From Candidatus Alkanophaga volatiphilum (GTDB taxonomy: Archaea > Halobacteriota > Syntropharchaeia > Alkanophagales > B39-G2): a DNA stretch of 54,189 nucleotides. The position numbers and the translations under genes were made by a program. The notes below the pieces were generated by a model that was given only the letters and a program-made list of their open reading frames with translations, ran no database searches and was not told where the DNA came from. Location of the stretch: contig JAPHEE010000009.1 in the NCBI GenBank assembly GCA_029259545.1, positions 2,575 through 56,763 on the forward strand, in the 5' to 3' direction. Positions 1 to 54,189 of the stretch are shown here, in pieces (the stretch's first letter is position 1; each line of letters opens with the position of its first letter).

Positions 1-277
1 TAAAGGATAAAAGTTACGAGGAGTTTAAAAATAATCGTATGCTTCAGGATGCTGTTATAAGGGAGATTGAGATAATTGGTGAGGCCGCTAAAAATCTTTC
101 AAAGGAGTTCAGGAGCAAACATCCAGATATACCATGGAGACAAATAGCTGGCATGAGGGATAAGCTGATACATATGGATATTTTGGAGTGGATTTGGACG
201 CTGTATGGGATACAGCAACGAGAGATATCCCATCATTGAAAAGAGAACTACAGGAAATCATAAAAAGGAGGAGATAA
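1..277 (+). pseudogene. DUF86/HepT-like (HEPN) toxin, 5'-partial, frameshifted
   Basis: EIIGEAAKNLS...IPWRQIAGMRDKLIH motif. An extra 'AT' at 174-175 shifts the frame; the shifted frame continues GYFGVDLDAVWDTATRDIPSLK to TAA at 275-277. Confidence 0.85.
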
Positions 278-317
278 AATGAGCGGGGTTCGGGACTCTC
301 GCAATCCTTCGGATTGC

Positions 318-341
318 TCGGTGCTGACGCACTCGGACAAC
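318..341 (+). repeat. attC-like/REP-like remnant, 20/21 identical to 50547-50567
   Basis: tcggtgctgacgcactcggac-aac, preceded by the hairpin gcaatcc-ttc-ggattgc. Confidence 0.55.
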
Positions 342-451
342 ATGGGATATGTGACTTGTTCACGCCTTTTGCATAAGGCTGCTGCCCTTCCCGTCGCCGC
401 TTTTCCTCACCCGCGAAGCAAGATTATAAAGGGCTCGTTAATCTTAAAGCG

Positions 452-1363
452 ATGTCCTTGGAGGTGCGGCTGTGCGGCGTCAGGCTGCGGAACCCGACGG
501 TTCTCGCCGCTGGCGTCTTGGGAACGAGCCCTCACATTCTAAAAAGGGTTTACGACGCAGGCGCCGGTGCGGTCACGACGAAGTCCATCGGACCGAGGGA
601 GCGGGAGGGACATCCGAACCCTGTCGTCGTGGAGTTCGAGTGCGGGCTTCTGAACGCCGTCGGGTTGCCGTCGCCGCCGCTTGAGGAGAGTGTGGAGAAT
701 CTGCGCAGAGCCGTGAAGCTTGTGAAAGGATCGGTGATCGCAAGCATCTACGGCGAGACCGCCGCCGACTTCAGACATGTCGCATCGCTCGTCTCTGAAG
801 CGGAGCCGGCGATGGTCGAACTCAACATTTCCTGCCCGAACGTTGAAGGACGCATCCCCGCGTTGAACCCTGCGGAGAGCGCCAAAATCGTCGGCGCCGT
901 CAGGGACGTTGTAAAGCAGCCGCTAATCGTGAAGTTAAGCCCAACGGACACCTTCACGATAAAGGAGGTGGCGAGGGCGGTCGTGGACGCCGGCGCCGAC
1001 GTCATAGCCGCCGTTAATACGATGCCGGCGATGGTCATCGACGTCGATTTCGGGCGTCCGGTGCTCTCGAACAGGAGGGGGGGCATGAGCGGCGCCGCCC
1101 TCCGCCCGATAGCGGTGCGCTGCGTCTACGACATTTACGAGGAGGTTGCGGATGCGAACGTCCCGATAATAGGCATAGGCGGCGTCAGTTCCGGTAGGGA
1201 TGCCTTAGAAATGATGATGGCGGGCGCGAGCGCCGTCGGCGTCGGAACCGCCGTCCTTAAAGGGCTTGACGTATTCAAACGCATATTAGCCGAAATGGAG
1301 GAGTTTTTGGAAAAGCGATGCCTTTCATTGGCTGAGGTCGTAGGGATGGCGCACGGTAGGTAG
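452..1363 (+). CDS. pyrD: dihydroorotate dehydrogenase, catalytic subunit (family 1B)
   Basis: TTKSIG, ELNISCPN, VKLSP, GGMSG and IIGIGGV motifs. Confidence 0.95.
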   Translation: MSLEVRLCGVRLRNPTVLAAGVLGTSPHILKRVYDAGAGAVTTKSIGPREREGHPNPVVVEFECGLLNAVGLPSPPLEESVENLRRAVKLVKGSVIASIYGETAADFRHVASLVSEAEPAMVELNISCPNVEGRIPALNPAESAKIVGAVRDVVKQPLIVKLSPTDTFTIKEVARAVVDAGADVIAAVNTMPAMVIDVDFGRPVLSNRRGGMSGAALRPIAVRCVYDIYEEVADANVPIIGIGGVSSGRDALEMMMAGASAVGVGTAVLKGLDVFKRILAEMEEFLEKRCLSLAEVVGMAHGR

Positions 1364-1374
1364 GGGCGGCGAAG

Positions 1375-2163
1375 ATGGCGAGGGCGAAGCCGAGAGCCGC
1401 AAGGGTCGAGAGGATCGTGGTGGAAAACGCAAGAGTGAAAACCTTCATGTTCGATCTGGAGCTGGAGGCGGAGCCCGGGCAATTCATTATGCTCTGGCTG
1501 CCTGGCGTCGACGAGAAGCCGTTTACGCTGAGCTACATGCCGAAAGTGGGCGTGAGCGTCGCAAGGGTTGGCGCCTTCACGCAAAGGCTGCATGAGATCC
1601 GCGAAGGCGAAATGTTGGGTATAAGAGGACCTTATGGGCGCGGCTTCAGTCTTTCAAGCTCGGACGCCGACGTTTGCTTGGTTGCCGGTGGCGTCGGCGC
1701 CGCGGCACTCGCCCCGCTGGCGGAGACGCTGAAAGCGTCGGGAGCGAAAATAACGACGGTACTCGGAGCTAAAAGCGCATCAGAAATACTTTTCGAGAAT
1801 AGATTCTTGGCATGCGGCGAGGTGCTTGTGTGTACTGACGACGGCTCCAAGGGCAGAAGAGGGTCTGCAACCGCTTTGTTCTCGAAACTGCTTGAAAGCC
1901 GGGACTTCGACGCCGTCTACGCCTGCGGACCCGAGCTTATGATATATGAGGTTGCGAGGTTGTGCGAGGAGCGTGGCATAAAAATGCAGGCTGCCGTCGA
2001 ACGCTACATGAAATGCGGCATCGGAATCTGCGGCAGCTGCGTGCTCAATGGACGTCGTGTGTGCGTCGAAGGTCCGGTCTTCGACGGCAAAACCCTTCTC
2101 ATGAGCGAAGAATTCGCAAGCGTGCGCAGGGAACGCTCCGGACGCCTGACGCGTGTCCAGTAG
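1375..2163 (+). CDS. pyrK: dihydroorotate dehydrogenase electron transfer subunit
   Basis: PGQF, RGPYGRGF, VAGGVG and MKCGIGICGSC...VCVEGPVF motifs; adjacent to pyrD. Confidence 0.95.
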   Translation: MARAKPRAARVERIVVENARVKTFMFDLELEAEPGQFIMLWLPGVDEKPFTLSYMPKVGVSVARVGAFTQRLHEIREGEMLGIRGPYGRGFSLSSSDADVCLVAGGVGAAALAPLAETLKASGAKITTVLGAKSASEILFENRFLACGEVLVCTDDGSKGRRGSATALFSKLLESRDFDAVYACGPELMIYEVARLCEERGIKMQAAVERYMKCGIGICGSCVLNGRRVCVEGPVFDGKTLLMSEEFASVRRERSGRLTRVQ

Positions 2164-2164
2164 A

Positions 2165-3232
2165 TCATATAGCTCCGGCTCTTTCTAACTCTTTTATGCG
2201 TTCCTCGTCGTAAAGCAGTGAAGATAATACCTCTTTCGTGTGCTCGCCGAGCTTTGGAACCTTCCCCACATCAGGACGCAAACCTGCGAATTTTAGTGGG
2301 ATCCCTTGCGCTCTCACACCCCTTTGCGGGCTGGAAGCCTCTAGGGGAGGAAAGCCCCCGAAACATTTTTATTCCTTCTAACTTTTATCGATGATGCCCA
2401 ACGGCATGTCCGTTGGGCGGATGGGTCCCTGACCGGCCGAGCTGATGCGTCTCCGCAAGCCGCCCGTCCCGTGTCGGAACCTCGCCCCGGCGGGAGGCAG
2501 GTCAGCTTCCCTAACCTTGGGTAGCGGCGACGTGCGGGCGCATTTGAAGACGTCAGCGACCGTGTTTATGGAAGCTGCGGGCACGCCGTGCCGCAGAGCG
2601 TCTCCACGACTTCGTCTCGCGTTCGCGCGCCCGCGTCCACTCCTCGATGATGGGTTTCAAGAGGCTCTCAAAGTTGCGATATCGATCTTCAAGCGTCTGG
2701 ACCTTGGATGATTTACTAAGTCCTCCCCCTATCGCTCGGCAAAAACGCTCCCAGATGGTCTGAGATGCCGCTGTTATGATCACTAAGCCGTCTTTCGACT
2801 CAAAGGCGTATGGTGCGATCAAAGGAACTCCAATGCCGCTAGGTCCCGGAACTTCGCCCGTCCACTCATAGATTGCAATTTCTCTGTACATGAGGTAGAC
2901 CATGCTGTCGTACATCGCGACGGCGACGTGCTGCCCCTCGCCTGTGATATTGCGGAAGCGGGGCGCCGCGAGTATCGCAGACGCCATGAGCGTCGCCGGA
3001 AATATATCGCCGATGCTGGGTCCAACCTTCACGGGCAGCCCGCCCCTTGGGACCCGTGATGCGGGGAGCACGTCCTTATGCCCGAAACCCGTGATCGTCG
3101 CGTATATGATTCTCGGGTTCACCTGCCTCAGCATTAATGACCTCAGCACCAAGATTTACGAGGAGCATCGTGCAAAACGGCCCTGCGAGGAACCCTGTAG
3201 GGTCTAATACTCTTAACCTTCAAGTGTTTCAT
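2165..3232 (-). pseudogene. CaiB/BaiF family III CoA-transferase, decayed and interrupted by a mini-element
   Basis: Fragments RVLDPTGFLAGPFCTMLLVNLGAEVI, NPRIIYATITGFG, TGEGQHV and PKLGEHTKEVL lie in different frames; internal deletions are present. Confidence 0.85.
2318..2505 (+). mobile_element. non-autonomous IS200/IS605-type mini-element (family A, copy 1) with omegaRNA-like RNA
   Basis: Inserted after CTCAC and ends GGTCAG, with no target duplication. Removal restores YPRLGKVRAQGIPLKF of the CoA-transferase. Homologous to 20760-20951. Confidence 0.85.
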
Positions 3233-3264
3233 AGTACTACTCTAACAACCATAGTAACAGAAAA

Positions 3265-3339
3265 TAGCGGGGGGTGGATTCGAACCACCGATCTCCGGGT
3301 TATGAGCCCGGCGGGATTTCCTGACTACCCCACCCCGCT
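3265..3339 (-). tRNA. tRNA-iMet(CAT)
   Basis: Cloverleaf with A1-U72 pair and GGG-CTCATAA-CCC anticodon arm. Confidence 0.95.
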
Positions 3340-3390
3340 GTTTATACTTATGGAAAAGTTCATATAAAACCTTTACGTCATTCTCTGTGA

Positions 3391-3464
3391 GGGCCGGTAG
3401 CTCAGCCAGGAAGAGCGGCAGGCTCTTAACCTGTTGGTCGGGGGTTCAAATCCCTCCCGGCCCG
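3391..3464 (+). tRNA. tRNA-Lys(CTT)
   Basis: GGGCCGG/CCGGCCC acceptor stem, anticodon loop CT-CTT-AA, GGTTCAAATCC T-arm. Confidence 0.95.
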
Positions 3465-3596
3465 CTTTTCCGTCGCAACTTCTTGATAAAAGCTACATAG
3501 TGCCGTAGTAATCGTAAAGCAGTTTTGAGTAAAAACATATAAACAACTTCTGCCAATCCCTTTCGACCCTTCCTCGGTAGGGCAGGAGTTGGGAAA

Positions 3597-4265
3597 ATGC
3601 ATGGCGGCCATCCTGAGGTGCATCCTGAGGTGGTAACATTAGAAAAAGATATCCTAAAGAGGAACGAAGAGCTCGCATCGCAGGTTCACGAGATGCTGGA
3701 GAGGAGCGGCGTGCGGGCGTTCGACATCATGGGCAGCGTGGGCTCCGGGAAGACGACGATCATAGAGCGGCTTGTCGAGATGCTGAAGGCGGAGGGCGTG
3801 CGTTGCGGCGCCATCACCGGCGACGTCGCCGGCGACTGCGACTACCAGCGTCTCGTGCGGCACGGCGTCCCTGCAAAGAACATAAACACCGGAAAGCAGT
3901 GCCATCTCGACGCGCATCTCATACTGCACGCCCTCGAAGATTTCGACCTGAGCGGAATAGACGTGCTCTTCATAGAAAACGTCGGGAACTTGGTCTGTCC
4001 TGCGGACTTTCCGTTAGGCACGGAGAAGCGGGTCGTCGTGATTTCGGTAACTGAGGGCGACGACATCGTGCGTAAGCACCCTCTCATCTTCCAACTCGCG
4101 GACATCGTCGTGCTCAACAAGATAGACTTGGCAGAGTTCGTGGGCGTCGAGCCGCAAAGGGTTGTCGAAGACTATTTCAAAATCTCACCGAACGGCAGGA
4201 TCTTCCTCACGAACGCAAAGAGCGGCGAAGGACTGGTGGAACTCAAAAATGCGTTGCTTTCTTGA
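3597..4265 (+). CDS. hypB: hydrogenase nickel incorporation GTPase HypB
   Basis: GSVGSGKTT, CHLDA, ENVGNLVCPA and NKID motifs. Confidence 0.95.
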   Translation: MHGGHPEVHPEVVTLEKDILKRNEELASQVHEMLERSGVRAFDIMGSVGSGKTTIIERLVEMLKAEGVRCGAITGDVAGDCDYQRLVRHGVPAKNINTGKQCHLDAHLILHALEDFDLSGIDVLFIENVGNLVCPADFPLGTEKRVVVISVTEGDDIVRKHPLIFQLADIVVLNKIDLAEFVGVEPQRVVEDYFKISPNGRIFLTNAKSGEGLVELKNALLS

Positions 4266-4289
4266 TCTGAGATGAGGCTCGATTGAGAA

Positions 4290-5378
4290 ATGCTGTTCAG
4301 ATTCAGGGATTCGGCGGTCGCAAGGAAAATTGTAGAGCGGCTTAAGGAGATGCGTCTGGACATTCGGGTGATGCACGTATGCGGGACGCATCAGGATACG
4401 CTCGTGCGTTTCGGGCTTGATGAGGTCTTTCAAAGCGTGGGCGTGGAGGTGCGGCAGGGTCCCGGCTGCCCGGTCTGCGTGACCACGCCCTTCGAGATAG
4501 AGCAGGCGACGACGCTGGCTCGCTGCGGAAAGACCATAGCGACGTTCGGCGACATGGCACCAGTTCCATCGGTGAGCGGCTCGCTCTTGGACGCTCGTGC
4601 GGAGGGCTGCGACGTCCGCATCGTCTACAGCGTCGAGGAAGCCGTGCGGATCGCAGAGCGGGAGCCGCAGCGTGACGTCGTGTTTTTTGCTGTCGGTTTC
4701 GAGACCACGGCGCCGACGACCGCCGCCGCTCTCCTGAGCGAGCCGCCCTCGAACTTCTACGTGCTTTCCGCTCATCGCTTAATACCACCAGCGATGGAAG
4801 CCTTGTTAAAGCTCGGCGAGCTCCGCATCGACGGCTTCATAAACCCAGGGCACGTCTCTACAATCATCGGAACTAAGCCCTATGAGCATATTTCTACCAG
4901 ATATAAGGTGCCGCAAGTCGTTGCTGGCTTTGAGCCTCTAGATTTAATGATGGGCGTTTACATGCTCGCACGCCAGATAAAAGAGGGGCGGTGCGAAGTT
5001 GAAAACGAATATTCGAGGGTTGTCAGACCGGAAGGCAACGTCAGAGCACAGAAAATGATGCGAGAGGTGTTCAAAGTTGTCACCGTGAATTGGCGAGGAC
5101 TTTCTGAAATTCCAGAGAGCGGGCTCTCGCTACGCCGCAGCTTCGAGGAGCACGACGCCCTGAAGGTCTTCGAGGATGAGCTTAAAGAGTTGTCAGAACG
5201 CAAATCCGAGTTCAAGGAGCCTGCGGGCTGCCGCTGCGGCGAAATTCTGCGAGGCTTGATCTATCCCAAGGAGTGTCCGCTGTTCGCAAGGCGGTGTACC
5301 CCCGAAAGCCCGGTCGGACCCTGCATGGTTTCGAGGGAGGGGAGTTGCAACATATTTTACAAGTACGGGCGGAAATAG
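4290..5378 (+). CDS. hypD: hydrogenase maturation protein HypD
   Basis: MHVCGTH, GPGCPVCVT, GFETTAP, PGHVS and GPCMVSREGSC motifs. Confidence 0.95.
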   Translation: MLFRFRDSAVARKIVERLKEMRLDIRVMHVCGTHQDTLVRFGLDEVFQSVGVEVRQGPGCPVCVTTPFEIEQATTLARCGKTIATFGDMAPVPSVSGSLLDARAEGCDVRIVYSVEEAVRIAEREPQRDVVFFAVGFETTAPTTAAALLSEPPSNFYVLSAHRLIPPAMEALLKLGELRIDGFINPGHVSTIIGTKPYEHISTRYKVPQVVAGFEPLDLMMGVYMLARQIKEGRCEVENEYSRVVRPEGNVRAQKMMREVFKVVTVNWRGLSEIPESGLSLRRSFEEHDALKVFEDELKELSERKSEFKEPAGCRCGEILRGLIYPKECPLFARRCTPESPVGPCMVSREGSCNIFYKYGRK

Positions 5379-5412
5379 GGTATGCCGCTTGCGGCGTGGT
5401 GGGGGATGTCTG

Positions 5413-6963
5413 ATGGAAAAGCTTCCGTGGTGGAACGATGCCCAGAAGGCGTTAGCGGATGAAGTTGAGCGTTTCGCCGACGAAATAACGCTGCGTGCGC
5501 AGGAGCTTGTATGGCGTCGTAAATATCCTGTGGAAATAATAAAAGAGACGGGGAAGCGAGGATGGCTCGGCACGATACTCCCGGAAGAATACGGCGGCTC
5601 CCCGGAGACGGGCTTCACGGGCTCCTGCATCGTCCTAGAAGAGCTTTCGAGGGTGAGCTTGGCAGGTATGCACTGCATCGTGCACCTGTGCGACGAATAC
5701 ATGCTGCTGAAGCACGGCAGCGACGAGCTGAAGGAGGAGTTCCTGCCGAGGATGGCACGTGGCGACCTCATCGGCGCTTTGGTGGTGACGGAGCCCTACG
5801 TCGGGAACGACGCCGCCGCCATCGAGACCGTCGCCCGTAAGGAGGGCGATGAGTACGTGCTGGAGGGCAAGAAGCGTTTCATAAGCGGCGTCGGCGTTTC
5901 CGACGTCTACTTCGTGCTTGCGAGGACGAGCGACGAGCCAGAGGCGGTGCGCCGCCACGAGCACCTGAGCATGTTCGTCGTCGAGCGGGGGGCTGAGGGC
6001 TTCCACGTCGAGCGGGTCAACGAGCTCACGGGCTTCGACAACATATACAATGCGTACTTGGACCTTGATGGCGTGCGGGTGCCCGCCGACCGTATGATAG
6101 GCGAAGAGGGCGAGGGCTGGCGCGTCCTCATGACGATGGCGAATTACGAGCGGCTTCTGGCGTCCGCAGTCCCCCTCGGCATGATGCGGGAGGCGCTCCG
6201 CTATGCAATCTTCCACATGAGCCGCCGTGTCCAGTTCGGGCAGCCGACGCTCGCCCTCCCGACGAACCAGTTCAAGGTTGCGGACATGCTCATGCGGTAT
6301 CACGCCGCCCGCCTCATGACGTACCACGCCGCTTACCTCTTCGACCTCGGCAAGGAGCCGATAATCGAGGTGGCGGCTGCCCGCTGCTTCAACGCCGACC
6401 TCGCATTCAGAGTCTTCGAAGACGCCACGCAGTGCATGGGCGGCGACGGCGTCACCAAGTTCTACCCGGTCGAAGCCTTCGTCCGCAACGGGAAGATCGG
6501 ACAGCTCGCCCCGACCACGACGGACATTATGAAGGTCGTCGTCTTCAGGTTCGGATTGAGAGCGTGGGCGGACGCCCTCCGCCCGCCCCGCCGCAAGATC
6601 CACGACGAGCTGAAGGTGCCGGTCACCGTCGGCTACTACGGCGACGGCGCCGCCGCAGCAGAGAAAGAAAAAGCCGAGGGGCGCAGCATCACCGAGGACG
6701 ACGTGCTGAACGCCCTCGCCGAGAACTATAAGGTGAACCCCGGGCTCTACATGCACCGCAACGATCTCAAGGAGGAGCTCGGCGTGGACGACGATAAACT
6801 CGACGCGCTTCTGACGGCGCTCGAAAGCAAGGGGCTTGCGACGCTCTACCGCCGGAAGGGTAGGATAGAGCTTGCGAGAGCCACATTCAAGGGGCTGAAA
6901 GCTGCGAAGGTCGAGGAATACCGGTGGTTCCCCGAATGGGTTGACACGGAGCACATGTTCTGA
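5413..6963 (+). CDS. acyl-CoA dehydrogenase with C-terminal winged-helix-like extension
   Basis: TEPYVGND, LEGKKRFIS, RVQFGQP and GGDG ACAD motifs, followed by about 130 extra residues. Confidence 0.9.
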   Translation: MEKLPWWNDAQKALADEVERFADEITLRAQELVWRRKYPVEIIKETGKRGWLGTILPEEYGGSPETGFTGSCIVLEELSRVSLAGMHCIVHLCDEYMLLKHGSDELKEEFLPRMARGDLIGALVVTEPYVGNDAAAIETVARKEGDEYVLEGKKRFISGVGVSDVYFVLARTSDEPEAVRRHEHLSMFVVERGAEGFHVERVNELTGFDNIYNAYLDLDGVRVPADRMIGEEGEGWRVLMTMANYERLLASAVPLGMMREALRYAIFHMSRRVQFGQPTLALPTNQFKVADMLMRYHAARLMTYHAAYLFDLGKEPIIEVAAARCFNADLAFRVFEDATQCMGGDGVTKFYPVEAFVRNGKIGQLAPTTTDIMKVVVFRFGLRAWADALRPPRRKIHDELKVPVTVGYYGDGAAAAEKEKAEGRSITEDDVLNALAENYKVNPGLYMHRNDLKEELGVDDDKLDALLTALESKGLATLYRRKGRIELARATFKGLKAAKVEEYRWFPEWVDTEHMF

Positions 6964-6990
6964 TTTCTCCCTTCTGATTTCTCCCAACCC

Positions 6991-7563
6991 ATGAGGAGCA
7001 GGAGGATAGTAGTGGCAATTACGGGCGCGAGCGGCGTGATTTACGGGATCAGGCTGCTGGAGGTGCTGAAGGAGGAGCGGGTGGAAACCATCCTCATAGT
7101 CTCAGAGACCGCAAAAAAGCTGATACCACTAGAGACGAGCTTCGGGGTAGAAGATGTCTACGGGCTCGCATCACAAGTTTACGAGAACGACGAGCTGACG
7201 GCGGAGGTCAGCAGCGGCACCGCCGAGTACGACGGCGCCGTCATCATACCCTGCAGCATGAAGACGCTCGGCTGCATCGCCGCCGGCATCTCGGCGACGC
7301 TCATCACGAGGGTTGCGGAGGTCTGCCTCAAGGAGGGGCGCAAGCTCGTGCTCGTGCCCCGGGAGACGCCCCTGAACGCAATACATCTCGAAAACATGCT
7401 CACGCTGCGGCGTGCCGGCGCCGTCATCCTGCCGGCGTGCCCCGCCTTCTACCACCGCCCGGAAAAAATTTCAGAACTCGTGGATTTCATCGTCATGAGG
7501 GTTTTGGACGCGCTCGGCGTGCGGAGCGAGCTCGTCCCCCGCTGGGGAAAATGCATTTTGTAA
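6991..7563 (+). CDS. ubiX: flavin prenyltransferase UbiX
   Basis: VAITGASG, PCSMKTL, LVPRETP and PAFYH motifs. Confidence 0.95.
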   Translation: MRSRRIVVAITGASGVIYGIRLLEVLKEERVETILIVSETAKKLIPLETSFGVEDVYGLASQVYENDELTAEVSSGTAEYDGAVIIPCSMKTLGCIAAGISATLITRVAEVCLKEGRKLVLVPRETPLNAIHLENMLTLRRAGAVILPACPAFYHRPEKISELVDFIVMRVLDALGVRSELVPRWGKCIL

Positions 7564-7629
7564 AGGTCAAATTTATTTGATGAAGCGGGGGCGGCGGGCG
7601 GGGCGCCATCCAAGCCTCGTGCGGGGCGT

Positions 7630-8511
7630 CTACTTGTAAACTGAAAACTCCCGGAGCAGCGACGTCCGCGGCACGAGCCCCACGGGCTTCCCGTTCTGCA
7701 TCACGAGGAGGCTCCCGACCCCGTAGCGGTTCACGAGCTGCACCGCCTCGTACACGGAGCGGTCGCCCTCGATGGTTATCAGCTTCTTCTTCGCCAAGTC
7801 CTTCGCCTTTATGTTGAGCTTCCCGCTGGCTATCGCCTTGCAAATGTCCTTAAACGAGAGAATTCCTATTATCTCGTCGTTTTTCGTCACCACCGCCCTG
7901 TCCACATTGTTCTTCAGCAGGATCCTCGATGCCTCTTGGATGGTAGCGGTCGCCGGCACCTTCACCAAGTCCCCCTCCACGTACTCTATGACCTTCTTCT
8001 TCGGGAGCGATATTATGCTCATGATGTTGCATATCACCACGTTCTCGATGTCGTCCCTGCCGACGACCTCCCCTTTCAGCACCACCTTGTTCACCGGCGT
8101 CGGTCCCACCTCGATGATATCGCCGGCGTCGAAGTCCTTGATGTCCCCTATCATCTTGATGTGCGCCGTGCAAACCTCCGGGTGCCGGACCATTTTGAAC
8201 TCTATCTCCTCGACGGTCACGCCGTCCACCGGCTTGCCGTTCCTTGATACGGGCACCGGCGCCTCCTTCTCAGTACTGACCTCTAGGACCTCGTAGGCTT
8301 TTCCGGTGGCTTTGTACCCGCCTTTCGGTCCAGGAACCCCCTCCACGAGCCCGAGGGACTTCAGCGTCTGCATCTGGTTTCTGATGGTGCCGGGGTTGCG
8401 TCCGATGAGCGCCGCTATCTCCTCGCCACGAATCGCACGCCCCTCCCGCCTATATAGGCTGATAAGCGAGAGCAGTATCTGCTTCTGGATCGGCGTCAGC
8501 TCTATCGCCAT
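7630..8511 (-). CDS. HrcA-type wHTH + CBS-pair transcriptional regulator (archaeal family)
   Basis: N-terminal RNPGTIRNQMQTLKSLGLVEGVPGPKGGY and two C-terminal CBS repeats. Confidence 0.85.
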   Translation of the reverse strand: MAIELTPIQKQILLSLISLYRREGRAIRGEEIAALIGRNPGTIRNQMQTLKSLGLVEGVPGPKGGYKATGKAYEVLEVSTEKEAPVPVSRNGKPVDGVTVEEIEFKMVRHPEVCTAHIKMIGDIKDFDAGDIIEVGPTPVNKVVLKGEVVGRDDIENVVICNIMSIISLPKKKVIEYVEGDLVKVPATATIQEASRILLKNNVDRAVVTKNDEIIGILSFKDICKAIASGKLNIKAKDLAKKKLITIEGDRSVYEAVQLVNRYGVGSLLVMQNGKPVGLVPRTSLLREFSVYK

Positions 8512-8611
8512 TTCGCGCCTGTCCTCCCAATGCGTCGATTAATAGTTAAGATTCGGTCAGGTTAAGATTGAGTCCCGCAGGTTATAAATGTTGGGTTGCA
8601 AGGGGCATATA

Positions 8612-8896
8612 TGAGGGGGCACGAGGCACCGTCGTGACGCTCCGCACCGAGTACATCCCATTGCTAAGGCACCGTCCCGATGTTTCAACGCCGACGGCGT
8701 GAGCCAATTGGAGGGCGGTGGGTCGAATGCCACTTGGGCGTGTCAGCAGCGCCCTGGGGGTTTGCAGTGATCGCTGCGCCACTCCATACGAGGCGACCCG
8801 CACGGGCTAGCTGACGCAGCCCTCGACGGGAGCCGCCCCCAGTCACGTGGTTCGGCGAGCGAGTGTCATAGCCGCAGGCGTCCCCCGGCGCCCTCA
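8612..8896 (+). ncRNA. candidate structured ncRNA (unassigned)
   Basis: TTATAAA at 8582-8588, long-range 5'/3' pairing with G-U pairs on the + strand, several internal hairpins, no credible ORF. Confidence 0.45.
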
Positions 8897-8965
8897 GCCC
8901 CACCCCCACGTTAAAGGCTTAAAAAGGGAGAGCCGCTTTCGTCCCCACAGCTAAGGGGTGGTAGG

Positions 8966-9472
8966 ATGAAAATACGGGGGCAGGTCTTCCACATATTTCC
9001 AGATAACACGAACACCGACGAAATAATATCCGGGAAGTACAAATATGACGAGCTCGACTTGGAGAAACTAGCGGTGCACACGTTCGAATCTGTGTATCCG
9101 GGCTTTTACGACGAGATTAAGAACTTTGAGAGCCCGATACTCGTGGCGGCTCGCAATTTCGGCTGCGGCTCCTCACGAGAGCAGGCACCGCACGTCTTAA
9201 AGGCGTGCGGCGTGCGCTGCATCGTCGCAGCGTCGTTCGCCCGCATCTTCTTCAGGAACGCCATAAACATAGGGCTGCCGCTCGTGGAGTGCGACATCGC
9301 GGGCGATGTGAAAAAAGGCGACGAGCTCGAAATAGATTTTGAGGGCGGTGTGATCAGAAACCTGACGAGCAATGAGGAATTTTCGTTCAAAAAGCTCCCA
9401 CCGTTCCTGATGGAAATATTTGCAGAAGGTGGATTGATCCCGTATCTGAAGAAGAGAGGAGGATTCCGCTGA
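8966..9472 (+). CDS. leuD: 3-isopropylmalate dehydratase/homoaconitase small subunit
   Basis: NTDEII, NFGCGSSREQA and SFARIFFRNAINIGLP motifs; exact substrate not resolvable. Confidence 0.85.
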   Translation: MKIRGQVFHIFPDNTNTDEIISGKYKYDELDLEKLAVHTFESVYPGFYDEIKNFESPILVAARNFGCGSSREQAPHVLKACGVRCIVAASFARIFFRNAINIGLPLVECDIAGDVKKGDELEIDFEGGVIRNLTSNEEFSFKKLPPFLMEIFAEGGLIPYLKKRGGFR

Positions 9473-9592
9473 ATAGCACCGTTAAGGAGTTTCAGCGAGC
9501 GCCCCCGAGCTACGCAGTTCTGACATGAGCACATAATATAGTATATGCTGCTGAAATAATCGAGTCATCTTGAAGGGCTTTCTTGGTGCCCT

Positions 9593-9798
9593 GCGCCCTC
9601 CGCCCTCGCTTAGCAAGGGGTTCCCGGGGAGGTTGGGAAGTGCGGTTTAAACGAACCGCTCCCCGCCGGGCGAGTCACCGCAGCCCGCCGCAGGACATAC
9701 CCACGTCCCAAACATTCAGAGTTAAATTAATACCTCTACCAGCCCCCCACCTTCCTAATTCATCCCCGCCTCAGGACGAGCATTCTTAGCGACCGAAG
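9593..9798 (-). mobile_element. non-autonomous IS200/IS605-type mini-element (family B, copy 1; right end degenerate)
   Basis: Reverse complement aligns with 38843-39057; preceded by TTTAC. Confidence 0.8.
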
Positions 9799-9859
9799 GT
9801 AAAAATTTATCGGTACCGCAAAAATATTAAAGGAACAAAGCTTAATTTCCTAATTAAAC

Positions 9860-11899
9860 ATGCTGAAAAGTGGTACTCACTACGCTTTAAATCATCTACC
9901 TGTTGCCGTTTTCACCGTGGATGCCGGCGGGCGGATAACATCGTGGAACGATATTGCGACGCTCATCACCGGCTTCGAAGCCGAAGATGTCGTGGGTGAG
10001 CTTTGTATATTCCTGAAAATATGTCCAGAATGTGAAAAAACGTGTGAGCTTCGCCGCTTGATCCGAGAGCCGGCGGCAGAGAGTGCTGGAGATAGGGAGA
10101 TTAAGTTCATCGCTAAGGACGGCTCTGAACGGTGGGCGCTTAAGAGTTTGCGCCCGCTGAGAGGCGAGGGCGGCAACGTGCTCGGCGCCGTCGAGTGCAT
10201 CGTTGACATAACGCCGCTAAAACGGCGTGAGGAGGAGCTTTACAGGCACGTTCGCCTTCTTGATAGCTTGTGCGTGTATGCGGGGCTTCTCGACGCCGAG
10301 GGTCGTTTGGTCTTCGCAAACGCCCCGCCGGTCGAGGGTCTCGGCTACGCCTACCACGAGGTCATAGGGCGTCGCTTCTGGGAGTGCGGCTGGTTCGCCG
10401 CAGATGCGGGCTTGGCGAGAAGGGTTAAGGACGGCGTCATGCGGGCGTTGCACGGCGAGACCGTCACCTTCGAGGCTGACGTCTTCGCAAAGGACGGCAG
10501 CAGGGTCCCGATAATCTTAAATATGAAGCCTCCCCGCACCGCTGAGATTGAGGCTCTTAAAGGCGTCGAGAAGATCGAAGGCGTGGTCGTCGAGGGCATT
10601 CTTATCAGAGACCTGAGAGCCGTCAGGCAGAGGCTGCGGGAGGTCGAGGAGCTTTACCGGGTGCTTGCAGAGAAGACGCCTGTGGGCGTCTATCTGCACA
10701 GAGGTGGACGCTTCGAGTATGTGAACGAGCGATGTACGGAGATGCTTGGGTATTCCAGAGAGGAGCTGCTAAACATGAACTTTTGGGAAACGTCGCTGGA
10801 AGAAGAACAGGACTTCGTGCGGGAAGTCGGCTTGAAAAGGCTCCGTGGCGAGCTCGACGCCACGTACGTGGAACACCGCCTCGTGCGCAAAGATGGTAAA
10901 GTCGTCTGGGTCGGCGCTTACTCTCAGAGAGTCGTGCTCGGCGGCAAGCCTGCAGTCCTCGGCACAATCATCGACATAACAGAGCGGAAAGAGGCGGAGC
11001 TCGCCCTTAAAGCTTCGGAGGAGAAGTTTAAAAGCATATTCAACTCTCAGATAGATGGAATAGTCATCTCCGACGAGAATGGCATCCTCCTAGACATCAA
11101 CGACCGAATAGTGGAAGTCACGGGCTTCGGTCGTGAGGAGTTCGTAGGCAAAAGCTTCTGGGAGCTGAAAGCGCTCACTGAGGAGAGCAAGAGGAAGGTC
11201 GCCGAGATGCTGCCACGCCGCATAAGAGGCGAGGAGTTCCCACCTTATGAGGTCGAACTCGTGACGAAGGACGGCAGGATCATTCCGTTCGAAATTCATG
11301 GCAGCCGGATCACCTACGACGGCAAGCCCGCAGCGCTTGCGGTCTTCAGAGACATCTCAGAGCGTAAGTCGGCAGAAGCCGCAATCAGAGAGGCAAAGGA
11401 GCGCTACGAGACGCTATTCGAGGAGAGCCCCGACGGGCTGGCAATCGTAGAGCCTGACAATACCATAAGCATGGCTAATAAGGAGTCTGCGAGGATGCTG
11501 GGCTACAGCAAGGAGGAAATCGTGGGCTCGCCGTGGATGAGGTTCGTGCCGAAGGAGGAGGCGGAACGCATCCTTGAGCATTACAGGAGGAAGAAGAGAG
11601 ACCCCTCCTACGAGCCGCCCACGCATTACGAGGTGACCTTGGTGCGCAAGGACGGCAGCCGCCTCATCGCCGACATGAAGATCATACAGGTGTTTGAGGG
11701 GAAGACGCTGCTCGCCCTCAGAGATATAACCGAGCGTAAGAAACTGGAAGAAGAGCTGAAAGAGCGGTTGGAAGAGCTCGAAAAGTTCTACAGGGTCACC
11801 GTCCACAGGGAGCTCAGGATGATAGAGCTTAAGAAGCGGATAAAGGAGCTTGAGGAGGAACTGAAGCTTTTGAAGGAGGGTGCGGAAAGCACAGCTTGA
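9860..11899 (+). CDS. five-PAS-domain sensor protein without kinase/output domain
   Basis: Repeated PAS/PAC units, several ending DITERK-like; C-terminal coiled coil; no HATPase_c boxes. Confidence 0.85.
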   Translation: MLKSGTHYALNHLPVAVFTVDAGGRITSWNDIATLITGFEAEDVVGELCIFLKICPECEKTCELRRLIREPAAESAGDREIKFIAKDGSERWALKSLRPLRGEGGNVLGAVECIVDITPLKRREEELYRHVRLLDSLCVYAGLLDAEGRLVFANAPPVEGLGYAYHEVIGRRFWECGWFAADAGLARRVKDGVMRALHGETVTFEADVFAKDGSRVPIILNMKPPRTAEIEALKGVEKIEGVVVEGILIRDLRAVRQRLREVEELYRVLAEKTPVGVYLHRGGRFEYVNERCTEMLGYSREELLNMNFWETSLEEEQDFVREVGLKRLRGELDATYVEHRLVRKDGKVVWVGAYSQRVVLGGKPAVLGTIIDITERKEAELALKASEEKFKSIFNSQIDGIVISDENGILLDINDRIVEVTGFGREEFVGKSFWELKALTEESKRKVAEMLPRRIRGEEFPPYEVELVTKDGRIIPFEIHGSRITYDGKPAALAVFRDISERKSAEAAIREAKERYETLFEESPDGLAIVEPDNTISMANKESARMLGYSKEEIVGSPWMRFVPKEEAERILEHYRRKKRDPSYEPPTHYEVTLVRKDGSRLIADMKIIQVFEGKTLLALRDITERKKLEEELKERLEELEKFYRVTVHRELRMIELKKRIKELEEELKLLKEGAESTA

Positions 11900-12015
11900 A
11901 CGATGCTGGTGTTTTCATTGTTCTTAAGATTTTGGTCGTATGGTCACACTACGTACTAACCGTAATAGGAAGTGTTCTAAAGGAAGGTGGTAGTGGTTAA
12001 GATCGGGGGTGGAGC

Positions 12016-12915
12016 TTGGGGACGCGGAAGAGTATTTCCGTGAGGATCACGGCTCTCGTCGTGGCGGTCATGCTCGTCTTGCTGCTGAGCATATCGCTCG
12101 CAGGCTATTTTGGCGTGAGGCGGAGCGTTTATGCAAAGCTGGAGGCGCAATCGCTTTCCATAGCTAACTGCTTGGTCTGCGTTTTCGGGGAGCGGGATCC
12201 GAAGTTGATGCAGAGAATCGCCGAGAGCGTGGGCGCCATGGAGGGCGTGCGTCGTGTCGCCGTCGTGGATGGCGACCTCAGAATACTCGCAGATAGCGAC
12301 GTTCGCAAGGTGGGCGGCGTCGTGGAGGCGGAAGTGGAGCCGTATCTCGCAGACGTGCTCGCCGAACGGGAGGTTAGAGTCGTGAGGTGCGACGACGAGA
12401 AGATGTACGTTTGCGTCCCGCTGCACGCTGATGCTCACAATGGCGCCGTCGTCGGTGCCGTCCTTGTAGAAATGGATTTAAGGCAGGCGAGCAGGGAGGC
12501 GCTTCTGCACTTCCTGCGCTGCTCGCTCCTGCACTCCTGTGCAGTAGTCGCCGTCGCCGTGCTCCTGCTCCTCGGCATCAGGCGTATGGTGATAGCGCCG
12601 GTGCGGCAGCTCTCGACGCTCCTCCGCCGAGCCTCCGCCGGCGACCTCGTCGAGGTCGGAAAGGACTTCGGCGAGGACGAGATAGGCGAGCTTTTCAGAG
12701 CTTTTGGCGAGATGACCGAGAACTTACGACGCCACCGTGAAGCTGCGGAGAGATCGCAGGCGGAGCTGCGTCGTGCGAACCGAGAGTTGGAGGAAAAATT
12801 GAAAGAGCTTGAGAAGTTCTACAGACTCACCGTGGGCAGGGAGCTTGAGATGATGAAGCTGAAAGAGAAAATAAAGATGCTGGAGGAGGAATTGAAAACG
12901 AGAAAAGCTGAGTGA
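12016..12915 (+). CDS. membrane sensor (2 TM + Cache-like + HAMP) without kinase domain
   Basis: Two hydrophobic segments, HAMP motif DEIGELFRAFGEMTENL, and the same C-terminal coiled coil as the upstream gene. Confidence 0.8.
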   Translation: MGTRKSISVRITALVVAVMLVLLLSISLAGYFGVRRSVYAKLEAQSLSIANCLVCVFGERDPKLMQRIAESVGAMEGVRRVAVVDGDLRILADSDVRKVGGVVEAEVEPYLADVLAEREVRVVRCDDEKMYVCVPLHADAHNGAVVGAVLVEMDLRQASREALLHFLRCSLLHSCAVVAVAVLLLLGIRRMVIAPVRQLSTLLRRASAGDLVEVGKDFGEDEIGELFRAFGEMTENLRRHREAAERSQAELRRANRELEEKLKELEKFYRLTVGRELEMMKLKEKIKMLEEELKTRKAE

Positions 12916-13137
12916 CCCTTCGAGAAGTCCACCCGTGCGGCACGTGCCGGCACGGCGTGCGTAGTGCGTAGCGTAGCCGCATCCGTCCCGATCGGGTCGG
13001 GCTGGTCGCCGTGCCGCTTGAGCCGTTCGGCTGGGAAGAGTGCCTTTGCTTGCAACGGCGTCTTCCAGCACGTATCGGTCTAAAGTCCGCCTCGCCGCCG
13101 GCTCGCCGCAGTCGCAACTTGGAACTACCGCTACGAA

Positions 13138-13671
13138 TCAGCGGTCTCGCCGCCGCTTGGCAGCCATGAATCCAAAGTCGTACATGAAGCGTTCCTGCGC
13201 CATGACGACCTCGACGCTGCTTTTCGCCCTTCTGTAGGCTTCGAGCATGTGCTCGTTCAGCTTGAAAAACGTATCGCCCCACTTGAACTTGCTCATTATA
13301 GCTCTTGCCCGTTCGACGTGACCGAGGATGAACAGCGCCGCCGCCAACGCCTCTGCGGAGCTCAGCATGAACGGCTTGCCGAAGTTCGTGGGGTTCGCCG
13401 CCAGTAAGAAAGGCAGCGCCCTCGCATTTCTACGCCGGAGAAATGCGGAAAACTCGTCAATACGCCGCCAAGAACAATCGAAAACGGTTATACTCCTCGC
13501 ATTTTTGTCCTCCTGCGAGAGCGCCTTATCTGAGAGGGGGCTCAGGAGCAGCGTGCTCTTCGGAATCTCCTTCAGCCGCCGCAGCGGCGTGACGACGCCG
13601 AGCCTTATGAGCTTCCGTGCGGTGCACCGCTTCACGTCGCACTGACCGGCTTCGTAGGCGTAAAGACGCAC
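13138..13671 (-). CDS. tsr3: 16S rRNA aminocarboxypropyltransferase Tsr3
   Basis: QCDVKRCTARKL, DCSW, RALPFLLAANPTNFGKP and FKWG motifs; GTG start inferred. Confidence 0.9.
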   Translation of the reverse strand: MRLYAYEAGQCDVKRCTARKLIRLGVVTPLRRLKEIPKSTLLLSPLSDKALSQEDKNARSITVFDCSWRRIDEFSAFLRRRNARALPFLLAANPTNFGKPFMLSSAEALAAALFILGHVERARAIMSKFKWGDTFFKLNEHMLEAYRRAKSSVEVVMAQERFMYDFGFMAAKRRRDR

Positions 13672-13734
13672 AGTTTTAAGTAGCAAGGAGCTCTTAAATC
13701 TTTTGCGGCAGGATGCCTGACGCACGGTGGAACG

Positions 13735-14349
13735 ATGCGAGTGCGAGCAGTTTTATTCGACCTCGACGGGGTGCTTGTGGACTCCAAGGATGCGTGGTAC
13801 GAGGCGTTCAACGACACGATAAAAAAGTTCGGTCTGCGGGGCATAAGCAAGGAGGAATTTGAGGAGAAGTACTGGGGACCCGACCTGCGGCATAACATCG
13901 ACGAATTGGGACTGAGCGAGGCAGCCGTGGAGTACTGCCTGAAGCGACAGCTCGAACTCATCGACAGAATGCGGCTCTTCCCCGATGTGAGGGGCGTGCT
14001 GGAGACCACACACCAAAAGTACAAGACGGGATTGGTCACAAACACCCCGAAGAGGAACACGCTGAAAATCATAGAGCATTTTCGCCTCGGAAAATACCTC
14101 GACGTCGTGGTCACCGGCGATGACGTCAGTCGAGGCAAGCCCGACCCCGAAATCATACTGAAGGCGTGCGCCGCCCTCGACGTCGACCCCGCCGAGACCG
14201 TGCTCATCGGCGACACCGAGAGCGATGTCGAGGCGGCGAGGCGTGCCGGCTGCTTCGTGATACTTAAAAGTGAAAACTTGGGCTCGAATGCTGGCGGCGT
14301 GCCCGTCGTGAGACGCCTGTCTGAAATTCTGGTGCTGTTGGAAAAGTAG
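13735..14349 (+). CDS. HAD-family phosphatase
   Basis: FDLDGVLVDS, VTN, KPDP and IGDTESD motifs. Confidence 0.9.
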   Translation: MRVRAVLFDLDGVLVDSKDAWYEAFNDTIKKFGLRGISKEEFEEKYWGPDLRHNIDELGLSEAAVEYCLKRQLELIDRMRLFPDVRGVLETTHQKYKTGLVTNTPKRNTLKIIEHFRLGKYLDVVVTGDDVSRGKPDPEIILKACAALDVDPAETVLIGDTESDVEAARRAGCFVILKSENLGSNAGGVPVVRRLSEILVLLEK

Positions 14350-15130
14350 CAGTCGAAGACGCCGCCCTTTCGTCGTCGTAGCCGGACGTGCCAGACCAGT
14401 CCGGTCTGCGGGTCGGCAGGCAGCCGAAGAAAAGCGTCCTCGGAAGTCGGAAGTCTGCACGCTTCAGCGTTTCTTCGCCGTAGCCGTCTTGGTTCCACGG
14501 GGGGTTTATCAGGACGGCGTCGAACCGCTTGAGCCGCCCGCCCTCGGTGAACCTCGGGTAGAGGAGGCTGTCGCCGAACTCGATGAACGGGTCGGGGATG
14601 CCGTGCGAAGAAGGTTCATCGCAGCCCGCCCCCGTCAACTACCACCGCCGGAGCGGCGGCTTGCGGTCCTCGGCGTGCGTCGCCGCACGCTTGGCGTGTT
14701 CGTCCTTTTCCCTCTGTCTCCGGCGGACGCACACCGATGAGGCGGTTGACCGCAACCCTCTCAATTAAAACTGATGGCACGCCGCCGGACCGCATGCGCG
14801 GCGCAGCCCGCCCCGTCCAGTCGGGCGAGGTTTTGACGGAGAGCTGATGCCTCGGTGGCGTGTGAGCCGCTTGGGGGAGTGTGAGCCACCTTGGTGGCGT
14901 GTGACCCTCGTTCAGCCCGCTAGCCTGCTCCGCCATGCTGCGTTGGCGAAACCAATGCGCTCGTGCGTCGCCGACGCCGCCGCCGGACGCCGCTGTGGCG
15001 GGAAAGCTCGACGAGCTCGGCAACCCTTAAGGTTTGAAAGCGGAGGGCTTCACGACTAAAAATCGAACTCTTCAAGCCTCCTGCGTCGAGTTTCACGGCG
15101 TCCCGCCGCCGCCCACCGCTCACCGCAGTT
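14350..15130 (-). pseudogene. heavily degraded type I R-M HsdM (N6-adenine methylase) remnant
   Basis: Legible GDSLLYPRF...FDAVLINPPWNQDGYGEETLK (NPPW motif); degenerate upstream HsdM-like segments; boundaries approximate. Confidence 0.65.
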
Positions 15131-15235
15131 CCCTCTAAACGCAGGCGGAGAGTTCGGCTTTCGCCGAGAGCTCGCCAAAGGCTTCATGCTTCGATATCCT
15201 TTCGTAGCGAGCAGCAGAGAAGAAGTACGGGAGAG

Positions 15236-15309
15236 TGGGTCCGGAGGGATTCGAACCCTCGACCGCCCGGTTATGAGCCGGGTGCTCTACCTGGCTAAGC
15301 TACGGACCC
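15236..15309 (-). tRNA. tRNA with CAT anticodon, most likely tRNA-Ile2
   Basis: GGGTCCGTAGCTTAGCCAGGTAGAGC start typical of archaeal Ile2; lacks initiator features. Confidence 0.85.
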
Positions 15310-15382
15310 GCTTTCATCCCTGTTAACATATCGTCAAGGCTATAAAAATAGTTCACGCCGCCACTTCCCATTTTTAAACCGC

Positions 15383-16186
15383 TTAGAATTCCTCATCAGG
15401 CATCTGCATCTTCCGCATCCAGACGCCTACGGCGCACCGTGCCCTGTCGGGGTCTTCGAAGCAGCGTTCGATATCATCGTCCTCCGGATTGCCGATGAAG
15501 GGGTTCACAGCGCCCCTCTCGATGTTCGCCACCCATACCAAGATGTCTTCGTCCAGCGGGAACTCCCTGAAAAACCGGATGAAGGGCAGCGGCGTCTTCT
15601 CCGTGGGGACGACGAAGACGGTTCTCTTCCCCCCCTCCAGCCCGCCCCGTGCCTTCAGCTCGCTTAGGAACGTGGGTATGTAGCACACCGTGGGGAGCAA
15701 GAAGAGCTTGAGGTGCGTGTACCGTTTCTCGGCACTCATCTCCACATGCTTGTCCTTCCGCTCGATTTCGGAGACTGTATATCCGGCTCTTTCGAGAAAG
15801 CTCTTCAAGACCTCGCTCATCTTATCCAAGGGCGTTCGCAGGAACGCCAGTCGCAGAAACGCCTTTTCGATCTCTTCGTGCATGAAGCGGTGCGACGGGG
15901 GGCAGTAGAAGATCTCGCCCTGATAGTTGATTTTGACGTGGAGGTCGGGCGAGAACACCGAGAGCTTCTCGTGCGTCGTTATGCTCTTGAATACCAGTTC
16001 GGGAAGACTACCCTCGAGCGCCGCCTCCAGCTCCGCACGTGTCTCGTCGCTGAGCCTTTCCACCTCCCTGTTTATCACGAACCAAAGCTCCTCCTCAGAT
16101 AAGACCTTGTGCTCTGAGATGTAGGCTGAGAGGTTGTTCAGGATTTGCAGCAGCGGCGCATTCCACGCCTCCTTCCTCTCGCTCAT
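15383..16186 (-). CDS. hypothetical protein
   Basis: 267-aa ORF with host-like codon usage, divergent from the aminotransferase; no motif recognised. Confidence 0.75.
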   Translation of the reverse strand: MSERKEAWNAPLLQILNNLSAYISEHKVLSEEELWFVINREVERLSDETRAELEAALEGSLPELVFKSITTHEKLSVFSPDLHVKINYQGEIFYCPPSHRFMHEEIEKAFLRLAFLRTPLDKMSEVLKSFLERAGYTVSEIERKDKHVEMSAEKRYTHLKLFLLPTVCYIPTFLSELKARGGLEGGKRTVFVVPTEKTPLPFIRFFREFPLDEDILVWVANIERGAVNPFIGNPEDDDIERCFEDPDRARCAVGVWMRKMQMPDEEF

Positions 16187-16218
16187 CTCTTTAATATTGG
16201 CTCTTCTTTATTAACTTG

Positions 16219-17337
16219 ATGCGCGCCGGACTCGCAAGTCGCATAAAAGCTATAGAGATTTCAGGAATACGAAGGGCGTTCGAGGCTGCCAGCGGCGAAT
16301 TCATAAACTTGGGGCTTGGTGAGCCGGACTTCGACACGCCTCAACACATAAAAGAGGCGGCGATCGCTGCCATAAAAGATGGCTTCACCAGCTACACTTT
16401 TGGGAAGGGTATAGAGGAGCTGAGGGAGGCGATAAGCGAGAAGTTGCGCGAGGAAAACGGCATCGACGTGACGAAGGATGAGATAATAGTCACTTCCGGC
16501 GCAAGCGAGGCGCTGCACATAGCGATCCACACGCTCGTCGAGCGCGGCGATGAGGTTCTAATTCCAGACCCCGGCTTCGTCTCTTACGCAAACCTCGTAA
16601 AACTCGCCGAAGGAGCGCCGGTGAGCGTGCCGCTGCGCAAAGAGGACATGACGATGGACGTCAATGCTGCAAGCGAGCTTATTTCGGAGCGAACGAAAGC
16701 CATTATTCTAAACTCACCCGCAAACCCCACCGGCGCTGTGTTAAGCAAAGAGGACGTGAGAGCATTTGCGGAGCTCGCTGAAGACCACAACCTGCTCATC
16801 ATTTCGGACGAAGTTTACGAGAAGATAATTTACGAGGGCGAACACGCCAGCCCTGCGAGCTTCTACGAGAACGTCGTGACCGTAAATGCTGTCTCTAAAA
16901 CGTATGCGATGACGGGCTGGCGTCTTGGTTATTTAGCGGCGCCTCGCAGCCTCGTGGAGGAAATGCTAAAGATCCATCAGTATATTCAGGCGTGCGCCTC
17001 TTCGATTTCACAAAAAGCAGCGCTCGCTGCACTCACCGGCCCGCAGGACTGCGTCGCCGCGATGGTTCGGGAATTCAGAAAGCGGCGGGATTTCGTCGTC
17101 GAAGCGTTGGAAAGGCTTGGGTTGGAGTTTGCAAAGCCGAAAGGGGCGTTCTACGTCTTTCCAGAGGTGGAGGACGAAGATGACTTCGTGGAAAGAATGA
17201 GACGAAGGGGCGTCATCGTGACCCCAGGCTCGGCATTTGGAAAATACGGGAAGAACCACGTCAGGATATCCTATGCTGCAAGCCTTGAAGACTTGAAAGA
17301 GGCGTTTGCGCGGATGGAAGACATTATTAATAGGTAG
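16219..17337 (+). CDS. PLP-dependent aminotransferase class I/II (aspartate aminotransferase-like)
   Basis: GEPDF, NSPANPTG, SDEVY and SKTYAMTGWRLG motifs. Confidence 0.95.
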   Translation: MRAGLASRIKAIEISGIRRAFEAASGEFINLGLGEPDFDTPQHIKEAAIAAIKDGFTSYTFGKGIEELREAISEKLREENGIDVTKDEIIVTSGASEALHIAIHTLVERGDEVLIPDPGFVSYANLVKLAEGAPVSVPLRKEDMTMDVNAASELISERTKAIILNSPANPTGAVLSKEDVRAFAELAEDHNLLIISDEVYEKIIYEGEHASPASFYENVVTVNAVSKTYAMTGWRLGYLAAPRSLVEEMLKIHQYIQACASSISQKAALAALTGPQDCVAAMVREFRKRRDFVVEALERLGLEFAKPKGAFYVFPEVEDEDDFVERMRRRGVIVTPGSAFGKYGKNHVRISYAASLEDLKEAFARMEDIINR

Positions 17338-17466
17338 AGACCTCTCCATTATTTTCCGAGCCCCACGGCATTGCTCCGTCCTTCATTCCACTTGGTATAT
17401 AATAGCCCAGTTGGTATTAAACTCCGTGATATTCAAGCAAAGATGGTACTGCAAGCGCTTGTTCAT

Positions 17467-17734
17467 AGCTGGGATAGGCGAGCCTCTCCCGACTGGAGGC
17501 GGAGCTTCTTTAAGCCTCTCCGCTCCGCCTTATAGCCCCGCTCCGGAGCCTCACGACGTTCGGGCTGCTCATCTCAGCCCCTGACCGGAGCTGAGAATTG
17601 AAGCGAGCTATACGGTGTGGGCAGGCGTCGTGACGCCGGAGGGGAGCGTAGCTTCGTGCCGCACGCTTTCCAACCTCCCTCTAACTCCCAATGCCTCCGG
17701 TGGAAGCCCTGCCTCCAGTTGGGGAAGAGGTCAC
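17467..17734 (+). mobile_element. non-autonomous IS200/IS605-type mini-element (related to family B)
   Basis: Follows TTCAT and ends gaagccc...GAGGTCAC. Removal restores the palindrome gcaagcgc-ttgttcatgagcat-gcgcttgc. Confidence 0.75.
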
Positions 17735-17960
17735 GAGCATGCGCTTGCGCGCTAACACTCGCGACATCTCAATTTTTCCTCTAACCCCTATCTTTTTCCA
17801 TCAATTCCGGTCAAAGTAGACGTTTAGCTTTCAAAACGCAGGAGATGACATGAACCCAGACATGCTCCGTCCCTTTCCCACCCTTATGCACCAAATACGT
17901 TATCACTTGTCCACTCTGGTAATGGCAGTGATTTTAAGTTACGGATCCAAAAAGAAATCG

Positions 17961-18374
17961 ATGCCAAAACGCCTTGTTATTAAGGACATAGAGAAGTGCG
18001 TGGGCTGTGGCGTGTGCATGTACGCATGCGCGAGGCGCAGCGCTAAGGACCCCGAAATAGGGATAGACCGCTCCGGCATACTGACGACCAGCTTGAGCGG
18101 CTTCGAGCGGGGCGCCACCGTCATCTTCTGCAGAGCTTGTGAGGAGCCGCCGTGCGTTCCGGTTTGTCCGACCGGCGCCCTGACGCCGAGAGCCGGCGGG
18201 GGCGTCTCCTACAAAGAGGACCTCTGCATCGCTTGCGGCAACTGCATAAAAGCGTGTAATATCGGCGCAATCTTCGAACGAAGCGACGGGAAGCCGGCGG
18301 TCTGCGTCCATTGTGGGTATTGCGCGAAGTTCTGCCCGCACGGCGTCCTCGCCTTCGAGGAGGTGCCGGCATGA
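17961..18374 (+). CDS. 4Fe-4S dicluster protein (AOR small subunit)
   Basis: Four Cys clusters (CVGCGVC, CRACEEPPC, CIACGNC, CVHCGYC); ATGA overlap with the AOR gene. Confidence 0.9.
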   Translation: MPKRLVIKDIEKCVGCGVCMYACARRSAKDPEIGIDRSGILTTSLSGFERGATVIFCRACEEPPCVPVCPTGALTPRAGGGVSYKEDLCIACGNCIKACNIGAIFERSDGKPAVCVHCGYCAKFCPHGVLAFEEVPA

Positions 18375-20125
18375 ACGCAAGAACCAAAGTCCTGAAGATA
18401 GACCTTTCTCGGTACAAATACGAGGTTGAAGACCGGAGCGAGCTTTTCGAGCGGTGGCTAGGCGGCGTCGGCGTCGCCGTCCAGCTCCTGAGGGAGGAGA
18501 TGGACGTCGGAGCCGACCCTCTGAGCGAGGATAACGTCATCGTCTTCGCCATCGGACCCCTCACGCCCGCCTACCCCATGGCTTCGAAAACTGTTGCGCT
18601 CTTCAAAAGCCCCCTCACCGGGAACTTGGGCGAGAGCCATGCCGGCGGGCGGACGGCGACCAGCATCGCAAACGCAGGCTACGGCGCCATTATAATTAAG
18701 GGGGCGAGCAGGACGCCGGTCTATGTTGTCGTGGACAACGAAAAGGTGCACTTCAGGGACGCCCGTGGCATATGGGGCATCAAGAGCTCGCTGACCGCCG
18801 GCAGGATAATCGCCGAACGCGAAAAAGGGCGGGGCATGCGGACCGTCATGAGAATAGGCGGCGCCGGCGAGCGTCTCGTGCGTTACGCCTGCGTCACCAC
18901 CGAAACCTACAGGCACTTCGGGCGGCTCGGGCTCGGCGCCGTCTTCGGGAGCAAGAAGCTCAAAGCGCTCGTCGTCATCGGGCGCGGCTCGTACAAGCCC
19001 GCAGACGCCGCCGGCTACCGCAGAGTCTACGAGAAGATCTTCAGGACCGCTCTGGAGTCGGACGTGATGAACAAGTATCACCTGCTGGGCACGCCGGTGA
19101 ACGTGAACCCGCTGAACGAGCTGGGGGCGTTGCCTACGAGGAATTTGAAGGCTGCGAGGTTCGAGAAAGCGGAGGAGATAAGCGGGGAGGCGTTCGCAGA
19201 GTTCAACCTCGGACGACGAGTAGGTTGCAGCCACTGCCCGATCGCATGCATCCACATAGCGGTCCTCCGTGAACCCTACGAGGAAGAATCCTACTTCTAC
19301 AAGACGATAATGATTTCCTACGACTACGAGCCTATTTATGCGCTCGGCTCGATGTTGGGCGTAGGTAGCCGTGACGGTCTCCTGAAGCTGATCCACAGGG
19401 TCGAGGTTCTCGGGCTGGATGCGATGAGCACCGGCGTCTGCCTGGCGTGGGCGACGGAGGCTCTCGAAAAGGGCTTGATTTCGGAGGAGGACACTCTGGT
19501 GAGGCTGCGGTTCGGCGATCATGAGGCGTACTTGAGAGCCATGGACTTTCTGGTGGAGCAGCCGAACGACTTCTACAAGCACCTTGCGCAGGGCGTTGAG
19601 AAGGCTTCCGACGCCTACGGAGGTAAGGACTTTGCGCTGGCGTTCGGCGGGAACGAGATGCCGGGGTACCACGTCGGCTACGCCACGCACCTCGGCTACC
19701 TGATAGGGCTGCGGCACAGCCACCTCGACAACGCCGGCTACTCGCTCGACCAGAAAGCCGATGTGAGAGCTATGACGCCTAAGGAAATTGTAGACTCGCT
19801 GGTCGAGGAGGAGATATGGAGGCAGGTGCTTTCCAGCTTGGTCGTTTGTTTCTTCGCCCGTGGCGTTTATAAGCCGGGGACGGTCGTCGAGGCATTGGAG
19901 CCGTTGGGCATCAAAACAAGCGAGGAGGAGCTTCGGGAGCTTGGGAGGCGAATATATGCAGAGAAATTAAGGCTGAAAATGGACATGGGCTTCACTTTGG
20001 ACGCCTTAAGGCTTCCAAGGAGGATATTCGAAACTGAGACGCCGCATGGCATGCTAAAAGAGGAATTTTTCAGGGAAGCTTTGGACTACTATAAGCAGAA
20101 AATCGAGAATTTGATAATAAGTTAA
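18371..20125 (+). CDS. aor: tungsten aldehyde:ferredoxin oxidoreductase family protein
   Basis: KSPLTG, GRLGLGAVFGSKKLKA, CSHCPIAC, DYEP and GLDAMSTG motifs. Confidence 0.9.
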   Translation: MNARTKVLKIDLSRYKYEVEDRSELFERWLGGVGVAVQLLREEMDVGADPLSEDNVIVFAIGPLTPAYPMASKTVALFKSPLTGNLGESHAGGRTATSIANAGYGAIIIKGASRTPVYVVVDNEKVHFRDARGIWGIKSSLTAGRIIAEREKGRGMRTVMRIGGAGERLVRYACVTTETYRHFGRLGLGAVFGSKKLKALVVIGRGSYKPADAAGYRRVYEKIFRTALESDVMNKYHLLGTPVNVNPLNELGALPTRNLKAARFEKAEEISGEAFAEFNLGRRVGCSHCPIACIHIAVLREPYEEESYFYKTIMISYDYEPIYALGSMLGVGSRDGLLKLIHRVEVLGLDAMSTGVCLAWATEALEKGLISEEDTLVRLRFGDHEAYLRAMDFLVEQPNDFYKHLAQGVEKASDAYGGKDFALAFGGNEMPGYHVGYATHLGYLIGLRHSHLDNAGYSLDQKADVRAMTPKEIVDSLVEEEIWRQVLSSLVVCFFARGVYKPGTVVEALEPLGIKTSEEELRELGRRIYAEKLRLKMDMGFTLDALRLPRRIFETETPHGMLKEEFFREALDYYKQKIENLIIS

Positions 20126-20140
20126 GGAAAAAACCGAAGC

Positions 20141-20626
20141 CTAGTATCTGAACCTCTCACTCAGCCATTTTTCGACAACTTCTCTCGCGAGTTTTCGTTC
20201 TATCGTCGCATATAAGACGTTCACAACGCCAAGGAGCTCGCCCCGCCGCACGAAGCCATTACTTATCGGGTGAAAGAGCGCTTCTTCGAAAACTCTCTTG
20301 TCTTCTACGAGTTTCGGCTTGCCGACGCCGACTAACGCGGGCACGAAGCCAAGAGCATGCCGCATCACCGAGCACGGCATTATTATCGCGCGCTCTGGAA
20401 CTTCGATCCTCTCGATTTTTATGCTGACAACCTCGTTCGCCCGCACCTCCTTGTCCTCGCTCGCGATGACCATCTGCCACTCACCCTTGGGACCCGCACT
20501 GTAGCTGTAGGGGAACGCCTCCGTAACAAGCCGCTCAAGCTCCCCTCCCACTCTATTTTTCCAGTAAACAAGCTCTATCTTCGGCATGAGGATAGGGTTA
20601 GAAGTCCGGTTTTTAAGCTTTACCAT
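20141..20626 (-). CDS. DUF22-family archaeal protein
   Basis: Resembles DUF22 (WQMVIASED, RHALG, GELLGVVNV); recognised from memory. Confidence 0.6.
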   Translation of the reverse strand: MVKLKNRTSNPILMPKIELVYWKNRVGGELERLVTEAFPYSYSAGPKGEWQMVIASEDKEVRANEVVSIKIERIEVPERAIIMPCSVMRHALGFVPALVGVGKPKLVEDKRVFEEALFHPISNGFVRRGELLGVVNVLYATIERKLAREVVEKWLSERFRY

Positions 20627-20671
20627 TGGAATGCGATAACAGGGTCAGGAATTGATGAAAGCAAAAAGCAA

Positions 20672-20977
20672 CTAACGCCTCAGCAGCTCCTTTAAGAGCG
20701 AGTAGAGCAAGTAAGGGAGAGAAAAGACGAACGCACCGAACATGTAGCAGCCGAGACAGCTGACCTGCCTCCCGCCGGGGCGAGGTTCCGACACGGGACG
20801 GGCAGCTTGCGGAGACCGCATACGGCTCGGTCAGGGAGCCGTCCTCAGTCAGCATTTAGCTGACCGAATCATCGAAAAGTTAGAAGGAAGGAATAAAATG
20901 TTTCGGAAAGCGGGCTTTCCTCCCCTTAGAGGCTTCCAGCCCGCAGGAGGTGTGAGAAAGACCTTGAGCCAGAGCAT
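20672..20977 (-). pseudogene. 37-aa hydrophobic small ORF interrupted by a mini-element
   Basis: Removing 20760-20951 yields MLWLKVFLTCLGCYMFGAFVFSLPYLLYSLLKELLRR*, with GGTGA upstream. Confidence 0.55.
20760..20951 (-). mobile_element. non-autonomous IS200/IS605-type mini-element (family A, copy 2)
   Basis: Follows CTCAC and ends GGTCAG; the last ~40 nt are identical to 2318-2505. Confidence 0.85.
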
Positions 20978-21030
20978 CTTCCATCTCACCGCCGTCACGA
21001 CGTGCCGCAGTGCTCCACCTCTGCTCAGAA

Positions 21031-21103
21031 CGCCCGGGTCGGGATTTGAACCCGAGTCGGAGCCTCGACAGGGCTCCATGATAGACCCCTACACCACCCG
21101 GGC
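21031..21103 (-). tRNA. tRNA-Asp(GTC)
   Basis: GCCCGGG acceptor stem, anticodon loop CT-GTC-GA. Confidence 0.95.
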
Positions 21104-21299
21104 ATCGTTTTGAGATTGATGAGGGGTTAATAAATACTTTTGACTCCATGCTTCTTAAACCCCTCCTGAGGGCATCATTTCCCGCCGCCTTTTTCTTTTG
21201 GCACCGTTGTTAAAGCATACAATAAAGCATATAATTCTGCACATGTGATCATGACGAACACTTTTTTGCCTACGCAACCAACTAAAATGGGGAGGTAAG

Positions 21300-21854
21300 A
21301 TGCGATCTTTCATCGCTATCGACATGTCCGACGAGCTGAAGCGCGAAATAGCAGAAATACAAGAAGAGTTTCGGTTTTTAAGAGGTGTTAAATTTGTGAA
21401 GCCGGAGCAGGCGCATCTGACGCTGAAGTTCTTAGGCGAGGTGCCGGAGAGCAGGATAAACGCCTTGAAGAGGGCTTTAGATGAAGTGCGTGCAGAGGCT
21501 TTTGAAATGCAGCTGCGAGGTGTCGGCGTCTTCCCTAATGAAAGACGTATAAGAGTCATCTGGGTGGGCGTTGAGGATTCGGCGGCACTAAACGCTCTGC
21601 ATGCGGAAATCGAAGCGAGACTGAATAGGTTAGGATTCAGAAGAGAGCCACTGAGCCCGCACGTAACGCTATGCAGGGTGAAAAGCATGAGCGGTGAGGA
21701 GAAAAGCCTTACGCTAAAGAAACTCGGCGAGCTTTCCGACAAAAACTTCGGAAAAATGCTTGTCAGCGAGGTGAAGCTCAAAAAGAGCGTGCTCACGCCG
21801 AAAGGACCGATATATGAGGACGTGTACATCAAAACTTTAAGTAGGGAAGGATGA
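21300..21854 (+). CDS. thpR: RNA 2',3'-cyclic phosphodiesterase (2H family)
   Basis: Two HxT motifs, HLTLKFLG and PHVTL. Confidence 0.9.
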   Translation: MRSFIAIDMSDELKREIAEIQEEFRFLRGVKFVKPEQAHLTLKFLGEVPESRINALKRALDEVRAEAFEMQLRGVGVFPNERRIRVIWVGVEDSAALNALHAEIEARLNRLGFRREPLSPHVTLCRVKSMSGEEKSLTLKKLGELSDKNFGKMLVSEVKLKKSVLTPKGPIYEDVYIKTLSREG

Positions 21855-23221
21855 GAAGGAGGCGTACATTAGCGGATTTCCTATATTTTGAGGAAGAAAC
21901 GGGAGCCGAGGAGCAGTCTGTGGAGCGTAGTTCTCCTGAAGCTGAAAACAATACCGAGGTTGGACCGTTCATTGCCAACACGGAGGCGGAGCGCCGTCTC
22001 GACGTTCATATCTTCACGGTTGGGGAGCTCACGAAGTACATAAAGGGTATGTTGGAGAGTGACGAGCTCCTAGGCGACGTTTATGTCCGCGGCGAGGTCT
22101 CCAACTTCAGACAGCCAACTTCTGGGCACATGTATTTCACGCTTAAAGATGAGGCTGCGGAGCTTGAGTGCGTGATGTTCCGTCGTGAAAATGCAGCGCT
22201 CAGCTTCATCCCCGAAGACGGCATGAAAGTCATAGCCCGTGGCAGCATCGGCGTCTATGAGCGGCGGGGCAGATACGAGCTTTACGTAAAGGAGCTGAAA
22301 AAAGAGGGTTTGGGCGAGCTGTACCTAGAATTTGAGAGGCTTAAGGAGAAGCTCAGAAGCGAAGGGCTTTTTGATGCGGCTCGCAAGCGTCCGCTGCCGA
22401 AGTTTCCGAGGCGCATAGGTATAATCACGTCGCCGACCGGCGCCGCGATCCGAGACATGCTGAAGATAATAGGGAAGCGGTATCCGAACGTTCATGTTTT
22501 AATAAGTCCTGTGAAGGTGCAAGGCGAGGAGGCGCCGCTTGAAATAGCCAATGCAATAAAATTGATGAATCACGTGAGTGAGACGCTTTACCCTATAGAC
22601 GTGCTGATCGTGGGGCGGGGCGGCGGCTCCATAGAGGAACTTTGGGCTTTTAATGAAGAAGTCGTCGCGAGAGCGATCTACGAATCGAAAATCCCAATAA
22701 TCTCGGCGGTCGGGCATGAGATAGATTTTACGATTGCGGACTTCGCCGCAGACCGCCGGGCAGCGACGCCATCCGAAGCCGCCGAAATCGTCGTCCCGGA
22801 TATGCGAGAGCTGAAGAAACGCTTAGAAACTCTGGAAATAAGGCTTCGTCAGAGCGTCCTGAAAAAGCTTGAGGTTTACAAGAAGCGGCTGGAAAGCGTA
22901 GAACGCAGCACTGTCTTCAGGAAGCCCACTGAGAGATTGGACAAGTACAGGCAGCAAGTGGATGAGCTGAAGAGCAGGATGCTCGCTGCCCTTTCGCACC
23001 ACCTCAAGCTAAAGAAGAGCATGTTACAAGGCGTCGCCGGGAAGCTTGACGCCCTCAGCCCACTTGCGGTGCTCGGTCGCGGGTTCGGCGCATGTTTGCG
23101 GCTCGACGGTAGTGTCGTGCGCAGTGTTGAGGACGTGAGCGTCGGCGACGCCGTCAGAATATTGCTGAGCGATGGAGAATTGCTGGTTGAGGTAAAAAGT
23201 AAAAGTAGGAGGGGTGCTTGA
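21851..23221 (+). CDS. xseA: exodeoxyribonuclease VII large subunit
   Basis: GEVSNF, SGHMYFTLKD, RGGGSIEELWAFN, SAVGHEIDF and TPSEAAE motifs. Confidence 0.95.
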   Translation: MRRRRTLADFLYFEEETGAEEQSVERSSPEAENNTEVGPFIANTEAERRLDVHIFTVGELTKYIKGMLESDELLGDVYVRGEVSNFRQPTSGHMYFTLKDEAAELECVMFRRENAALSFIPEDGMKVIARGSIGVYERRGRYELYVKELKKEGLGELYLEFERLKEKLRSEGLFDAARKRPLPKFPRRIGIITSPTGAAIRDMLKIIGKRYPNVHVLISPVKVQGEEAPLEIANAIKLMNHVSETLYPIDVLIVGRGGGSIEELWAFNEEVVARAIYESKIPIISAVGHEIDFTIADFAADRRAATPSEAAEIVVPDMRELKKRLETLEIRLRQSVLKKLEVYKKRLESVERSTVFRKPTERLDKYRQQVDELKSRMLAALSHHLKLKKSMLQGVAGKLDALSPLAVLGRGFGACLRLDGSVVRSVEDVSVGDAVRILLSDGELLVEVKSKSRRGA

Positions 23222-23463
23222 TGGAACTGAGTTTTGAAGATGCATTACGGCGGCTTGAGGAAATTGTGGAGCTGTTAGAGCAAGGCGACCTGCCGTTGGA
23301 GGAAGCATTAAAACTTTTCGAAGAGGGGATTGTGCTCTGCCGGTTTTGCAACAAGAAGCTTGACGAGGCGGAATATAGAGTTGAAATGCTCGTGAGTGAG
23401 GGCGGAGAAGTGAAAACGGAAAAATTCGAATGGGATCGAGGCGGGCGGCAGGAGACCGACTAA
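23221..23463 (+). CDS. xseB: exodeoxyribonuclease VII small subunit
   Basis: SFEDALRRLEEIVELLEQGDLPLEEALKLFEEG. Confidence 0.95.
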   Translation: MELSFEDALRRLEEIVELLEQGDLPLEEALKLFEEGIVLCRFCNKKLDEAEYRVEMLVSEGGEVKTEKFEWDRGGRQETD

Positions 23464-23471
23464 GGAACTAG

Positions 23472-24158
23472 CTATTCCAGTATGATCAGGGAATCGGCGG
23501 CAACGACGCCCTTACCCCGCTCCCTTACGAACAGTGGGTTTATGTCAAGCTCTTTTATTTCAAGATGCTCAGTCACGAGCTCTGAAACTTTGAGAAGGAC
23601 GTCAACGAGCGCCTCCACGTCGGCAGGCGGTACATTGCGGTAGCCTCTGAGTATCTTGTAGCCCTTTATCTCTTGGATCATCTCCTCAGCATCCTTCCGC
23701 TCTATAGGGCAGATCCTAAGCGAGATGTCTTCGAGGACTTCCGTGAAGATGCCACCTAGTCCAAAGAGGATCGTTGGCCCGAAGATTTCATCTTTTTTCG
23801 AGCCGACGAGCGTTTCGACGCCGCCTTCTACCATCTCCTGAACTAAGAACAAAGGCTCGATGTCTTGCGCCTTCGCCCTTTCAGAAATAGCTTCGTAGGC
23901 AGCGAGCAACTGCTTATCATCCTCGATGCCCACGTGGACGCCGCCGAAATCCTGCTTGTGCGTGACCTCGTGCGAGCAGATTTTCAGGACGACCGGATAG
24001 CCGATTTCCTTGGCAGCTTCCAGAGCTTCCTCCTTCGTGCTTACTACTTTTTCTCTGGTTATTGGGATGCCACGCTCCGCGAGTATTAGCTTCGACTCGT
24101 GCTCATTGAGAACTTTCCTTCCTTCACTGAGGGCGGCTTCGATTATCTTTTGTATCAT
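23472..24158 (-). CDS. acdB: ADP-forming acyl-CoA synthetase beta subunit (ATP-grasp)
   Basis: GYPVVLK, THK, FGPTILFGLGGIFTE and ELDINPL motifs. Confidence 0.85.
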   Translation of the reverse strand: MIQKIIEAALSEGRKVLNEHESKLILAERGIPITREKVVSTKEEALEAAKEIGYPVVLKICSHEVTHKQDFGGVHVGIEDDKQLLAAYEAISERAKAQDIEPLFLVQEMVEGGVETLVGSKKDEIFGPTILFGLGGIFTEVLEDISLRICPIERKDAEEMIQEIKGYKILRGYRNVPPADVEALVDVLLKVSELVTEHLEIKELDINPLFVRERGKGVVAADSLIILE

Positions 24159-24159
24159 T

Positions 24160-25257
24160 TTAAATCATCCTTATGAGCGAACTTACATCACTCGTCGGAC
24201 TGCTTTTCTGCGGCACACTGACTTCCATCTCCTCTTCTTCCAACCTCTTGCTGTAGGCAACACTCTCCTCCACGCCCGTCATTATGGCGGTTACCTTAAC
24301 GCGCCCGCTGTAGTTTTCGTCGATTCTCGCACCCCATATAACCGTGGCGTTCGGATCGATCTCATAGGTTAGGAGCTTCACGATGTCGTCAGCTTCCTTT
24401 ATCGTGAGGTCAGGACCGCCGGTGATGTGCACCAAGCTGCCTTTTGCGCCTCTGTAATCCAAGTCGAGGAACGGATGACCGAGCGCCGCTCTGACCACCT
24501 CTTCAGCTTTATTTTGCGACTTCGACGTCTCGCCGACGAGCATGACGGCGACCCCCTTAAACCGCATCACCGCCCGTAGGTCGGCGAAATCTAAGTTTAT
24601 CAGTGAGGGCTGCGTGATCGTCTCGGTGATCCCCTTCACGGTGTCTGCTATTATCATGTCCATTACCTTAAATGCCTCCTCCACAGGCAGGTTCGGCACG
24701 TACTGCAGAAGCTTCTCGTTGTCGAGCACGATGACAGTATCCGCAAACTTCTTCAGCTCCTCAATTCCATCCTGCGCCTTCTTTATCCTCGCCCTCTCTG
24801 CCTTAAACGGCGAGGAAACCATAGCCACGACGATCGCGCCAAAATCCTTGGCAATCTCGGCTACGACGGGCGCAGCGCCCGTGCCGGTGCCGCCGCCCAT
24901 CCCGGCGGTGATGAATACAAGGTCCTTACCCCTGAGCGCATCCTCGATGACCGATTTATCCATCTCAGCGGCTTTCTTCCCAATCTCAGGCTCACCGCCC
25001 GTGCCCAAGCCTCTTGTCAAAGCCTTGCCTATCAGTATTTTCTTCTGCGCCTTTGTGTTATCGAGATGCAATTTGTCGGTGTTTATTGCAATCCGGTCCG
25101 CGCCTTTCACATCTAACTCCTCAAGCCGGCTTATCGTGTTGTTCCCGGCGCCGCCGATCCCCACAACTGCGATCCGGGGAACCCCGAAAAGTTGCGGCTC
25201 CGGCTCGTTGGCCTTGCTCGTGTCGTTCCCGAATATCATCCCCAACTCATTTACCAA
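24160..25257 (-). CDS. ftsZ: cell division protein FtsZ (FtsZ2-like)
   Basis: [16 protein letters not shown] and [11 protein letters not shown] motifs. Confidence 0.95.
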
Positions 25258-25681
25258 GAGACTCTCCCCCCATATGGCATCCTAGGAGGCAATAAATAAG
25301 AGTATCGTTACTGTAATAAATACCCTCCCCTGAACTTAAGGTGTAAAAATTGCAGTAGTGATTTCCGATGATATGGACTCTTACAGCCATATTGCGGCGT
25401 CCGAAATGATATTTTATCCAAAAGCACTCAATTACGCAGTTACTGCCGTCTAAATCATGTAAGGGGCGCACCTCTATGGGAACAAGCGCTATTTCCACTG
25501 TACTGATCCCCTCTTCATTTCGATGACGCTGCTGTCGTACTTGCAACGATCACTCCATATTCACTTGTATTCGTAAAGAGTGAAATATAATGATCATATC
25601 TCGAATCAGGGCATGTATGCACGTTTATTACTGTAGGGAGCTTATTTAAAGTTAACATGGACGCACTTCACGCTCATAACA

Positions 25682-26581
25682 TCAGGGTAGCACTTTGGCG
25701 CCATGAGTTGCTATTTTACTTTTGATGACTGCGCCGAAGTCTGAAAGACGCTCGTATATGTTCTCAGGTAGTGTATACGAGATCTTACGCCCGTCACCTG
25801 CAAGTCCGACTGCGAAGACCGTGTCGCCGAGCATTGCGACGCTTGCAAGCCCACCTTCTGCCTCCACCGCCTCTATAGCGTCCATACCTCTCTCACTTAT
25901 AAGTTCGGTTTCATAGGCGAAGCGCTTAGAGGTCCGCATGAAGTTTTCGAGGCTTGGCGCCTGCATGAAGTCCCTCATTGCTTTTCTCCCCGCCTCATTG
26001 ATTCTACGCATCGCCCCCTCGTCCTCTAAAATGGACCTCGTTGGCAGCTTCCCGAAGGTGACGGCTCCGATCTCGACATTTCCGCAAGGTATTTTGTCGA
26101 TGACGCCGATGCCTGGCGGTCCTGGTGAGAGTCTGATGACGGCTCCGCCGTAGCTCTGGGCGATAACATCGCCCAAACCCGTCCTGTTCGTCACTTCCGC
26201 AACATGGGCGAGTTGGGCAAGGCGGTTTAGCGACATTTTGAGGGAAAAAAGTTCATTAAGTGCGAGCGCTGTGCTTAAGGTGCCGGCGGCACTCGCACCG
26301 AAGCCGCAACCCACCGGCACGTCTAATTTTATATCCACGACGACAGGTTTTCCTGCAAGTCGTTCTACGACGAGCTTTGTGGTGCTTGCCTCGGCTTCGA
26401 CGCCGTTGATGCGGATGCAGTGTTCCCGTTCATCACTAAGGCGGACTTCGACGATGCAGCCCGCTTTGAGAGCGATGCCGCAGCCCACAGAGCCCATGCG
26501 TAGTGGGCTTTCATGCCTAATTATTTCAAAGAAGCCGGTGATGTGCGACGGCGAGTACGCCTTCGCGCTGCGAGCGAGCAT
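25682..26581 (-). CDS. pok: pantoate kinase (GHMP family)
   Basis: SPSHITGFF, PVGCGFGASAA and AHVAEV...TGLGDV motifs. Confidence 0.85.
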   Translation of the reverse strand: MLARSAKAYSPSHITGFFEIIRHESPLRMGSVGCGIALKAGCIVEVRLSDEREHCIRINGVEAEASTTKLVVERLAGKPVVVDIKLDVPVGCGFGASAAGTLSTALALNELFSLKMSLNRLAQLAHVAEVTNRTGLGDVIAQSYGGAVIRLSPGPPGIGVIDKIPCGNVEIGAVTFGKLPTRSILEDEGAMRRINEAGRKAMRDFMQAPSLENFMRTSKRFAYETELISERGMDAIEAVEAEGGLASVAMLGDTVFAVGLAGDGRKISYTLPENIYERLSDFGAVIKSKIATHGAKVLP

Positions 26582-26597
26582 GGAAAATTAGAAGAAA

Positions 26598-26990
26598 TTA
26601 GAAGGTTCCGATGACCTTTTTCGCCTCGCCGATGATCTTCAGGACTTCGGCGACATCGGGAGTCTCAAGCTCCTCCGGCACCTTCACTTCGGTCAAGCCG
26701 ACCCACGCCGGGCACGCGATCAGGCGGACGCCTGCGTCCTTCGCCGCCTTCACGAGCGCCACAGGATCGGCGGCGAGTCCCAATTTTTTAGCGTTTTCTT
26801 CTATTTTACTTTTATAGCCCTCAAGCAGAGGGGCGAGTCTGAACTTACGTTCCGCCAACGCTACAAGCGCCTCCTGCGTGAAGATGACGGCAACGTCGCC
26901 ACCCGCCTTCTTCGTCTCGATCGCCGCAACCAAGCTGCTTATATAAGAGTTTACCATACCATCTCGGCATATCACCACAGTGTCCACCAT
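26598..26990 (-). CDS. DsrE/DsrF-like protein
   Basis: 130 aa with a DsrE-like pattern (VAVIFTQEA...GVRLIAC). Confidence 0.6.
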   Translation of the reverse strand: MVDTVVICRDGMVNSYISSLVAAIETKKAGGDVAVIFTQEALVALAERKFRLAPLLEGYKSKIEENAKKLGLAADPVALVKAAKDAGVRLIACPAWVGLTEVKVPEELETPDVAEVLKIIGEAKKVIGTF

Positions 26991-27144
26991 ACTCCCACCA
27001 CCTTCCCCCTAAGCCGCTTTTTCCTAATAATACTTTCGGTTCCAAGCACGCCCAATATTCTTTAGTCTTTATTCGCGTTGTACGCTTGTCAAACTGCTGC
27101 CCTAAATTTTAAAAGCGGCTAGGATTAAACCATGTACTGAAGAT

Positions 27145-27217
27145 AGTCCCGTGGTGTAGGGGTCAAGCATGCGGGCCTTTGGAGCCCGTGACGGCGGTTC
27201 GAATCCGCCCGGGACTA
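27145..27217 (+). tRNA. tRNA-Gln(TTG)
   Basis: AGTCCCG/CGGGACT acceptor stem, anticodon loop CT-TTG-GA. Confidence 0.95.
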
Positions 27218-27670
27218 CTTTTCCTCCTCTTCTCGGCTCAGCAGCTTCACGCTGTCGCCTCTGACGGTGATGGGTATGGGGACCACGGCATCGAAGAGCT
27301 CGATGGTGACCTCCTCTTTTATTTCGTCCACCCTTTTGACCCGGGCGCGCTCACCTTTCAGCGGTCCGGATATTATTTCGACGATGCTGCCCTCGGTGAT
27401 GCCGGTGATCGAGGGCTTCGGCGTCAGGAAGTGCTCGATCTCGCTGAGGCTCGTCTCGCCCCGGACGAGCGATCTCGCGTGCGGTATGTGCTGTATCGCC
27501 TCCTCTATGGCGTCGGGCTTCTCAGCTTCGATGAGCACATAGCCCTTAAGGTCGTCGGGCACGAGGATGGCCCGGACCCCATGATCCTTCCTGCCTCGTA
27601 TCGCCCTTTCTATGAGGTTCGCAACCGCCTGCTCCTGATTCACCGTGGTCTTCACAGCGTATATCGGCAT
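27215..27670 (-). CDS. spt5: transcription elongation factor Spt5/NusG
   Basis: IYAVKTTVNQE, KGYVLIEA and KOW motif VEIISGPLKG. Confidence 0.95.
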   Translation of the reverse strand: MPIYAVKTTVNQEQAVANLIERAIRGRKDHGVRAILVPDDLKGYVLIEAEKPDAIEEAIQHIPHARSLVRGETSLSEIEHFLTPKPSITGITEGSIVEIISGPLKGERARVKRVDEIKEEVTIELFDAVVPIPITVRGDSVKLLSREEEEK

Positions 27671-27680
27671 CCTACCACAC

Positions 27681-27887
27681 CTATCCCGGCAACACTGCCA
27701 TGAGAACGTATATCAGGAAGCCTATGAGCCCTACGAATAAAATCACAACGCCCGCGATCTTTGAGATCCTTAAAAACTCCTCCCTTGTGGGCCTCCTTGT
27801 AAGCTTCAAAATCATGTAATACTCTCTCAATTTCGTCTCTAGATCCTTCATGCTCACTTGGGAGATTCTTGGTGACATGCTTATCAC
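27681..27887 (-). CDS. secE: protein translocase SecE/Sec61-gamma
   Basis: LKLTRRPTREEF followed by a TM helix; conserved ftsZ-secE-spt5 order. Confidence 0.9.
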   Translation of the reverse strand: MISMSPRISQVSMKDLETKLREYYMILKLTRRPTREEFLRISKIAGVVILFVGLIGFLIYVLMAVLPG

Positions 27888-27998
27888 ATCTTGTTATTTG
27901 TAGTAGCCCATCGGTCCCCGCCTCTATTCTGGCACCCTAGCATAATTATACTCTTCGAGAACCCTCAGCATTTTCATCCTTCATCTCTCGGCAGTGCG

Positions 27999-29057
27999 TT
28001 ACCCAATTATGTCGATACCGTATTTTTCCTTTTTGGTCACCTTTCCGAGTATTTGATCCGAACGTACGCCAGTCACTATCACCATCGCCCTTATTGTGTT
28101 TTTCAGCTCTGGCATTATCTGCGCACCCCAAATTATCCTCGCATTCGGGTCTACCATCTTATAAACTTCCTCGACAACGCCTTCCGCTTCCTCGATGGTC
28201 ATGTCCTCGCCACCGCAAACGTTCACGAGCGCTGCCTTTGCGCCTGAGATGTCCACATCGAGCAGAGGTGAGCGCAGAGCACGACGCACTGCCTCTATCG
28301 CCCTGTTGTCACCATTAGCCTCGCCTAGACCGATCATCGCAACTCCGCCTTTCTGCATCACCGTGCGAACGTCCGCAAAATCTAAGTTTATCAAGCCAGG
28401 CTTCGTTATCAACTCGGTTATCCCCTTAACAGCTCGCATTAAGATTTCATCAGCAACCTTGAACGCTAAATTTAACGGAAGCCTGGGGGCGACCTGTAGA
28501 AGTCGGTCGTTCGGGATTACAATGACGGTATCCGCCGCCTCCCTTAACCTCTCAAGCCCCATCTCGGCGTTCTCCCAACGAACTCGTCCTTCGGCGGTGA
28601 ACGGCATGGTCACGACGGCTATCGTCAGGGCGCCGTCCTCCGCCGCCGCCTCGGCGACGATGGGCGACGCGCCCGTGCCGGTGCCGCCGCCGAGCCCACA
28701 GGTCACGAACACCATGTCCGCGCCCCTGACCACTTCCTTTATCTCGTCTATGCATTCCTTTGCAGCCTCCTCACCCAGCTGCGGGATGCTGCCGGCGCCT
28801 AGACCTCTCGTCGTCTTCTTCCCTAAAAGCACCTTCCGGTGAGCCTTCGCGTAGAACAGGTGCAAAGCGTCGGTGTTCATCGCGATCAGCTCGGCGCCCT
28901 CGATCCCCTCCTCCATCATCCTTTGTATGGTGTTAGTGCCGCTGCCGCCGCACCCTATCACCTTTATGATGGTCTTCGCCCTCTGCAGAATCTCCTCTAT
29001 CTCCTTATTTACAACCTCCCTCTCCCTACTTATCACCTCATCAACGATACGCTCCAT
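27999..29057 (-). CDS. ftsZ: cell division protein FtsZ (FtsZ1-like)
   Basis: GLGGGTGTG and [11 protein letters not shown] motifs; upstream of secE-spt5. Confidence 0.95.
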
Positions 29058-29073
29058 ATTATCACTATCCTAA

Positions 29074-29156
29074 TGCGGAGGGGGGGATTCGAACCCCCGA
29101 ACCCCTACGGGACTGACCCCTCAAGCCAGCGCCTTTGTCCGCTCGGCAACCTCCGC
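29074..29156 (-). tRNA. tRNA-Leu(GAG)
   Basis: GCGGAGG acceptor stem, CTGGC-TTGAGGG-GTCAG anticodon arm, long variable arm, GGTTCGAATCC. Confidence 0.95.
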
Positions 29157-29987
29157 AATCTCCGTTTTCAATTTCATGTATTTCTCCTTCAAAGCTTTTA
29201 CGGCTCTTAATACTATCTCCCAAACGTCGTAAGAACCATCGGACTCGACATTAAAAACGAACGATTGCTTATCATAAAGCACCTTTATGGCGTTTCTATC
29301 GCAAACACTCTCGCAAAGCTTGCATAGCGAGCAAAGCTTCTCATCTTTTACCGTCACTGTACCCAATGACACCTCGAGTATTCGCTTCGGACACTCCTCA
29401 ACGCATTTTCCGCATGCATCGCATTTCTCCTCGTCTATCTCGACAATGGGCATGTTTTTATAGCCACATGCCGTCACCGGTTGCCATTTTGCATGCTTTT
29501 TCCCAACACCAAGCCTTGCAATCGCCTCTATCATCAAACTCTGTCTTGAAACTGTTTTTATGCCGTCTATCCGCACCTCTCTTGAAATCAGCTTGACGAT
29601 GGGGATGTTGGGATACGGGCGGACTCTCTCGTCGGACGAAACAAGTTCATTGGAGTAAACAACTCGCTGCCCCACCTCCTCTGGGCTTTGAGCAGTAAGG
29701 GTAAACGACACCTGGCAGAAGCCACAGCCCTCCCCCTTGCACTCGCAGTCCTCAGGAAATACGAATTCGTCTATGTTTTCGGCTCTCAGAGGGATGAGTG
29801 CGAGCCTCAGCGCTAAAATTTCGTCGAAAAGTGGCGAGGTGTTTTCATAAACGTTGACCTCATCGATTGCGAGCTTTGGGACCTCCGTCATCATCGCACG
29901 CCGCAGGGCGTTTGCAAAGTAGGGCTTGACACCTCTGAGGATGAACTTCATTGCCAAGTCCGTGAGTTCGAGAATTTCCACTTCCAT
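29121..29987 (-). CDS. rpoD: RNA polymerase subunit D (Rpo3) with 4Fe-4S domain
   Basis: FANALRR, ENTSPLFDEILALRLALIP, HAKWQP and CDACGKCVEECP motifs. Confidence 0.95.
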   Translation of the reverse strand: MEVEILELTDLAMKFILRGVKPYFANALRRAMMTEVPKLAIDEVNVYENTSPLFDEILALRLALIPLRAENIDEFVFPEDCECKGEGCGFCQVSFTLTAQSPEEVGQRVVYSNELVSSDERVRPYPNIPIVKLISREVRIDGIKTVSRQSLMIEAIARLGVGKKHAKWQPVTACGYKNMPIVEIDEEKCDACGKCVEECPKRILEVSLGTVTVKDEKLCSLCKLCESVCDRNAIKVLYDKQSFVFNVESDGSYDVWEIVLRAVKALKEKYMKLKTEIAEVAERTKALA

Positions 29988-29996
29988 CTCGACACC

Positions 29997-30386
29997 TCAA
30001 ACCCTTCTTCCTCGCTTCCCACCGGGAGGTCGCGTGCCGTCGTGCGGTATGGGCGTAACGTCCTCTATTCGCCCTATCCGCAGACCAGCTCTTGCAAAAG
30101 CGCGAATTGCAGCCTGCGCTCCAGGTCCAGGACTTTTTTCTCTGTTCCCGCCCGGCGCTCTCACCTTTATGTGGATGCCCACTATACCCTTCTCCTTTAT
30201 TTTCTCAGCAAGCTGGAGGGCGAGCTGCATTGCTATATAAGGCGAGCTCTCGTCCCTGTCAGCCTTTGCTATCATGCCTCCTGAACCCCTTGCGATGGTC
30301 TCTGCTCCCGTAAGGTCAGTTATCGTGATTATCGTGTTGTTAAATGATGCGTAAATGTGAGCGACCGCCCACTTCCCGTCCTTCAT
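29997..30386 (-). CDS. rps11: 30S ribosomal protein S11
   Basis: [21 protein letters not shown] and DVTPIPHDG motifs. Confidence 0.97.
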
Positions 30387-30910
30387 GCCTGCACCTCACC
30401 TAAGCCCAGCTTCTCAGCAATACTCTCATCAAAATATTGTACCTCAGGCTCTTCATCCACAGATACGATATAGCCGGGGGCTGTCACGCGGCGACCCGCC
30501 ACTGCGATGTGCCCGTGTACAATCAGCTGGCGAGCTTGTTTCATCGTCTTCGCAAGCCCTTTCCTATATACTATCGTCTGCAAACGTCGCTCTAAGATGT
30601 CTTCAACATTCAGCCCTAGTACATCGTCGACATCGCCGTCTGGTTTTAGCAACCCCTTGCGCTTCAAACTCCTCAGAAGCTCCTCCTTCTTACGCAAGGC
30701 ATGCTCACTGCCCTTCATACTGGAAAGCGCTGCCAGTATTCTTCTCACTTCCCTCCTATACTTTTTTATCATCGTCAGCGCCTTGTAAATTTCACGCTTG
30801 TTCTTCAGCCCGTACTTCTCCACGAGTTCCTTCTCCTCCTGTATTCTTGTTGCTTCCCAAGGATGTTTTGGTGTCTCATAGGTCTTCCTTTGCCTCTTAG
30901 GGTCGCCCAT
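30383..30910 (-). CDS. rps4: 30S ribosomal protein S4
   Basis: [19 protein letters not shown] and ARQLIVHGH motifs. Confidence 0.97.
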
Positions 30911-30919
30911 GCCCCCACC

Positions 30920-31393
30920 TCACTTCTTCTTCCTCCTAACGCCGACAGCGGGACCCTTTCTACCTGTGGAGCGTGTCCTTTGCCCTCTCACCTTCAGCCC
31001 AAGCTCATGCCTTATGCCCCTATAACATCGTATCTTTTTCATGAGGTTTATATCCTCCCTGACCGTCATCAGCAAGTCCGAGCCTAAGATGTGCTTGTCC
31101 TCGCCTGTGTAGAAGTCCTTCCGCCGATTCAGCATCCAACTTGGCAGTCTCTTCTCGACACTCTCCAAAGCGTTCCTCAACCTTTCTATCTCTTCGTCGG
31201 AGAGCTTGCCCATCGTCGCATCCGGATCGATACCTGCAGAGATTGCTATCGCCTTTGCAACTCGCCGCCCTATGCCCTTTATGCCGCAGAGCGCATACTG
31301 TACGCTTTTCGTTCCATCTAAGTCTGTATCTATGAGCCTTACTATGTGCTTAAACTCCTTATCCGCCGTTTCCTCTGCTGCGTCCTCTGCCAT
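30920..31393 (-). CDS. rps13: 30S ribosomal protein S13
   Basis: [15 protein letters not shown] and GLKVRGQRT motifs; start at MAEDAA after GAAGGTGA. Confidence 0.95.
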
Positions 31394-31505
31394 CCGCTCA
31401 CCTTCTTTTTTATTTCTCACGCAGCATTTAAATATGTCGCCACAGTGGCTGGGAGCGTTTAACGCCAGATATAAGAACGAACAAACCAGAGGGAAGAGGC
31501 GCTCA

Positions 31506-31742
31506 TCAATTGTCGTGCGTCGGCTCAACCTCAAATTTCAGTAGCTCCTCCCAGAGTCGTAGCGTCTCCAGTGCCTCCTTCTCATCTATAACTTCGATCG
31601 CAAAGCCAGCATGCACTATCACGTATTGCCCGACGGCGACATTCACAAGCGAGATGTTCACGTCACGTTTGACGCCACCGAAGTCCACCTTCGCACGGTC
31701 GCCATGGATTTCAAGCACTTTCGCTGGTATCGCTAAGCACAT
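31506..31742 (-). CDS. hypC: hydrogenase chaperone HypC
   Basis: MCLAIP N-terminus and VIVHAGFAI motif. Confidence 0.95.
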
Positions 31743-31975
31743 GAAAATCGTTTCATTCCGCACCTAAATATTTTTTGAGTCGATGAAGCTTGGAAGGCGA
31801 TAACTGTGCTTCCTATCCATGACAGCCCTTCCGATTTCGCCGTGGTCGACGCTTGCAATCGTTCCTTCTAGGAGATGTACTCGGAGTTCGAAAATGTATT
31901 TGAATTCCAAATAATAACGGAGGTGAGAGGCGGCTTCCTTCACCTCCTCCATTATAATCCACGCCGTCGGGGCTT

Positions 31976-32917
31976 ATGAAAATAACCGGCGTTAAAGTTA
32001 GGGAAAGAATGAGTGTGGACGAGCTGGTACGTGAGCTGGAGCGCTGCGCCTTCGGCGCTCGCCGTCTTGCCGTCGCCGTAGATATTTACAATGAAATGCT
32101 AGAGCGGGGCGCCGTGAAATTTTTGGGCTTAGCAGGCGCCTTGGTTCCAGCAGGACTGCGAGGAGTGATTTCAGAGATGCTGCGTTCGGGCTTCGTGGAC
32201 GTGCTTGTGACTACCGGCGCAAATATAGTGCATGACATAATCGAGGCGCTCGGAGGGCATCATTATCTCACGACGCTTGCCGTCGAGAGCATCGACGACG
32301 CCGCGCTCCGCACGCAAAGTACGAGCCGCATATATGATGTGCTCGTACGTGATGAGGACTTCGTGCGGCTTGAAGAATTCGTGCGTTCAACTCTTGAGGA
32401 GCTTAATACCAAGGGCATGCTAAGAAAGCCTATTAGCATAAGGGGGTTGTTGGTAGAGTTCGGTAAGAGGCTTGACGACGAAGATTCAATTTTGAGGGTC
32501 GCCGTTGAGAAAGGGATTCCAGTTTTCTGTCCGGCGTTCGCGGACTCCATGCTCGGGCTGCATGCCTCGCTCTTCAGGCAGACGGCACCGCTTGTCGTAG
32601 ACGCGATTGCGGACATGCAAGAACTTATCGGTCTCTGCTACGACGCCGAGCTCGCAGGTGCGATTATACTCGGCGGCGGCGTTCCCAAAAACTTCATATT
32701 TCAGGCAATGTTACTATCTCCAAAAGGCGGCTTCGACTACGTCATCCAGATCACGACGGACACGCCGCACGCCGGAGGTCTCAGCGGCGCCACGCCCGAC
32801 GAAGCCAAATCCTGGGGCAAGGTGAAGAGCGATGCGAAGACCGTCGTCGTTTATTGTGATGTTACCATTGCGCTCCCTATCATAGTAGCAGCTCTTAAAG
32901 AGCGAAGACGTAGATAA
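31976..32917 (+). CDS. dys: deoxyhypusine synthase
   Basis: TTGANIVHD, LGGGVPK and GGLSGATPDEAKSWGK motifs. Confidence 0.92.
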   Translation: MKITGVKVRERMSVDELVRELERCAFGARRLAVAVDIYNEMLERGAVKFLGLAGALVPAGLRGVISEMLRSGFVDVLVTTGANIVHDIIEALGGHHYLTTLAVESIDDAALRTQSTSRIYDVLVRDEDFVRLEEFVRSTLEELNTKGMLRKPISIRGLLVEFGKRLDDEDSILRVAVEKGIPVFCPAFADSMLGLHASLFRQTAPLVVDAIADMQELIGLCYDAELAGAIILGGGVPKNFIFQAMLLSPKGGFDYVIQITTDTPHAGGLSGATPDEAKSWGKVKSDAKTVVVYCDVTIALPIIVAALKERRRR

Positions 32918-32930
32918 TGAGGGTGGTGGC

Positions 32931-33329
32931 ATGAGCGAGGAGCTTTTCGAGCGGGCGAAGAAGCTGCTGGGCGAGCCCGAGAGGATGGTATCGCTGATAT
33001 TCGAGGCGGCGGAGGGGATGCTCGGCACCGTCCCCTTCATCCTCAAGGAGATGGCGAGGCGCCCTGAGGTCATGATCCCGGACGTGATCGGCGATTTTTT
33101 CGCGCTGCGTCCGAAAGCCTTGGATGCGAAGACTGCGGAGCTCGTCGCCCTCGCCGCAGCAGCCGCGCTCAGAGCAGAGGAGTGCATAAGCGTGCATATA
33201 GACGCCGCTCTTAAATGCGGAGCTACCGAAGAAGAGATTTTTGACGTTTTAATGATAAGCGGGATAATGGGAAAGACTGCGATCCTTGCGACCGCATTAC
33301 GAAAATTGAAGGAGAAACGAGAGAAATAG
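32931..33329 (+). CDS. carboxymuconolactone decarboxylase/AhpD-like protein
   Basis: LDAKTAELVAL...CISVH...GATEEEI. Confidence 0.8.
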   Translation: MSEELFERAKKLLGEPERMVSLIFEAAEGMLGTVPFILKEMARRPEVMIPDVIGDFFALRPKALDAKTAELVALAAAAALRAEECISVHIDAALKCGATEEEIFDVLMISGIMGKTAILATALRKLKEKREK

Positions 33330-33340
33330 GAGGCTCGGTC

Positions 33341-34309
33341 GTGGCTGCCGAAGAACGACTTCCGAGGACGATACTTGAGGGTACGGAGGAGGTAGTGACG
33401 CTTGAGGAGCTGAGGGCAGCCCTAGAGGACGCCACTGGTAAGAGGGCGTACGTGGGCTACGAGCCGAGCGGGAGCATCCACCTCGGGCACATGATTACAG
33501 TGTTGAAGCTTGCGGAGTTCCAGCGGCTTGGATTCAAGGCGACGGTGCTGCTTGCCGACCTTCATGCGCACCTTAACGAGAAGGGGAGCCTTGAGGAGGT
33601 AAGGGAGATTGCCGAACGCAATAAAAAGTGCTTTCTTGCAATGGGCGTGCTCGGCGACGATACTGAATTCCTGCTCGGCTCGTCGTTCCAACTGGACGCC
33701 GACTACATGCGAGATGTCCTGCGGCTTGCGACGATCACGACGCTAAGCCGGGCAAGGCGAAGCATGGATGAAATTTCGCGGAGCGTCGAAAATCCTAAGG
33801 TCTCGCAGATGATTTATCCGCTAATGCAGGTAATGGACATCGCATATCTTAACGCGGATGTTGCAATCGGTGGGATCGACCAGCGTAAGATCCACATGCT
33901 CGCAAGGGAGAGCCTGCCGAAGCTCGGATTTAAGGCGCCGATATGCGTACACACGCCGCTCATCCTCGGGCTCGACGGCGAGAAGATGTCGTCGTCGAAG
34001 GGTAACTTCATTGCAGTAGATGATGATGAGGCAACTGTCAACGCAAAAATCAGGAGGGCGGTGTGCCCGCCGAAAACCGCCGAGAACAACCCCGTCCTCC
34101 AGCTCTACGAGCTCCTAATCTTTCCAGTCTTCAGGAAGGTAGAAATAGAGAGGGATGCAAAATACGGCGGCGACGTCGCCTATGAGAACTTCTACGAGCT
34201 TGAAAAGGACTACGTTGAGGGCGAGCTGCACCCACTTGACCTCAAGCTCAACGCCGCAAGATACATCAACAAGCTGATAGAACCTGCGAGGCGGAAACTG
34301 AAAAGGTGA
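33341..34309 (+). CDS. tyrS: tyrosine--tRNA ligase
   Basis: GYEPSG, HLGH, YPLMQ, GGIDQRK and KMSSS motifs. Confidence 0.97.
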   Translation: MAAEERLPRTILEGTEEVVTLEELRAALEDATGKRAYVGYEPSGSIHLGHMITVLKLAEFQRLGFKATVLLADLHAHLNEKGSLEEVREIAERNKKCFLAMGVLGDDTEFLLGSSFQLDADYMRDVLRLATITTLSRARRSMDEISRSVENPKVSQMIYPLMQVMDIAYLNADVAIGGIDQRKIHMLARESLPKLGFKAPICVHTPLILGLDGEKMSSSKGNFIAVDDDEATVNAKIRRAVCPPKTAENNPVLQLYELLIFPVFRKVEIERDAKYGGDVAYENFYELEKDYVEGELHPLDLKLNAARYINKLIEPARRKLKR

Positions 34310-34579
34310 CTGTGACAGCGGGCGGCGCCGCCGGGCGTCGGAGGCTGGAAGTATGTTGCGTGGGCGTGAAATCTGGGCTGGGCGGAGAGGCGAAACGACC
34401 AAGACCAAAGACGGCGTTCAGCACCTTCGGGCTGCGGCTTCGGCGGGAGCATTTTAGTCTTTCTTAGGGAGCGGTGGAGGAGTGGAGACGTGGTACGTGG
34501 CATGTCGGTCGTGGTGCGTGGTCCGGTGGTACGTGGTCCATGCCGCCCCTGAAACGCTGCCCCCCTAAAACGTCGCCTC

Positions 34580-35083
34580 CTAAACTTTCCGGTACCTCCT
34601 CGCTATTTCTCGGAATGACTTTAGCAGCTGGTCGCTCAGTTTTGGACTCATCGAGATGTCCTCGGCGACTTTTTGTACATCACTCAAGTATCTCTCGACC
34701 TTTTCGATCTCCGTTCTGAAAGATTCCTCGTCCATCGACCCCTCGTAAAAACCATCGGAGTGCAGCCTTTCGGACCTCGCAAACATCCTATCTGCAAGAC
34801 CGAGTTTCTTCACTTCCTCAACATTCTTCTCAAGGGTCTCCAACAATTTTTTCCTTTCAGCTCTGCCTCTTGGTTTGTACGCACTCACACGCACAAGCAA
34901 ATAATCCGTAGCTAAAACTACAGAAAGCCAAGCCTTTTCACAAGCATCTCTGAGCTTCATAGGCTCCTTCTCTCGAATATACTCATCAAATTCCTTTTTT
35001 GCCTGCTCTAACGCTTTATAGGCGTCTGAGATGAGGTCATAAGGAGATATTCTCTCATCTTGCAATTTCTCCACACCTCTCAA
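34580..35083 (-). CDS. PaREP1-like (HEPN-related) protein
   Basis: ACEKAW...LHSDGFYEG pattern; AT-richer than its flanks. Confidence 0.65.
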   Translation of the reverse strand: MRGVEKLQDERISPYDLISDAYKALEQAKKEFDEYIREKEPMKLRDACEKAWLSVVLATDYLLVRVSAYKPRGRAERKKLLETLEKNVEEVKKLGLADRMFARSERLHSDGFYEGSMDEESFRTEIEKVERYLSDVQKVAEDISMSPKLSDQLLKSFREIARRYRKV

Positions 35084-35420
35084 TGACTACGACTTGGTAG
35101 TATAAAAAAGCTTGCGGATATTCCCATGGTTCTGATTTCGTCGGTGCGTAACTGAAGGAAGCCGATAAAGGAAGCCTCGACGGTTAGGAGTTACCTGCTA
35201 AATCACGCCCAGCGGTGATGAACGCAAGAAAGAGCTTTACTCTCTCACATGCCTTGCCGTCGCCGTTGTGATCATGAATGCGCTACATGAGGGTTTGCGG
35301 GCGCCATCGCCGTCGGGCTGAGACTGAAGAGCCGAGAGGAGAGTCTCACACTCCTAGGAGATGCCCGCGAATATGCTAATCCAAGCACCCGAGCACGTCA
35401 GGCTGCCCCGATCCTAGACG

Positions 35421-35585
35421 CTACTCGTAAGCGGGCTTTCCAAACTCCCGCTCGTAAGCCCTGCAGAACGGGCATATCTTGCGGTCTATATTCTTTACGA
35501 ACCAGTACGCCAAGCCTTTTTTCTTACTCCGTGCCCTCCTGCATATCGGGCATACCTCAGCACAAAATCTCGCACGCCTGCTCAT
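35421..35585 (-). CDS. 54-aa Cys-rich small protein (missed by the ORF track)
   Basis: MSRRARFCAEVCPICRRARSKKKGLAYWFVKNIDRKICPFCRAYEREFGKPAYE, with GGAGAGG upstream and two CPxC motifs. Confidence 0.7.
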   Translation of the reverse strand: MSRRARFCAEVCPICRRARSKKKGLAYWFVKNIDRKICPFCRAYEREFGKPAYE

Positions 35586-35662
35586 AACTCGACTTTCCTC
35601 CTCCTTTTATAAGAGTCTCACGCCGCCGACTTCGGCGTCCGCCTGCCACGCTCGTAGCCCGG

Positions 35663-35941
35663 CTACCAGCGCACGACCGTTTTCAGGAGGTAGGCGACGA
35701 CTGCGATCACGCACGCTGCAAAGCCCGCCGTCACCAACGCTTGGTACCTGTATTCGAAGAGGCTGGCGACCGCACTCACGACCGAAAAGTAGAAGTGGAA
35801 CGTCGCAACGAGCAGCAAGAGCATCAAAATAATGAGAACGCCGAGCCTGAAGTATCTGAGAAGGTCATCACCATGCCGTAGCTCATCAGTGCTCGCCTTA
35901 GTGTCGTCACTCTCCTCAATTTTCCCCTTTTCGCTTGCCAA
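35663..35941 (-). CDS. small membrane protein (2 TM)
   Basis: Two hydrophobic helices; overlaps the upstream gene. Confidence 0.7.
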   Translation of the reverse strand: MASEKGKIEESDDTKASTDELRHGDDLLRYFRLGVLIILMLLLLVATFHFYFSVVSAVASLFEYRYQALVTAGFAACVIAVVAYLLKTVVRW

Positions 35942-36947
35942 ACCTCATCACCCCCTTCAACAAAAATAACGTCGCTAAGAGCGAGAGCGCTGCCGCCACC
36001 CCTTCAAAACCTGCGGGCATCGGTGGTGAGGGGTAACGCTCGCCTTTTCTTGCGCCCTCTGGCATTCTGAGCGGTTCAGGCTGTGGTGTTGGGATGAAGC
36101 TCGTGATTTCGACCGCCGGCGAGACCTCCACAGCTCTTTCTTCAGCTCCGACCGTGATCGTGCGGTTCACAAAAGGGCTGAGGACGACAAAGCCGCTGCT
36201 CTCCTTTATTATCCGCTGCCCCTGCCAGATTTGGACTTCGACGACGTAGTCACGTCCGTTGAGTAAGCGGAGCGTCGCATGCCGCAAACTCGTGCTCTCC
36301 TTCGGCAAGAGTCCAAGATCGAGCCATTGCCATGCGGTTATGAGCTTCGTCTCGTTATCTCGTGCTTTTACGAGCGCTCGCAAGCCGCTGACGTCGCCGC
36401 CGAGGTTGTCGATGTAGAGCGTGACGTTTATCGCCGCATACTCCTTACCGCCGATGCTTTCGACAGATTCTACGTAAAAGTCCATGGTCCTGAGCGAGAG
36501 CCTCGCGTGCTCCGGCGGCTCGAGCGCTTCGAGTCCTCTGACGTAGACCTCGTAGTCGCCGACGCCTCTGTCGTCCTCGAAGAGCACAAGCCGAATGCGG
36601 TAGTCACCACGCCGCTCCACGTATATTAGCGCACTAGCTGCCTTTGTTTCCTTCTTCTTCAATACGCCGACGCACGTCTTATTTGTAGCGACGAGAAGGT
36701 TCGTCTTCGCATTGAAAGCTTTCACAAGGAGCTCGATGTCGCCGCTACCGGCGCCGTAATTGTCGAGATAAGCTGTGATGTTAAGCGATGCCGTCGAAGC
36801 GTTGACGGCGGCAGCCTTAACGTCCACGTCTCTAATAATTACGGCTGACGGCTCTTCGTAAAGACCCTCGCCGACCGTCGCAACGACAGCTACGAGCACG
36901 AAGAACGCCAGAACCACCAATAATGCCACCAAAAGGTCCCTGTCCAT
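35916..36947 (-). CDS. cell-surface protein with duplicated Ig-like domain and PGF-CTERM-like tail
   Basis: N-terminal TM, internal repeat (LNITAYLDNYG / INVTLYIDNLG), C-terminal PAGF-TM-basic tail. Confidence 0.75.
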   Translation of the reverse strand: MDRDLLVALLVVLAFFVLVAVVATVGEGLYEEPSAVIIRDVDVKAAAVNASTASLNITAYLDNYGAGSGDIELLVKAFNAKTNLLVATNKTCVGVLKKKETKAASALIYVERRGDYRIRLVLFEDDRGVGDYEVYVRGLEALEPPEHARLSLRTMDFYVESVESIGGKEYAAINVTLYIDNLGGDVSGLRALVKARDNETKLITAWQWLDLGLLPKESTSLRHATLRLLNGRDYVVEVQIWQGQRIIKESSGFVVLSPFVNRTITVGAEERAVEVSPAVEITSFIPTPQPEPLRMPEGARKGERYPSPPMPAGFEGVAAALSLLATLFLLKGVMRFGKRKGEN

Positions 36948-37060
36948 CGCTTCTTGTTTGTGGGGGTCGGTTTAAATATTTTTCCTTAGCTTCGAACGGA
37001 TTCGCAGCATAATCGACAAGATTAAACTTTTGAAGCCCAACGGTTATTAAGGGATGTGAG

Positions 37061-37354
37061 ATGTTCAAGTGGTGGCTGCTGGGCTTTGCGCTAGTGTTGC
37101 TTGGCATTCTGATAACACTCGCGGGCACGCTTTACGAGAGTTACAAAGCAGCGCAAGAAGGACGTTATTGGCACGGGCGTACTGGAGAGTGCCGGGAGAA
37201 CGTTACAGGCGGCGCGGCGGGTGTCGTAATGATAGGTCCTTTTCCGATAGTGTTCGGGACGGACGTGGCGGCGGTGAAGCTCGTGATCGTGCTGACGATA
37301 GTGCTGATGGTGGTTGCGTTCGTCCTACTGCTGCTGTCCGTGCGTCTGCTTTAG
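37061..37354 (+). CDS. DUF131/TIGR00304-type membrane protein
   Basis: GGAAGVVMIGPFPIVFGTD signature. Confidence 0.8.
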   Translation: MFKWWLLGFALVLLGILITLAGTLYESYKAAQEGRYWHGRTGECRENVTGGAAGVVMIGPFPIVFGTDVAAVKLVIVLTIVLMVVAFVLLLLSVRLL

Positions 37355-37357
37355 GCG

Positions 37358-38275
37358 GTGGGCATGAGGAGGAGATGGCTGCAGACGCTCCTCGGCGTGC
37401 TGATATTTGCGCTGCTCCTCTACAAAATAGACGTTAGGGAGGTTCTCGAAGCTTTTAAGGGCGTGAACTTGCTGTACTTCGGGCTTGCCGCCGCCGCTTA
37501 CTTCTGCTACGACGTGCTCATGGCGTTCCGTTTGCATTATCTGCTGTCGAGGCTCGGAGCAAGGAACTCTTTTAAGGAGGCGTTCTTTGCGCACATGGGC
37601 GGTATGGTGGCGTCGGACGTGACGCCCGCCAGAAGCGGCTACCTGCTGACGCCTTACTTCCTGAAAAAGGATGGGAGTGCGGGTATTACGGAGGGTCTTG
37701 CTGCCATTCTTGCGCCACAGGGCTTCGAGTTCGTGATGAAAGTTGTCGGTGGCTTTTTGGGCTTTCTATTTTTTGTCTCAGCGCTCGATACAAACCTACT
37801 CGTACCGCTGAGCGTCGCCGCCGTTGCATTTCTTATGATAGGTGTCTTGACGCTTGTGATCCTCTGGACGAGAGAGGGAATTTCCTCGTCACTGCTTTCT
37901 AAAATCCCGGTGCTAAGGAGATTCGACGAGAAATATAATAGGGTCAAAGACCTGAGTCTCGAAATTAAAAGCGATTTGCCCGTGATATTTGTGATATACA
38001 TGGCATGCTGGCTGCTAATGGGGCTGCAGTGGTTTTTCTTGGCTAAGGCGCTCGACATCGATCTATCGTTCGTCGCATGTTTCCTCCTGCACCCGCTGAT
38101 AACACTGCTTGCATTCGTGCCGCTGACGCCCGCAGGTTTTGGAATAATGGAAGGTGGCACCGCCGCCGTCTTCCACATGCTCGGAATTAACGTCGGCGTT
38201 GCGCTCACGTTCTCGCTGCTCGTGCGGATTAATTGCATAGTCGTGGACGCCATTGGGCTGAAAGAAGTCTTCTGA
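37358..38275 (+). CDS. lysylphosphatidylglycerol synthase TM domain / UPF0104 flippase-like protein
   Basis: VTPARSG and PLTPAGFGIMEG motifs; multiple TM segments. Confidence 0.8.
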   Translation: MGMRRRWLQTLLGVLIFALLLYKIDVREVLEAFKGVNLLYFGLAAAAYFCYDVLMAFRLHYLLSRLGARNSFKEAFFAHMGGMVASDVTPARSGYLLTPYFLKKDGSAGITEGLAAILAPQGFEFVMKVVGGFLGFLFFVSALDTNLLVPLSVAAVAFLMIGVLTLVILWTREGISSSLLSKIPVLRRFDEKYNRVKDLSLEIKSDLPVIFVIYMACWLLMGLQWFFLAKALDIDLSFVACFLLHPLITLLAFVPLTPAGFGIMEGGTAAVFHMLGINVGVALTFSLLVRINCIVVDAIGLKEVF

Positions 38276-38307
38276 AGCTTTTTATCTTTTACTCCAAACA
38301 TTAGAGC

Positions 38308-38652
38308 ATGCCGGGAATTGAACTGAGATGGGTATTTCTGGGGACGTTAATAATGATCGTCGTGGTAATAGCTTTCGGCGCTTTGCTGGGCGGCGTTATA
38401 GGGGGCTTTGCCGGCGTTCTCGGCTATCTCGTCGGCGGCATGCTCATAGGCAGGCTTTCCGCAGGCAAGACCATCTTGGAGGCAGGAATCGCAGGCGCAT
38501 TGACGGTCCTAATAGGTGCCTTCGCCCTTCTACGTGCGGGTGGCATTCCTGCAAGCATCGTAGCCATGGCGTCGTTACTTGGCTTCCTGATAGCGCTGCT
38601 CGGCGGCTGGCTCGGCGAGAAGTGGCAAGAGGCGGCGGGAGGTGGGAAGTAG
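38308..38652 (+). CDS. small Gly-rich membrane protein (4 TM)
   Basis: Hydrophobic 114-aa ORF. Confidence 0.7.
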   Translation: MPGIELRWVFLGTLIMIVVVIAFGALLGGVIGGFAGVLGYLVGGMLIGRLSAGKTILEAGIAGALTVLIGAFALLRAGGIPASIVAMASLLGFLIALLGGWLGEKWQEAAGGGK

Positions 38653-38842
38653 AGCAAAAGGCGTAGGGCGTACGGCATGCTCGTTTCGACCCGATCAGCA
38701 CAGCACGGCACGGACGCCTCTCCTCACTCTCCTCACATCGAACGAGTCCGAGCGGATCGGTTCGGTTACGGTTACGGCTACGGGCAACTCCTCCTAGGGT
38801 TCTTACTGTCCTCGTCGTCGGGTTGGGAGCTCGGACCTTTAC

Positions 38843-39057
38843 CTCCAGTCGCTAAGAAGGCTCGTCCTGAGGGCGGGATGATTAGGGGGTTGGAGGCAGT
38901 TAATTTTTATCCGAAGATGATGTGAGTTCGGAACGAGGCCGTGGGTACATCCTGCGGTCAGGGGCTGCTGTGACCCAGCCCGACGGGAGCGGTCCGTCCT
39001 GCACACTCCCCAACCTCCCCCGGTGGACGCCCCTTGCTAAGCGAGGGCGGAGGTCAC
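38843..39057 (+). mobile_element. non-autonomous IS200/IS605-type mini-element (family B, copy 2)
   Basis: Follows TTTAC and ends ccccttgctaagcgagggcggaGGTCAC; homologous to 9593-9798. Confidence 0.85.
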
Positions 39058-39196
39058 TTTGTGGGGAACCCGCCTCCGCCCCGCTCAGCCTCCGACTAAG
39101 CTCAGCCCCGCCTCAGTCTCCGCCTCGCTCGGTCTCAGGGGGCACCGACGATTGTCCGGCATGATTTGCGGCTCGCTCGGTTCCGACGGTCGAAGC

Positions 39197-40069
39197 TCAA
39201 AGCTCCAGCTTCAGGACCTTCTGGGCGTTTTTGACGAAGACCTTTTCGAGGACTTCGGGTTTGAAGCCCTGAGATTCCCAGTCTTGGAAGAGGCGCTCGT
39301 AGCTGAACCATGGGTAGTCAGAGCCGAACATTATCTTGTCTTGGAGGCGGGTGTTGATCTCTCGCTTGAAACTCTCGTCGAAGTAGCGAGGAAGCCAACC
39401 GTGAAGCTCGTTATACACGTTGCCCTTATGGATGAGGACGGACGCCATTTCCTTCTCGAAAGGCCAGGCGTAGTGAGCGCATATGATCTTGAGCTTCGGG
39501 AAGTCCGCAGCCACGTTGTCCACGTGCGGGATCGGGCGTTCCGTCCATAGTTTGATGCCCCAGCCGCCAGGCTGCCCCGAACCGTAAGCAAGGTGCCCGA
39601 CCCAGATTTTGATGGGGACGTCGGCATCCTCGCAAACCTCATAATACGGATACCAGCGGTAGTCATCCGCTGGAATTCCGGTGAAGGCGCCGCAGACCGC
39701 AACCCCAAATGTCTTAAGGTCGTAAATGCAACGCTCTAACTCTTTGACGCCGGCACGTCCCCAGTCCGGGTCGAGAGCTACCCAAGCGCCGACGATCACG
39801 TCAGGATACTTCTTTATCAGCTCGCCGACGTAATCGTTCTGCCTTTTTACTTCATCGAGGTCTTTCCAACCTATAGACCTAAACCCCCCTGTCCATACTA
39901 CACCGCAGACGTCGGCGTTCTTCATCCCGGCTATCCACTCCTCTTCGCTCATTATCACCTTGCTAGAAGCCTTGAAATACTTCATCAAGATGTCAAACCG
40001 CTCCTTGTCTTTAAAGGGAATTCTGCCCTCGACCCCTATCTGCACCTGCAGGTCTATTGCCTTCACCAT
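39197..40069 (-). CDS. amidohydrolase_2 family protein
   Basis: WYPYYEVCED, VAADFPKLKIICAH and KIMFGSDYP motifs. Confidence 0.85.
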   Translation of the reverse strand: MVKAIDLQVQIGVEGRIPFKDKERFDILMKYFKASSKVIMSEEEWIAGMKNADVCGVVWTGGFRSIGWKDLDEVKRQNDYVGELIKKYPDVIVGAWVALDPDWGRAGVKELERCIYDLKTFGVAVCGAFTGIPADDYRWYPYYEVCEDADVPIKIWVGHLAYGSGQPGGWGIKLWTERPIPHVDNVAADFPKLKIICAHYAWPFEKEMASVLIHKGNVYNELHGWLPRYFDESFKREINTRLQDKIMFGSDYPWFSYERLFQDWESQGFKPEVLEKVFVKNAQKVLKLEL

Positions 40070-40192
40070 GTTTTCTTCTGAAGTTTTGATCCAGATAATG
40101 TTTTAGTGTTGTGCACCTTGCTGTTCAGATAGGCGTACGACCAGTACGAACTCGCACAAGCCCATAAAGAAGTTTGTTTAGAGGGCATTGTG

Positions 40193-40463
40193 GTCAGCTA
40201 CTCCCGTCTGAAGACGGGAGCTTGCAGGTGGTCTCATGCGGGCAATCATCGACCCTGCGACGTCCCGGCTGACGGCGCCCTCGGGCCGGGAGCCCGCCCC
40301 TAACCCGGTCGGTCGAAGCCCTCACAGCCCTACAGCCGTTCCTCCGAGAAACACCTCGGAGTCCTTAAGCTCTGGCTACAAAGATTCGAAACTTCACCGT
40401 TTAAAAACCTAACGGAGGTGAAAAGGCGGCACCCTCGTTAGGGGTTTCCTGCCGCCAAAACTT
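40193..40463 (-). mobile_element. non-autonomous IS200/IS605-type mini-element (family C)
   Basis: Right-end hairpin gctcccgtc-ttca-gacgggag-tagcTGAC, left end aagttttggcggcaggaaacccc after GTCAT, internal TTTTTAAA. Confidence 0.8.
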
Positions 40464-40525
40464 ATGACTTTGATGTCAGAGAAAAACAGTTAGCACGTTT
40501 CCTAATTTCAGCTCGTCTAGGGGTG

Positions 40526-42046
40526 TTACACGAAAATGCACTTCGCTCGTCTTTTTATTTTTTGAATGAGGGGGTGTTCTTTCCAAGGCTCACCGCATAC
40601 GAACACGAACTCCGCACCCTTGCTCATCTCCAGCAGCTTTAAGACGTTTTCCAGCGCCGTTGTCAGCCCTTCATAATCCATGGGCGTCGGCACTTCTGAC
40701 TGCCCTATTGGATACGTCTCTTGGAGTTCCAACGGGTACGGCCCAAACGGCGGCTTTACGAGGAATACATGGTCGAAAGCCTGTAAGTCGAGCTTCAGAG
40801 CCTTGCAAGCATCTTCGAGCGTCGTGTCCAGGGCGGCGACAAGCGTATTGCCTGAAACTTCAAAGCGGTCGAGCTTCTTCGCATATTTCAGAACTTCGGG
40901 GCGGCGTGCCGACGTTTCTCCGAGGTAAAAGAAAGAACGTTTCGTAGAAACGTCGTACTTTTCAAGCAACTCAGCGTGCTCCAAAACTTTTTTCAAGCCA
41001 CTGAGGAGCAAAGGGTGCGCCCTGCATCGGCGCTCCAAAAGTTCCCAGAGCCTGTTTTCCCGAATTGCCTGCTTCACTGCCCTTATCTCTGCGAACGTCA
41101 CATAAAGGTTATGCTCGGCGAGAAGCCTCGCTCTTTCCTCCCGGTCGCACTCCTTCAGGTATCTGACGTCATATTTCGAACACACCGGACACGAGCACGG
41201 CAGGTAATGCAAATCTTCGAGGAAGTAGGTCCCATCGCTCGTCAGGTACCTGTCGTCTTTTGCGTAGAGGGCGTAGGCGGCGGAGTCGAAGAGGTCGCAG
41301 CCGAGGGCGACGGCGAGCGAGAAGAATATGGGGTGTCCAACGCCGAAAAGATGCACGGGCGCATCCGCGGGCAGTCGCTGCTTTACAGCGATGATGATTT
41401 CCACAAGCTCTCTGTATCTGTAGTCCTCTAGCAGAGGAACGAGCCCACCTATCGGGTAAACGTCAAAACCCATTTCTGAAACCGCCGCCGCACATCGCTC
41501 TCGCAAGTCGAGGAACGTCGAGCCTTGTATCGGGCCCGCTAGTAACGGCCTTGCGCCTCGTACCTCACCCCCTCCCCCCTCTCGTCCCCTAGAAATTCGC
41601 TTTGCCTCTTCAAGCCTGCGTAGCGTCTCAGCAAGGTCGCTTTCCGCCCGCTCCCGCTGGGCGTCGGGCGGTGTTGGTATATCCAGCGGGACGATGACGT
41701 CGGACCCTATCCCCAACTGGAACTCTACGATCTCCCGGTTGGAAACCTCGACGTCGCCATACTCATAGAGCTGGTACGAGCCGGAGTCCGTCATCAGAGG
41801 CTTTTTCCAGCCTAAAAGCTCGTGGACGCCGCCTTCTAAGGCTTTCTCTCGCAACTCCTCTTTCTTATGAATGATGTAAGCGTTCGTGATTATGATTTCG
41901 GCGCCGAACCTTTCCAGCTCGTCGGGTCTTATCAGCACCAAATTTGGATTCACTACCGGCATGATCGTCGGCGTTTCTACGACGCCATGCGGTGTTTCCA
42001 GCCTACCTATCCGTCCCATCAGGTCTTTGTGCAAAACCTCAAACAC
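40526..42046 (-). CDS. tgtA: archaeosine tRNA-guanine(15) transglycosylase
   Basis: ETPTIMPVVNP, MTDSGSYQ, PVHLFG, GCDLFDSAAY and PCSCPVC motifs; GTG start inferred. Confidence 0.93.
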   Translation of the reverse strand: MFEVLHKDLMGRIGRLETPHGVVETPTIMPVVNPNLVLIRPDELERFGAEIIITNAYIIHKKEELREKALEGGVHELLGWKKPLMTDSGSYQLYEYGDVEVSNREIVEFQLGIGSDVIVPLDIPTPPDAQRERAESDLAETLRRLEEAKRISRGREGGGGEVRGARPLLAGPIQGSTFLDLRERCAAAVSEMGFDVYPIGGLVPLLEDYRYRELVEIIIAVKQRLPADAPVHLFGVGHPIFFSLAVALGCDLFDSAAYALYAKDDRYLTSDGTYFLEDLHYLPCSCPVCSKYDVRYLKECDREERARLLAEHNLYVTFAEIRAVKQAIRENRLWELLERRCRAHPLLLSGLKKVLEHAELLEKYDVSTKRSFFYLGETSARRPEVLKYAKKLDRFEVSGNTLVAALDTTLEDACKALKLDLQAFDHVFLVKPPFGPYPLELQETYPIGQSEVPTPMDYEGLTTALENVLKLLEMSKGAEFVFVCGEPWKEHPLIQKIKRRAKCIFV

Positions 42047-42086
42047 AATTATCAAGAAGGAACCATAGTATAACAAGCAATCGCAT

Positions 42087-43271
42087 ATGGACGAAGCGAC
42101 GAAGAGGTTCGTGAGACGGAAATTTGCGGAATATTATAGGGGGGCGGAGCTGAGGCTGCCGTCGGAGCTCGAGCATCGGGAGTGGGGCTTTGTACTTTTC
42201 GATGCCAGTTATCCAAGGAAAACGGTGATGCGGCGGCACAGAGCGTTTACGACCTCTACGGCTCTCGTTTCATACCTCAGGAAAAATGCGCCTGCGCACG
42301 TTTATTATTCCTCCGCTTTATACGAGCGTCCGTCTGCGGAAATGGATGAAAAGGGCTGGCTCGGCGCCGACCTCATCTTCGACCTCGATGCCGATCACAT
42401 CGTCGACGACAAAAGGAGCTACCCCGAGATGCTTGATATCGTAAAGAAGGAGACTTTGAAGCTTTTGGACTTCCTCATCGGCGATTTCGGCTTCGAGGAA
42501 GACTTGATAGAGATCGTTTTTTCTGGATCGAGGGGTTATCATGTGCATGTTCGAGATGAGAGTGTCAGAAAACTTGGGAGCAAAGAAAGGCGGGAAATTG
42601 TGGATTATGTGACTGCAAGAGGCATGAAAATAGGTAGATTTATCGTGGACGCCGTGATAGTGGACGAAAAGGGTAAGAAGCGGGTGCTGAAGCTAATATC
42701 TGAGGGCTGGGGCTCAAGGTTGCTCCGCGGGCTGGTAGAATTCTTGGACAGAATTGCGGAGATGGACGACGAGGAGGCGTTCCGCTCGCTGCTCAGCATA
42801 AGAGGCGTTGGGGAGAAGCGGGCAGCGGCGCTCATGAAGGTAATAAGGGACGCTGCCGTCATGCAAGACATAAGAAATGGGTTGTTACCTCCACATCTAA
42901 GACCGGTTTGGGAGAAAATCATCGAGAGGGAGCGTGTCAAATACGAGGATCATCCCGACGAGCCTGTGACGGCGGACGTGAAGCGGTTGATAAGAATGCC
43001 AACATCACTGCACGGTAAGACTGGTTTCTTGGTCAAGCCGCTGTCCGTGCGAGAGCTTGAGGGCTTTGACCCTTTGGAGGATGCCGTCGTCTTTGGCGAC
43101 GACGAGGTGCGCGTCGAGATACGCCGCCCAGCAAGTATCTTCTTAAAAAGTACCACATACAAGGTAGAGGAAGGGACGGAGAAACTCCCGATGTATGCTG
43201 CTATCTTTTTGATGTGCGCAGGCGTGGCTTCGCTGAGCGGCTCGGCTCAAGATCGAGACGCCGTAGCATAA
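42087..43271 (+). CDS. priS: DNA primase small subunit
   Basis: REWGF, DLIFDLDADH, FSGSRGYH and RLIRMPTSLHGKTG motifs. Confidence 0.95.
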   Translation: MDEATKRFVRRKFAEYYRGAELRLPSELEHREWGFVLFDASYPRKTVMRRHRAFTTSTALVSYLRKNAPAHVYYSSALYERPSAEMDEKGWLGADLIFDLDADHIVDDKRSYPEMLDIVKKETLKLLDFLIGDFGFEEDLIEIVFSGSRGYHVHVRDESVRKLGSKERREIVDYVTARGMKIGRFIVDAVIVDEKGKKRVLKLISEGWGSRLLRGLVEFLDRIAEMDDEEAFRSLLSIRGVGEKRAAALMKVIRDAAVMQDIRNGLLPPHLRPVWEKIIERERVKYEDHPDEPVTADVKRLIRMPTSLHGKTGFLVKPLSVRELEGFDPLEDAVVFGDDEVRVEIRRPASIFLKSTTYKVEEGTEKLPMYAAIFLMCAGVASLSGSAQDRDAVA

Positions 43272-43302
43272 CGGGCTGGTGCGACGGATGGGTGCGGAAG
43301 GG

Positions 43303-44055
43303 ATGAACATAGAAAGGCTTTGGGAAATTTTGTATAAAGAGAGAAGCTCGCCTTTATTGCAAGAACTCCCACAAAACTTTTATGAGGAAGTGCGTGATTA
43401 CATAAGGAGGCTAGAGCAGGAGAAGGAAAAGGCGGACGACACGAGAAAAGCGTTCATTGAAGATGAAATAAGGAGCGCAAGAGCAAAGATCGAAGACATA
43501 TTTAGGAGGCGTATCGGTAAGATAGTGAAGATGGCGAGCGCGGGCGCGAAGACCTGCCCGAAAGGGCTGACACCCGATGAGAAGGCGATATTTGAGGGTG
43601 TTGCGAGTTGCGTCGAGGAAGGGAGGAAACGCATCATGCGAGCAATATTTGGCGAAACGAAGGATGAAAAAAAGGAGAATGAGAGTGGTTCATACGCGTC
43701 ATCACAGGATGATGTCGTCGCGGGGACTACTGTGGTGAGCGTTGATGTGAAGCAGCTGGCAGAGCAAGAAAGTGTGAGTGAGCACGCTAAAGAGGCTGCC
43801 AGTGGTGATGCAGGAGCGGCTGATGCTACGGATGAGATGGCGGTTGCTAACAGAGATGCGACAGCAAACGCAGCTGTAATGGAGAAGTTATGCGTAGTGC
43901 GTATGCTTGAGAGCGTACCTGCGTTCATCGGCGTAGACGGCAGAGTTTATAAAGTGAGGAGGGAGGATGTGCTCACACTACCTAAGGACAATGCTGAGAT
44001 CCTGTGTAAGAAGGGCGTCGCCGTGCAGCTGAGCGTCAGGAGGAGGTGGTCTTAA
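43303..44055 (+). CDS. GINS subunit (Gins51-like) with low-complexity linker
   Basis: [16 protein letters not shown] and C-terminal B domain FIGVDGRVY; follows priS. Confidence 0.8.
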
Positions 44056-44056
44056 G

Positions 44057-44341
44057 ATGAAAATGCCGAAGAAAATTAGGACGTTCTGTCCCTACTGCAA
44101 GAAGCATTCTATACACGAAGTCGAAAAGGTGAAAAAGGGGAAGGCGTCGTCATTAAGCTGGATCGCGAGGCAGAAAAAGCGAAAGAAGGCGAGAATAGGA
44201 AACAGCGGGAAGTTTTCGAAAGTACCAGGCGGTGACAAGCCGACTAAAAAGGTATTTTTGAGGTATACATGTACGGAGTGCAAGAAGTCGCATACGAGGG
44301 AAGGCTTCAGAGTGTCGAGGTTCGAACTTGTGGAGATGTAA
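44057..44341 (+). CDS. rpl44e: 50S ribosomal protein L44e
   Basis: MKMPK...CPYCKKH, KPTKK and CTECKK motifs. Confidence 0.95.
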
Positions 44342-44367
44342 CGCTGCGTATGAGAGAGGTGGGTGGG

Positions 44368-44550
44368 ATGGTGCTGAGGGTGTCGAAGAACAAGTTTTTA
44401 CGTGTGAAATGTGATGACTGTGGGAATGAGCAGATAATATTTGAAAGAGCGAGTACTGTCGTTCGTTGCTTGGTCTGCGGGCGGACGCTGGCAGAGCCGA
44501 GGGGCGGACGGGCTGAGATTAAAAGCAAGGTCGTGGAGGCGTTAGCATGA
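44368..44550 (+). CDS. rps27e: 30S ribosomal protein S27e
   Basis: [16 protein letters not shown]...CLVCG. Confidence 0.95.
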
Positions 44551-44566
44551 ACCATAGGCGAGGAGA

Positions 44567-45337
44567 ATGAAGAGGAAGAAATGGCCTGAAAAGGGCGAGT
44601 TGGTCGTGTGTACCGTTCGGGAGGTCAAGGACTTTGGCGCATTCGTAGATATTGAAGAGTACGGAAAGGAAGGCTTGATACACATTTCGGAAATAGCGTC
44701 GGGCTGGGTGCGTTACATTCGGGACTATGTCCGAGAGGGGCAGAAGGTCGTATGCAAGGTTCTCCACGTGGATAAGGCAAAAGGGCATATTGACCTCTCC
44801 CTGAAGGACGTGAAGCCGGCGCAGCGTGCGGAAAAGATTCGAGAGTGGAAGAACGAGCAGAAGGCGAAGAAGTGGCTTGAGCTCGTTGCGGAATTGCTGA
44901 AAATCAGCGAGAAGGAGAAGGAAGCTCTTGCTGAGAAGCTGCTTGACGCCTACGGCAGCATATATTCGGCGTTTGAGGATGCTGCAATCAATGGTGTGGA
45001 GTCGCTGAAAGGTATCGTCGGCGAGGAGTATGCCGAGGGGATTCATGAAGTTGCGACCGCGAACATAAAGCCGCCGACGGTCAGCGTCTCGGCGAACGTC
45101 GAGCTGAGCTGTCCGCTGCCGAACGGCGTGGACGTGATAAAAGAGGCGTTAAAGAAGGCGATGAAAGCCGCCGACGGTAACGTGAAGCTCGAAATCATCT
45201 ACATGGGAGCGCCCCGCTATCAGTTCAGGGTGGAGGCTCCTGACTATAAAAAGGCTGAGGGCGTCTTAAGGAAGGCGGCTGATGCCGCAATCAAGGTCGT
45301 TACCAAAAATAAGGGCACAGGCGTTTTCCACCGATGA
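44567..45337 (+). CDS. eif2a: translation initiation factor 2 alpha subunit
   Basis: S1 domain (GLIHISEIASGWV, KGHIDLSLK) and GAPRY motif. Confidence 0.95.
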   Translation: MKRKKWPEKGELVVCTVREVKDFGAFVDIEEYGKEGLIHISEIASGWVRYIRDYVREGQKVVCKVLHVDKAKGHIDLSLKDVKPAQRAEKIREWKNEQKAKKWLELVAELLKISEKEKEALAEKLLDAYGSIYSAFEDAAINGVESLKGIVGEEYAEGIHEVATANIKPPTVSVSANVELSCPLPNGVDVIKEALKKAMKAADGNVKLEIIYMGAPRYQFRVEAPDYKKAEGVLRKAADAAIKVVTKNKGTGVFHR

Positions 45338-45495
45338 CTTCTAAAATAAAAAAGTGTGCGAAGTGCGGAGAATATACGCTTAAAGACGTGTGTGTGCGGT
45401 GCGGCGAGCGCACCCACAACCCGCTGCCGCCGCGTTTCTCGCCCGCTGATCGCTACGGTAAATACCGGCGGATGATAAAATACGGCAGGGCATAG
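45334..45495 (+). CDS. nop10: H/ACA RNP subunit Nop10 (missed by the ORF track)
   Basis: MTSKIKKCAKCGEYTLKDVCVRCG...PPRFSPADRYGKYRR; conserved position after eIF2-alpha. Confidence 0.93.
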   Translation: MTSKIKKCAKCGEYTLKDVCVRCGERTHNPLPPRFSPADRYGKYRRMIKYGRA

Positions 45496-45543
45496 GGGTA
45501 AGTGGCGGCGCGAAAGGTCGCTGTTAGCGACCGTACAGTAAAA

Positions 45544-46407
45544 ATGCGTATCAGCTCGTTTTGGAAACTTACAAGGCTCGAGCACGGTATAATGTACGGG
45601 GTGGGCGTTTTAGTAGGTATGTTAGTGGCCGGCGGCTTGAATCTCACTTTTTGGCAGAAAGCAGTTTTTGGCTTCTCGACGGCACTGCTCATCGAGGCTG
45701 GGACCTTTGCGCTGAACGACTATTGTGACTACGAGAGCGACGTGGCGAACGAGCGTTACGACCGCCCGCTCGTGAGCGGCGAGCTTTCGCCGAATGTCGC
45801 CCTTTACACCGCGGCTGTTGCGACGACGCTCGGCGTGCTGGCGGCGGCGCCGCTCGGCGCCCTGTGCTTCAGAGTGGCGGCGGCGCTCGCAGCGCTCGGC
45901 ATCGCCTACGACATTTGGCTCAAAAAGTTGGGCGTCGTCGGGAACTTTTATATAGGCTTCACGATGGCGGTTCCCTTCCTCTTCGGAGCGCTCATCGTCG
46001 GCGTCGTTAATGAGGCGGTGCTCACGCTCTTCGCCATCTCGCTGCTCGCAGGCGTCGGCAGGGAGATCATGAAGGGCATCATGGACGTCAGGGGCGACGC
46101 CCTCAGGGGCGTGCGGACGGTCGCCCTAAGGTACGGCGAGACCGCCGCCAGAAGGTCGGCGGCGGCGCTCTTCCTCGCAGCGACGGCACTCAGCCCGCTG
46201 CCGTTCTTCGCTGCGGAGCCGTACCGCATGAACCTTGCGTACCTCGTGCCGCTGATATTTGCGGACGCCGCCTTCGTCCACGCTTCACTAGTGCTGCTTA
46301 GGGGCGAAAGTGTGCAGAAGCTCCGCCGAGAAACGCTGCTCGCCACGCTCCTCGGACTTTTAGCGTTCCTCTCCGGGGCGGTTGTGAGCTTAAAGCTTAG
46401 TTTTTAG
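45544..46407 (+). CDS. digeranylgeranylglyceryl phosphate synthase (UbiA family)
   Basis: NDYCDYESD...RPLVSG and GREIMKGIMDVRGD motifs. Confidence 0.85.
   Translation: MRISSFWKLTRLEHGIMYGVGVLVGMLVAGGLNLTFWQKAVFGFSTALLIEAGTFALNDYCDYESDVANERYDRPLVSGELSPNVALYTAAVATTLGVLAAAPLGALCFRVAAALAALGIAYDIWLKKLGVVGNFYIGFTMAVPFLFGALIVGVVNEAVLTLFAISLLAGVGREIMKGIMDVRGDALRGVRTVALRYGETAARRSAAALFLAATALSPLPFFAAEPYRMNLAYLVPLIFADAAFVHASLVLLRGESVQKLRRETLLATLLGLLAFLSGAVVSLKLSF
46259..46407 (+). repeat. direct repeat, copy 1 (3' end of DGGGP synthase gene)
   Basis: 25-bp exact match 46259-46283 = 51968-51992; similarity continues to the stop codon. Confidence 0.8.
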
Positions 46408-46518
46408 GCTAGCCTTCTGCGGCGGCGCCGTCGCCGTCGTGCACCCGTTCCGTGGCGGGAGGGTTGCCGCTCGGAGATTTAGGGCGCCCTAGTTTCTAGT
46501 TTCTGCAGCGGTGGTAAT

Positions 46519-47213
46519 TTAGCCGTGTCTTCTACTCCTACCGAATTCAAGCAAGTCTTCGAACAGTTGCGACAGGGGGTACGCCTTTTGGAATCGCCGG
46601 AACTGCTCGTAGCAATCATCGGGAATGTACACTCTTATGTCCAGTTTGGTCATGGTATCCACTATGCGTCTATGTCGCACTCCAAGGTGGCGAACCACAC
46701 GTTATCAGGAATCCCGTGGATTTTTAAAATGTAAGCTTCGCCCACGACCTCCCTCCACCGCTCCCTGACCTTACGCTTAACAGACAGTATCACGGCTTTA
46801 GAAGGGTCCTTGTCGAACGTCTCCCTGTCAGGAATCAGGAAATCGGGCGTTTCCCTGCCGATCTGCCTCTTCCTTGCGTCTCTCTCATACCTGACGCCGA
46901 GGCTATCTATTAGGAGTCTAAAAATCTCCTCAGTCGTTTTACCGGCTCTTGACATTCTGGACTGCTGTAGGGACTGCTCAAGCCTCGCCGGATCCACTTT
47001 ATCTTTCCATTTCTCCCTAATCCTCTCTTCATATCGCCTGTAGATCTCGTGGCACTTTCTTTCGAGCATCCTCGCAAGCTCCGAAGGTCTGACCTTCCCC
47101 ACAAGCCCTCCGAACCCAAGCTCGCTCTTCGCCTCCTCCAGAATCTCCATGACTGACGGGATCTCCTCAAGCCATTGCGGTTTAGGATTCTCGTTCATCT
47201 GAAACTTTATCAT
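46519..47213 (-). pseudogene. type II restriction endonuclease (EcoRII C-terminal-like), frameshifted
   Basis: QSRMSRAGK, PDF and SVKRKVRERW motifs. The frame breaks near 46665; the alternative frame continues IVDTMTKLDIRVYIPD to TAA at 46519. Confidence 0.75.
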
Positions 47214-48427
47214 CGCTTCGCCCTCAGCACTATTATACTCTCTTTGGCTATGGTCGTCCCTTTTTCTCCTCGAACGTTCTCCGGGGCGTTCTGCCAAGGC
47301 AGCCTTTTCGATGGGATCTCCCGTCTGATGAGCGTTTCGAATTCAAGACCGAGAGCCTCTCCGAGCTCCACGATTATCCGGTCGGTCGGGACTTGCACCC
47401 TTCTGACCGTCCTGTTGCCCACGACGAAGCAGCAACAGCCGCTCAAAACCCCACGAAGCTGCTCAAGACACCTGAAAAGGTCTGAGAAGAACCAGAGAAC
47501 GTCGTTGTAACGCTCTCTGCTTTTCTTCTTGATCTCCTCCAAGGTCCGTTTTAACGTTTCCGAGGGGAGCTCCTCGCCGTCCGTGGGGCGTCCCCCAAGA
47601 GAGGCTTTATCAACTCCCGTGACCCCTCTCAATCCGAGCCAGAGCGCCGGGTATTTTGAGAACTGACCGTATGCGACCGTCGTTCTGCTGTCCCCGTACG
47701 GCGGGGACGTGACCACGAGATCGACTCCCCCCTTAAGAGGCAACCTTCGGGCGTCCCCCAGCAGAACTTCACAGAAAACGTTTTCGTCGCAAGCCCTGTA
47801 GAATTCGACCATCCTAGGAATACGCTCCTCGACGTGTTCGATGAATGTCTGAAGGACGTTCGGGTTGTGCTTTTTGAGCTTTTCCGCCGGCATCCTCATA
47901 ATCTTGAACTCCCCGGGCTTGAGATTCGAGACTTTGCGAACGGTCAGGCTGAAGCAGGTGGCGAAGAAAAAGTAAGCCCTTTCTCCCTTGAGAGCGTCTA
48001 GACGTCGTCTTATCACCGCCAGCTCCCTTGCGACCTGGGGCTTGAACCAGTATTCAAGATTTGGGATTTTCGGGACTTCGACTTCGAGCCGATCGAACCT
48101 CAACCCACGAACGTCCTCCTCTATCGCCTCCCGGAGTTCCAGCCAGAGCCTCTCAAGCTCCGATGGCTCCAAAGGCGTCGTTTTCGCCTTAGCAATGATG
48201 AGCGCCAAAGGATTTATGTCTATTCCTATGCTGTTCCTGCCGAGCAGCATGCTCTCCACGAGGACGCCGCCAGACCCGCAAAATGGGTCGAGAATGACGT
48301 CCTTTCGCTCAGAATAACGCTCTATGAGCCTTCTGGCGATCTGGGGGATCATCCTCGCTGGGTAGGGGTGGAGCCCATGGGTCAAATACTGCGTGTCCGC
48401 ACCGGCGAATCTCCAATCTTCACCCAT
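47210..48427 (-). CDS. DNA methyltransferase (N4-cytosine type, SPPY)
   Basis: HPYPARMIP, DPFCGSG and VTSPPY motifs. Confidence 0.9.
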   Translation of the reverse strand: MGEDWRFAGADTQYLTHGLHPYPARMIPQIARRLIERYSERKDVILDPFCGSGGVLVESMLLGRNSIGIDINPLALIIAKAKTTPLEPSELERLWLELREAIEEDVRGLRFDRLEVEVPKIPNLEYWFKPQVARELAVIRRRLDALKGERAYFFFATCFSLTVRKVSNLKPGEFKIMRMPAEKLKKHNPNVLQTFIEHVEERIPRMVEFYRACDENVFCEVLLGDARRLPLKGGVDLVVTSPPYGDSRTTVAYGQFSKYPALWLGLRGVTGVDKASLGGRPTDGEELPSETLKRTLEEIKKKSRERYNDVLWFFSDLFRCLEQLRGVLSGCCCFVVGNRTVRRVQVPTDRIIVELGEALGLEFETLIRREIPSKRLPWQNAPENVRGEKGTTIAKESIIVLRAKR

Positions 48428-49065
48428 TGAGCCGAGCTCTCTGAGATCGTTTGAGCAGAGTTTTATATAGGGATTTCTGAAGATTTCGATCCCACGCACT
48501 TCAACTCCAGTGGGGTTCTGAAGTGCGCCGCCGCAAGGTGGCATGACGCAGCCGAGCCCGCCTCTTTAAGTTCTTACTCAAAGTCTAGACGCCCTGAAAT
48601 ACGCATCGGCTGGGGAAGGAATGGGAGTAACGGCAACAAGAGCCGTTAACGCCGTTTGCTGAAATTCAACGCAGAACACCAATCGAAGAGAGCGACTACG
48701 GGTGCGTTTGGCAAGGAACATCGCTTGAAGTCATTTACGAGAAGGAGAAATGCATTCAGCATGAGGAATGCGTCGTTGAGCGATTTTGTCCCACGAGAGC
48801 ATTTGAAAGGTCAAGCGGTCTCAACCGAGAGCGATGCTTCAACTGCGGATTCTGCGTTTTCGCATGCGAGGGGGGCGCATTCAAAGGCGAACTCGGAAGC
48901 ATTTTCGTCGCAGGAAGAAAAGTTCCGATTACGCTACGCCTCTCAAACAGGGCAAAGGCACGAAAACTCTGCATACTTTTGAAGAAGCGGATTGAGGAGG
49001 GTGAATTTCTGCTTTAGTTGGAGCATATTGAAATTACATGTTACTAAGAGTGCAACGGTGGAAGG

Positions 49066-49279
49066 GTCAGCTTCTCCCGTCTTTAGACGGAAGATTGCTC
49101 TCGCTTAGTGGGACGCCGTCCCGCTTCATCGAGCCGATCAGGGTGGCTGACCACACCCCTCACGGGCTGGAATACTGGCATAAGCCGCTCCAGCCCATCC
49201 GAATTAAAATTGTAGTTAAAGATATAAATAACTTCCACCAATCATGGTTAAAACCATAGGCTTCCTTGGCGGCAGAGGT
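49066..49279 (-). mobile_element. non-autonomous IS200/IS605-type mini-element (family C-like right end)
   Basis: Right end cttccgtc-taaa-gacgggag-aagcTGAC, left end after TTCAC, internal TATTTATA. Confidence 0.8.
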
Positions 49280-49332
49280 GTGAAGGGGCATTGCTTGGTA
49301 TTAGGGCAACGCTCTCTGAGGGGGTATTCATG

Positions 49333-49430
49333 GCAACTTCGCCCGACAGCAGACATACGGATGCGCATCGCTCCGCAAAAATTCGGCAAAGCAGAAATTT
49401 GTATAACTGCCAACTGTTGTCCGAAATTGC
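49333..49430 (+). repeat. attC-like imperfect inverted repeat
   Basis: gcaacttc-GCCCGAC-agcagacatacggat ... atttgtataactgc-caact-GTTGTCC-gaaattgc. Confidence 0.55.
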
Positions 49431-49471
49431 GGGCGACGACATAGGAAATATAGAATAGGAGGTTAACGAAA

Positions 49472-50350
49472 ATGACAAACGGAATAGAGTTGGTGGATGT
49501 AGAGACTGACCCTGAAATATGTGAAAAATTTCAAGAAGAAATGGATGAGAGAACCGCTGCATTAGCAATGATAGCACCATATCTACCAGCTAAAGTTAGT
49601 CCTTCAAAGGCTTTATGGGCTGAGATCGGTCTGGTTGAAGAATTAAATATGGAAGATACTATCTACAAACTTAAAGAAAATAATATAACAAATTTGATTC
49701 TTGTTATAAATTCATTTGGCGGTGGAGTATCCTCATCATTTAAAATAGCATATGCCTTGCGGAAAAATTTCGATGATATAACTGTTTTTGTTCCACATAT
49801 AGCCGCAAGTGGTGGGACTTTAATTGCTCTTGTGGGCAATGAAATCGTTATGGGTGATATGAGCACATTAACTCCTATAGATGTGCAAATGGAACGAAAT
49901 GGAAAAATGTATTCGGTAAATGCAATGATAAGAAGCTTTAGTGCTCTAAATGATTTGTTTAAGGATACTGCAGAAGAAGATGCACCATATCCATGGAAGG
50001 CTATGGCAAACAAATTGGATCCTGTTGAATTTCAGGAATGGATTGACGCATCGAGTTTGATGGAACTTCATGCAGAGAAAATATTGGAAATGAACAAGAG
50101 TTTTAAGGATAATAAAGATGGCATAATAAATAGGCTCACAAGCGGATATCCTGTTCATTCTTATACTATAACTGTAGAAGAAGCAAAAGAAATCTTTGGT
50201 GACCATATTCATCATGGAGATGAAGAGGAATACAAAAAGCTTTGGGAAGCTTCTCGCTTATGGGTAAAGAAGTATATAAATGTTGAATCGAGTAACCACA
50301 TTATTAGATTTATATTACCGAAAAAGGAGAAGGAGGATGTCAAAAAATGA
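49472..50350 (+). CDS. SDH/ClpP-crotonase-fold serine protease-like protein
   Basis: LVINSFGG, VPHIAASGGTLIAL and LTPID motifs; AT-rich. Confidence 0.8.
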   Translation: MTNGIELVDVETDPEICEKFQEEMDERTAALAMIAPYLPAKVSPSKALWAEIGLVEELNMEDTIYKLKENNITNLILVINSFGGGVSSSFKIAYALRKNFDDITVFVPHIAASGGTLIALVGNEIVMGDMSTLTPIDVQMERNGKMYSVNAMIRSFSALNDLFKDTAEEDAPYPWKAMANKLDPVEFQEWIDASSLMELHAEKILEMNKSFKDNKDGIINRLTSGYPVHSYTITVEEAKEIFGDHIHHGDEEEYKKLWEASRLWVKKYINVESSNHIIRFILPKKEKEDVKK

Positions 50351-50511
50351 AAAAATATCTAACAGAAGACGATATTCGAAAAATCTTTACCGATCCGAAT
50401 TCATTGAGAAAAGGGATTGAGTTATGGAAAACAGCGGAAAAGAGAGGAGAGACATTTATAAGAAAAATAAAAAACGAGAGAAAAAAATCCTTAGAAAGGA
50501 TACCGTTGTAA
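50347..50511 (+). CDS. 54-aa hypothetical protein (missed by the ORF track)
   Basis: ATGA overlap with the upstream stop and GGAGG RBS; MKKYLTEDDIRKIFTDPNSLRKGIELWK... Confidence 0.55.
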   Translation: MKKYLTEDDIRKIFTDPNSLRKGIELWKTAEKRGETFIRKIKNERKKSLERIPL

Positions 50512-50593
50512 TGCCTCTGTCGTCGCCTGCAACTCTCCGCCTCGCTTCGGTGCTTACGCACTCGGACTTAGGCGACATAGAGGAAAAAACAAA

Positions 50594-50908
50594 ATGAGAA
50601 CAAAAGAAGCGATTAAGGAATTCAAAAAGGATGTCAAAAAACTATATGGTAACAGATTAAAGCACATTATACTCTATGGCTCCTATGCGAGAGGTAGCGC
50701 TACAGAAGACTCTGACATAGATTTACTTATTGTTCTTGAAGGGAAGGTGAAACCAGGGGAGGAAATTGACAGAATGATAGAGATAATAACGGAAATAAAT
50801 TTGAGATACAACGTGTTAATATCGGTTTATCCTATTTCAGAGGAGGATTATAAAAAGGTAAATAGTCCATTACTCATAAATGTGTGAAGGGAAGGTATCC
50901 CAGTATGA
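50594..50908 (+). pseudogene. MNT nucleotidyltransferase antitoxin with late nonsense codon
   Basis: LYGSYARG...DSDIDL motif; TGA at 50885-50887 precedes the typical REGIPV* ending. Confidence 0.75.
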
Positions 50909-51102
50909 GAGAGATAAAATCTCTGGTAGAGAAAGCAAAGAAGTATTTAAGGAGTGCTGAAATACTCCTTAAGGAAGGTGATTATGAATTTTCGGTTTCA
51001 AGAACATACTATGCAATGTTTTACTGCGCGCAAGCGATGTTGCTCACGAAAAATCTATCATTTTCCTCTCATAAAGGTGTAATTTCCGCTTTTGGTGATT
51101 AA
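50905..51102 (+). pseudogene. HEPN toxin, 3'-truncated
   Basis: SRTYYAMFY...SHKGVISAFG then stop; lacks the Rx4-6H/Y segment. Confidence 0.8.
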
Positions 51103-51240
51103 TTGCACATCCTCAGCGCTTCGTAACGCCCTTGCCGACCTTGCCGACCGCAGCAGCGCATGAGCGAGCATGTTATATCTTTCATCTTCTCCACACAGCG
51201 TTCTCCTCACCCTTTTTCTTTTGTTTCTTAATTAAGGAAT

Positions 51241-51930
51241 GTGGAAGGAGGCAAGCATTTGCATTTCGGCGGAGTGGATGTCGTGGAGCTTGCGGAGAGG
51301 TTCGGCACTCCCTTAATAGTTACGGACGAGGCGAGGGTGCGAGAGAACTTCAGAGCATACAAGGAGGCTTTCAGCGCATTCAAGGAAGAAGTCGCAGTTG
51401 TTGAGGATGTTGAGATTTACTATGCGGTGAAAGCGAACTGGAGCCTCGCAATCCTGAGAATACTCGCTACGGAGGGTTCAGGTGCGGATGTCGTCTCTGA
51501 TTTTGAGTTGAAGTCTGCGATGCTTGCGGGCATCCCACCGCAAAAAATTATATTCAACGGGAATGCGAAGAGCAAAGATGAGCTGCGTCTTGCGGTTGAG
51601 ACGGGCGTCTGCGTGTGTTTAGACTCCACAGACGAGGCGGATGCTCTCTCGGATGTCGCAAGGTTCTGTAATTTGTGCGAGGATGAGCGTGTGAGGGTTG
51701 CGGTGCGAGTGAATCCTGAGATTTCGGTGAGGACACACCCGAAGATTGCGACTGCACTCAAGACATCAAAATTTGGTATTCCAGCGGAGGAAGTCCTTGC
51801 AGCCTGCAGTTATGTTGAGAGGCGAGGTCTCGCACTTTGCGGTATTCACTGCCATGTCGGCTCGCAGATTTTTGAATTGAGCGTTTTCAGGGAGGCTGCC
51901 GAGAAAATGCTGCGCATCGCTTCGCATTAA
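51241..51930 (+). pseudogene. lysA: diaminopimelate decarboxylase, truncated N-terminal half
   Basis: FGTPL, YAVKAN, RVNP, SKFG and HCHVGSQ motifs; stops at 229 aa, before the DxGGG motif and C-terminal domain. Confidence 0.85.
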
Positions 51931-51967
51931 ACCGGCGAGATGGCAGGCATCGTTGCGCAAGCCGTCA

Positions 51968-52104
51968 TTGCGGACGCCGCCTTCGTCCACGCCCCGCTCG
52001 CACTGGTCAGGGGCGGGAGCGTGCGGAGGCTCCGCCAAAAACGCTGATAGCCGCGCTCCTCCTTCCTTTCCGGGGCGGTTGCAAGCCTGAGGCTTGGCTT
52101 TTAG
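51968..52104 (+). repeat. direct repeat, copy 2 (degenerate DGGGP synthase 3' end)
   Basis: Matches 46259-46407 with substitutions and small deletions. Confidence 0.8.
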
Positions 52105-52262
52105 GCGGGGAGGCGAGCTGGCAAATTTCAAAAAGGTAAGAGTTTATCACGGTTGCGAGCGGCTAAGAAGCTCCAAGCTCGTGACCATGCCTTCTCTGAC
52201 GGCTCTTGAGAGCGTCCTGAATGCTAACGTTGCTCAGCTCGCCTGTTGCCCAGAAGAAGGGA

Positions 52263-52619
52263 TCAGCAAATTTTTACAATCTTAGGCTTGAATATCTTCC
52301 TCCACCTTCTAAATTCATCACCCGTCAGTAAATGGAACTCAAACGGGTTGTCGAAAGGCAATCCCGCTTTTTCCTCAATTTTCGTGACAACCTCGGCTTT
52401 TTTCATGTTACTACCTACTTCGGCAACAATCATGATGTCGATATCACTCAGAGCCACGGCTCTCCCCTCAACTACGCTGCCGAATAGATAGACGTCCGCA
52501 TCGCCGAGCACGTCTCTCACAGCCGTGCAGATTCTCGACAAATACCTCTCATAATTTTTTATAATCTCACCCCTCCTCTTTCCTAACTCTATCAACAAGC
52601 TCCATGATTCCTTCGGCAA
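52263..52619 (-). CDS. MNT nucleotidyltransferase antitoxin
   Basis: VYLFGSVVEG...SDIDI and PFEFHL motifs; start uncertain. Confidence 0.85.
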   Translation of the reverse strand: MPKESWSLLIELGKRRGEIIKNYERYLSRICTAVRDVLGDADVYLFGSVVEGRAVALSDIDIMIVAEVGSNMKKAEVVTKIEEKAGLPFDNPFEFHLLTGDEFRRWRKIFKPKIVKIC

Positions 52620-52959
52620 TCCTCACAGCCTCCTCAGCGTCTTCCTTTTCGTAAACCACACCCAAATACCTCGCATTTATGTATGCCGACTCCAAGAAGA
52701 TCAAGGATTTCCTGTCATACTTCACCTGCTTCTTAAGAAGGGTTGATAAAATTGATAACAAACTCCTTATGGAGTGCGTTCTTGGCATCTCGCCACTTAT
52801 CTCAAGTATTACGGCCTTTAAATAAAGTTGAGCAGACTGTTCTGCCATAAAGCAAGCCAAATCATAATCTCCATCCTTTAAACTACTTTTAGCCGCTCTT
52901 AAGAACCCTTTCGCTCTTCTTTTGAGTAATTCCACTTCCTCGGCATGCATAGCACTCAC
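52567..52959 (-). CDS. HEPN domain toxin
   Basis: ACFMAEQSAQLYLKA, PRTHS and YINARY motifs. Confidence 0.85.
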   Translation of the reverse strand: MSAMHAEEVELLKRRAKGFLRAAKSSLKDGDYDLACFMAEQSAQLYLKAVILEISGEMPRTHSIRSLLSILSTLLKKQVKYDRKSLIFLESAYINARYLGVVYEKEDAEEAVRIAEGIMELVDRVRKEEG

Positions 52960-53061
52960 TTAAGTCTTTTTTGTGATAAAACTTGAGGCTGCCCGCTCCA
53001 AAGCTCTCTCCTTGAGCTGGCGAGAGTACGGAGTAGGTGTGGAAAATCGTCCAGCCAGCTT

Positions 53062-54189
53062 CTAAGCGTTCTCCTCACTGCCTACAATAACCGAAGGCTC
53101 TTTTTCGGCATACTTCCGAACACGGAGGTCGTCGGCGAAGGCGTAGCCGTGGTAGCGGTGTGCAACGAGCCCCACCTTCTCGTAGCCGCTGAAGCGGTAC
53201 TGAGGAGCAATTTTAAACGCCACCTTCTTCACACCATCGACGAAAAGCGCCACCCTCTCAGGCTTTATGACGATCCGCAGCTCGTACCACCTTTCGTCTT
53301 TCGCTCTGAATGCGCTGCTTGTGTAGACCCAGCCTCTGTCCTTGCCGTCGATGACAGGACGGAAGATCGTACCTGGACCGTTGTAAAATTCGAGCGCCCA
53401 CCAGTTATCTAAGTCTTTGGCATGAAACACAGGACCAGTTGCGGGATTTCTGCCAGCATGCGAGCGCTTCTGCTTCCATCGTAGCTCATAGATGTAGGTT
53501 TCAAGCTTGATGTTGCCGTTGATAATACCGTGCTGCCAGTAAGTTTTCGTGCTAGGTGTCAGCTTTACTATTTTATTCGTGCCATCCTTTACGATTTCCA
53601 CGGTGCAGTCTTCCCGCTGCCAGCCCGCCTTTTCCATGTCGTCCCAGCTCTCGTAGCCTTCAAAGTCGTCAAAGAATTCGAAGACGGCAGCGCCGTCCGA
53701 CTCCGAAGATGCATTGGGGTTTCCATAATACATATGAATGGTCTTTTCGGAACGTGCGGGGAGTTCCGGTACTTTTACCCATACGATCGCCTCTTTGCCA
53801 CGGCTGTCCCATTTTTCTATCCAGTATGGTAAGTTTCTGTCGCCGTCCTTGAAGCGGATGTCGCTGCCGTCGGATTTCGTTTTTGAGAAGTCGAAGTTCG
53901 CGGCGTTGAGCACGACACGCACTTGAAAGTCCTTTAGCTCCTCCTTGTTGTCGTTTCTTATGACTATAGGACGGCGGTATTTGAAATCTTTGCATACGGT
54001 CTCCACGAGCACGTCGCTCGCTCCCAGATTGCTGGCATTGTCGAGGGCAAGTGCGTAGAACGCAAGCTTTTTGCCTTTAAACGGTTTCGTGTCGAATTTA
54101 GCCTCGTAGGGCTCTTCTTCATCACTTTCAACAAATAGTGCGCCCGTGATGAAATCAACAAAGATGTGAGCGGCGTCGCCGCGATTGAT
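53062..54189 (-). CDS. DUF2341-domain surface protein with Ig-like and ConA-like parts, 5'-partial
   Basis: DGSDIRF...LPYWIEKW...IVWVKVP...MYYGNP...FFDDF; the frame stays open to the window edge. Confidence 0.85.
   Translation of the reverse strand: MNRGDAAHIFVDFITGALFVESDEEEPYEAKFDTKPFKGKKLAFYALALDNASNLGASDVLVETVCKDFKYRRPIVIRNDNKEELKDFQVRVVLNAANFDFSKTKSDGSDIRFKDGDRNLPYWIEKWDSRGKEAIVWVKVPELPARSEKTIHMYYGNPNASSESDGAAVFEFFDDFEGYESWDDMEKAGWQREDCTVEIVKDGTNKIVKLTPSTKTYWQHGIINGNIKLETYIYELRWKQKRSHAGRNPATGPVFHAKDLDNWWALEFYNGPGTIFRPVIDGKDRGWVYTSSAFRAKDERWYELRIVIKPERVALFVDGVKKVAFKIAPQYRFSGYEKVGLVAHRYHGYAFADDLRVRKYAEKEPSVIVGSEENA

What the first reader, a model, noticed from the sequence alone, without database searches (positions are those of the whole stretch)
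2318..49279. Seven protein-free IS200/IS605-type mini-elements that look like self-expressing omegaRNA guide cassettes
Seen: elements at 2318-2505(+), 9593-9798(-), 17467-17734(+), 20760-20951(-), 38843-39057(+), 40193-40463(-) and 49066-49279(-), 188-271 bp long, about one per 8 kb. Each sits after a short motif (CTCAC x2, TTTAC x2, TTCAT, GTCAT, TTCAC). Each has a left-end segment, an internal TATA-like box (weak in 17467), a GC-rich structured body and a right-end hairpin ending TCAG, TCAC or TGAC (degenerate in the 9593 copy). There is no target duplication and no tnpA/tnpB in the window. Established: IS200/IS605 elements insert 3' of a short target motif without duplication, and the TnpB omegaRNA spans the right end with its guide taken from the 3' flank. 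Inference: these elements discarded all protein coding but kept promoter plus RNA. They would form a dispersed, multi-family guide-RNA repertoire served in trans by TnpB or nuclease-dead derivatives, for element retention or for regulation.
Basis: partly seen in the sequence, partly recalled or inferred. Interest (0 to 1): 0.88.

Follow-up and report, generated by a model that had tools for sequence, protein, structure and literature searches.

The report
Protein-free transposon remnants carrying guide RNAs
Six short repeats in this archaeal DNA are stripped-down IS200/IS605 jumping genes that lost their protein gene but kept its promoter joined to the guide-RNA module, a kind of element already described in bacteria and archaea.

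Summary
They belong to four repeat families of an archaeal, MAG-like genome: A (E1, E4), B (E2, E5), C1 (E6) and C2 (E7). The genome holds 185 such loci, 1.9% of the assembly. The seventh, E3, is not one element. It is two right-end modules lying back to back.

The elements sit 3' of TCAC, TTAC or TCAT. One metagenome contig joins 20759 to 20952 and so shows an exact empty site for E4 with no duplication. Family B equals the left end, tnpB promoter and last ~125 nt of 1.2-kb tnpB-only elements in the same genome. C2 has a degraded parent. A and C1 have none.

The retained right part is a guide-RNA (omegaRNA) module of the Rfam HgcC class. Its helices covary, and a pseudoknot motif changes in step with the terminal bases between families.

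This matches published palindrome-associated transposable elements (PATEs) and standalone omegaRNAs (Gomes-Filho 2015; Meers 2023; Altae-Tran 2021/2023). Transcription and use by TnpB in trans remain inferred.

Verdict: anatomy right, function untested, novelty low. These are new members of a known kind.

The parts
2318..2505 (+). E1, family A mini-element. Left-end hairpin, BRE/TATA near 2360-2373, CGATGATG near 2389-2397, HgcC-like RNA body, terminus GGTCAG.
   Evidence: Rfam HgcC 22.8 bits at 2420-2518.
2314..2317 (+). TCAC target motif (TAM) directly 5' of E1.
   Evidence: TCAC precedes 17 of 18 family A copies.
2506..2521 (+). Predicted guide of the E1 RNA (3' flank, not conserved between copies).
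   Evidence: The HgcC model's unpaired 3' tail runs 13 nt into the flank. Flank columns 0.39. Inference only.
9593..9798 (-). E2, family B mini-element with a mutated terminus (GGGCGC for GGTCAC). Probably immobile.
17478..17592 (-). Right-end/RNA fragment of family D. Terminus GGCTCGC where the family has GGCTCAC. No left end.
17596..17734 (+). B-like right-end/RNA module ending GAGGTCAC. No left end. Lies head to head with the D fragment.
   Evidence: nhmmer B hmm 126-272; row E3right in A2.
20760..20951 (-). E4, family A mini-element. Absent from one strain in run X7.
   Evidence: Joint 20759|20952 in X7. HgcC 28.3 bits at 20747-20843. MFE z -3.5.
38843..39057 (+). E5, family B mini-element. 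Left end 1-47 and TATA at 38900-38910 match the parents' left end and promoter. The last ~125 nt match the parents' tnpB 3' end plus right end.
40193..40463 (-). E6, family C1 mini-element (3 copies in the genome), after TCAT, ends GCTGAC. No parent found.
49066..49279 (-). E7, family C2 mini-element, after TCAC, ends GCTGAC. Left and right ends match a degraded tnpB element at C31:6636-7903.
   Evidence: MFE z -4.3.

Best explanation
The loci are PATE-type (palindrome-associated, MITE-like) non-autonomous derivatives of IS1341-group IS200/IS605 elements in an archaeon.

Anatomy. Each intact copy is an internal-deletion product. It keeps the left end: the target-adjacent boundary, a subterminal hairpin, the former tnpB promoter with its TATA box, and a GAAG..ATGATG string that spans the tnpB start codons in the parent. 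This left end is fused to the last ~115-190 nt of the element. That stretch is the whole omegaRNA scaffold (HgcC class) plus the right-end hairpin and cleavage motif.

Shown:
- Family membership and exact ends.
- Insertion 3' of TCAC without duplication.
- Parent elements for families B and C2.
- Conserved, covarying RNA helices.
- A loop motif complementary to the last 5 nt, which differs between families in step with the terminus.

Inferred:
- A Y1 TnpA encoded elsewhere in the genome moves the elements as single strands.
- The old tnpB promoter transcribes the scaffold and about 16 nt of 3' flank.
- TnpB from full-length copies binds this RNA in trans and cuts the rejoined empty site (TAM plus flank), so that recombination restores the mini-element. 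This is the retention or homing model of Meers 2023.

The confidence given covers the whole statement. The DNA-level identity alone I put near 0.9, and the inferred RNA and TnpB steps near 0.5-0.6.
For: Repeats and ends. Families have sharp ends: 18 copies (A), 32 (B) and 8 (C). There are 185 loci, 35,017 bp, in the 1.85-Mb assembly. The target motif is TCAC in 17 of 18 A copies and TTAC in 23 of 32 B copies.

Empty site. One X7 contig (depth 8.8, 72 nt on the shorter side, no ambiguity) skips exactly 20760-20951. A family A copy also sits directly behind the GGTCAC terminus of a B copy at C1:71523.

Parents.
- E5 positions 1-47 match the left ends of tnpB elements at C20 and C3 at 93-94% identity. 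Positions ~90-215 match the stretch starting 5-10 nt after the TNB domain in C6, C3, C2, C20 and C23 at 75-78%.
- The tnpB ORF (362 aa, PF07282 82 bits) runs to 14 nt from the right end.
- The parents' TATA box and start region are kept in the mini-element.
- E7's ends match C31.
- A tnpA-bearing element on C6 has TTAC plus a left end of the B/D type. The genome has 7 Y1 matches and 39 TNB matches.

RNA module.
- Rfam HgcC matches 25 places in the genome at E<=0.01, 2 of them above the gathering score. They include right ends just behind tnpB. HgcC also matches 11 of 18 family A copies.
- Helices named on 40 family B modules: 87.3% of cells paired against 81.5% in shuffles (0 of 500 as high). 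Cells changed on both sides: 67 against 27 (0 of 500). Slid controls: 36-51% paired.
- Arm-swap control: own against swapped MFE -7.3/-3.9, -3.4/-0.9 and -10.3/-3.5 kcal/mol.
- Pseudoknot: the reverse complement of the last 5 nt lies 55-125 nt upstream in 15 of 17 (A), 36 of 67 (B) and 15 of 20 (D) copies. Most other families' motifs score 0-2 in A, B and D bodies; the family C motif is an exception at 6/17 (A), 14/67 (B) and 11/20 (D). The solved ISDra2 omegaRNA pairs -5..-3 with -103..-105 (PMC10097598, passages).
Against: - No transcript evidence.
- MFE z-scores are unremarkable for 6 of 8 modules.
- Families A and C1 have no tnpB-bearing parent in this assembly. Family A is absent from 78 other genomes of the class.
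- The exact pseudoknot complement is missing in 31 of 67 B modules and 11 of 17 C modules.
- Family B TnpBs carry Gly at the canonical RuvC-II Glu position in 4 of 4 intact copies. Cleavage depends on an unverified rearranged site.
- The uniform architecture within a family could come from one founder deletion followed by copying, not from selection on the RNA.
- The helices tested were named from the same sequences.
Confidence: 0.7

Rival explanations
1. The elements are purely parasitic mini-transposons. They need only their ends for TnpA. The RNA module rides along because the founder deletions happened to spare it, and it is not used by TnpB.
For: - Many copies have a damaged terminus or lack the pseudoknot complement: E2, 31 of 67 B modules.
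- A and C1 have no cognate tnpB.
- E3 shows that modules decay into fragments.
- Within a family one founder could explain the uniform breakpoints.
Against: - Five families with different left ends or termini (A, B, C1, C2, D) all keep at least ~115 nt of right end, including the upstream pseudoknot strand. That is far more than the subterminal hairpin.
- Internal hairpins more than 50 nt from the end keep pairing through changes on both sides.
- The TATA columns are better kept than the neighbouring spacer.
Confidence: 0.2
2. The cassettes are a host-recruited guide repertoire. RNAs from dispersed mini-elements direct a catalytically altered or dead TnpB to flank-like sites for gene regulation rather than transposon retention.
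For: - Family B and C17 TnpBs have Gly at the RuvC-II Glu position, 5 of 16 long ORFs.
- In a relative, an HgcC-like RNA gene stands as its own unit beside a tnpB.
- Overexpression of an archaeal PATE RNA improved growth (PMC4615843, abstract and passages).
Against: - Glu-to-Gly at RuvC-II is the signature of a branch predicted to stay active through another Glu (PMC10691335, section 8).
- These tnpB genes still lie between transposon ends.
- Guides are simply the local flanks. A search for second targets found only chance-level matches without the cognate TAM.
Confidence: 0.07
3. They are ordinary structured small-RNA genes (for example C/D-box sRNAs, suggested by GATGA and CTGA strings) that are merely multi-copy, not transposon remnants.
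For: GATGATG and CTGAC strings occur in families A and B. The bodies are GC-rich and structured.
Against: - A GAAG-ATGATG string in family B resembles the parent's tnpB start region.
- CTGAC is the pseudoknot loop.
- No snoRNA family matched at E<=1 in the window.
- The ends equal transposon ends, and an empty site exists.
Confidence: 0.02

Closest known systems
PATEs (palindrome-associated transposable elements) of haloarchaea, including the transcribed PATE RNA VNG_R0052 of Halobacterium salinarum (Gomes-Filho 2015, PMC4615843; abstract and passages seen)
   Same: Fused left and right ends of IS1341-type elements without a protein gene. Archaeal and intergenic. The RNA shares a right-end hairpin motif with Rfam HgcC.
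   Different: Different host lineage and sequence families. Here there are at least four families and 185 loci in 1.85 Mb. Transcription is not shown here.
PATE-like elements of Geobacillus stearothermophilus and the TnpA/TnpB retention model (Meers 2023, PMC10055086; passages seen)
   Same: Protein-free IS200/IS605 elements that keep left and right ends and encode omegaRNAs that must be served in trans by TnpB. They have TAM and TEM motifs and scarless excision.
   Different: That system is bacterial and its activities were measured. Here every activity is inferred, and two families lack any cognate tnpB.
Standalone omegaRNAs acting in trans (Altae-Tran 2021, known to me only as cited in PMC10691335; passages seen)
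   Same: Mobilised guide-RNA loci without an effector or transposase, in genomes that also hold effector-bearing loci.
   Different: I did not see the primary paper. The systems named there are bacterial.
Rfam RF00062 HgcC family RNA (Methanocaldococcus jannaschii and other hyperthermophiles)
   Same: Same helix order, a CUGAC-type loop, and a terminus GGAGGAGGUCAG followed by an unpaired tail. Two copies in this genome score above the family's gathering score.
   Different: The window's own copies score 22.8 and 28.3 bits against a cut-off of 50. Family A has an extra 5' hairpin. Families C1 and C2 do not match the model.
ISDra2 TnpB omegaRNA (Nakagawa 2023, PMC10097598; passages seen)
   Same: The scaffold ends at the transposon right end. 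A pseudoknot joins the bases just 5' of the guide to a segment about 100 nt upstream.
   Different: No sequence likeness. The pseudoknot here is inferred from complementarity that changes between families, not from a structure.

Membership tests
IS200/IS605 non-autonomous element (PATE/MITE) | Insertion 3' of a short conserved motif with no target duplication | tested here: met
   TCAC in 17 of 18 (A) and TTAC in 23 of 32 (B) copies. Empty site for E4 joins 20759|20952 with no shared letters.
IS200/IS605 non-autonomous element (PATE/MITE) | Both ends shared with elements that carry tnpB or tnpA | tested here: inconclusive
   Met for B and C2. The D left end is shared with B-type parents and with the C6 tnpA element. 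Not met for A and C1 in an 88%-complete assembly.
IS200/IS605 non-autonomous element (PATE/MITE) | Subterminal hairpins at left and right ends rather than terminal inverted repeats | tested here: met
   Left-end and right-end hairpins with compensatory variants. Left and right termini are not inverted copies of each other, as read.
IS200/IS605 non-autonomous element (PATE/MITE) | Mobilisation by a Y1 TnpA | not testable with these tools
   7 Y1_Tnp matches in the genome. The presence/absence difference at E4 between strains fits mobility.
TnpB omegaRNA | Scaffold overlaps the 3' end of tnpB and ends at the right end in the parent element | tested here: met
   For family B the homology starts 5-10 nt after the TNB domain, and the ORF stops 14 nt before the terminus.
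TnpB omegaRNA | Pseudoknot between the bases just 5' of the guide and an upstream segment | tested here: inconclusive
   Complement present in 15/17 (A), 15/20 (D), 36/67 (B) and 6/17 (C) copies. Most other families' motifs score 0-2 in A, B and D bodies; the family C motif scores 6/17 (A), 14/67 (B) and 11/20 (D). No covariation within family B, because the terminus never varies.
TnpB omegaRNA | Conserved secondary structure with compensatory changes | tested here: met
   17 pairs with changes on both sides; 0 of 500 shuffles reach the score. Arm-swap control. Caveat: the structure was named from the same sequences.
TnpB omegaRNA | Transcribed, bound and used by TnpB, with the guide taken from the 3' flank | not testable with these tools
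   RNA runs are held as contigs only.
Rfam RF00062 HgcC | Covariance-model score at or above the gathering score of 50 bits | tested here: not met
   Window copies score 22.8 (E1) and 28.3 (E4); E2, E5, E6 and E7 are not listed at E<=1. Elsewhere in the genome 2 of 25 matches pass, at 53.5 and 51.4 bits. The window copies are relatives, not members by Rfam's rule.
Archaeal C/D-box sRNA | Paired C/D and C'/D' boxes with guide regions; match to a snoRNA model | tested here: not met
   No such Rfam match at E<=1 in the window. A GAAG-ATGATG string resembles the parent's tnpB start region.

The most novel reading that the evidence does not exclude
Families A, C1 and D are true orphans. They would be promoter-plus-omegaRNA cassettes that spread and persist with no cognate tnpB in the cell. 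They would be served by heterologous, RuvC-II-rearranged TnpBs of family B, or act as TnpB-independent small RNAs. The genome's ~185 cassettes would then work as a shared guide pool whose role goes beyond keeping each element in place. The stand-alone HgcC-like gene placed divergently beside a tnpB in a related genus (L105) would be a fixed, host-side version of the same split.
Probability: 0.1. Interest if true: 0.6.

Novelty: new member of a known kind. Interest (0 to 1): 0.3.

Why it matters
The value is descriptive. The window gives a clean archaeal example of how IS200/IS605 elements shrink to a promoter-plus-guide-RNA cassette.

- It comes with exact ends, target motifs for four families and a natural empty site.
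- It ties the old Rfam family HgcC (function listed as unknown in the 2015 and 2017 papers I saw) to the omegaRNA of IS1341-type tnpB. In the held library only one paper, from 2015, holds both 'HgcC' and 'TnpB'. The library lacks most subscription journals.
- The between-family switch of loop and terminus motifs is a ready-made natural covariation set for the omegaRNA pseudoknot.
- The TAM, scaffold and TnpB combinations could be mined for compact thermophilic editors.

It does not open a new category. Retention in trans and standalone omegaRNAs are already in print.

Tried and rejected
- Rfam at gathering scores found only six tRNAs in the window. The HgcC link appeared only at E-value thresholds.
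- RNAalifold on MAFFT alignments gave poor consensus structures because of indels: 34 pairs of which 2 compensatory for A1, and 9 pairs for A2. I therefore named the helices by hand and counted them.
- A first arm-swap test on fixed 34-nt tails showed no difference (-12.5 against -12.2). I replaced it with hairpin-specific extraction.
- Single-sequence MFE z-scores were not informative for 6 of 8 modules.
- The syntenic regions of the same-genus genome G001 gave no clean empty sites. The intergenic DNA is rearranged, and a family C copy sits at the E3-equivalent place.
- A search for second genomic targets of 101 predicted 16-nt guides (up to 2 mismatches) gave 63 guides with extra matches. 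That is about the chance rate for this genome size, the cognate TAM was not regularly present, and no conclusion follows.
- The simple TATA regex under-counts the boxes (13 of 18 in A), so I rely on the column conservation instead.
- The parent of family A was sought by blastn, nhmmer and HgcC hits, and with the tnpB of the G064 locus. Best identity was 37% to a fragment, and nothing was found.
- The C/D-box reading was rejected.
- Parts of the stretch without cover in runs X5-X8, and contigs stopping at the edges of E2, are not counted as evidence.
- RNA runs X1 and X3 hold 0.98-0.99 of the sampled words of 36000-45900. They say nothing about expression.
They may bear on which RuvC-II-rearranged branch the family B TnpB belongs to (SI of PMC10691335) and on the list of haloarchaeal PATEs (File S4 of PMC4615843).
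- Klein 2002 (origin of HgcC), Altae-Tran 2021, Nety 2023 (TnpB processing its own mRNA) and the IS608 guide-pairing papers are recalled, or known only through citing passages. I did not read them.

Full report
**What is there**

The window is contig C9:2575-56763 of a 1.85-Mb, 89-contig, 88%-complete assembly. The organism is an archaeon: the window encodes archaeosine tRNA-guanine transglycosylase TgtA and primase PriS.

I read the seven loci and compared them with the whole genome. blastn gave 16 to 74 hits per element. Copies covering at least 80% of a query fall into families:
- A (E1, E4): 18 copies.
- B (E2, E5): 32 copies.
- C: 8 copies, of which 3 are of the E6 type (C1) and 5 of the E7 type (C2).

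Profile searches gave 20, 134, 24 and 109 hits for A, B, C and a further family D. These merge to 185 loci, 127 of them at least 150 bp long. Together they make 35,017 bp, or 1.9% of the assembly. The window holds exactly the seven, and no other sizeable repeat lies in it.

**Ends and targets**

- Family A follows TCAC in 17 of 18 copies and ends GGTCAG in 15 of 18.
- Family B follows TTAC in 23 of 32 copies and ends GGTCAC in 28 of 32.
- C1 follows TCAT (3 of 3) and C2 follows TCAC (5 of 5). Both end GCTGAC (rows).

The strongest single result is a natural empty site. One contig of the independent metagenome run X7 joins 20759 directly to 20952. It skips exactly the 192 nt of E4, with no letter shared between the two sides. 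A family A copy also lies directly behind the GGTCAC terminus of a family B copy at C1:71523. This is a nested insertion into a TCAC. E2 has a mutated terminus.

**E3 is not one element**

Positions 17478-17592 are the reverse complement of the right-end part of family D. On its own strand, family D reads TTAC, then AAAATGTCGCTAAGAAAGCC..., and ends ...GGAGAGGCTCAC. Positions 17596-17734 are a B-like right-end module. The two lie head to head and neither has a left end.

**Link to tnpB and tnpA**

The genome has 39 matches to the TnpB TNB domain and 7 to Y1 TnpA, none in the window. Sixteen of 36 TNB places lie in ORFs of at least 320 aa.

Family B:
- E5 positions 1-47 match the left ends of tnpB elements at C20 and C3 at 93-94% identity.
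- Positions ~90-215 match the stretch that begins 5-10 nt after the TNB domain in C6, C3, C2, C20 and C23 at 75-78% identity.
- In the parent the 362-aa ORF (PF07282, 82 bits; related to solved TnpB and Cas12f chains) runs to 14 nt from the terminus. The retained piece is therefore the tnpB 3' end plus the right end.
- The parents carry TTTTTATAC about 20 nt before the ATGATG start of tnpB. The mini-elements keep the TATA box and a GAAG-ATGATG string.

Other families:
- E7's left end and terminus match a degraded element at C31, whose tnpB is split into pieces of 139 and 159 aa.
- A tnpA-bearing element on C6 has TTAC and a left end of the B/D type.
- Families A and C1 have no parent here.
- Family A is absent from 78 other genomes of the class, including the same-genus genome.
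- Family B-type elements with the same ends occur at 76-85% protein identity in MAGs labelled as other archaeal groups.

**The RNA module**

At E-value thresholds Rfam HgcC (RF00062) matches several sets of places:
- E4 (28.3 bits) and E1 (22.8 bits). Each match runs 13 nt into the 3' flank.
- The right ends just behind tnpB in five parents, at 27-40 bits.
- 25 places in the genome at E<=0.01, two of them above the 50-bit cut-off: a family A copy at 53.5 bits and a family B copy at 51.4 bits.
- 11 of 18 family A copies.

The HgcC consensus ends GGAGGAGGUCAG followed by an unpaired tail. That is the same terminus as families A and B.

On 40 family B modules, six of them from parents, I named six helices and the pseudoknot and counted pairs:
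- 87.3% of cells pair, against 81.5% in shuffles (0 of 500 as high).
- 67 cells are changed on both sides, against 27 in shuffles (0 of 500).
- The covariation score is 0.115 against 0.069.
- Slid controls give 36-51% paired.

Caveat: the structure came from these same sequences.

Swapping hairpin arms between variants costs 2.5 to 6.8 kcal/mol. Thermodynamic z-scores alone are weak: only E4 (-3.5) and E7 (-4.3) of 8 modules stand out.

**Pseudoknot**

The reverse complement of the last 5 nt lies 55-125 nt upstream in 15 of 17 A modules (CUGAC with GUCAG), 36 of 67 B modules (GUGAC with GUCAC), 15 of 20 D modules (GUGAG with CUCAC) and 6 of 17 C modules. Most other families' motifs are rare in A, B and D bodies, for example 0 of 17 and 2 of 67. 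The family C motif GTCAG is an exception: it occurs in 6 of 17 A, 14 of 67 B and 11 of 20 D bodies.

By eye, the right ends behind tnpB at C8, C4, C17 and C30 pair GUGAAC with GUUCAC, and C6:63406 pairs UGACA with UGUCA (sequences printed). In the solved ISDra2 complex, bases -5 to -3 pair with -105 to -103. The motif is therefore where an omegaRNA pseudoknot should be, and it switches between families together with the terminus.

**What it most likely does**

The anatomy is that of a PATE: left end plus right end with the protein gene deleted. What distinguishes it is the fusion of the old promoter to the complete guide-RNA scaffold.

The likely cycle:
1. A Y1 TnpA moves the element.
2. The promoter gives an RNA of scaffold plus flank.
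3. TnpB from full-length copies uses that RNA to cut the empty donor joint.
4. Recombination restores the element.

Only the DNA-level steps are supported here. Transcription and TnpB use are inferred.

Against a working nuclease for family B: its TnpBs and the one at C17 have Gly where RuvC-II Glu should be, 5 of 16 long ORFs. Altae-Tran 2023 describes Glu-to-Gly branches predicted to stay active through another Glu, and says some such branches are nearly confined to archaea. I did not test this.

**Comparison with what is known**

- Gomes-Filho 2015 reported RNAs at the 3' end of IS1341-type tnpB in archaea, a transcribed PATE-derived RNA, and a shared motif with HgcC.
- Altae-Tran 2023 states that standalone, mobilised omegaRNAs work in trans with compatible effectors.

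What is new here is local: the families themselves, their abundance, the empty site and the between-family pseudoknot switch. On abundance, HgcC-class matches number 14 in this genome against at most 4 in each of the other 7 positive genomes, out of 79 genomes in the class (strict filters).

**Verdict**

This is a new member of a known kind, of moderate-to-low interest.

Noticed in passing
L105 (G064:C1:61971-65073), RNA at 1501-1603(+), tnpB at 296-1426(-): In a related genus, an HgcC-like RNA (60.9 bits, above Rfam's cut-off, 73% like family A) starts about 45 nt upstream of a 376-aa tnpB and points away from it. The two share an AT-rich TATA-bearing spacer. The tnpB 3' side is AT-rich and gave no HgcC match. 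The guide RNA may be a separate divergent gene there.
   Followed up: partly
G000 contigs C6:53381, C3:50338, C20:23351, C23:30599, C17:35677 (tnpB ORFs): Five of 16 long TnpB ORFs have Gly (IGNL or FGNL) at the RuvC-II position where the others have Glu or Asp. All four intact family B parents are among them. This fits the published RuvC-II-rearranged branches, but activity is unknown.
   Followed up: partly
window 8602-8965: A 364-nt GC-rich stretch with no long ORF, between two genes. In run X5 it is replaced by 192 other letters. It is not repeated in the genome and has no Rfam match at E<=1.
   Followed up: partly
window 17404-17452: All four laid metagenome runs skip these 49 nt just left of E3 (one contig each). 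The window carries an extra segment or a variant there.
   Followed up: no
G000 C1:71342-71718: A family A copy is inserted directly behind the GGTCAC terminus of a family B copy. The B element's predicted guide is therefore now the family A left end.
   Followed up: partly
G000 C8:11706-11830, C4:38199-38330, C28, C17, C30, C20:10120-10310, C29: A further right-end class ending GGGGTAGTTCAC sits behind seven other tnpB genes, three of them with tnpA. Short protein-free copies occur at C5, C20, C2, C7 and C33. The genome therefore holds more mini-element families than the four in the window.
   Followed up: partly
L111-L114 (public MAG contigs): Family B-type tnpB elements 76-85% identical in protein, with the same left and right ends, lie in MAGs labelled Thermococci, Methanosarcinales and Desulfurococcaceae. 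This suggests horizontal spread, or mis-binning, among archaea of hydrothermal sediments.
   Followed up: partly
L042 (G001:C19:14600-16800), 308-527(-): At the place syntenic to E3, the same-genus genome has a family C copy and an unrelated 351-aa gene instead. The intergenic site has been hit repeatedly.
   Followed up: no

Follow-up and report, generated by a model that had tools for sequence, protein, structure and literature searches.

Gene-less elements with putative TnpB omega-RNA scaffolds in Candidatus Alkanophaga volatiphilum and their relatives with an inverted tnpB

The omega RNA of TnpB has been described as lying downstream of TnpB (PMC10691335). For ISDra2 of Deinococcus radiodurans, the accessible part of the cryo-EM report forms stem 1 of the omega RNA from bases -116..-111 paired with -91..-86, pairs scaffold bases -5 to -3 with -103 to -105 in the loop of that stem, and gives the RNA upstream of stem 1 as dispensable for cleavage (PMC10097598). 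A second class of known elements are the PATEs of Haloquadratum walsbyi (PMC3119063) and Geobacillus stearothermophilus (10.1101/2023.03.14.532601), which the accessible portions of both sources present as gene-less IS605-type derivatives with near-terminal palindromes, without inverted terminal repeats and with a short target oligonucleotide adjoining the insertion; the repeat family analysed here, family A, has all of these traits in common with them. By the accessible text of the latter source, it is common for PATEs to encode an omega RNA, on which TnpB then has to act in trans (10.1101/2023.03.14.532601).

A third line of work concerns HgcC (RF00062), high-GC RNAs of Methanocaldococcus jannaschii, whose function is called unknown in papers discussing that family, including the accessible part of PMC4615843. 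The same text (Gomes-Filho et al. 2015, PMC4615843) links HgcC both with RNAs from the 3' ends of tnpB genes and with a PATE that is transcribed. The sotRNAs of Halobacterium salinarum described there are non-coding and located at the 3' ends of tnpB genes of the IS1341 type, and VNG_R0052 is the RNA of a transcribed PATE with fused left and right ends, linked to HgcC via its right-end tetraloop (PMC4615843). Gene-less IS200/IS605 derivatives with TnpB guide RNAs are, as PATEs, an already known kind of element.

We analysed a window of 54,189 nucleotides (G000:C9:2575-56763) from an assembly of Candidatus Alkanophaga volatiphilum (1.85 Mb in 89 contigs, 88% complete, with runs of N) that holds copies of three such families, A, B and C (Table 1).

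Anatomy and boundaries of family A

A blastn search of the genome with the element yielded 18 full copies of family A, two of them in the window, and two fragments: one with the left end only, which runs into a stretch of N (C44), and one with the right part only (C5; 44 bits to HgcC). The full copies, aligned with MAFFT (alignment A1), are 188-207 nt long, TCAC excluded. TCAC marks the left boundary in 17/18 copies and ACAC in one, and at the right boundary, where the similarity stops, the last bases read GGTCAG in 15/18, GGTCAC in 2/18 and GGTCGG in 1/18. One copy (C1:71526) abuts the GGTCAC end of a B-type element and starts right after it, and we therefore regard TCAC as a target motif that lies outside the element. 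The conserved TCAC adjoins the left end only; the right flanks of the 18 copies are variable. Contigs from public runs have loose ends at 2314-2325, where other copies diverge from copy 1, and at 2503-2505.

No inverted repeat is reported between the two ends of a family A copy (ACACCCC... and ...GGTCAG), and none of the 18 copies in A1 has a duplicated flank of the kind left by target-site duplication. Therefore, we class family A with the PATEs, in agreement with its non-coding size, near-terminal palindromes, absence of terminal inverted repeats and fixed target oligonucleotide on one side. A MITE in the strict sense was ruled out, as terminal inverted repeats and a target-site duplication are both absent. 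Neither the two window copies nor the 16 sister copies contain a gene.

Table 1. Coordinates of the repeat copies in the window and of the parts of family A copy 1
Feature	Position	Strand	Basis or remark
Family A copy 1; TCAC 2314-2317	2318-2505	+	Sequence reading
TCAC target/transposon-adjacent motif	2314..2317	+	Outside the element; TCAC in 17/18 copies, ACAC in 1
Left end; imperfect hairpin GCGGGCT...AGCCCCC at 2326-2359	2318..2359	+	Near-invariant in 18 copies
A-rich stretch and TATA-like box (CCGAAACATTTTTATT)	2358..2373	+	Putative archaeal promoter of the RNA
5' hairpin H0, 9 bp, 5-nt loop	2396..2418	+	Immediately upstream of where the Rfam HgcC model begins
Stem 1 GGTC/GGCC; loop CCTGACC with pseudoknot 5' half CTGACC at 2429-2434	2424..2438	+	Position as in the ISDra2 omega-RNA stem-1 loop (accessible part of PMC10097598)
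Two short internal hairpins, GCG/CGC 2447-2456 and CCG-TGT-CGG 2469-2477	2447..2477	+	HgcC CCcuGUuGG hairpin; A1
Terminal G+C-rich hairpin (right-end hairpin, last scaffold stem)	2480..2497	+	HgcC CccCGccc/gggCGggG stem; A1
GGTCAG, pseudoknot 3' half, final element bases; guide would begin at 2506	2500..2505	+	End of similarity in 18 copies
Family A copy 2; TCAC 20955-20952, hairpin 20867-20845, end GGTCAG 20765-20760	20951-20760	-	Sequence reading, alignment A1
Family B gene-less copy; hairpin 38937-38959, GTGACC 38970-38975, end GGTCAC 39052-39057	38838..39057	+	Sequence reading
Family C copy; terminal GCTGAC 40198-40193, internal GTCAGC 40273-40268	40193..40330	-	Sequence reading
Family C copy; terminal GCTGAC 49071-49066, internal GTCAGC 49151-49146 in a GGGTG/CACCC loop	49066..49200	-	Sequence reading

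A preliminary description of this DNA had pointed to a hairpin that keeps its shape while its sequence changes between the two window copies. The arms are GCCCAACGG and CCGTTGGGC around CATGT in copy 1 (2396-2418) and TCGGTCAGC and GCTGACTGA around TAAAT in copy 2 (20867-20845, minus strand); each forms a 9-bp stem with a 5-nt loop exactly as described, and in A1 the two hairpins occupy the equivalent position of the element. This structure-preserving divergence between family A copies is real, as both sequences form the same stem. The hexamers described for family A (CTGACC/GGTCAG), family B (GTGACC/GGTCAC) and family C (GTCAGC/GCTGAC) were all found in place (Table 1), and the terminal hairpin of the family C copy at 40193 also occurs after a tnpB gene at C31:7521-7730. 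The promoter-like box is kept in the family A copies (A1).

As an RNA, positions 2396-2505 would form a scaffold of the 5' hairpin, stem 1 with its CUGACC loop, two small hairpins, the G+C-rich terminal hairpin and GGUCAG, the last six bases, which would pair with the stem-1 loop into a pseudoknot; the flanking DNA, from 2506 on, would supply the guide. Judged by the accessible part of the ISDra2 report, the likeness is close: in both, the scaffold ends at the right-end boundary with flanking DNA as the guide, a short pseudoknot joins the last scaffold bases to the stem-1 loop, and a terminal tetraloop hairpin stands just before the end (PMC10097598). By the same source, family A differs in its smaller scaffold (about 85 nt from stem 1 and 110 nt including the 5' hairpin, against 116 nt in ISDra2) and in its pseudoknot, which consists of six Watson-Crick pairs and uses the very last bases.

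An Rfam scan of 16 family A loci gave matches to RF00062 (HgcC) at E<=10 in 13, and a single one of the 16, the sister copy C28:7497-7607, exceeds the gathering score of 50 (53.5 bits). A scan of the whole window returned no match for its two copies at the gathering score or at E<=0.01, and they are not among the 21 RF00062 matches of the genome at E<=0.001, some of which lie directly after tnpB genes. The HgcC consensus has CUGaCc in the first-stem loop and AGGAGGUCAG at the 3' end. Stem 1, the CCcuGUuGG hairpin, the terminal hairpin and the AGGAGGUCAG tail of family A align with it, whereas the 5' hairpin falls outside the model and both window copies score below the cut-off. B-type modules of the same build begin in the last tnpB codons and end at GGTCAC (nine such genes are listed), and several of these tnpB-overlapping modules belong to the HgcC matches of the genome. 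A nhmmer search with 35 seed modules located 138 module regions in the 1.85 Mb, and the genome further contains 39 TnpB zinc-ribbon domain matches, 34 of them above the cut-off, and seven Y1 transposase matches.

Because of the HgcC matches and the same-build B-type modules at tnpB 3' ends, the modules of families A and B are, by their sequence, TnpB omega-RNA-type scaffolds of the HgcC class. The earlier proposal of an omega-RNA scaffold closed by a terminal pseudoknot next to the guide is borne out by these matches, by the ISDra2 geometry as given in the accessible part of that report, and by the covariation described below. The scaffold stops exactly at the right-end boundary, with unrelated flanks in 11 relatives, and its last bases pair with the stem-1 loop. 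A tnpB gene in the same element is absent from the window copies and present in 11/11 full-length relatives, and a scaffold on the same strand at or after the tnpB 3' end is a feature of the B-type modules and is not found in the family A clade.

Full-length relatives with an inverted tnpB

Among 40 relatives searched, weak DNA matches to family A appeared in G004 and G038. The weak blastn match in G004 marks a locus whose TnpB has 376 aa (Pfam PF07282, E 3.8e-25) and whose HgcC-type module, upstream of tnpB on the other strand, scores 60.9 bits to RF00062. A search with the G004 protein in the 68 genomes of the order and in the genome collection found 11 distinct loci that encode a TnpB 55-100% identical to it; the assemblies in which this clade occurs carry the labels Methanophagales, Archaeoglobaceae, 'Thermococci' and Methanosarcinales.

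In 11/11 of these relatives, all read by eye, the module lies 45-60 nt upstream of the tnpB start on the opposite strand. It was recovered by nhmmer in 10/11 and by Rfam in 10/11 at E<=0.001 and 5/11 at >=50 bits (50.3-60.9), always opposite tnpB. At the far end of the gene, the last tnpB codons overlap the family A left end in reverse complement, which finishes in GTGA in 10/11 relatives. Both ends of family A thereby match both ends of the tnpB-bearing relatives, while the flanks of the 11 relatives differ at both ends. From the position of the module and the left-end overlap in the 11 relatives we read the layout of the putative full element as TCAC, left end, tnpB on the bottom strand, TATA-like box, GATGAT, hairpin, scaffold and GGTCAG. 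At 22-28 nt before the hairpin, 11/11 relatives and copy 1 have a TATA-like octamer, which is often the palindromic TTTATAAA. Given the usual archaeal spacing between TATA box and start site, the position of this octamer suggests that the RNA starts at or just before the hairpin.

We consider it likely that family A is a PATE that arose by deletion from an IS1341-type, tnpB-only member of IS200/IS605, and that it keeps the left end, the TATA-like promoter and a complete HgcC-class omega-RNA scaffold up to the right-end boundary, with the copies in this genome left as orphans. The anatomy and boundaries of the copies, their homology to the relatives, the arrangement in those relatives and the covariation are direct observations. 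The RNA of family A would be transcribed, bound by TnpB and used for cleavage. In the full-length parents, whose tnpB runs on the opposite strand, the omega RNA would be made divergently from its own promoter, and TnpB loaded with it would cut the emptied donor site (TCAC plus flank), so that the element is restored; both steps are modelled on what is known of these families.

Beyond this, we lean towards the reading that an archaeal TnpB clade uncoupled its guide-RNA gene from the nuclease gene. In this clade tnpB would have become inverted and the HgcC-class omega RNA a unit of its own, driven divergently from a shared, often palindromic TATA box; the resulting cassette of promoter and guide, about 150 nt long, would on fusion to the left end have given rise to PATEs that persist as orphan guide-RNA genes. 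The guide-RNA gene of the ISDra2 element differs as far as the accessible text goes: in the family A clade it is upstream and divergent, without the overlap with the tnpB 3' end (PMC10097598). The H. salinarum sotRNAs, as presented in the accessible part of PMC4615843, overlap tnpB in sense, in contrast to the divergent RNA of the family A parent clade. Compared with the PATEs of H. walsbyi and G. stearothermophilus, family A has in addition a promoter-like box from a parent in which the RNA would form its own transcription unit.

The omega RNA of IscB lies upstream of iscB on the same strand. The family A parents are unlike IscB in that their RNA is on the opposite strand and their protein is TnpB; the position of the guide-RNA gene upstream of the nuclease gene is common to both (PMC10691335). 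The literature within reach of our searches nowhere describes a TnpB omega RNA that is encoded upstream of tnpB and divergently from it. The novel part would thus be the inverted tnpB of the parent clade together with a divergent omega-RNA gene that is probably promoted separately.

If this arrangement is as we propose, omega-RNA pipelines that search only downstream of tnpB would miss such guides, and with a conserved, divergent guide gene upstream, probably under its own promoter, some TnpBs may be wrongly thought to be guide-less. It would also provide a natural case of a guide-RNA gene apart from the nuclease ORF, a step toward the independent guide loci of CRISPR systems. The compact scaffold of about 85-110 nt, with a hairpin and a pseudoknot supported by covariation, is directly testable.

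State of the copies in this genome

The divergence between hairpins had been taken to mean that the RNA fold is under selection and that the copies are not inert debris. The RNA fold, an omega-RNA scaffold with covarying pairs, stands; selection on the copies themselves is not supported. The hairpin variants are already present in TnpB-linked elements of other genomes: that of copy 1 (GCCCAACGG/CCGTTGGG) in L064 and, as wobble forms, L068 and L070, and that of copy 2 (TCGGTCAGC/GCTGACCGA) in L067 and L069, with a near match in L073; L062 has the variant CTGAGG/CCTCAG. Since the same variants occur there, the structure-preserving divergence between the copies is inherited and gives no evidence of selection on them. 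By this comparison of sequences, the divergence arose among autonomous elements and was then inherited, and the differences between copies would go back to different autonomous lineages. A caution follows for repeats in general: compensatory differences between repeat copies may come from different source elements and not from selection on the copies.

The copies are in varied condition. The 5' hairpin has at least 8 contiguous pairs in 10/18 and 7 pairs in 2/18; the other six are two uncompensated hybrids that combine arms of different variants (C13, C3), two truncations (both on C15), one hairpin with a 1-nt deletion and one that is deleted. The last six bases have a perfect internal partner in 15/18 copies and have lost it in 3/18. 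At the C26 copy the changed end GGTCGG is matched by an internal CCGACC. No TnpB of the clade was found in the assembly (0 matches at E<=1e-40; 88% complete, with N runs), where the best tblastn match to the clade protein is 28% over 380 aa, next to a partial one of 37% over 189 aa. Because the assembly has no tnpB of this clade, no partner is known for family A here. Element/flank depth ratios on contigs over 1900-2900 were about 10-25 fold in two metatranscriptome runs and 4-28 fold in two DNA runs; the RNA-run ratio is about the same as that of the DNA runs and fits the copy number.

It is unlikely, in our judgement, that the gene-less copies are themselves selected here for a working RNA, be it as trans guides of resident TnpBs or as another small RNA. 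Such a role would agree with the 6-mer partner kept in 15/18 copies and the matched change at C26, with the promoter-like box kept in the copies, with the 39 TnpB zinc-ribbon matches in the genome and, outside this genome, with the improved growth of Halobacterium salinarum on overexpression of a PATE-derived RNA, as given in the accessible part of PMC4615843. However, the hairpin variants come from autonomous lineages, 8/18 copies have fewer than 8 contiguous hairpin pairs and 3/18 no longer have the pseudoknot complementarity, the closest TnpB of this genome shares just 28-37% identity with the clade protein, and the element/flank depth ratio of the RNA runs is about that of the DNA runs. 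Additionally, a B-type subfamily with the stem-1 loop CGTGCT lacks the pseudoknot 5' half and has nonetheless multiplied to 9 copies among 78 parsed modules. Most likely, the family A copies of this genome are orphan, slowly decaying guide-RNA cassettes.

Among the contigs of the two RNA and two DNA runs over 1900-2900, none contained an empty-site joint. As a separate observation, synteny with the same-genus genome G001 stops beside the family A element.

Covariation of the module and alternative readings

An alignment was built with MAFFT from 32 modules (11 gene-less family A, 11 TnpB-linked A-type and 10 B-type; alignment A3), unfitted to structure, and both the 5' hairpin and the pseudoknot are supported by the covariation count. 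The counts cover these two helices only, since MAFFT offsets the stem 1 of B-type modules against that of A-type modules by one column.

For the 5' hairpin, 89.5% of 237 cells are paired in A3, compared to 66.9% after shuffling (0/500 shuffles as high) and at most 56.4% in slid registers. Both sides change at 8/9 pairs, and the covariation score is 0.435 vs 0.169. In a structure-fitted extraction of 43 parsed modules with 31 distinct arm pairs, cognate arms formed 8.4/9 pairs on average and swapped arms 5.0/9. Descriptor parsing often mis-picked the terminal hairpin or stem 1 and was used only where the rows had been checked by eye. Loose sequence anchors for the hairpin matched mostly unrelated DNA, and their windows served as background only; outside the repeat modules they reached at most 6/9 hairpin pairs, bar module windows one base out of register. 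The hairpin may serve to stabilise the RNA at its 5' end or to help its processing there.

For the pseudoknot, whose internal hexamer occupies the 3' side of the stem-1 loop, 99.0% of 192 cells are paired (90.7% shuffled; 0/500 shuffles as high; slid registers at most 42.6%), and both sides change at 2/6 pairs. Over the 32 rows of A3, the outer pair is CG in 20, GC in 10, UA in 1 and unpaired in 1, and the inner pair CG in 29, AU in 1, UG in 1 and unpaired in 1. Of the two unpaired cells, that of L068 is an alignment slip and that of C58 a real mismatch. These changes amount to about three independent compensatory events. Further matched hexamers stand at the same two places: GUGAAC/GUUCAC in the TnpB lineages of C8, C4, C17 and C30, UGGCAC/GUGUCA at C6:10233, GUCAGC/GCUGAC in family C and GUCAGC/GUUGAC at C7:35281. 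The TnpB-linked C31 copy has hexamers with one G-A mismatch, and no hexamer match was seen on direct reading of the C20:10030 / C29:6509 type. Within a single module the match of 6-7 bp is not significant (shuffled loops equalled it in 31-486/1000 trials on trusted stem-1 rows), and the case for the pseudoknot therefore rests on covariation. Folding energy does not favour the sense strand (z -0.68, -3.13 and -0.02, vs -3.48, -2.27 and +1.70 for antisense) and does not separate real from shuffled sequence.

A DNA-level origin of these features would need no RNA fold: the hairpin and the hexamer match would serve single-strand transposition, as TnpA hairpins and as pairing between cleavage site and guide. 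The IS200/IS605 TnpA reads subterminal hairpins and pairs cleavage sites with internal DNA guides, as described in the accessible part of 10.1101/2023.03.14.532601, the final TCAG resembles the target TCAC, and the genome has its seven Y1 transposase matches. The hairpin variants of family A are almost purely Watson-Crick, and therefore fold on either strand. The B-type hairpins, in contrast, contain up to 4 G-U pairs; their folding is restricted to the sense strand, and on the opposite one they collapse. Further, the internal hexamer sits about 70 nt from the end in a stem loop, away from the foot of the right-end hairpin; the 5' hairpin lies over 85 nt into the element; and an RNA family model picks up the module, whose geometry equals that of the RNA pseudoknot of ISDra2 in the accessible part of PMC10097598. 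We regard a purely DNA-level function as very improbable.

Least credible of all is that the upstream module of the relatives is a separate neighbouring remnant and family A a chance fusion: nested or abutting insertions are indeed common in this genome (B then A at C1:71526; a B-B tandem on C18), but order, strand and spacing are constant in 11/11 loci with 55-100% protein identity and unrelated flanks, the conserved TCAC is found at the left end only, and 18 gene-less copies carry exactly those two ends as one unit.

B-type modules, some lacking one pseudoknot half

Related omega-RNA modules of the B-type pair GTGACC in the stem-1 loop with a terminal GGTCAC. In one B-type subfamily of the source genome, comprising at least nine copies, the stem-1 loop reads CGTGCT and the 5' half of the pseudoknot is missing; the 5' hairpin, the terminal hairpin and GGTCAC are retained. 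The 3' half is gone from a gene-less copy within the window (9552-9803, minus strand), which carries GGAGGGCGC at the position of GGAGGTCAC in other copies. A further B-type module is placed in the gap separating ORFs 16216-17337 and 17850-18374.

Features located in this analysis
Feature	Location	Strand	Remark
B-type omega-RNA module	window 17599-17734	+	no left end; degenerate 5' hairpin
its stem-1 loop motif, CGTGACG	window 17629-17635	+	
its end, GGTCAC	window 17729-17734	+	
B-type gene-less copy	window 9552-9803	-	3' end decayed
CGTGCT subfamily copies	source genome C1:55476, C1:78452, C22:23675, C24:11505, C41:4302		
CGTGCT subfamily, further copies	source genome C67:491, C83:1482, C19:28629, C42:3646		
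tRNA-Asp gene	window 21030-21104	-	adjoins family A copy 2
D5-type primase-helicase gene	relative's genome (G004), locus L040:1695-3029	-	DUF5906, D5_N

Variant family A copies

Two family A copies elsewhere in the source genome (C13:5506-5692 and C3:82594-82789) combine hairpin arms of differing variants, and these arms have ceased to pair, which points to subfamilies having undergone recombination or gene conversion with each other. In a third copy (C26:481-671) the end is altered to GGTCGG, and the stem-1 loop, with its short duplication (CTGACCGACC), provides CCGACC as a perfect alternative partner for this end.

Module load and genomic neighbours

Genome-wide, about 138 omega-RNA-like modules, or about 1 per 13 kb, and 39 matches to the TnpB zinc ribbon were found in the 1.85 Mb. 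The modules fall into at least six lineages with differing terminal hexamers. Repeat-rich parts of the assembly are unresolved, with N runs immediately after transposon ends at C44:7208-7262 and C6:60150-60279, and claims of gene absence for this genome are therefore limited.

The full-length family A relative in G004 may lie within an integrated mobile element or provirus, given the adjoining primase-helicase gene. Within the window, family A copy 2 has its left end 75 nt away from the end of the tRNA-Asp gene, and a tRNA-Met/tRNA-Lys pair (3265-3465) is located about 760 nt from copy 1.
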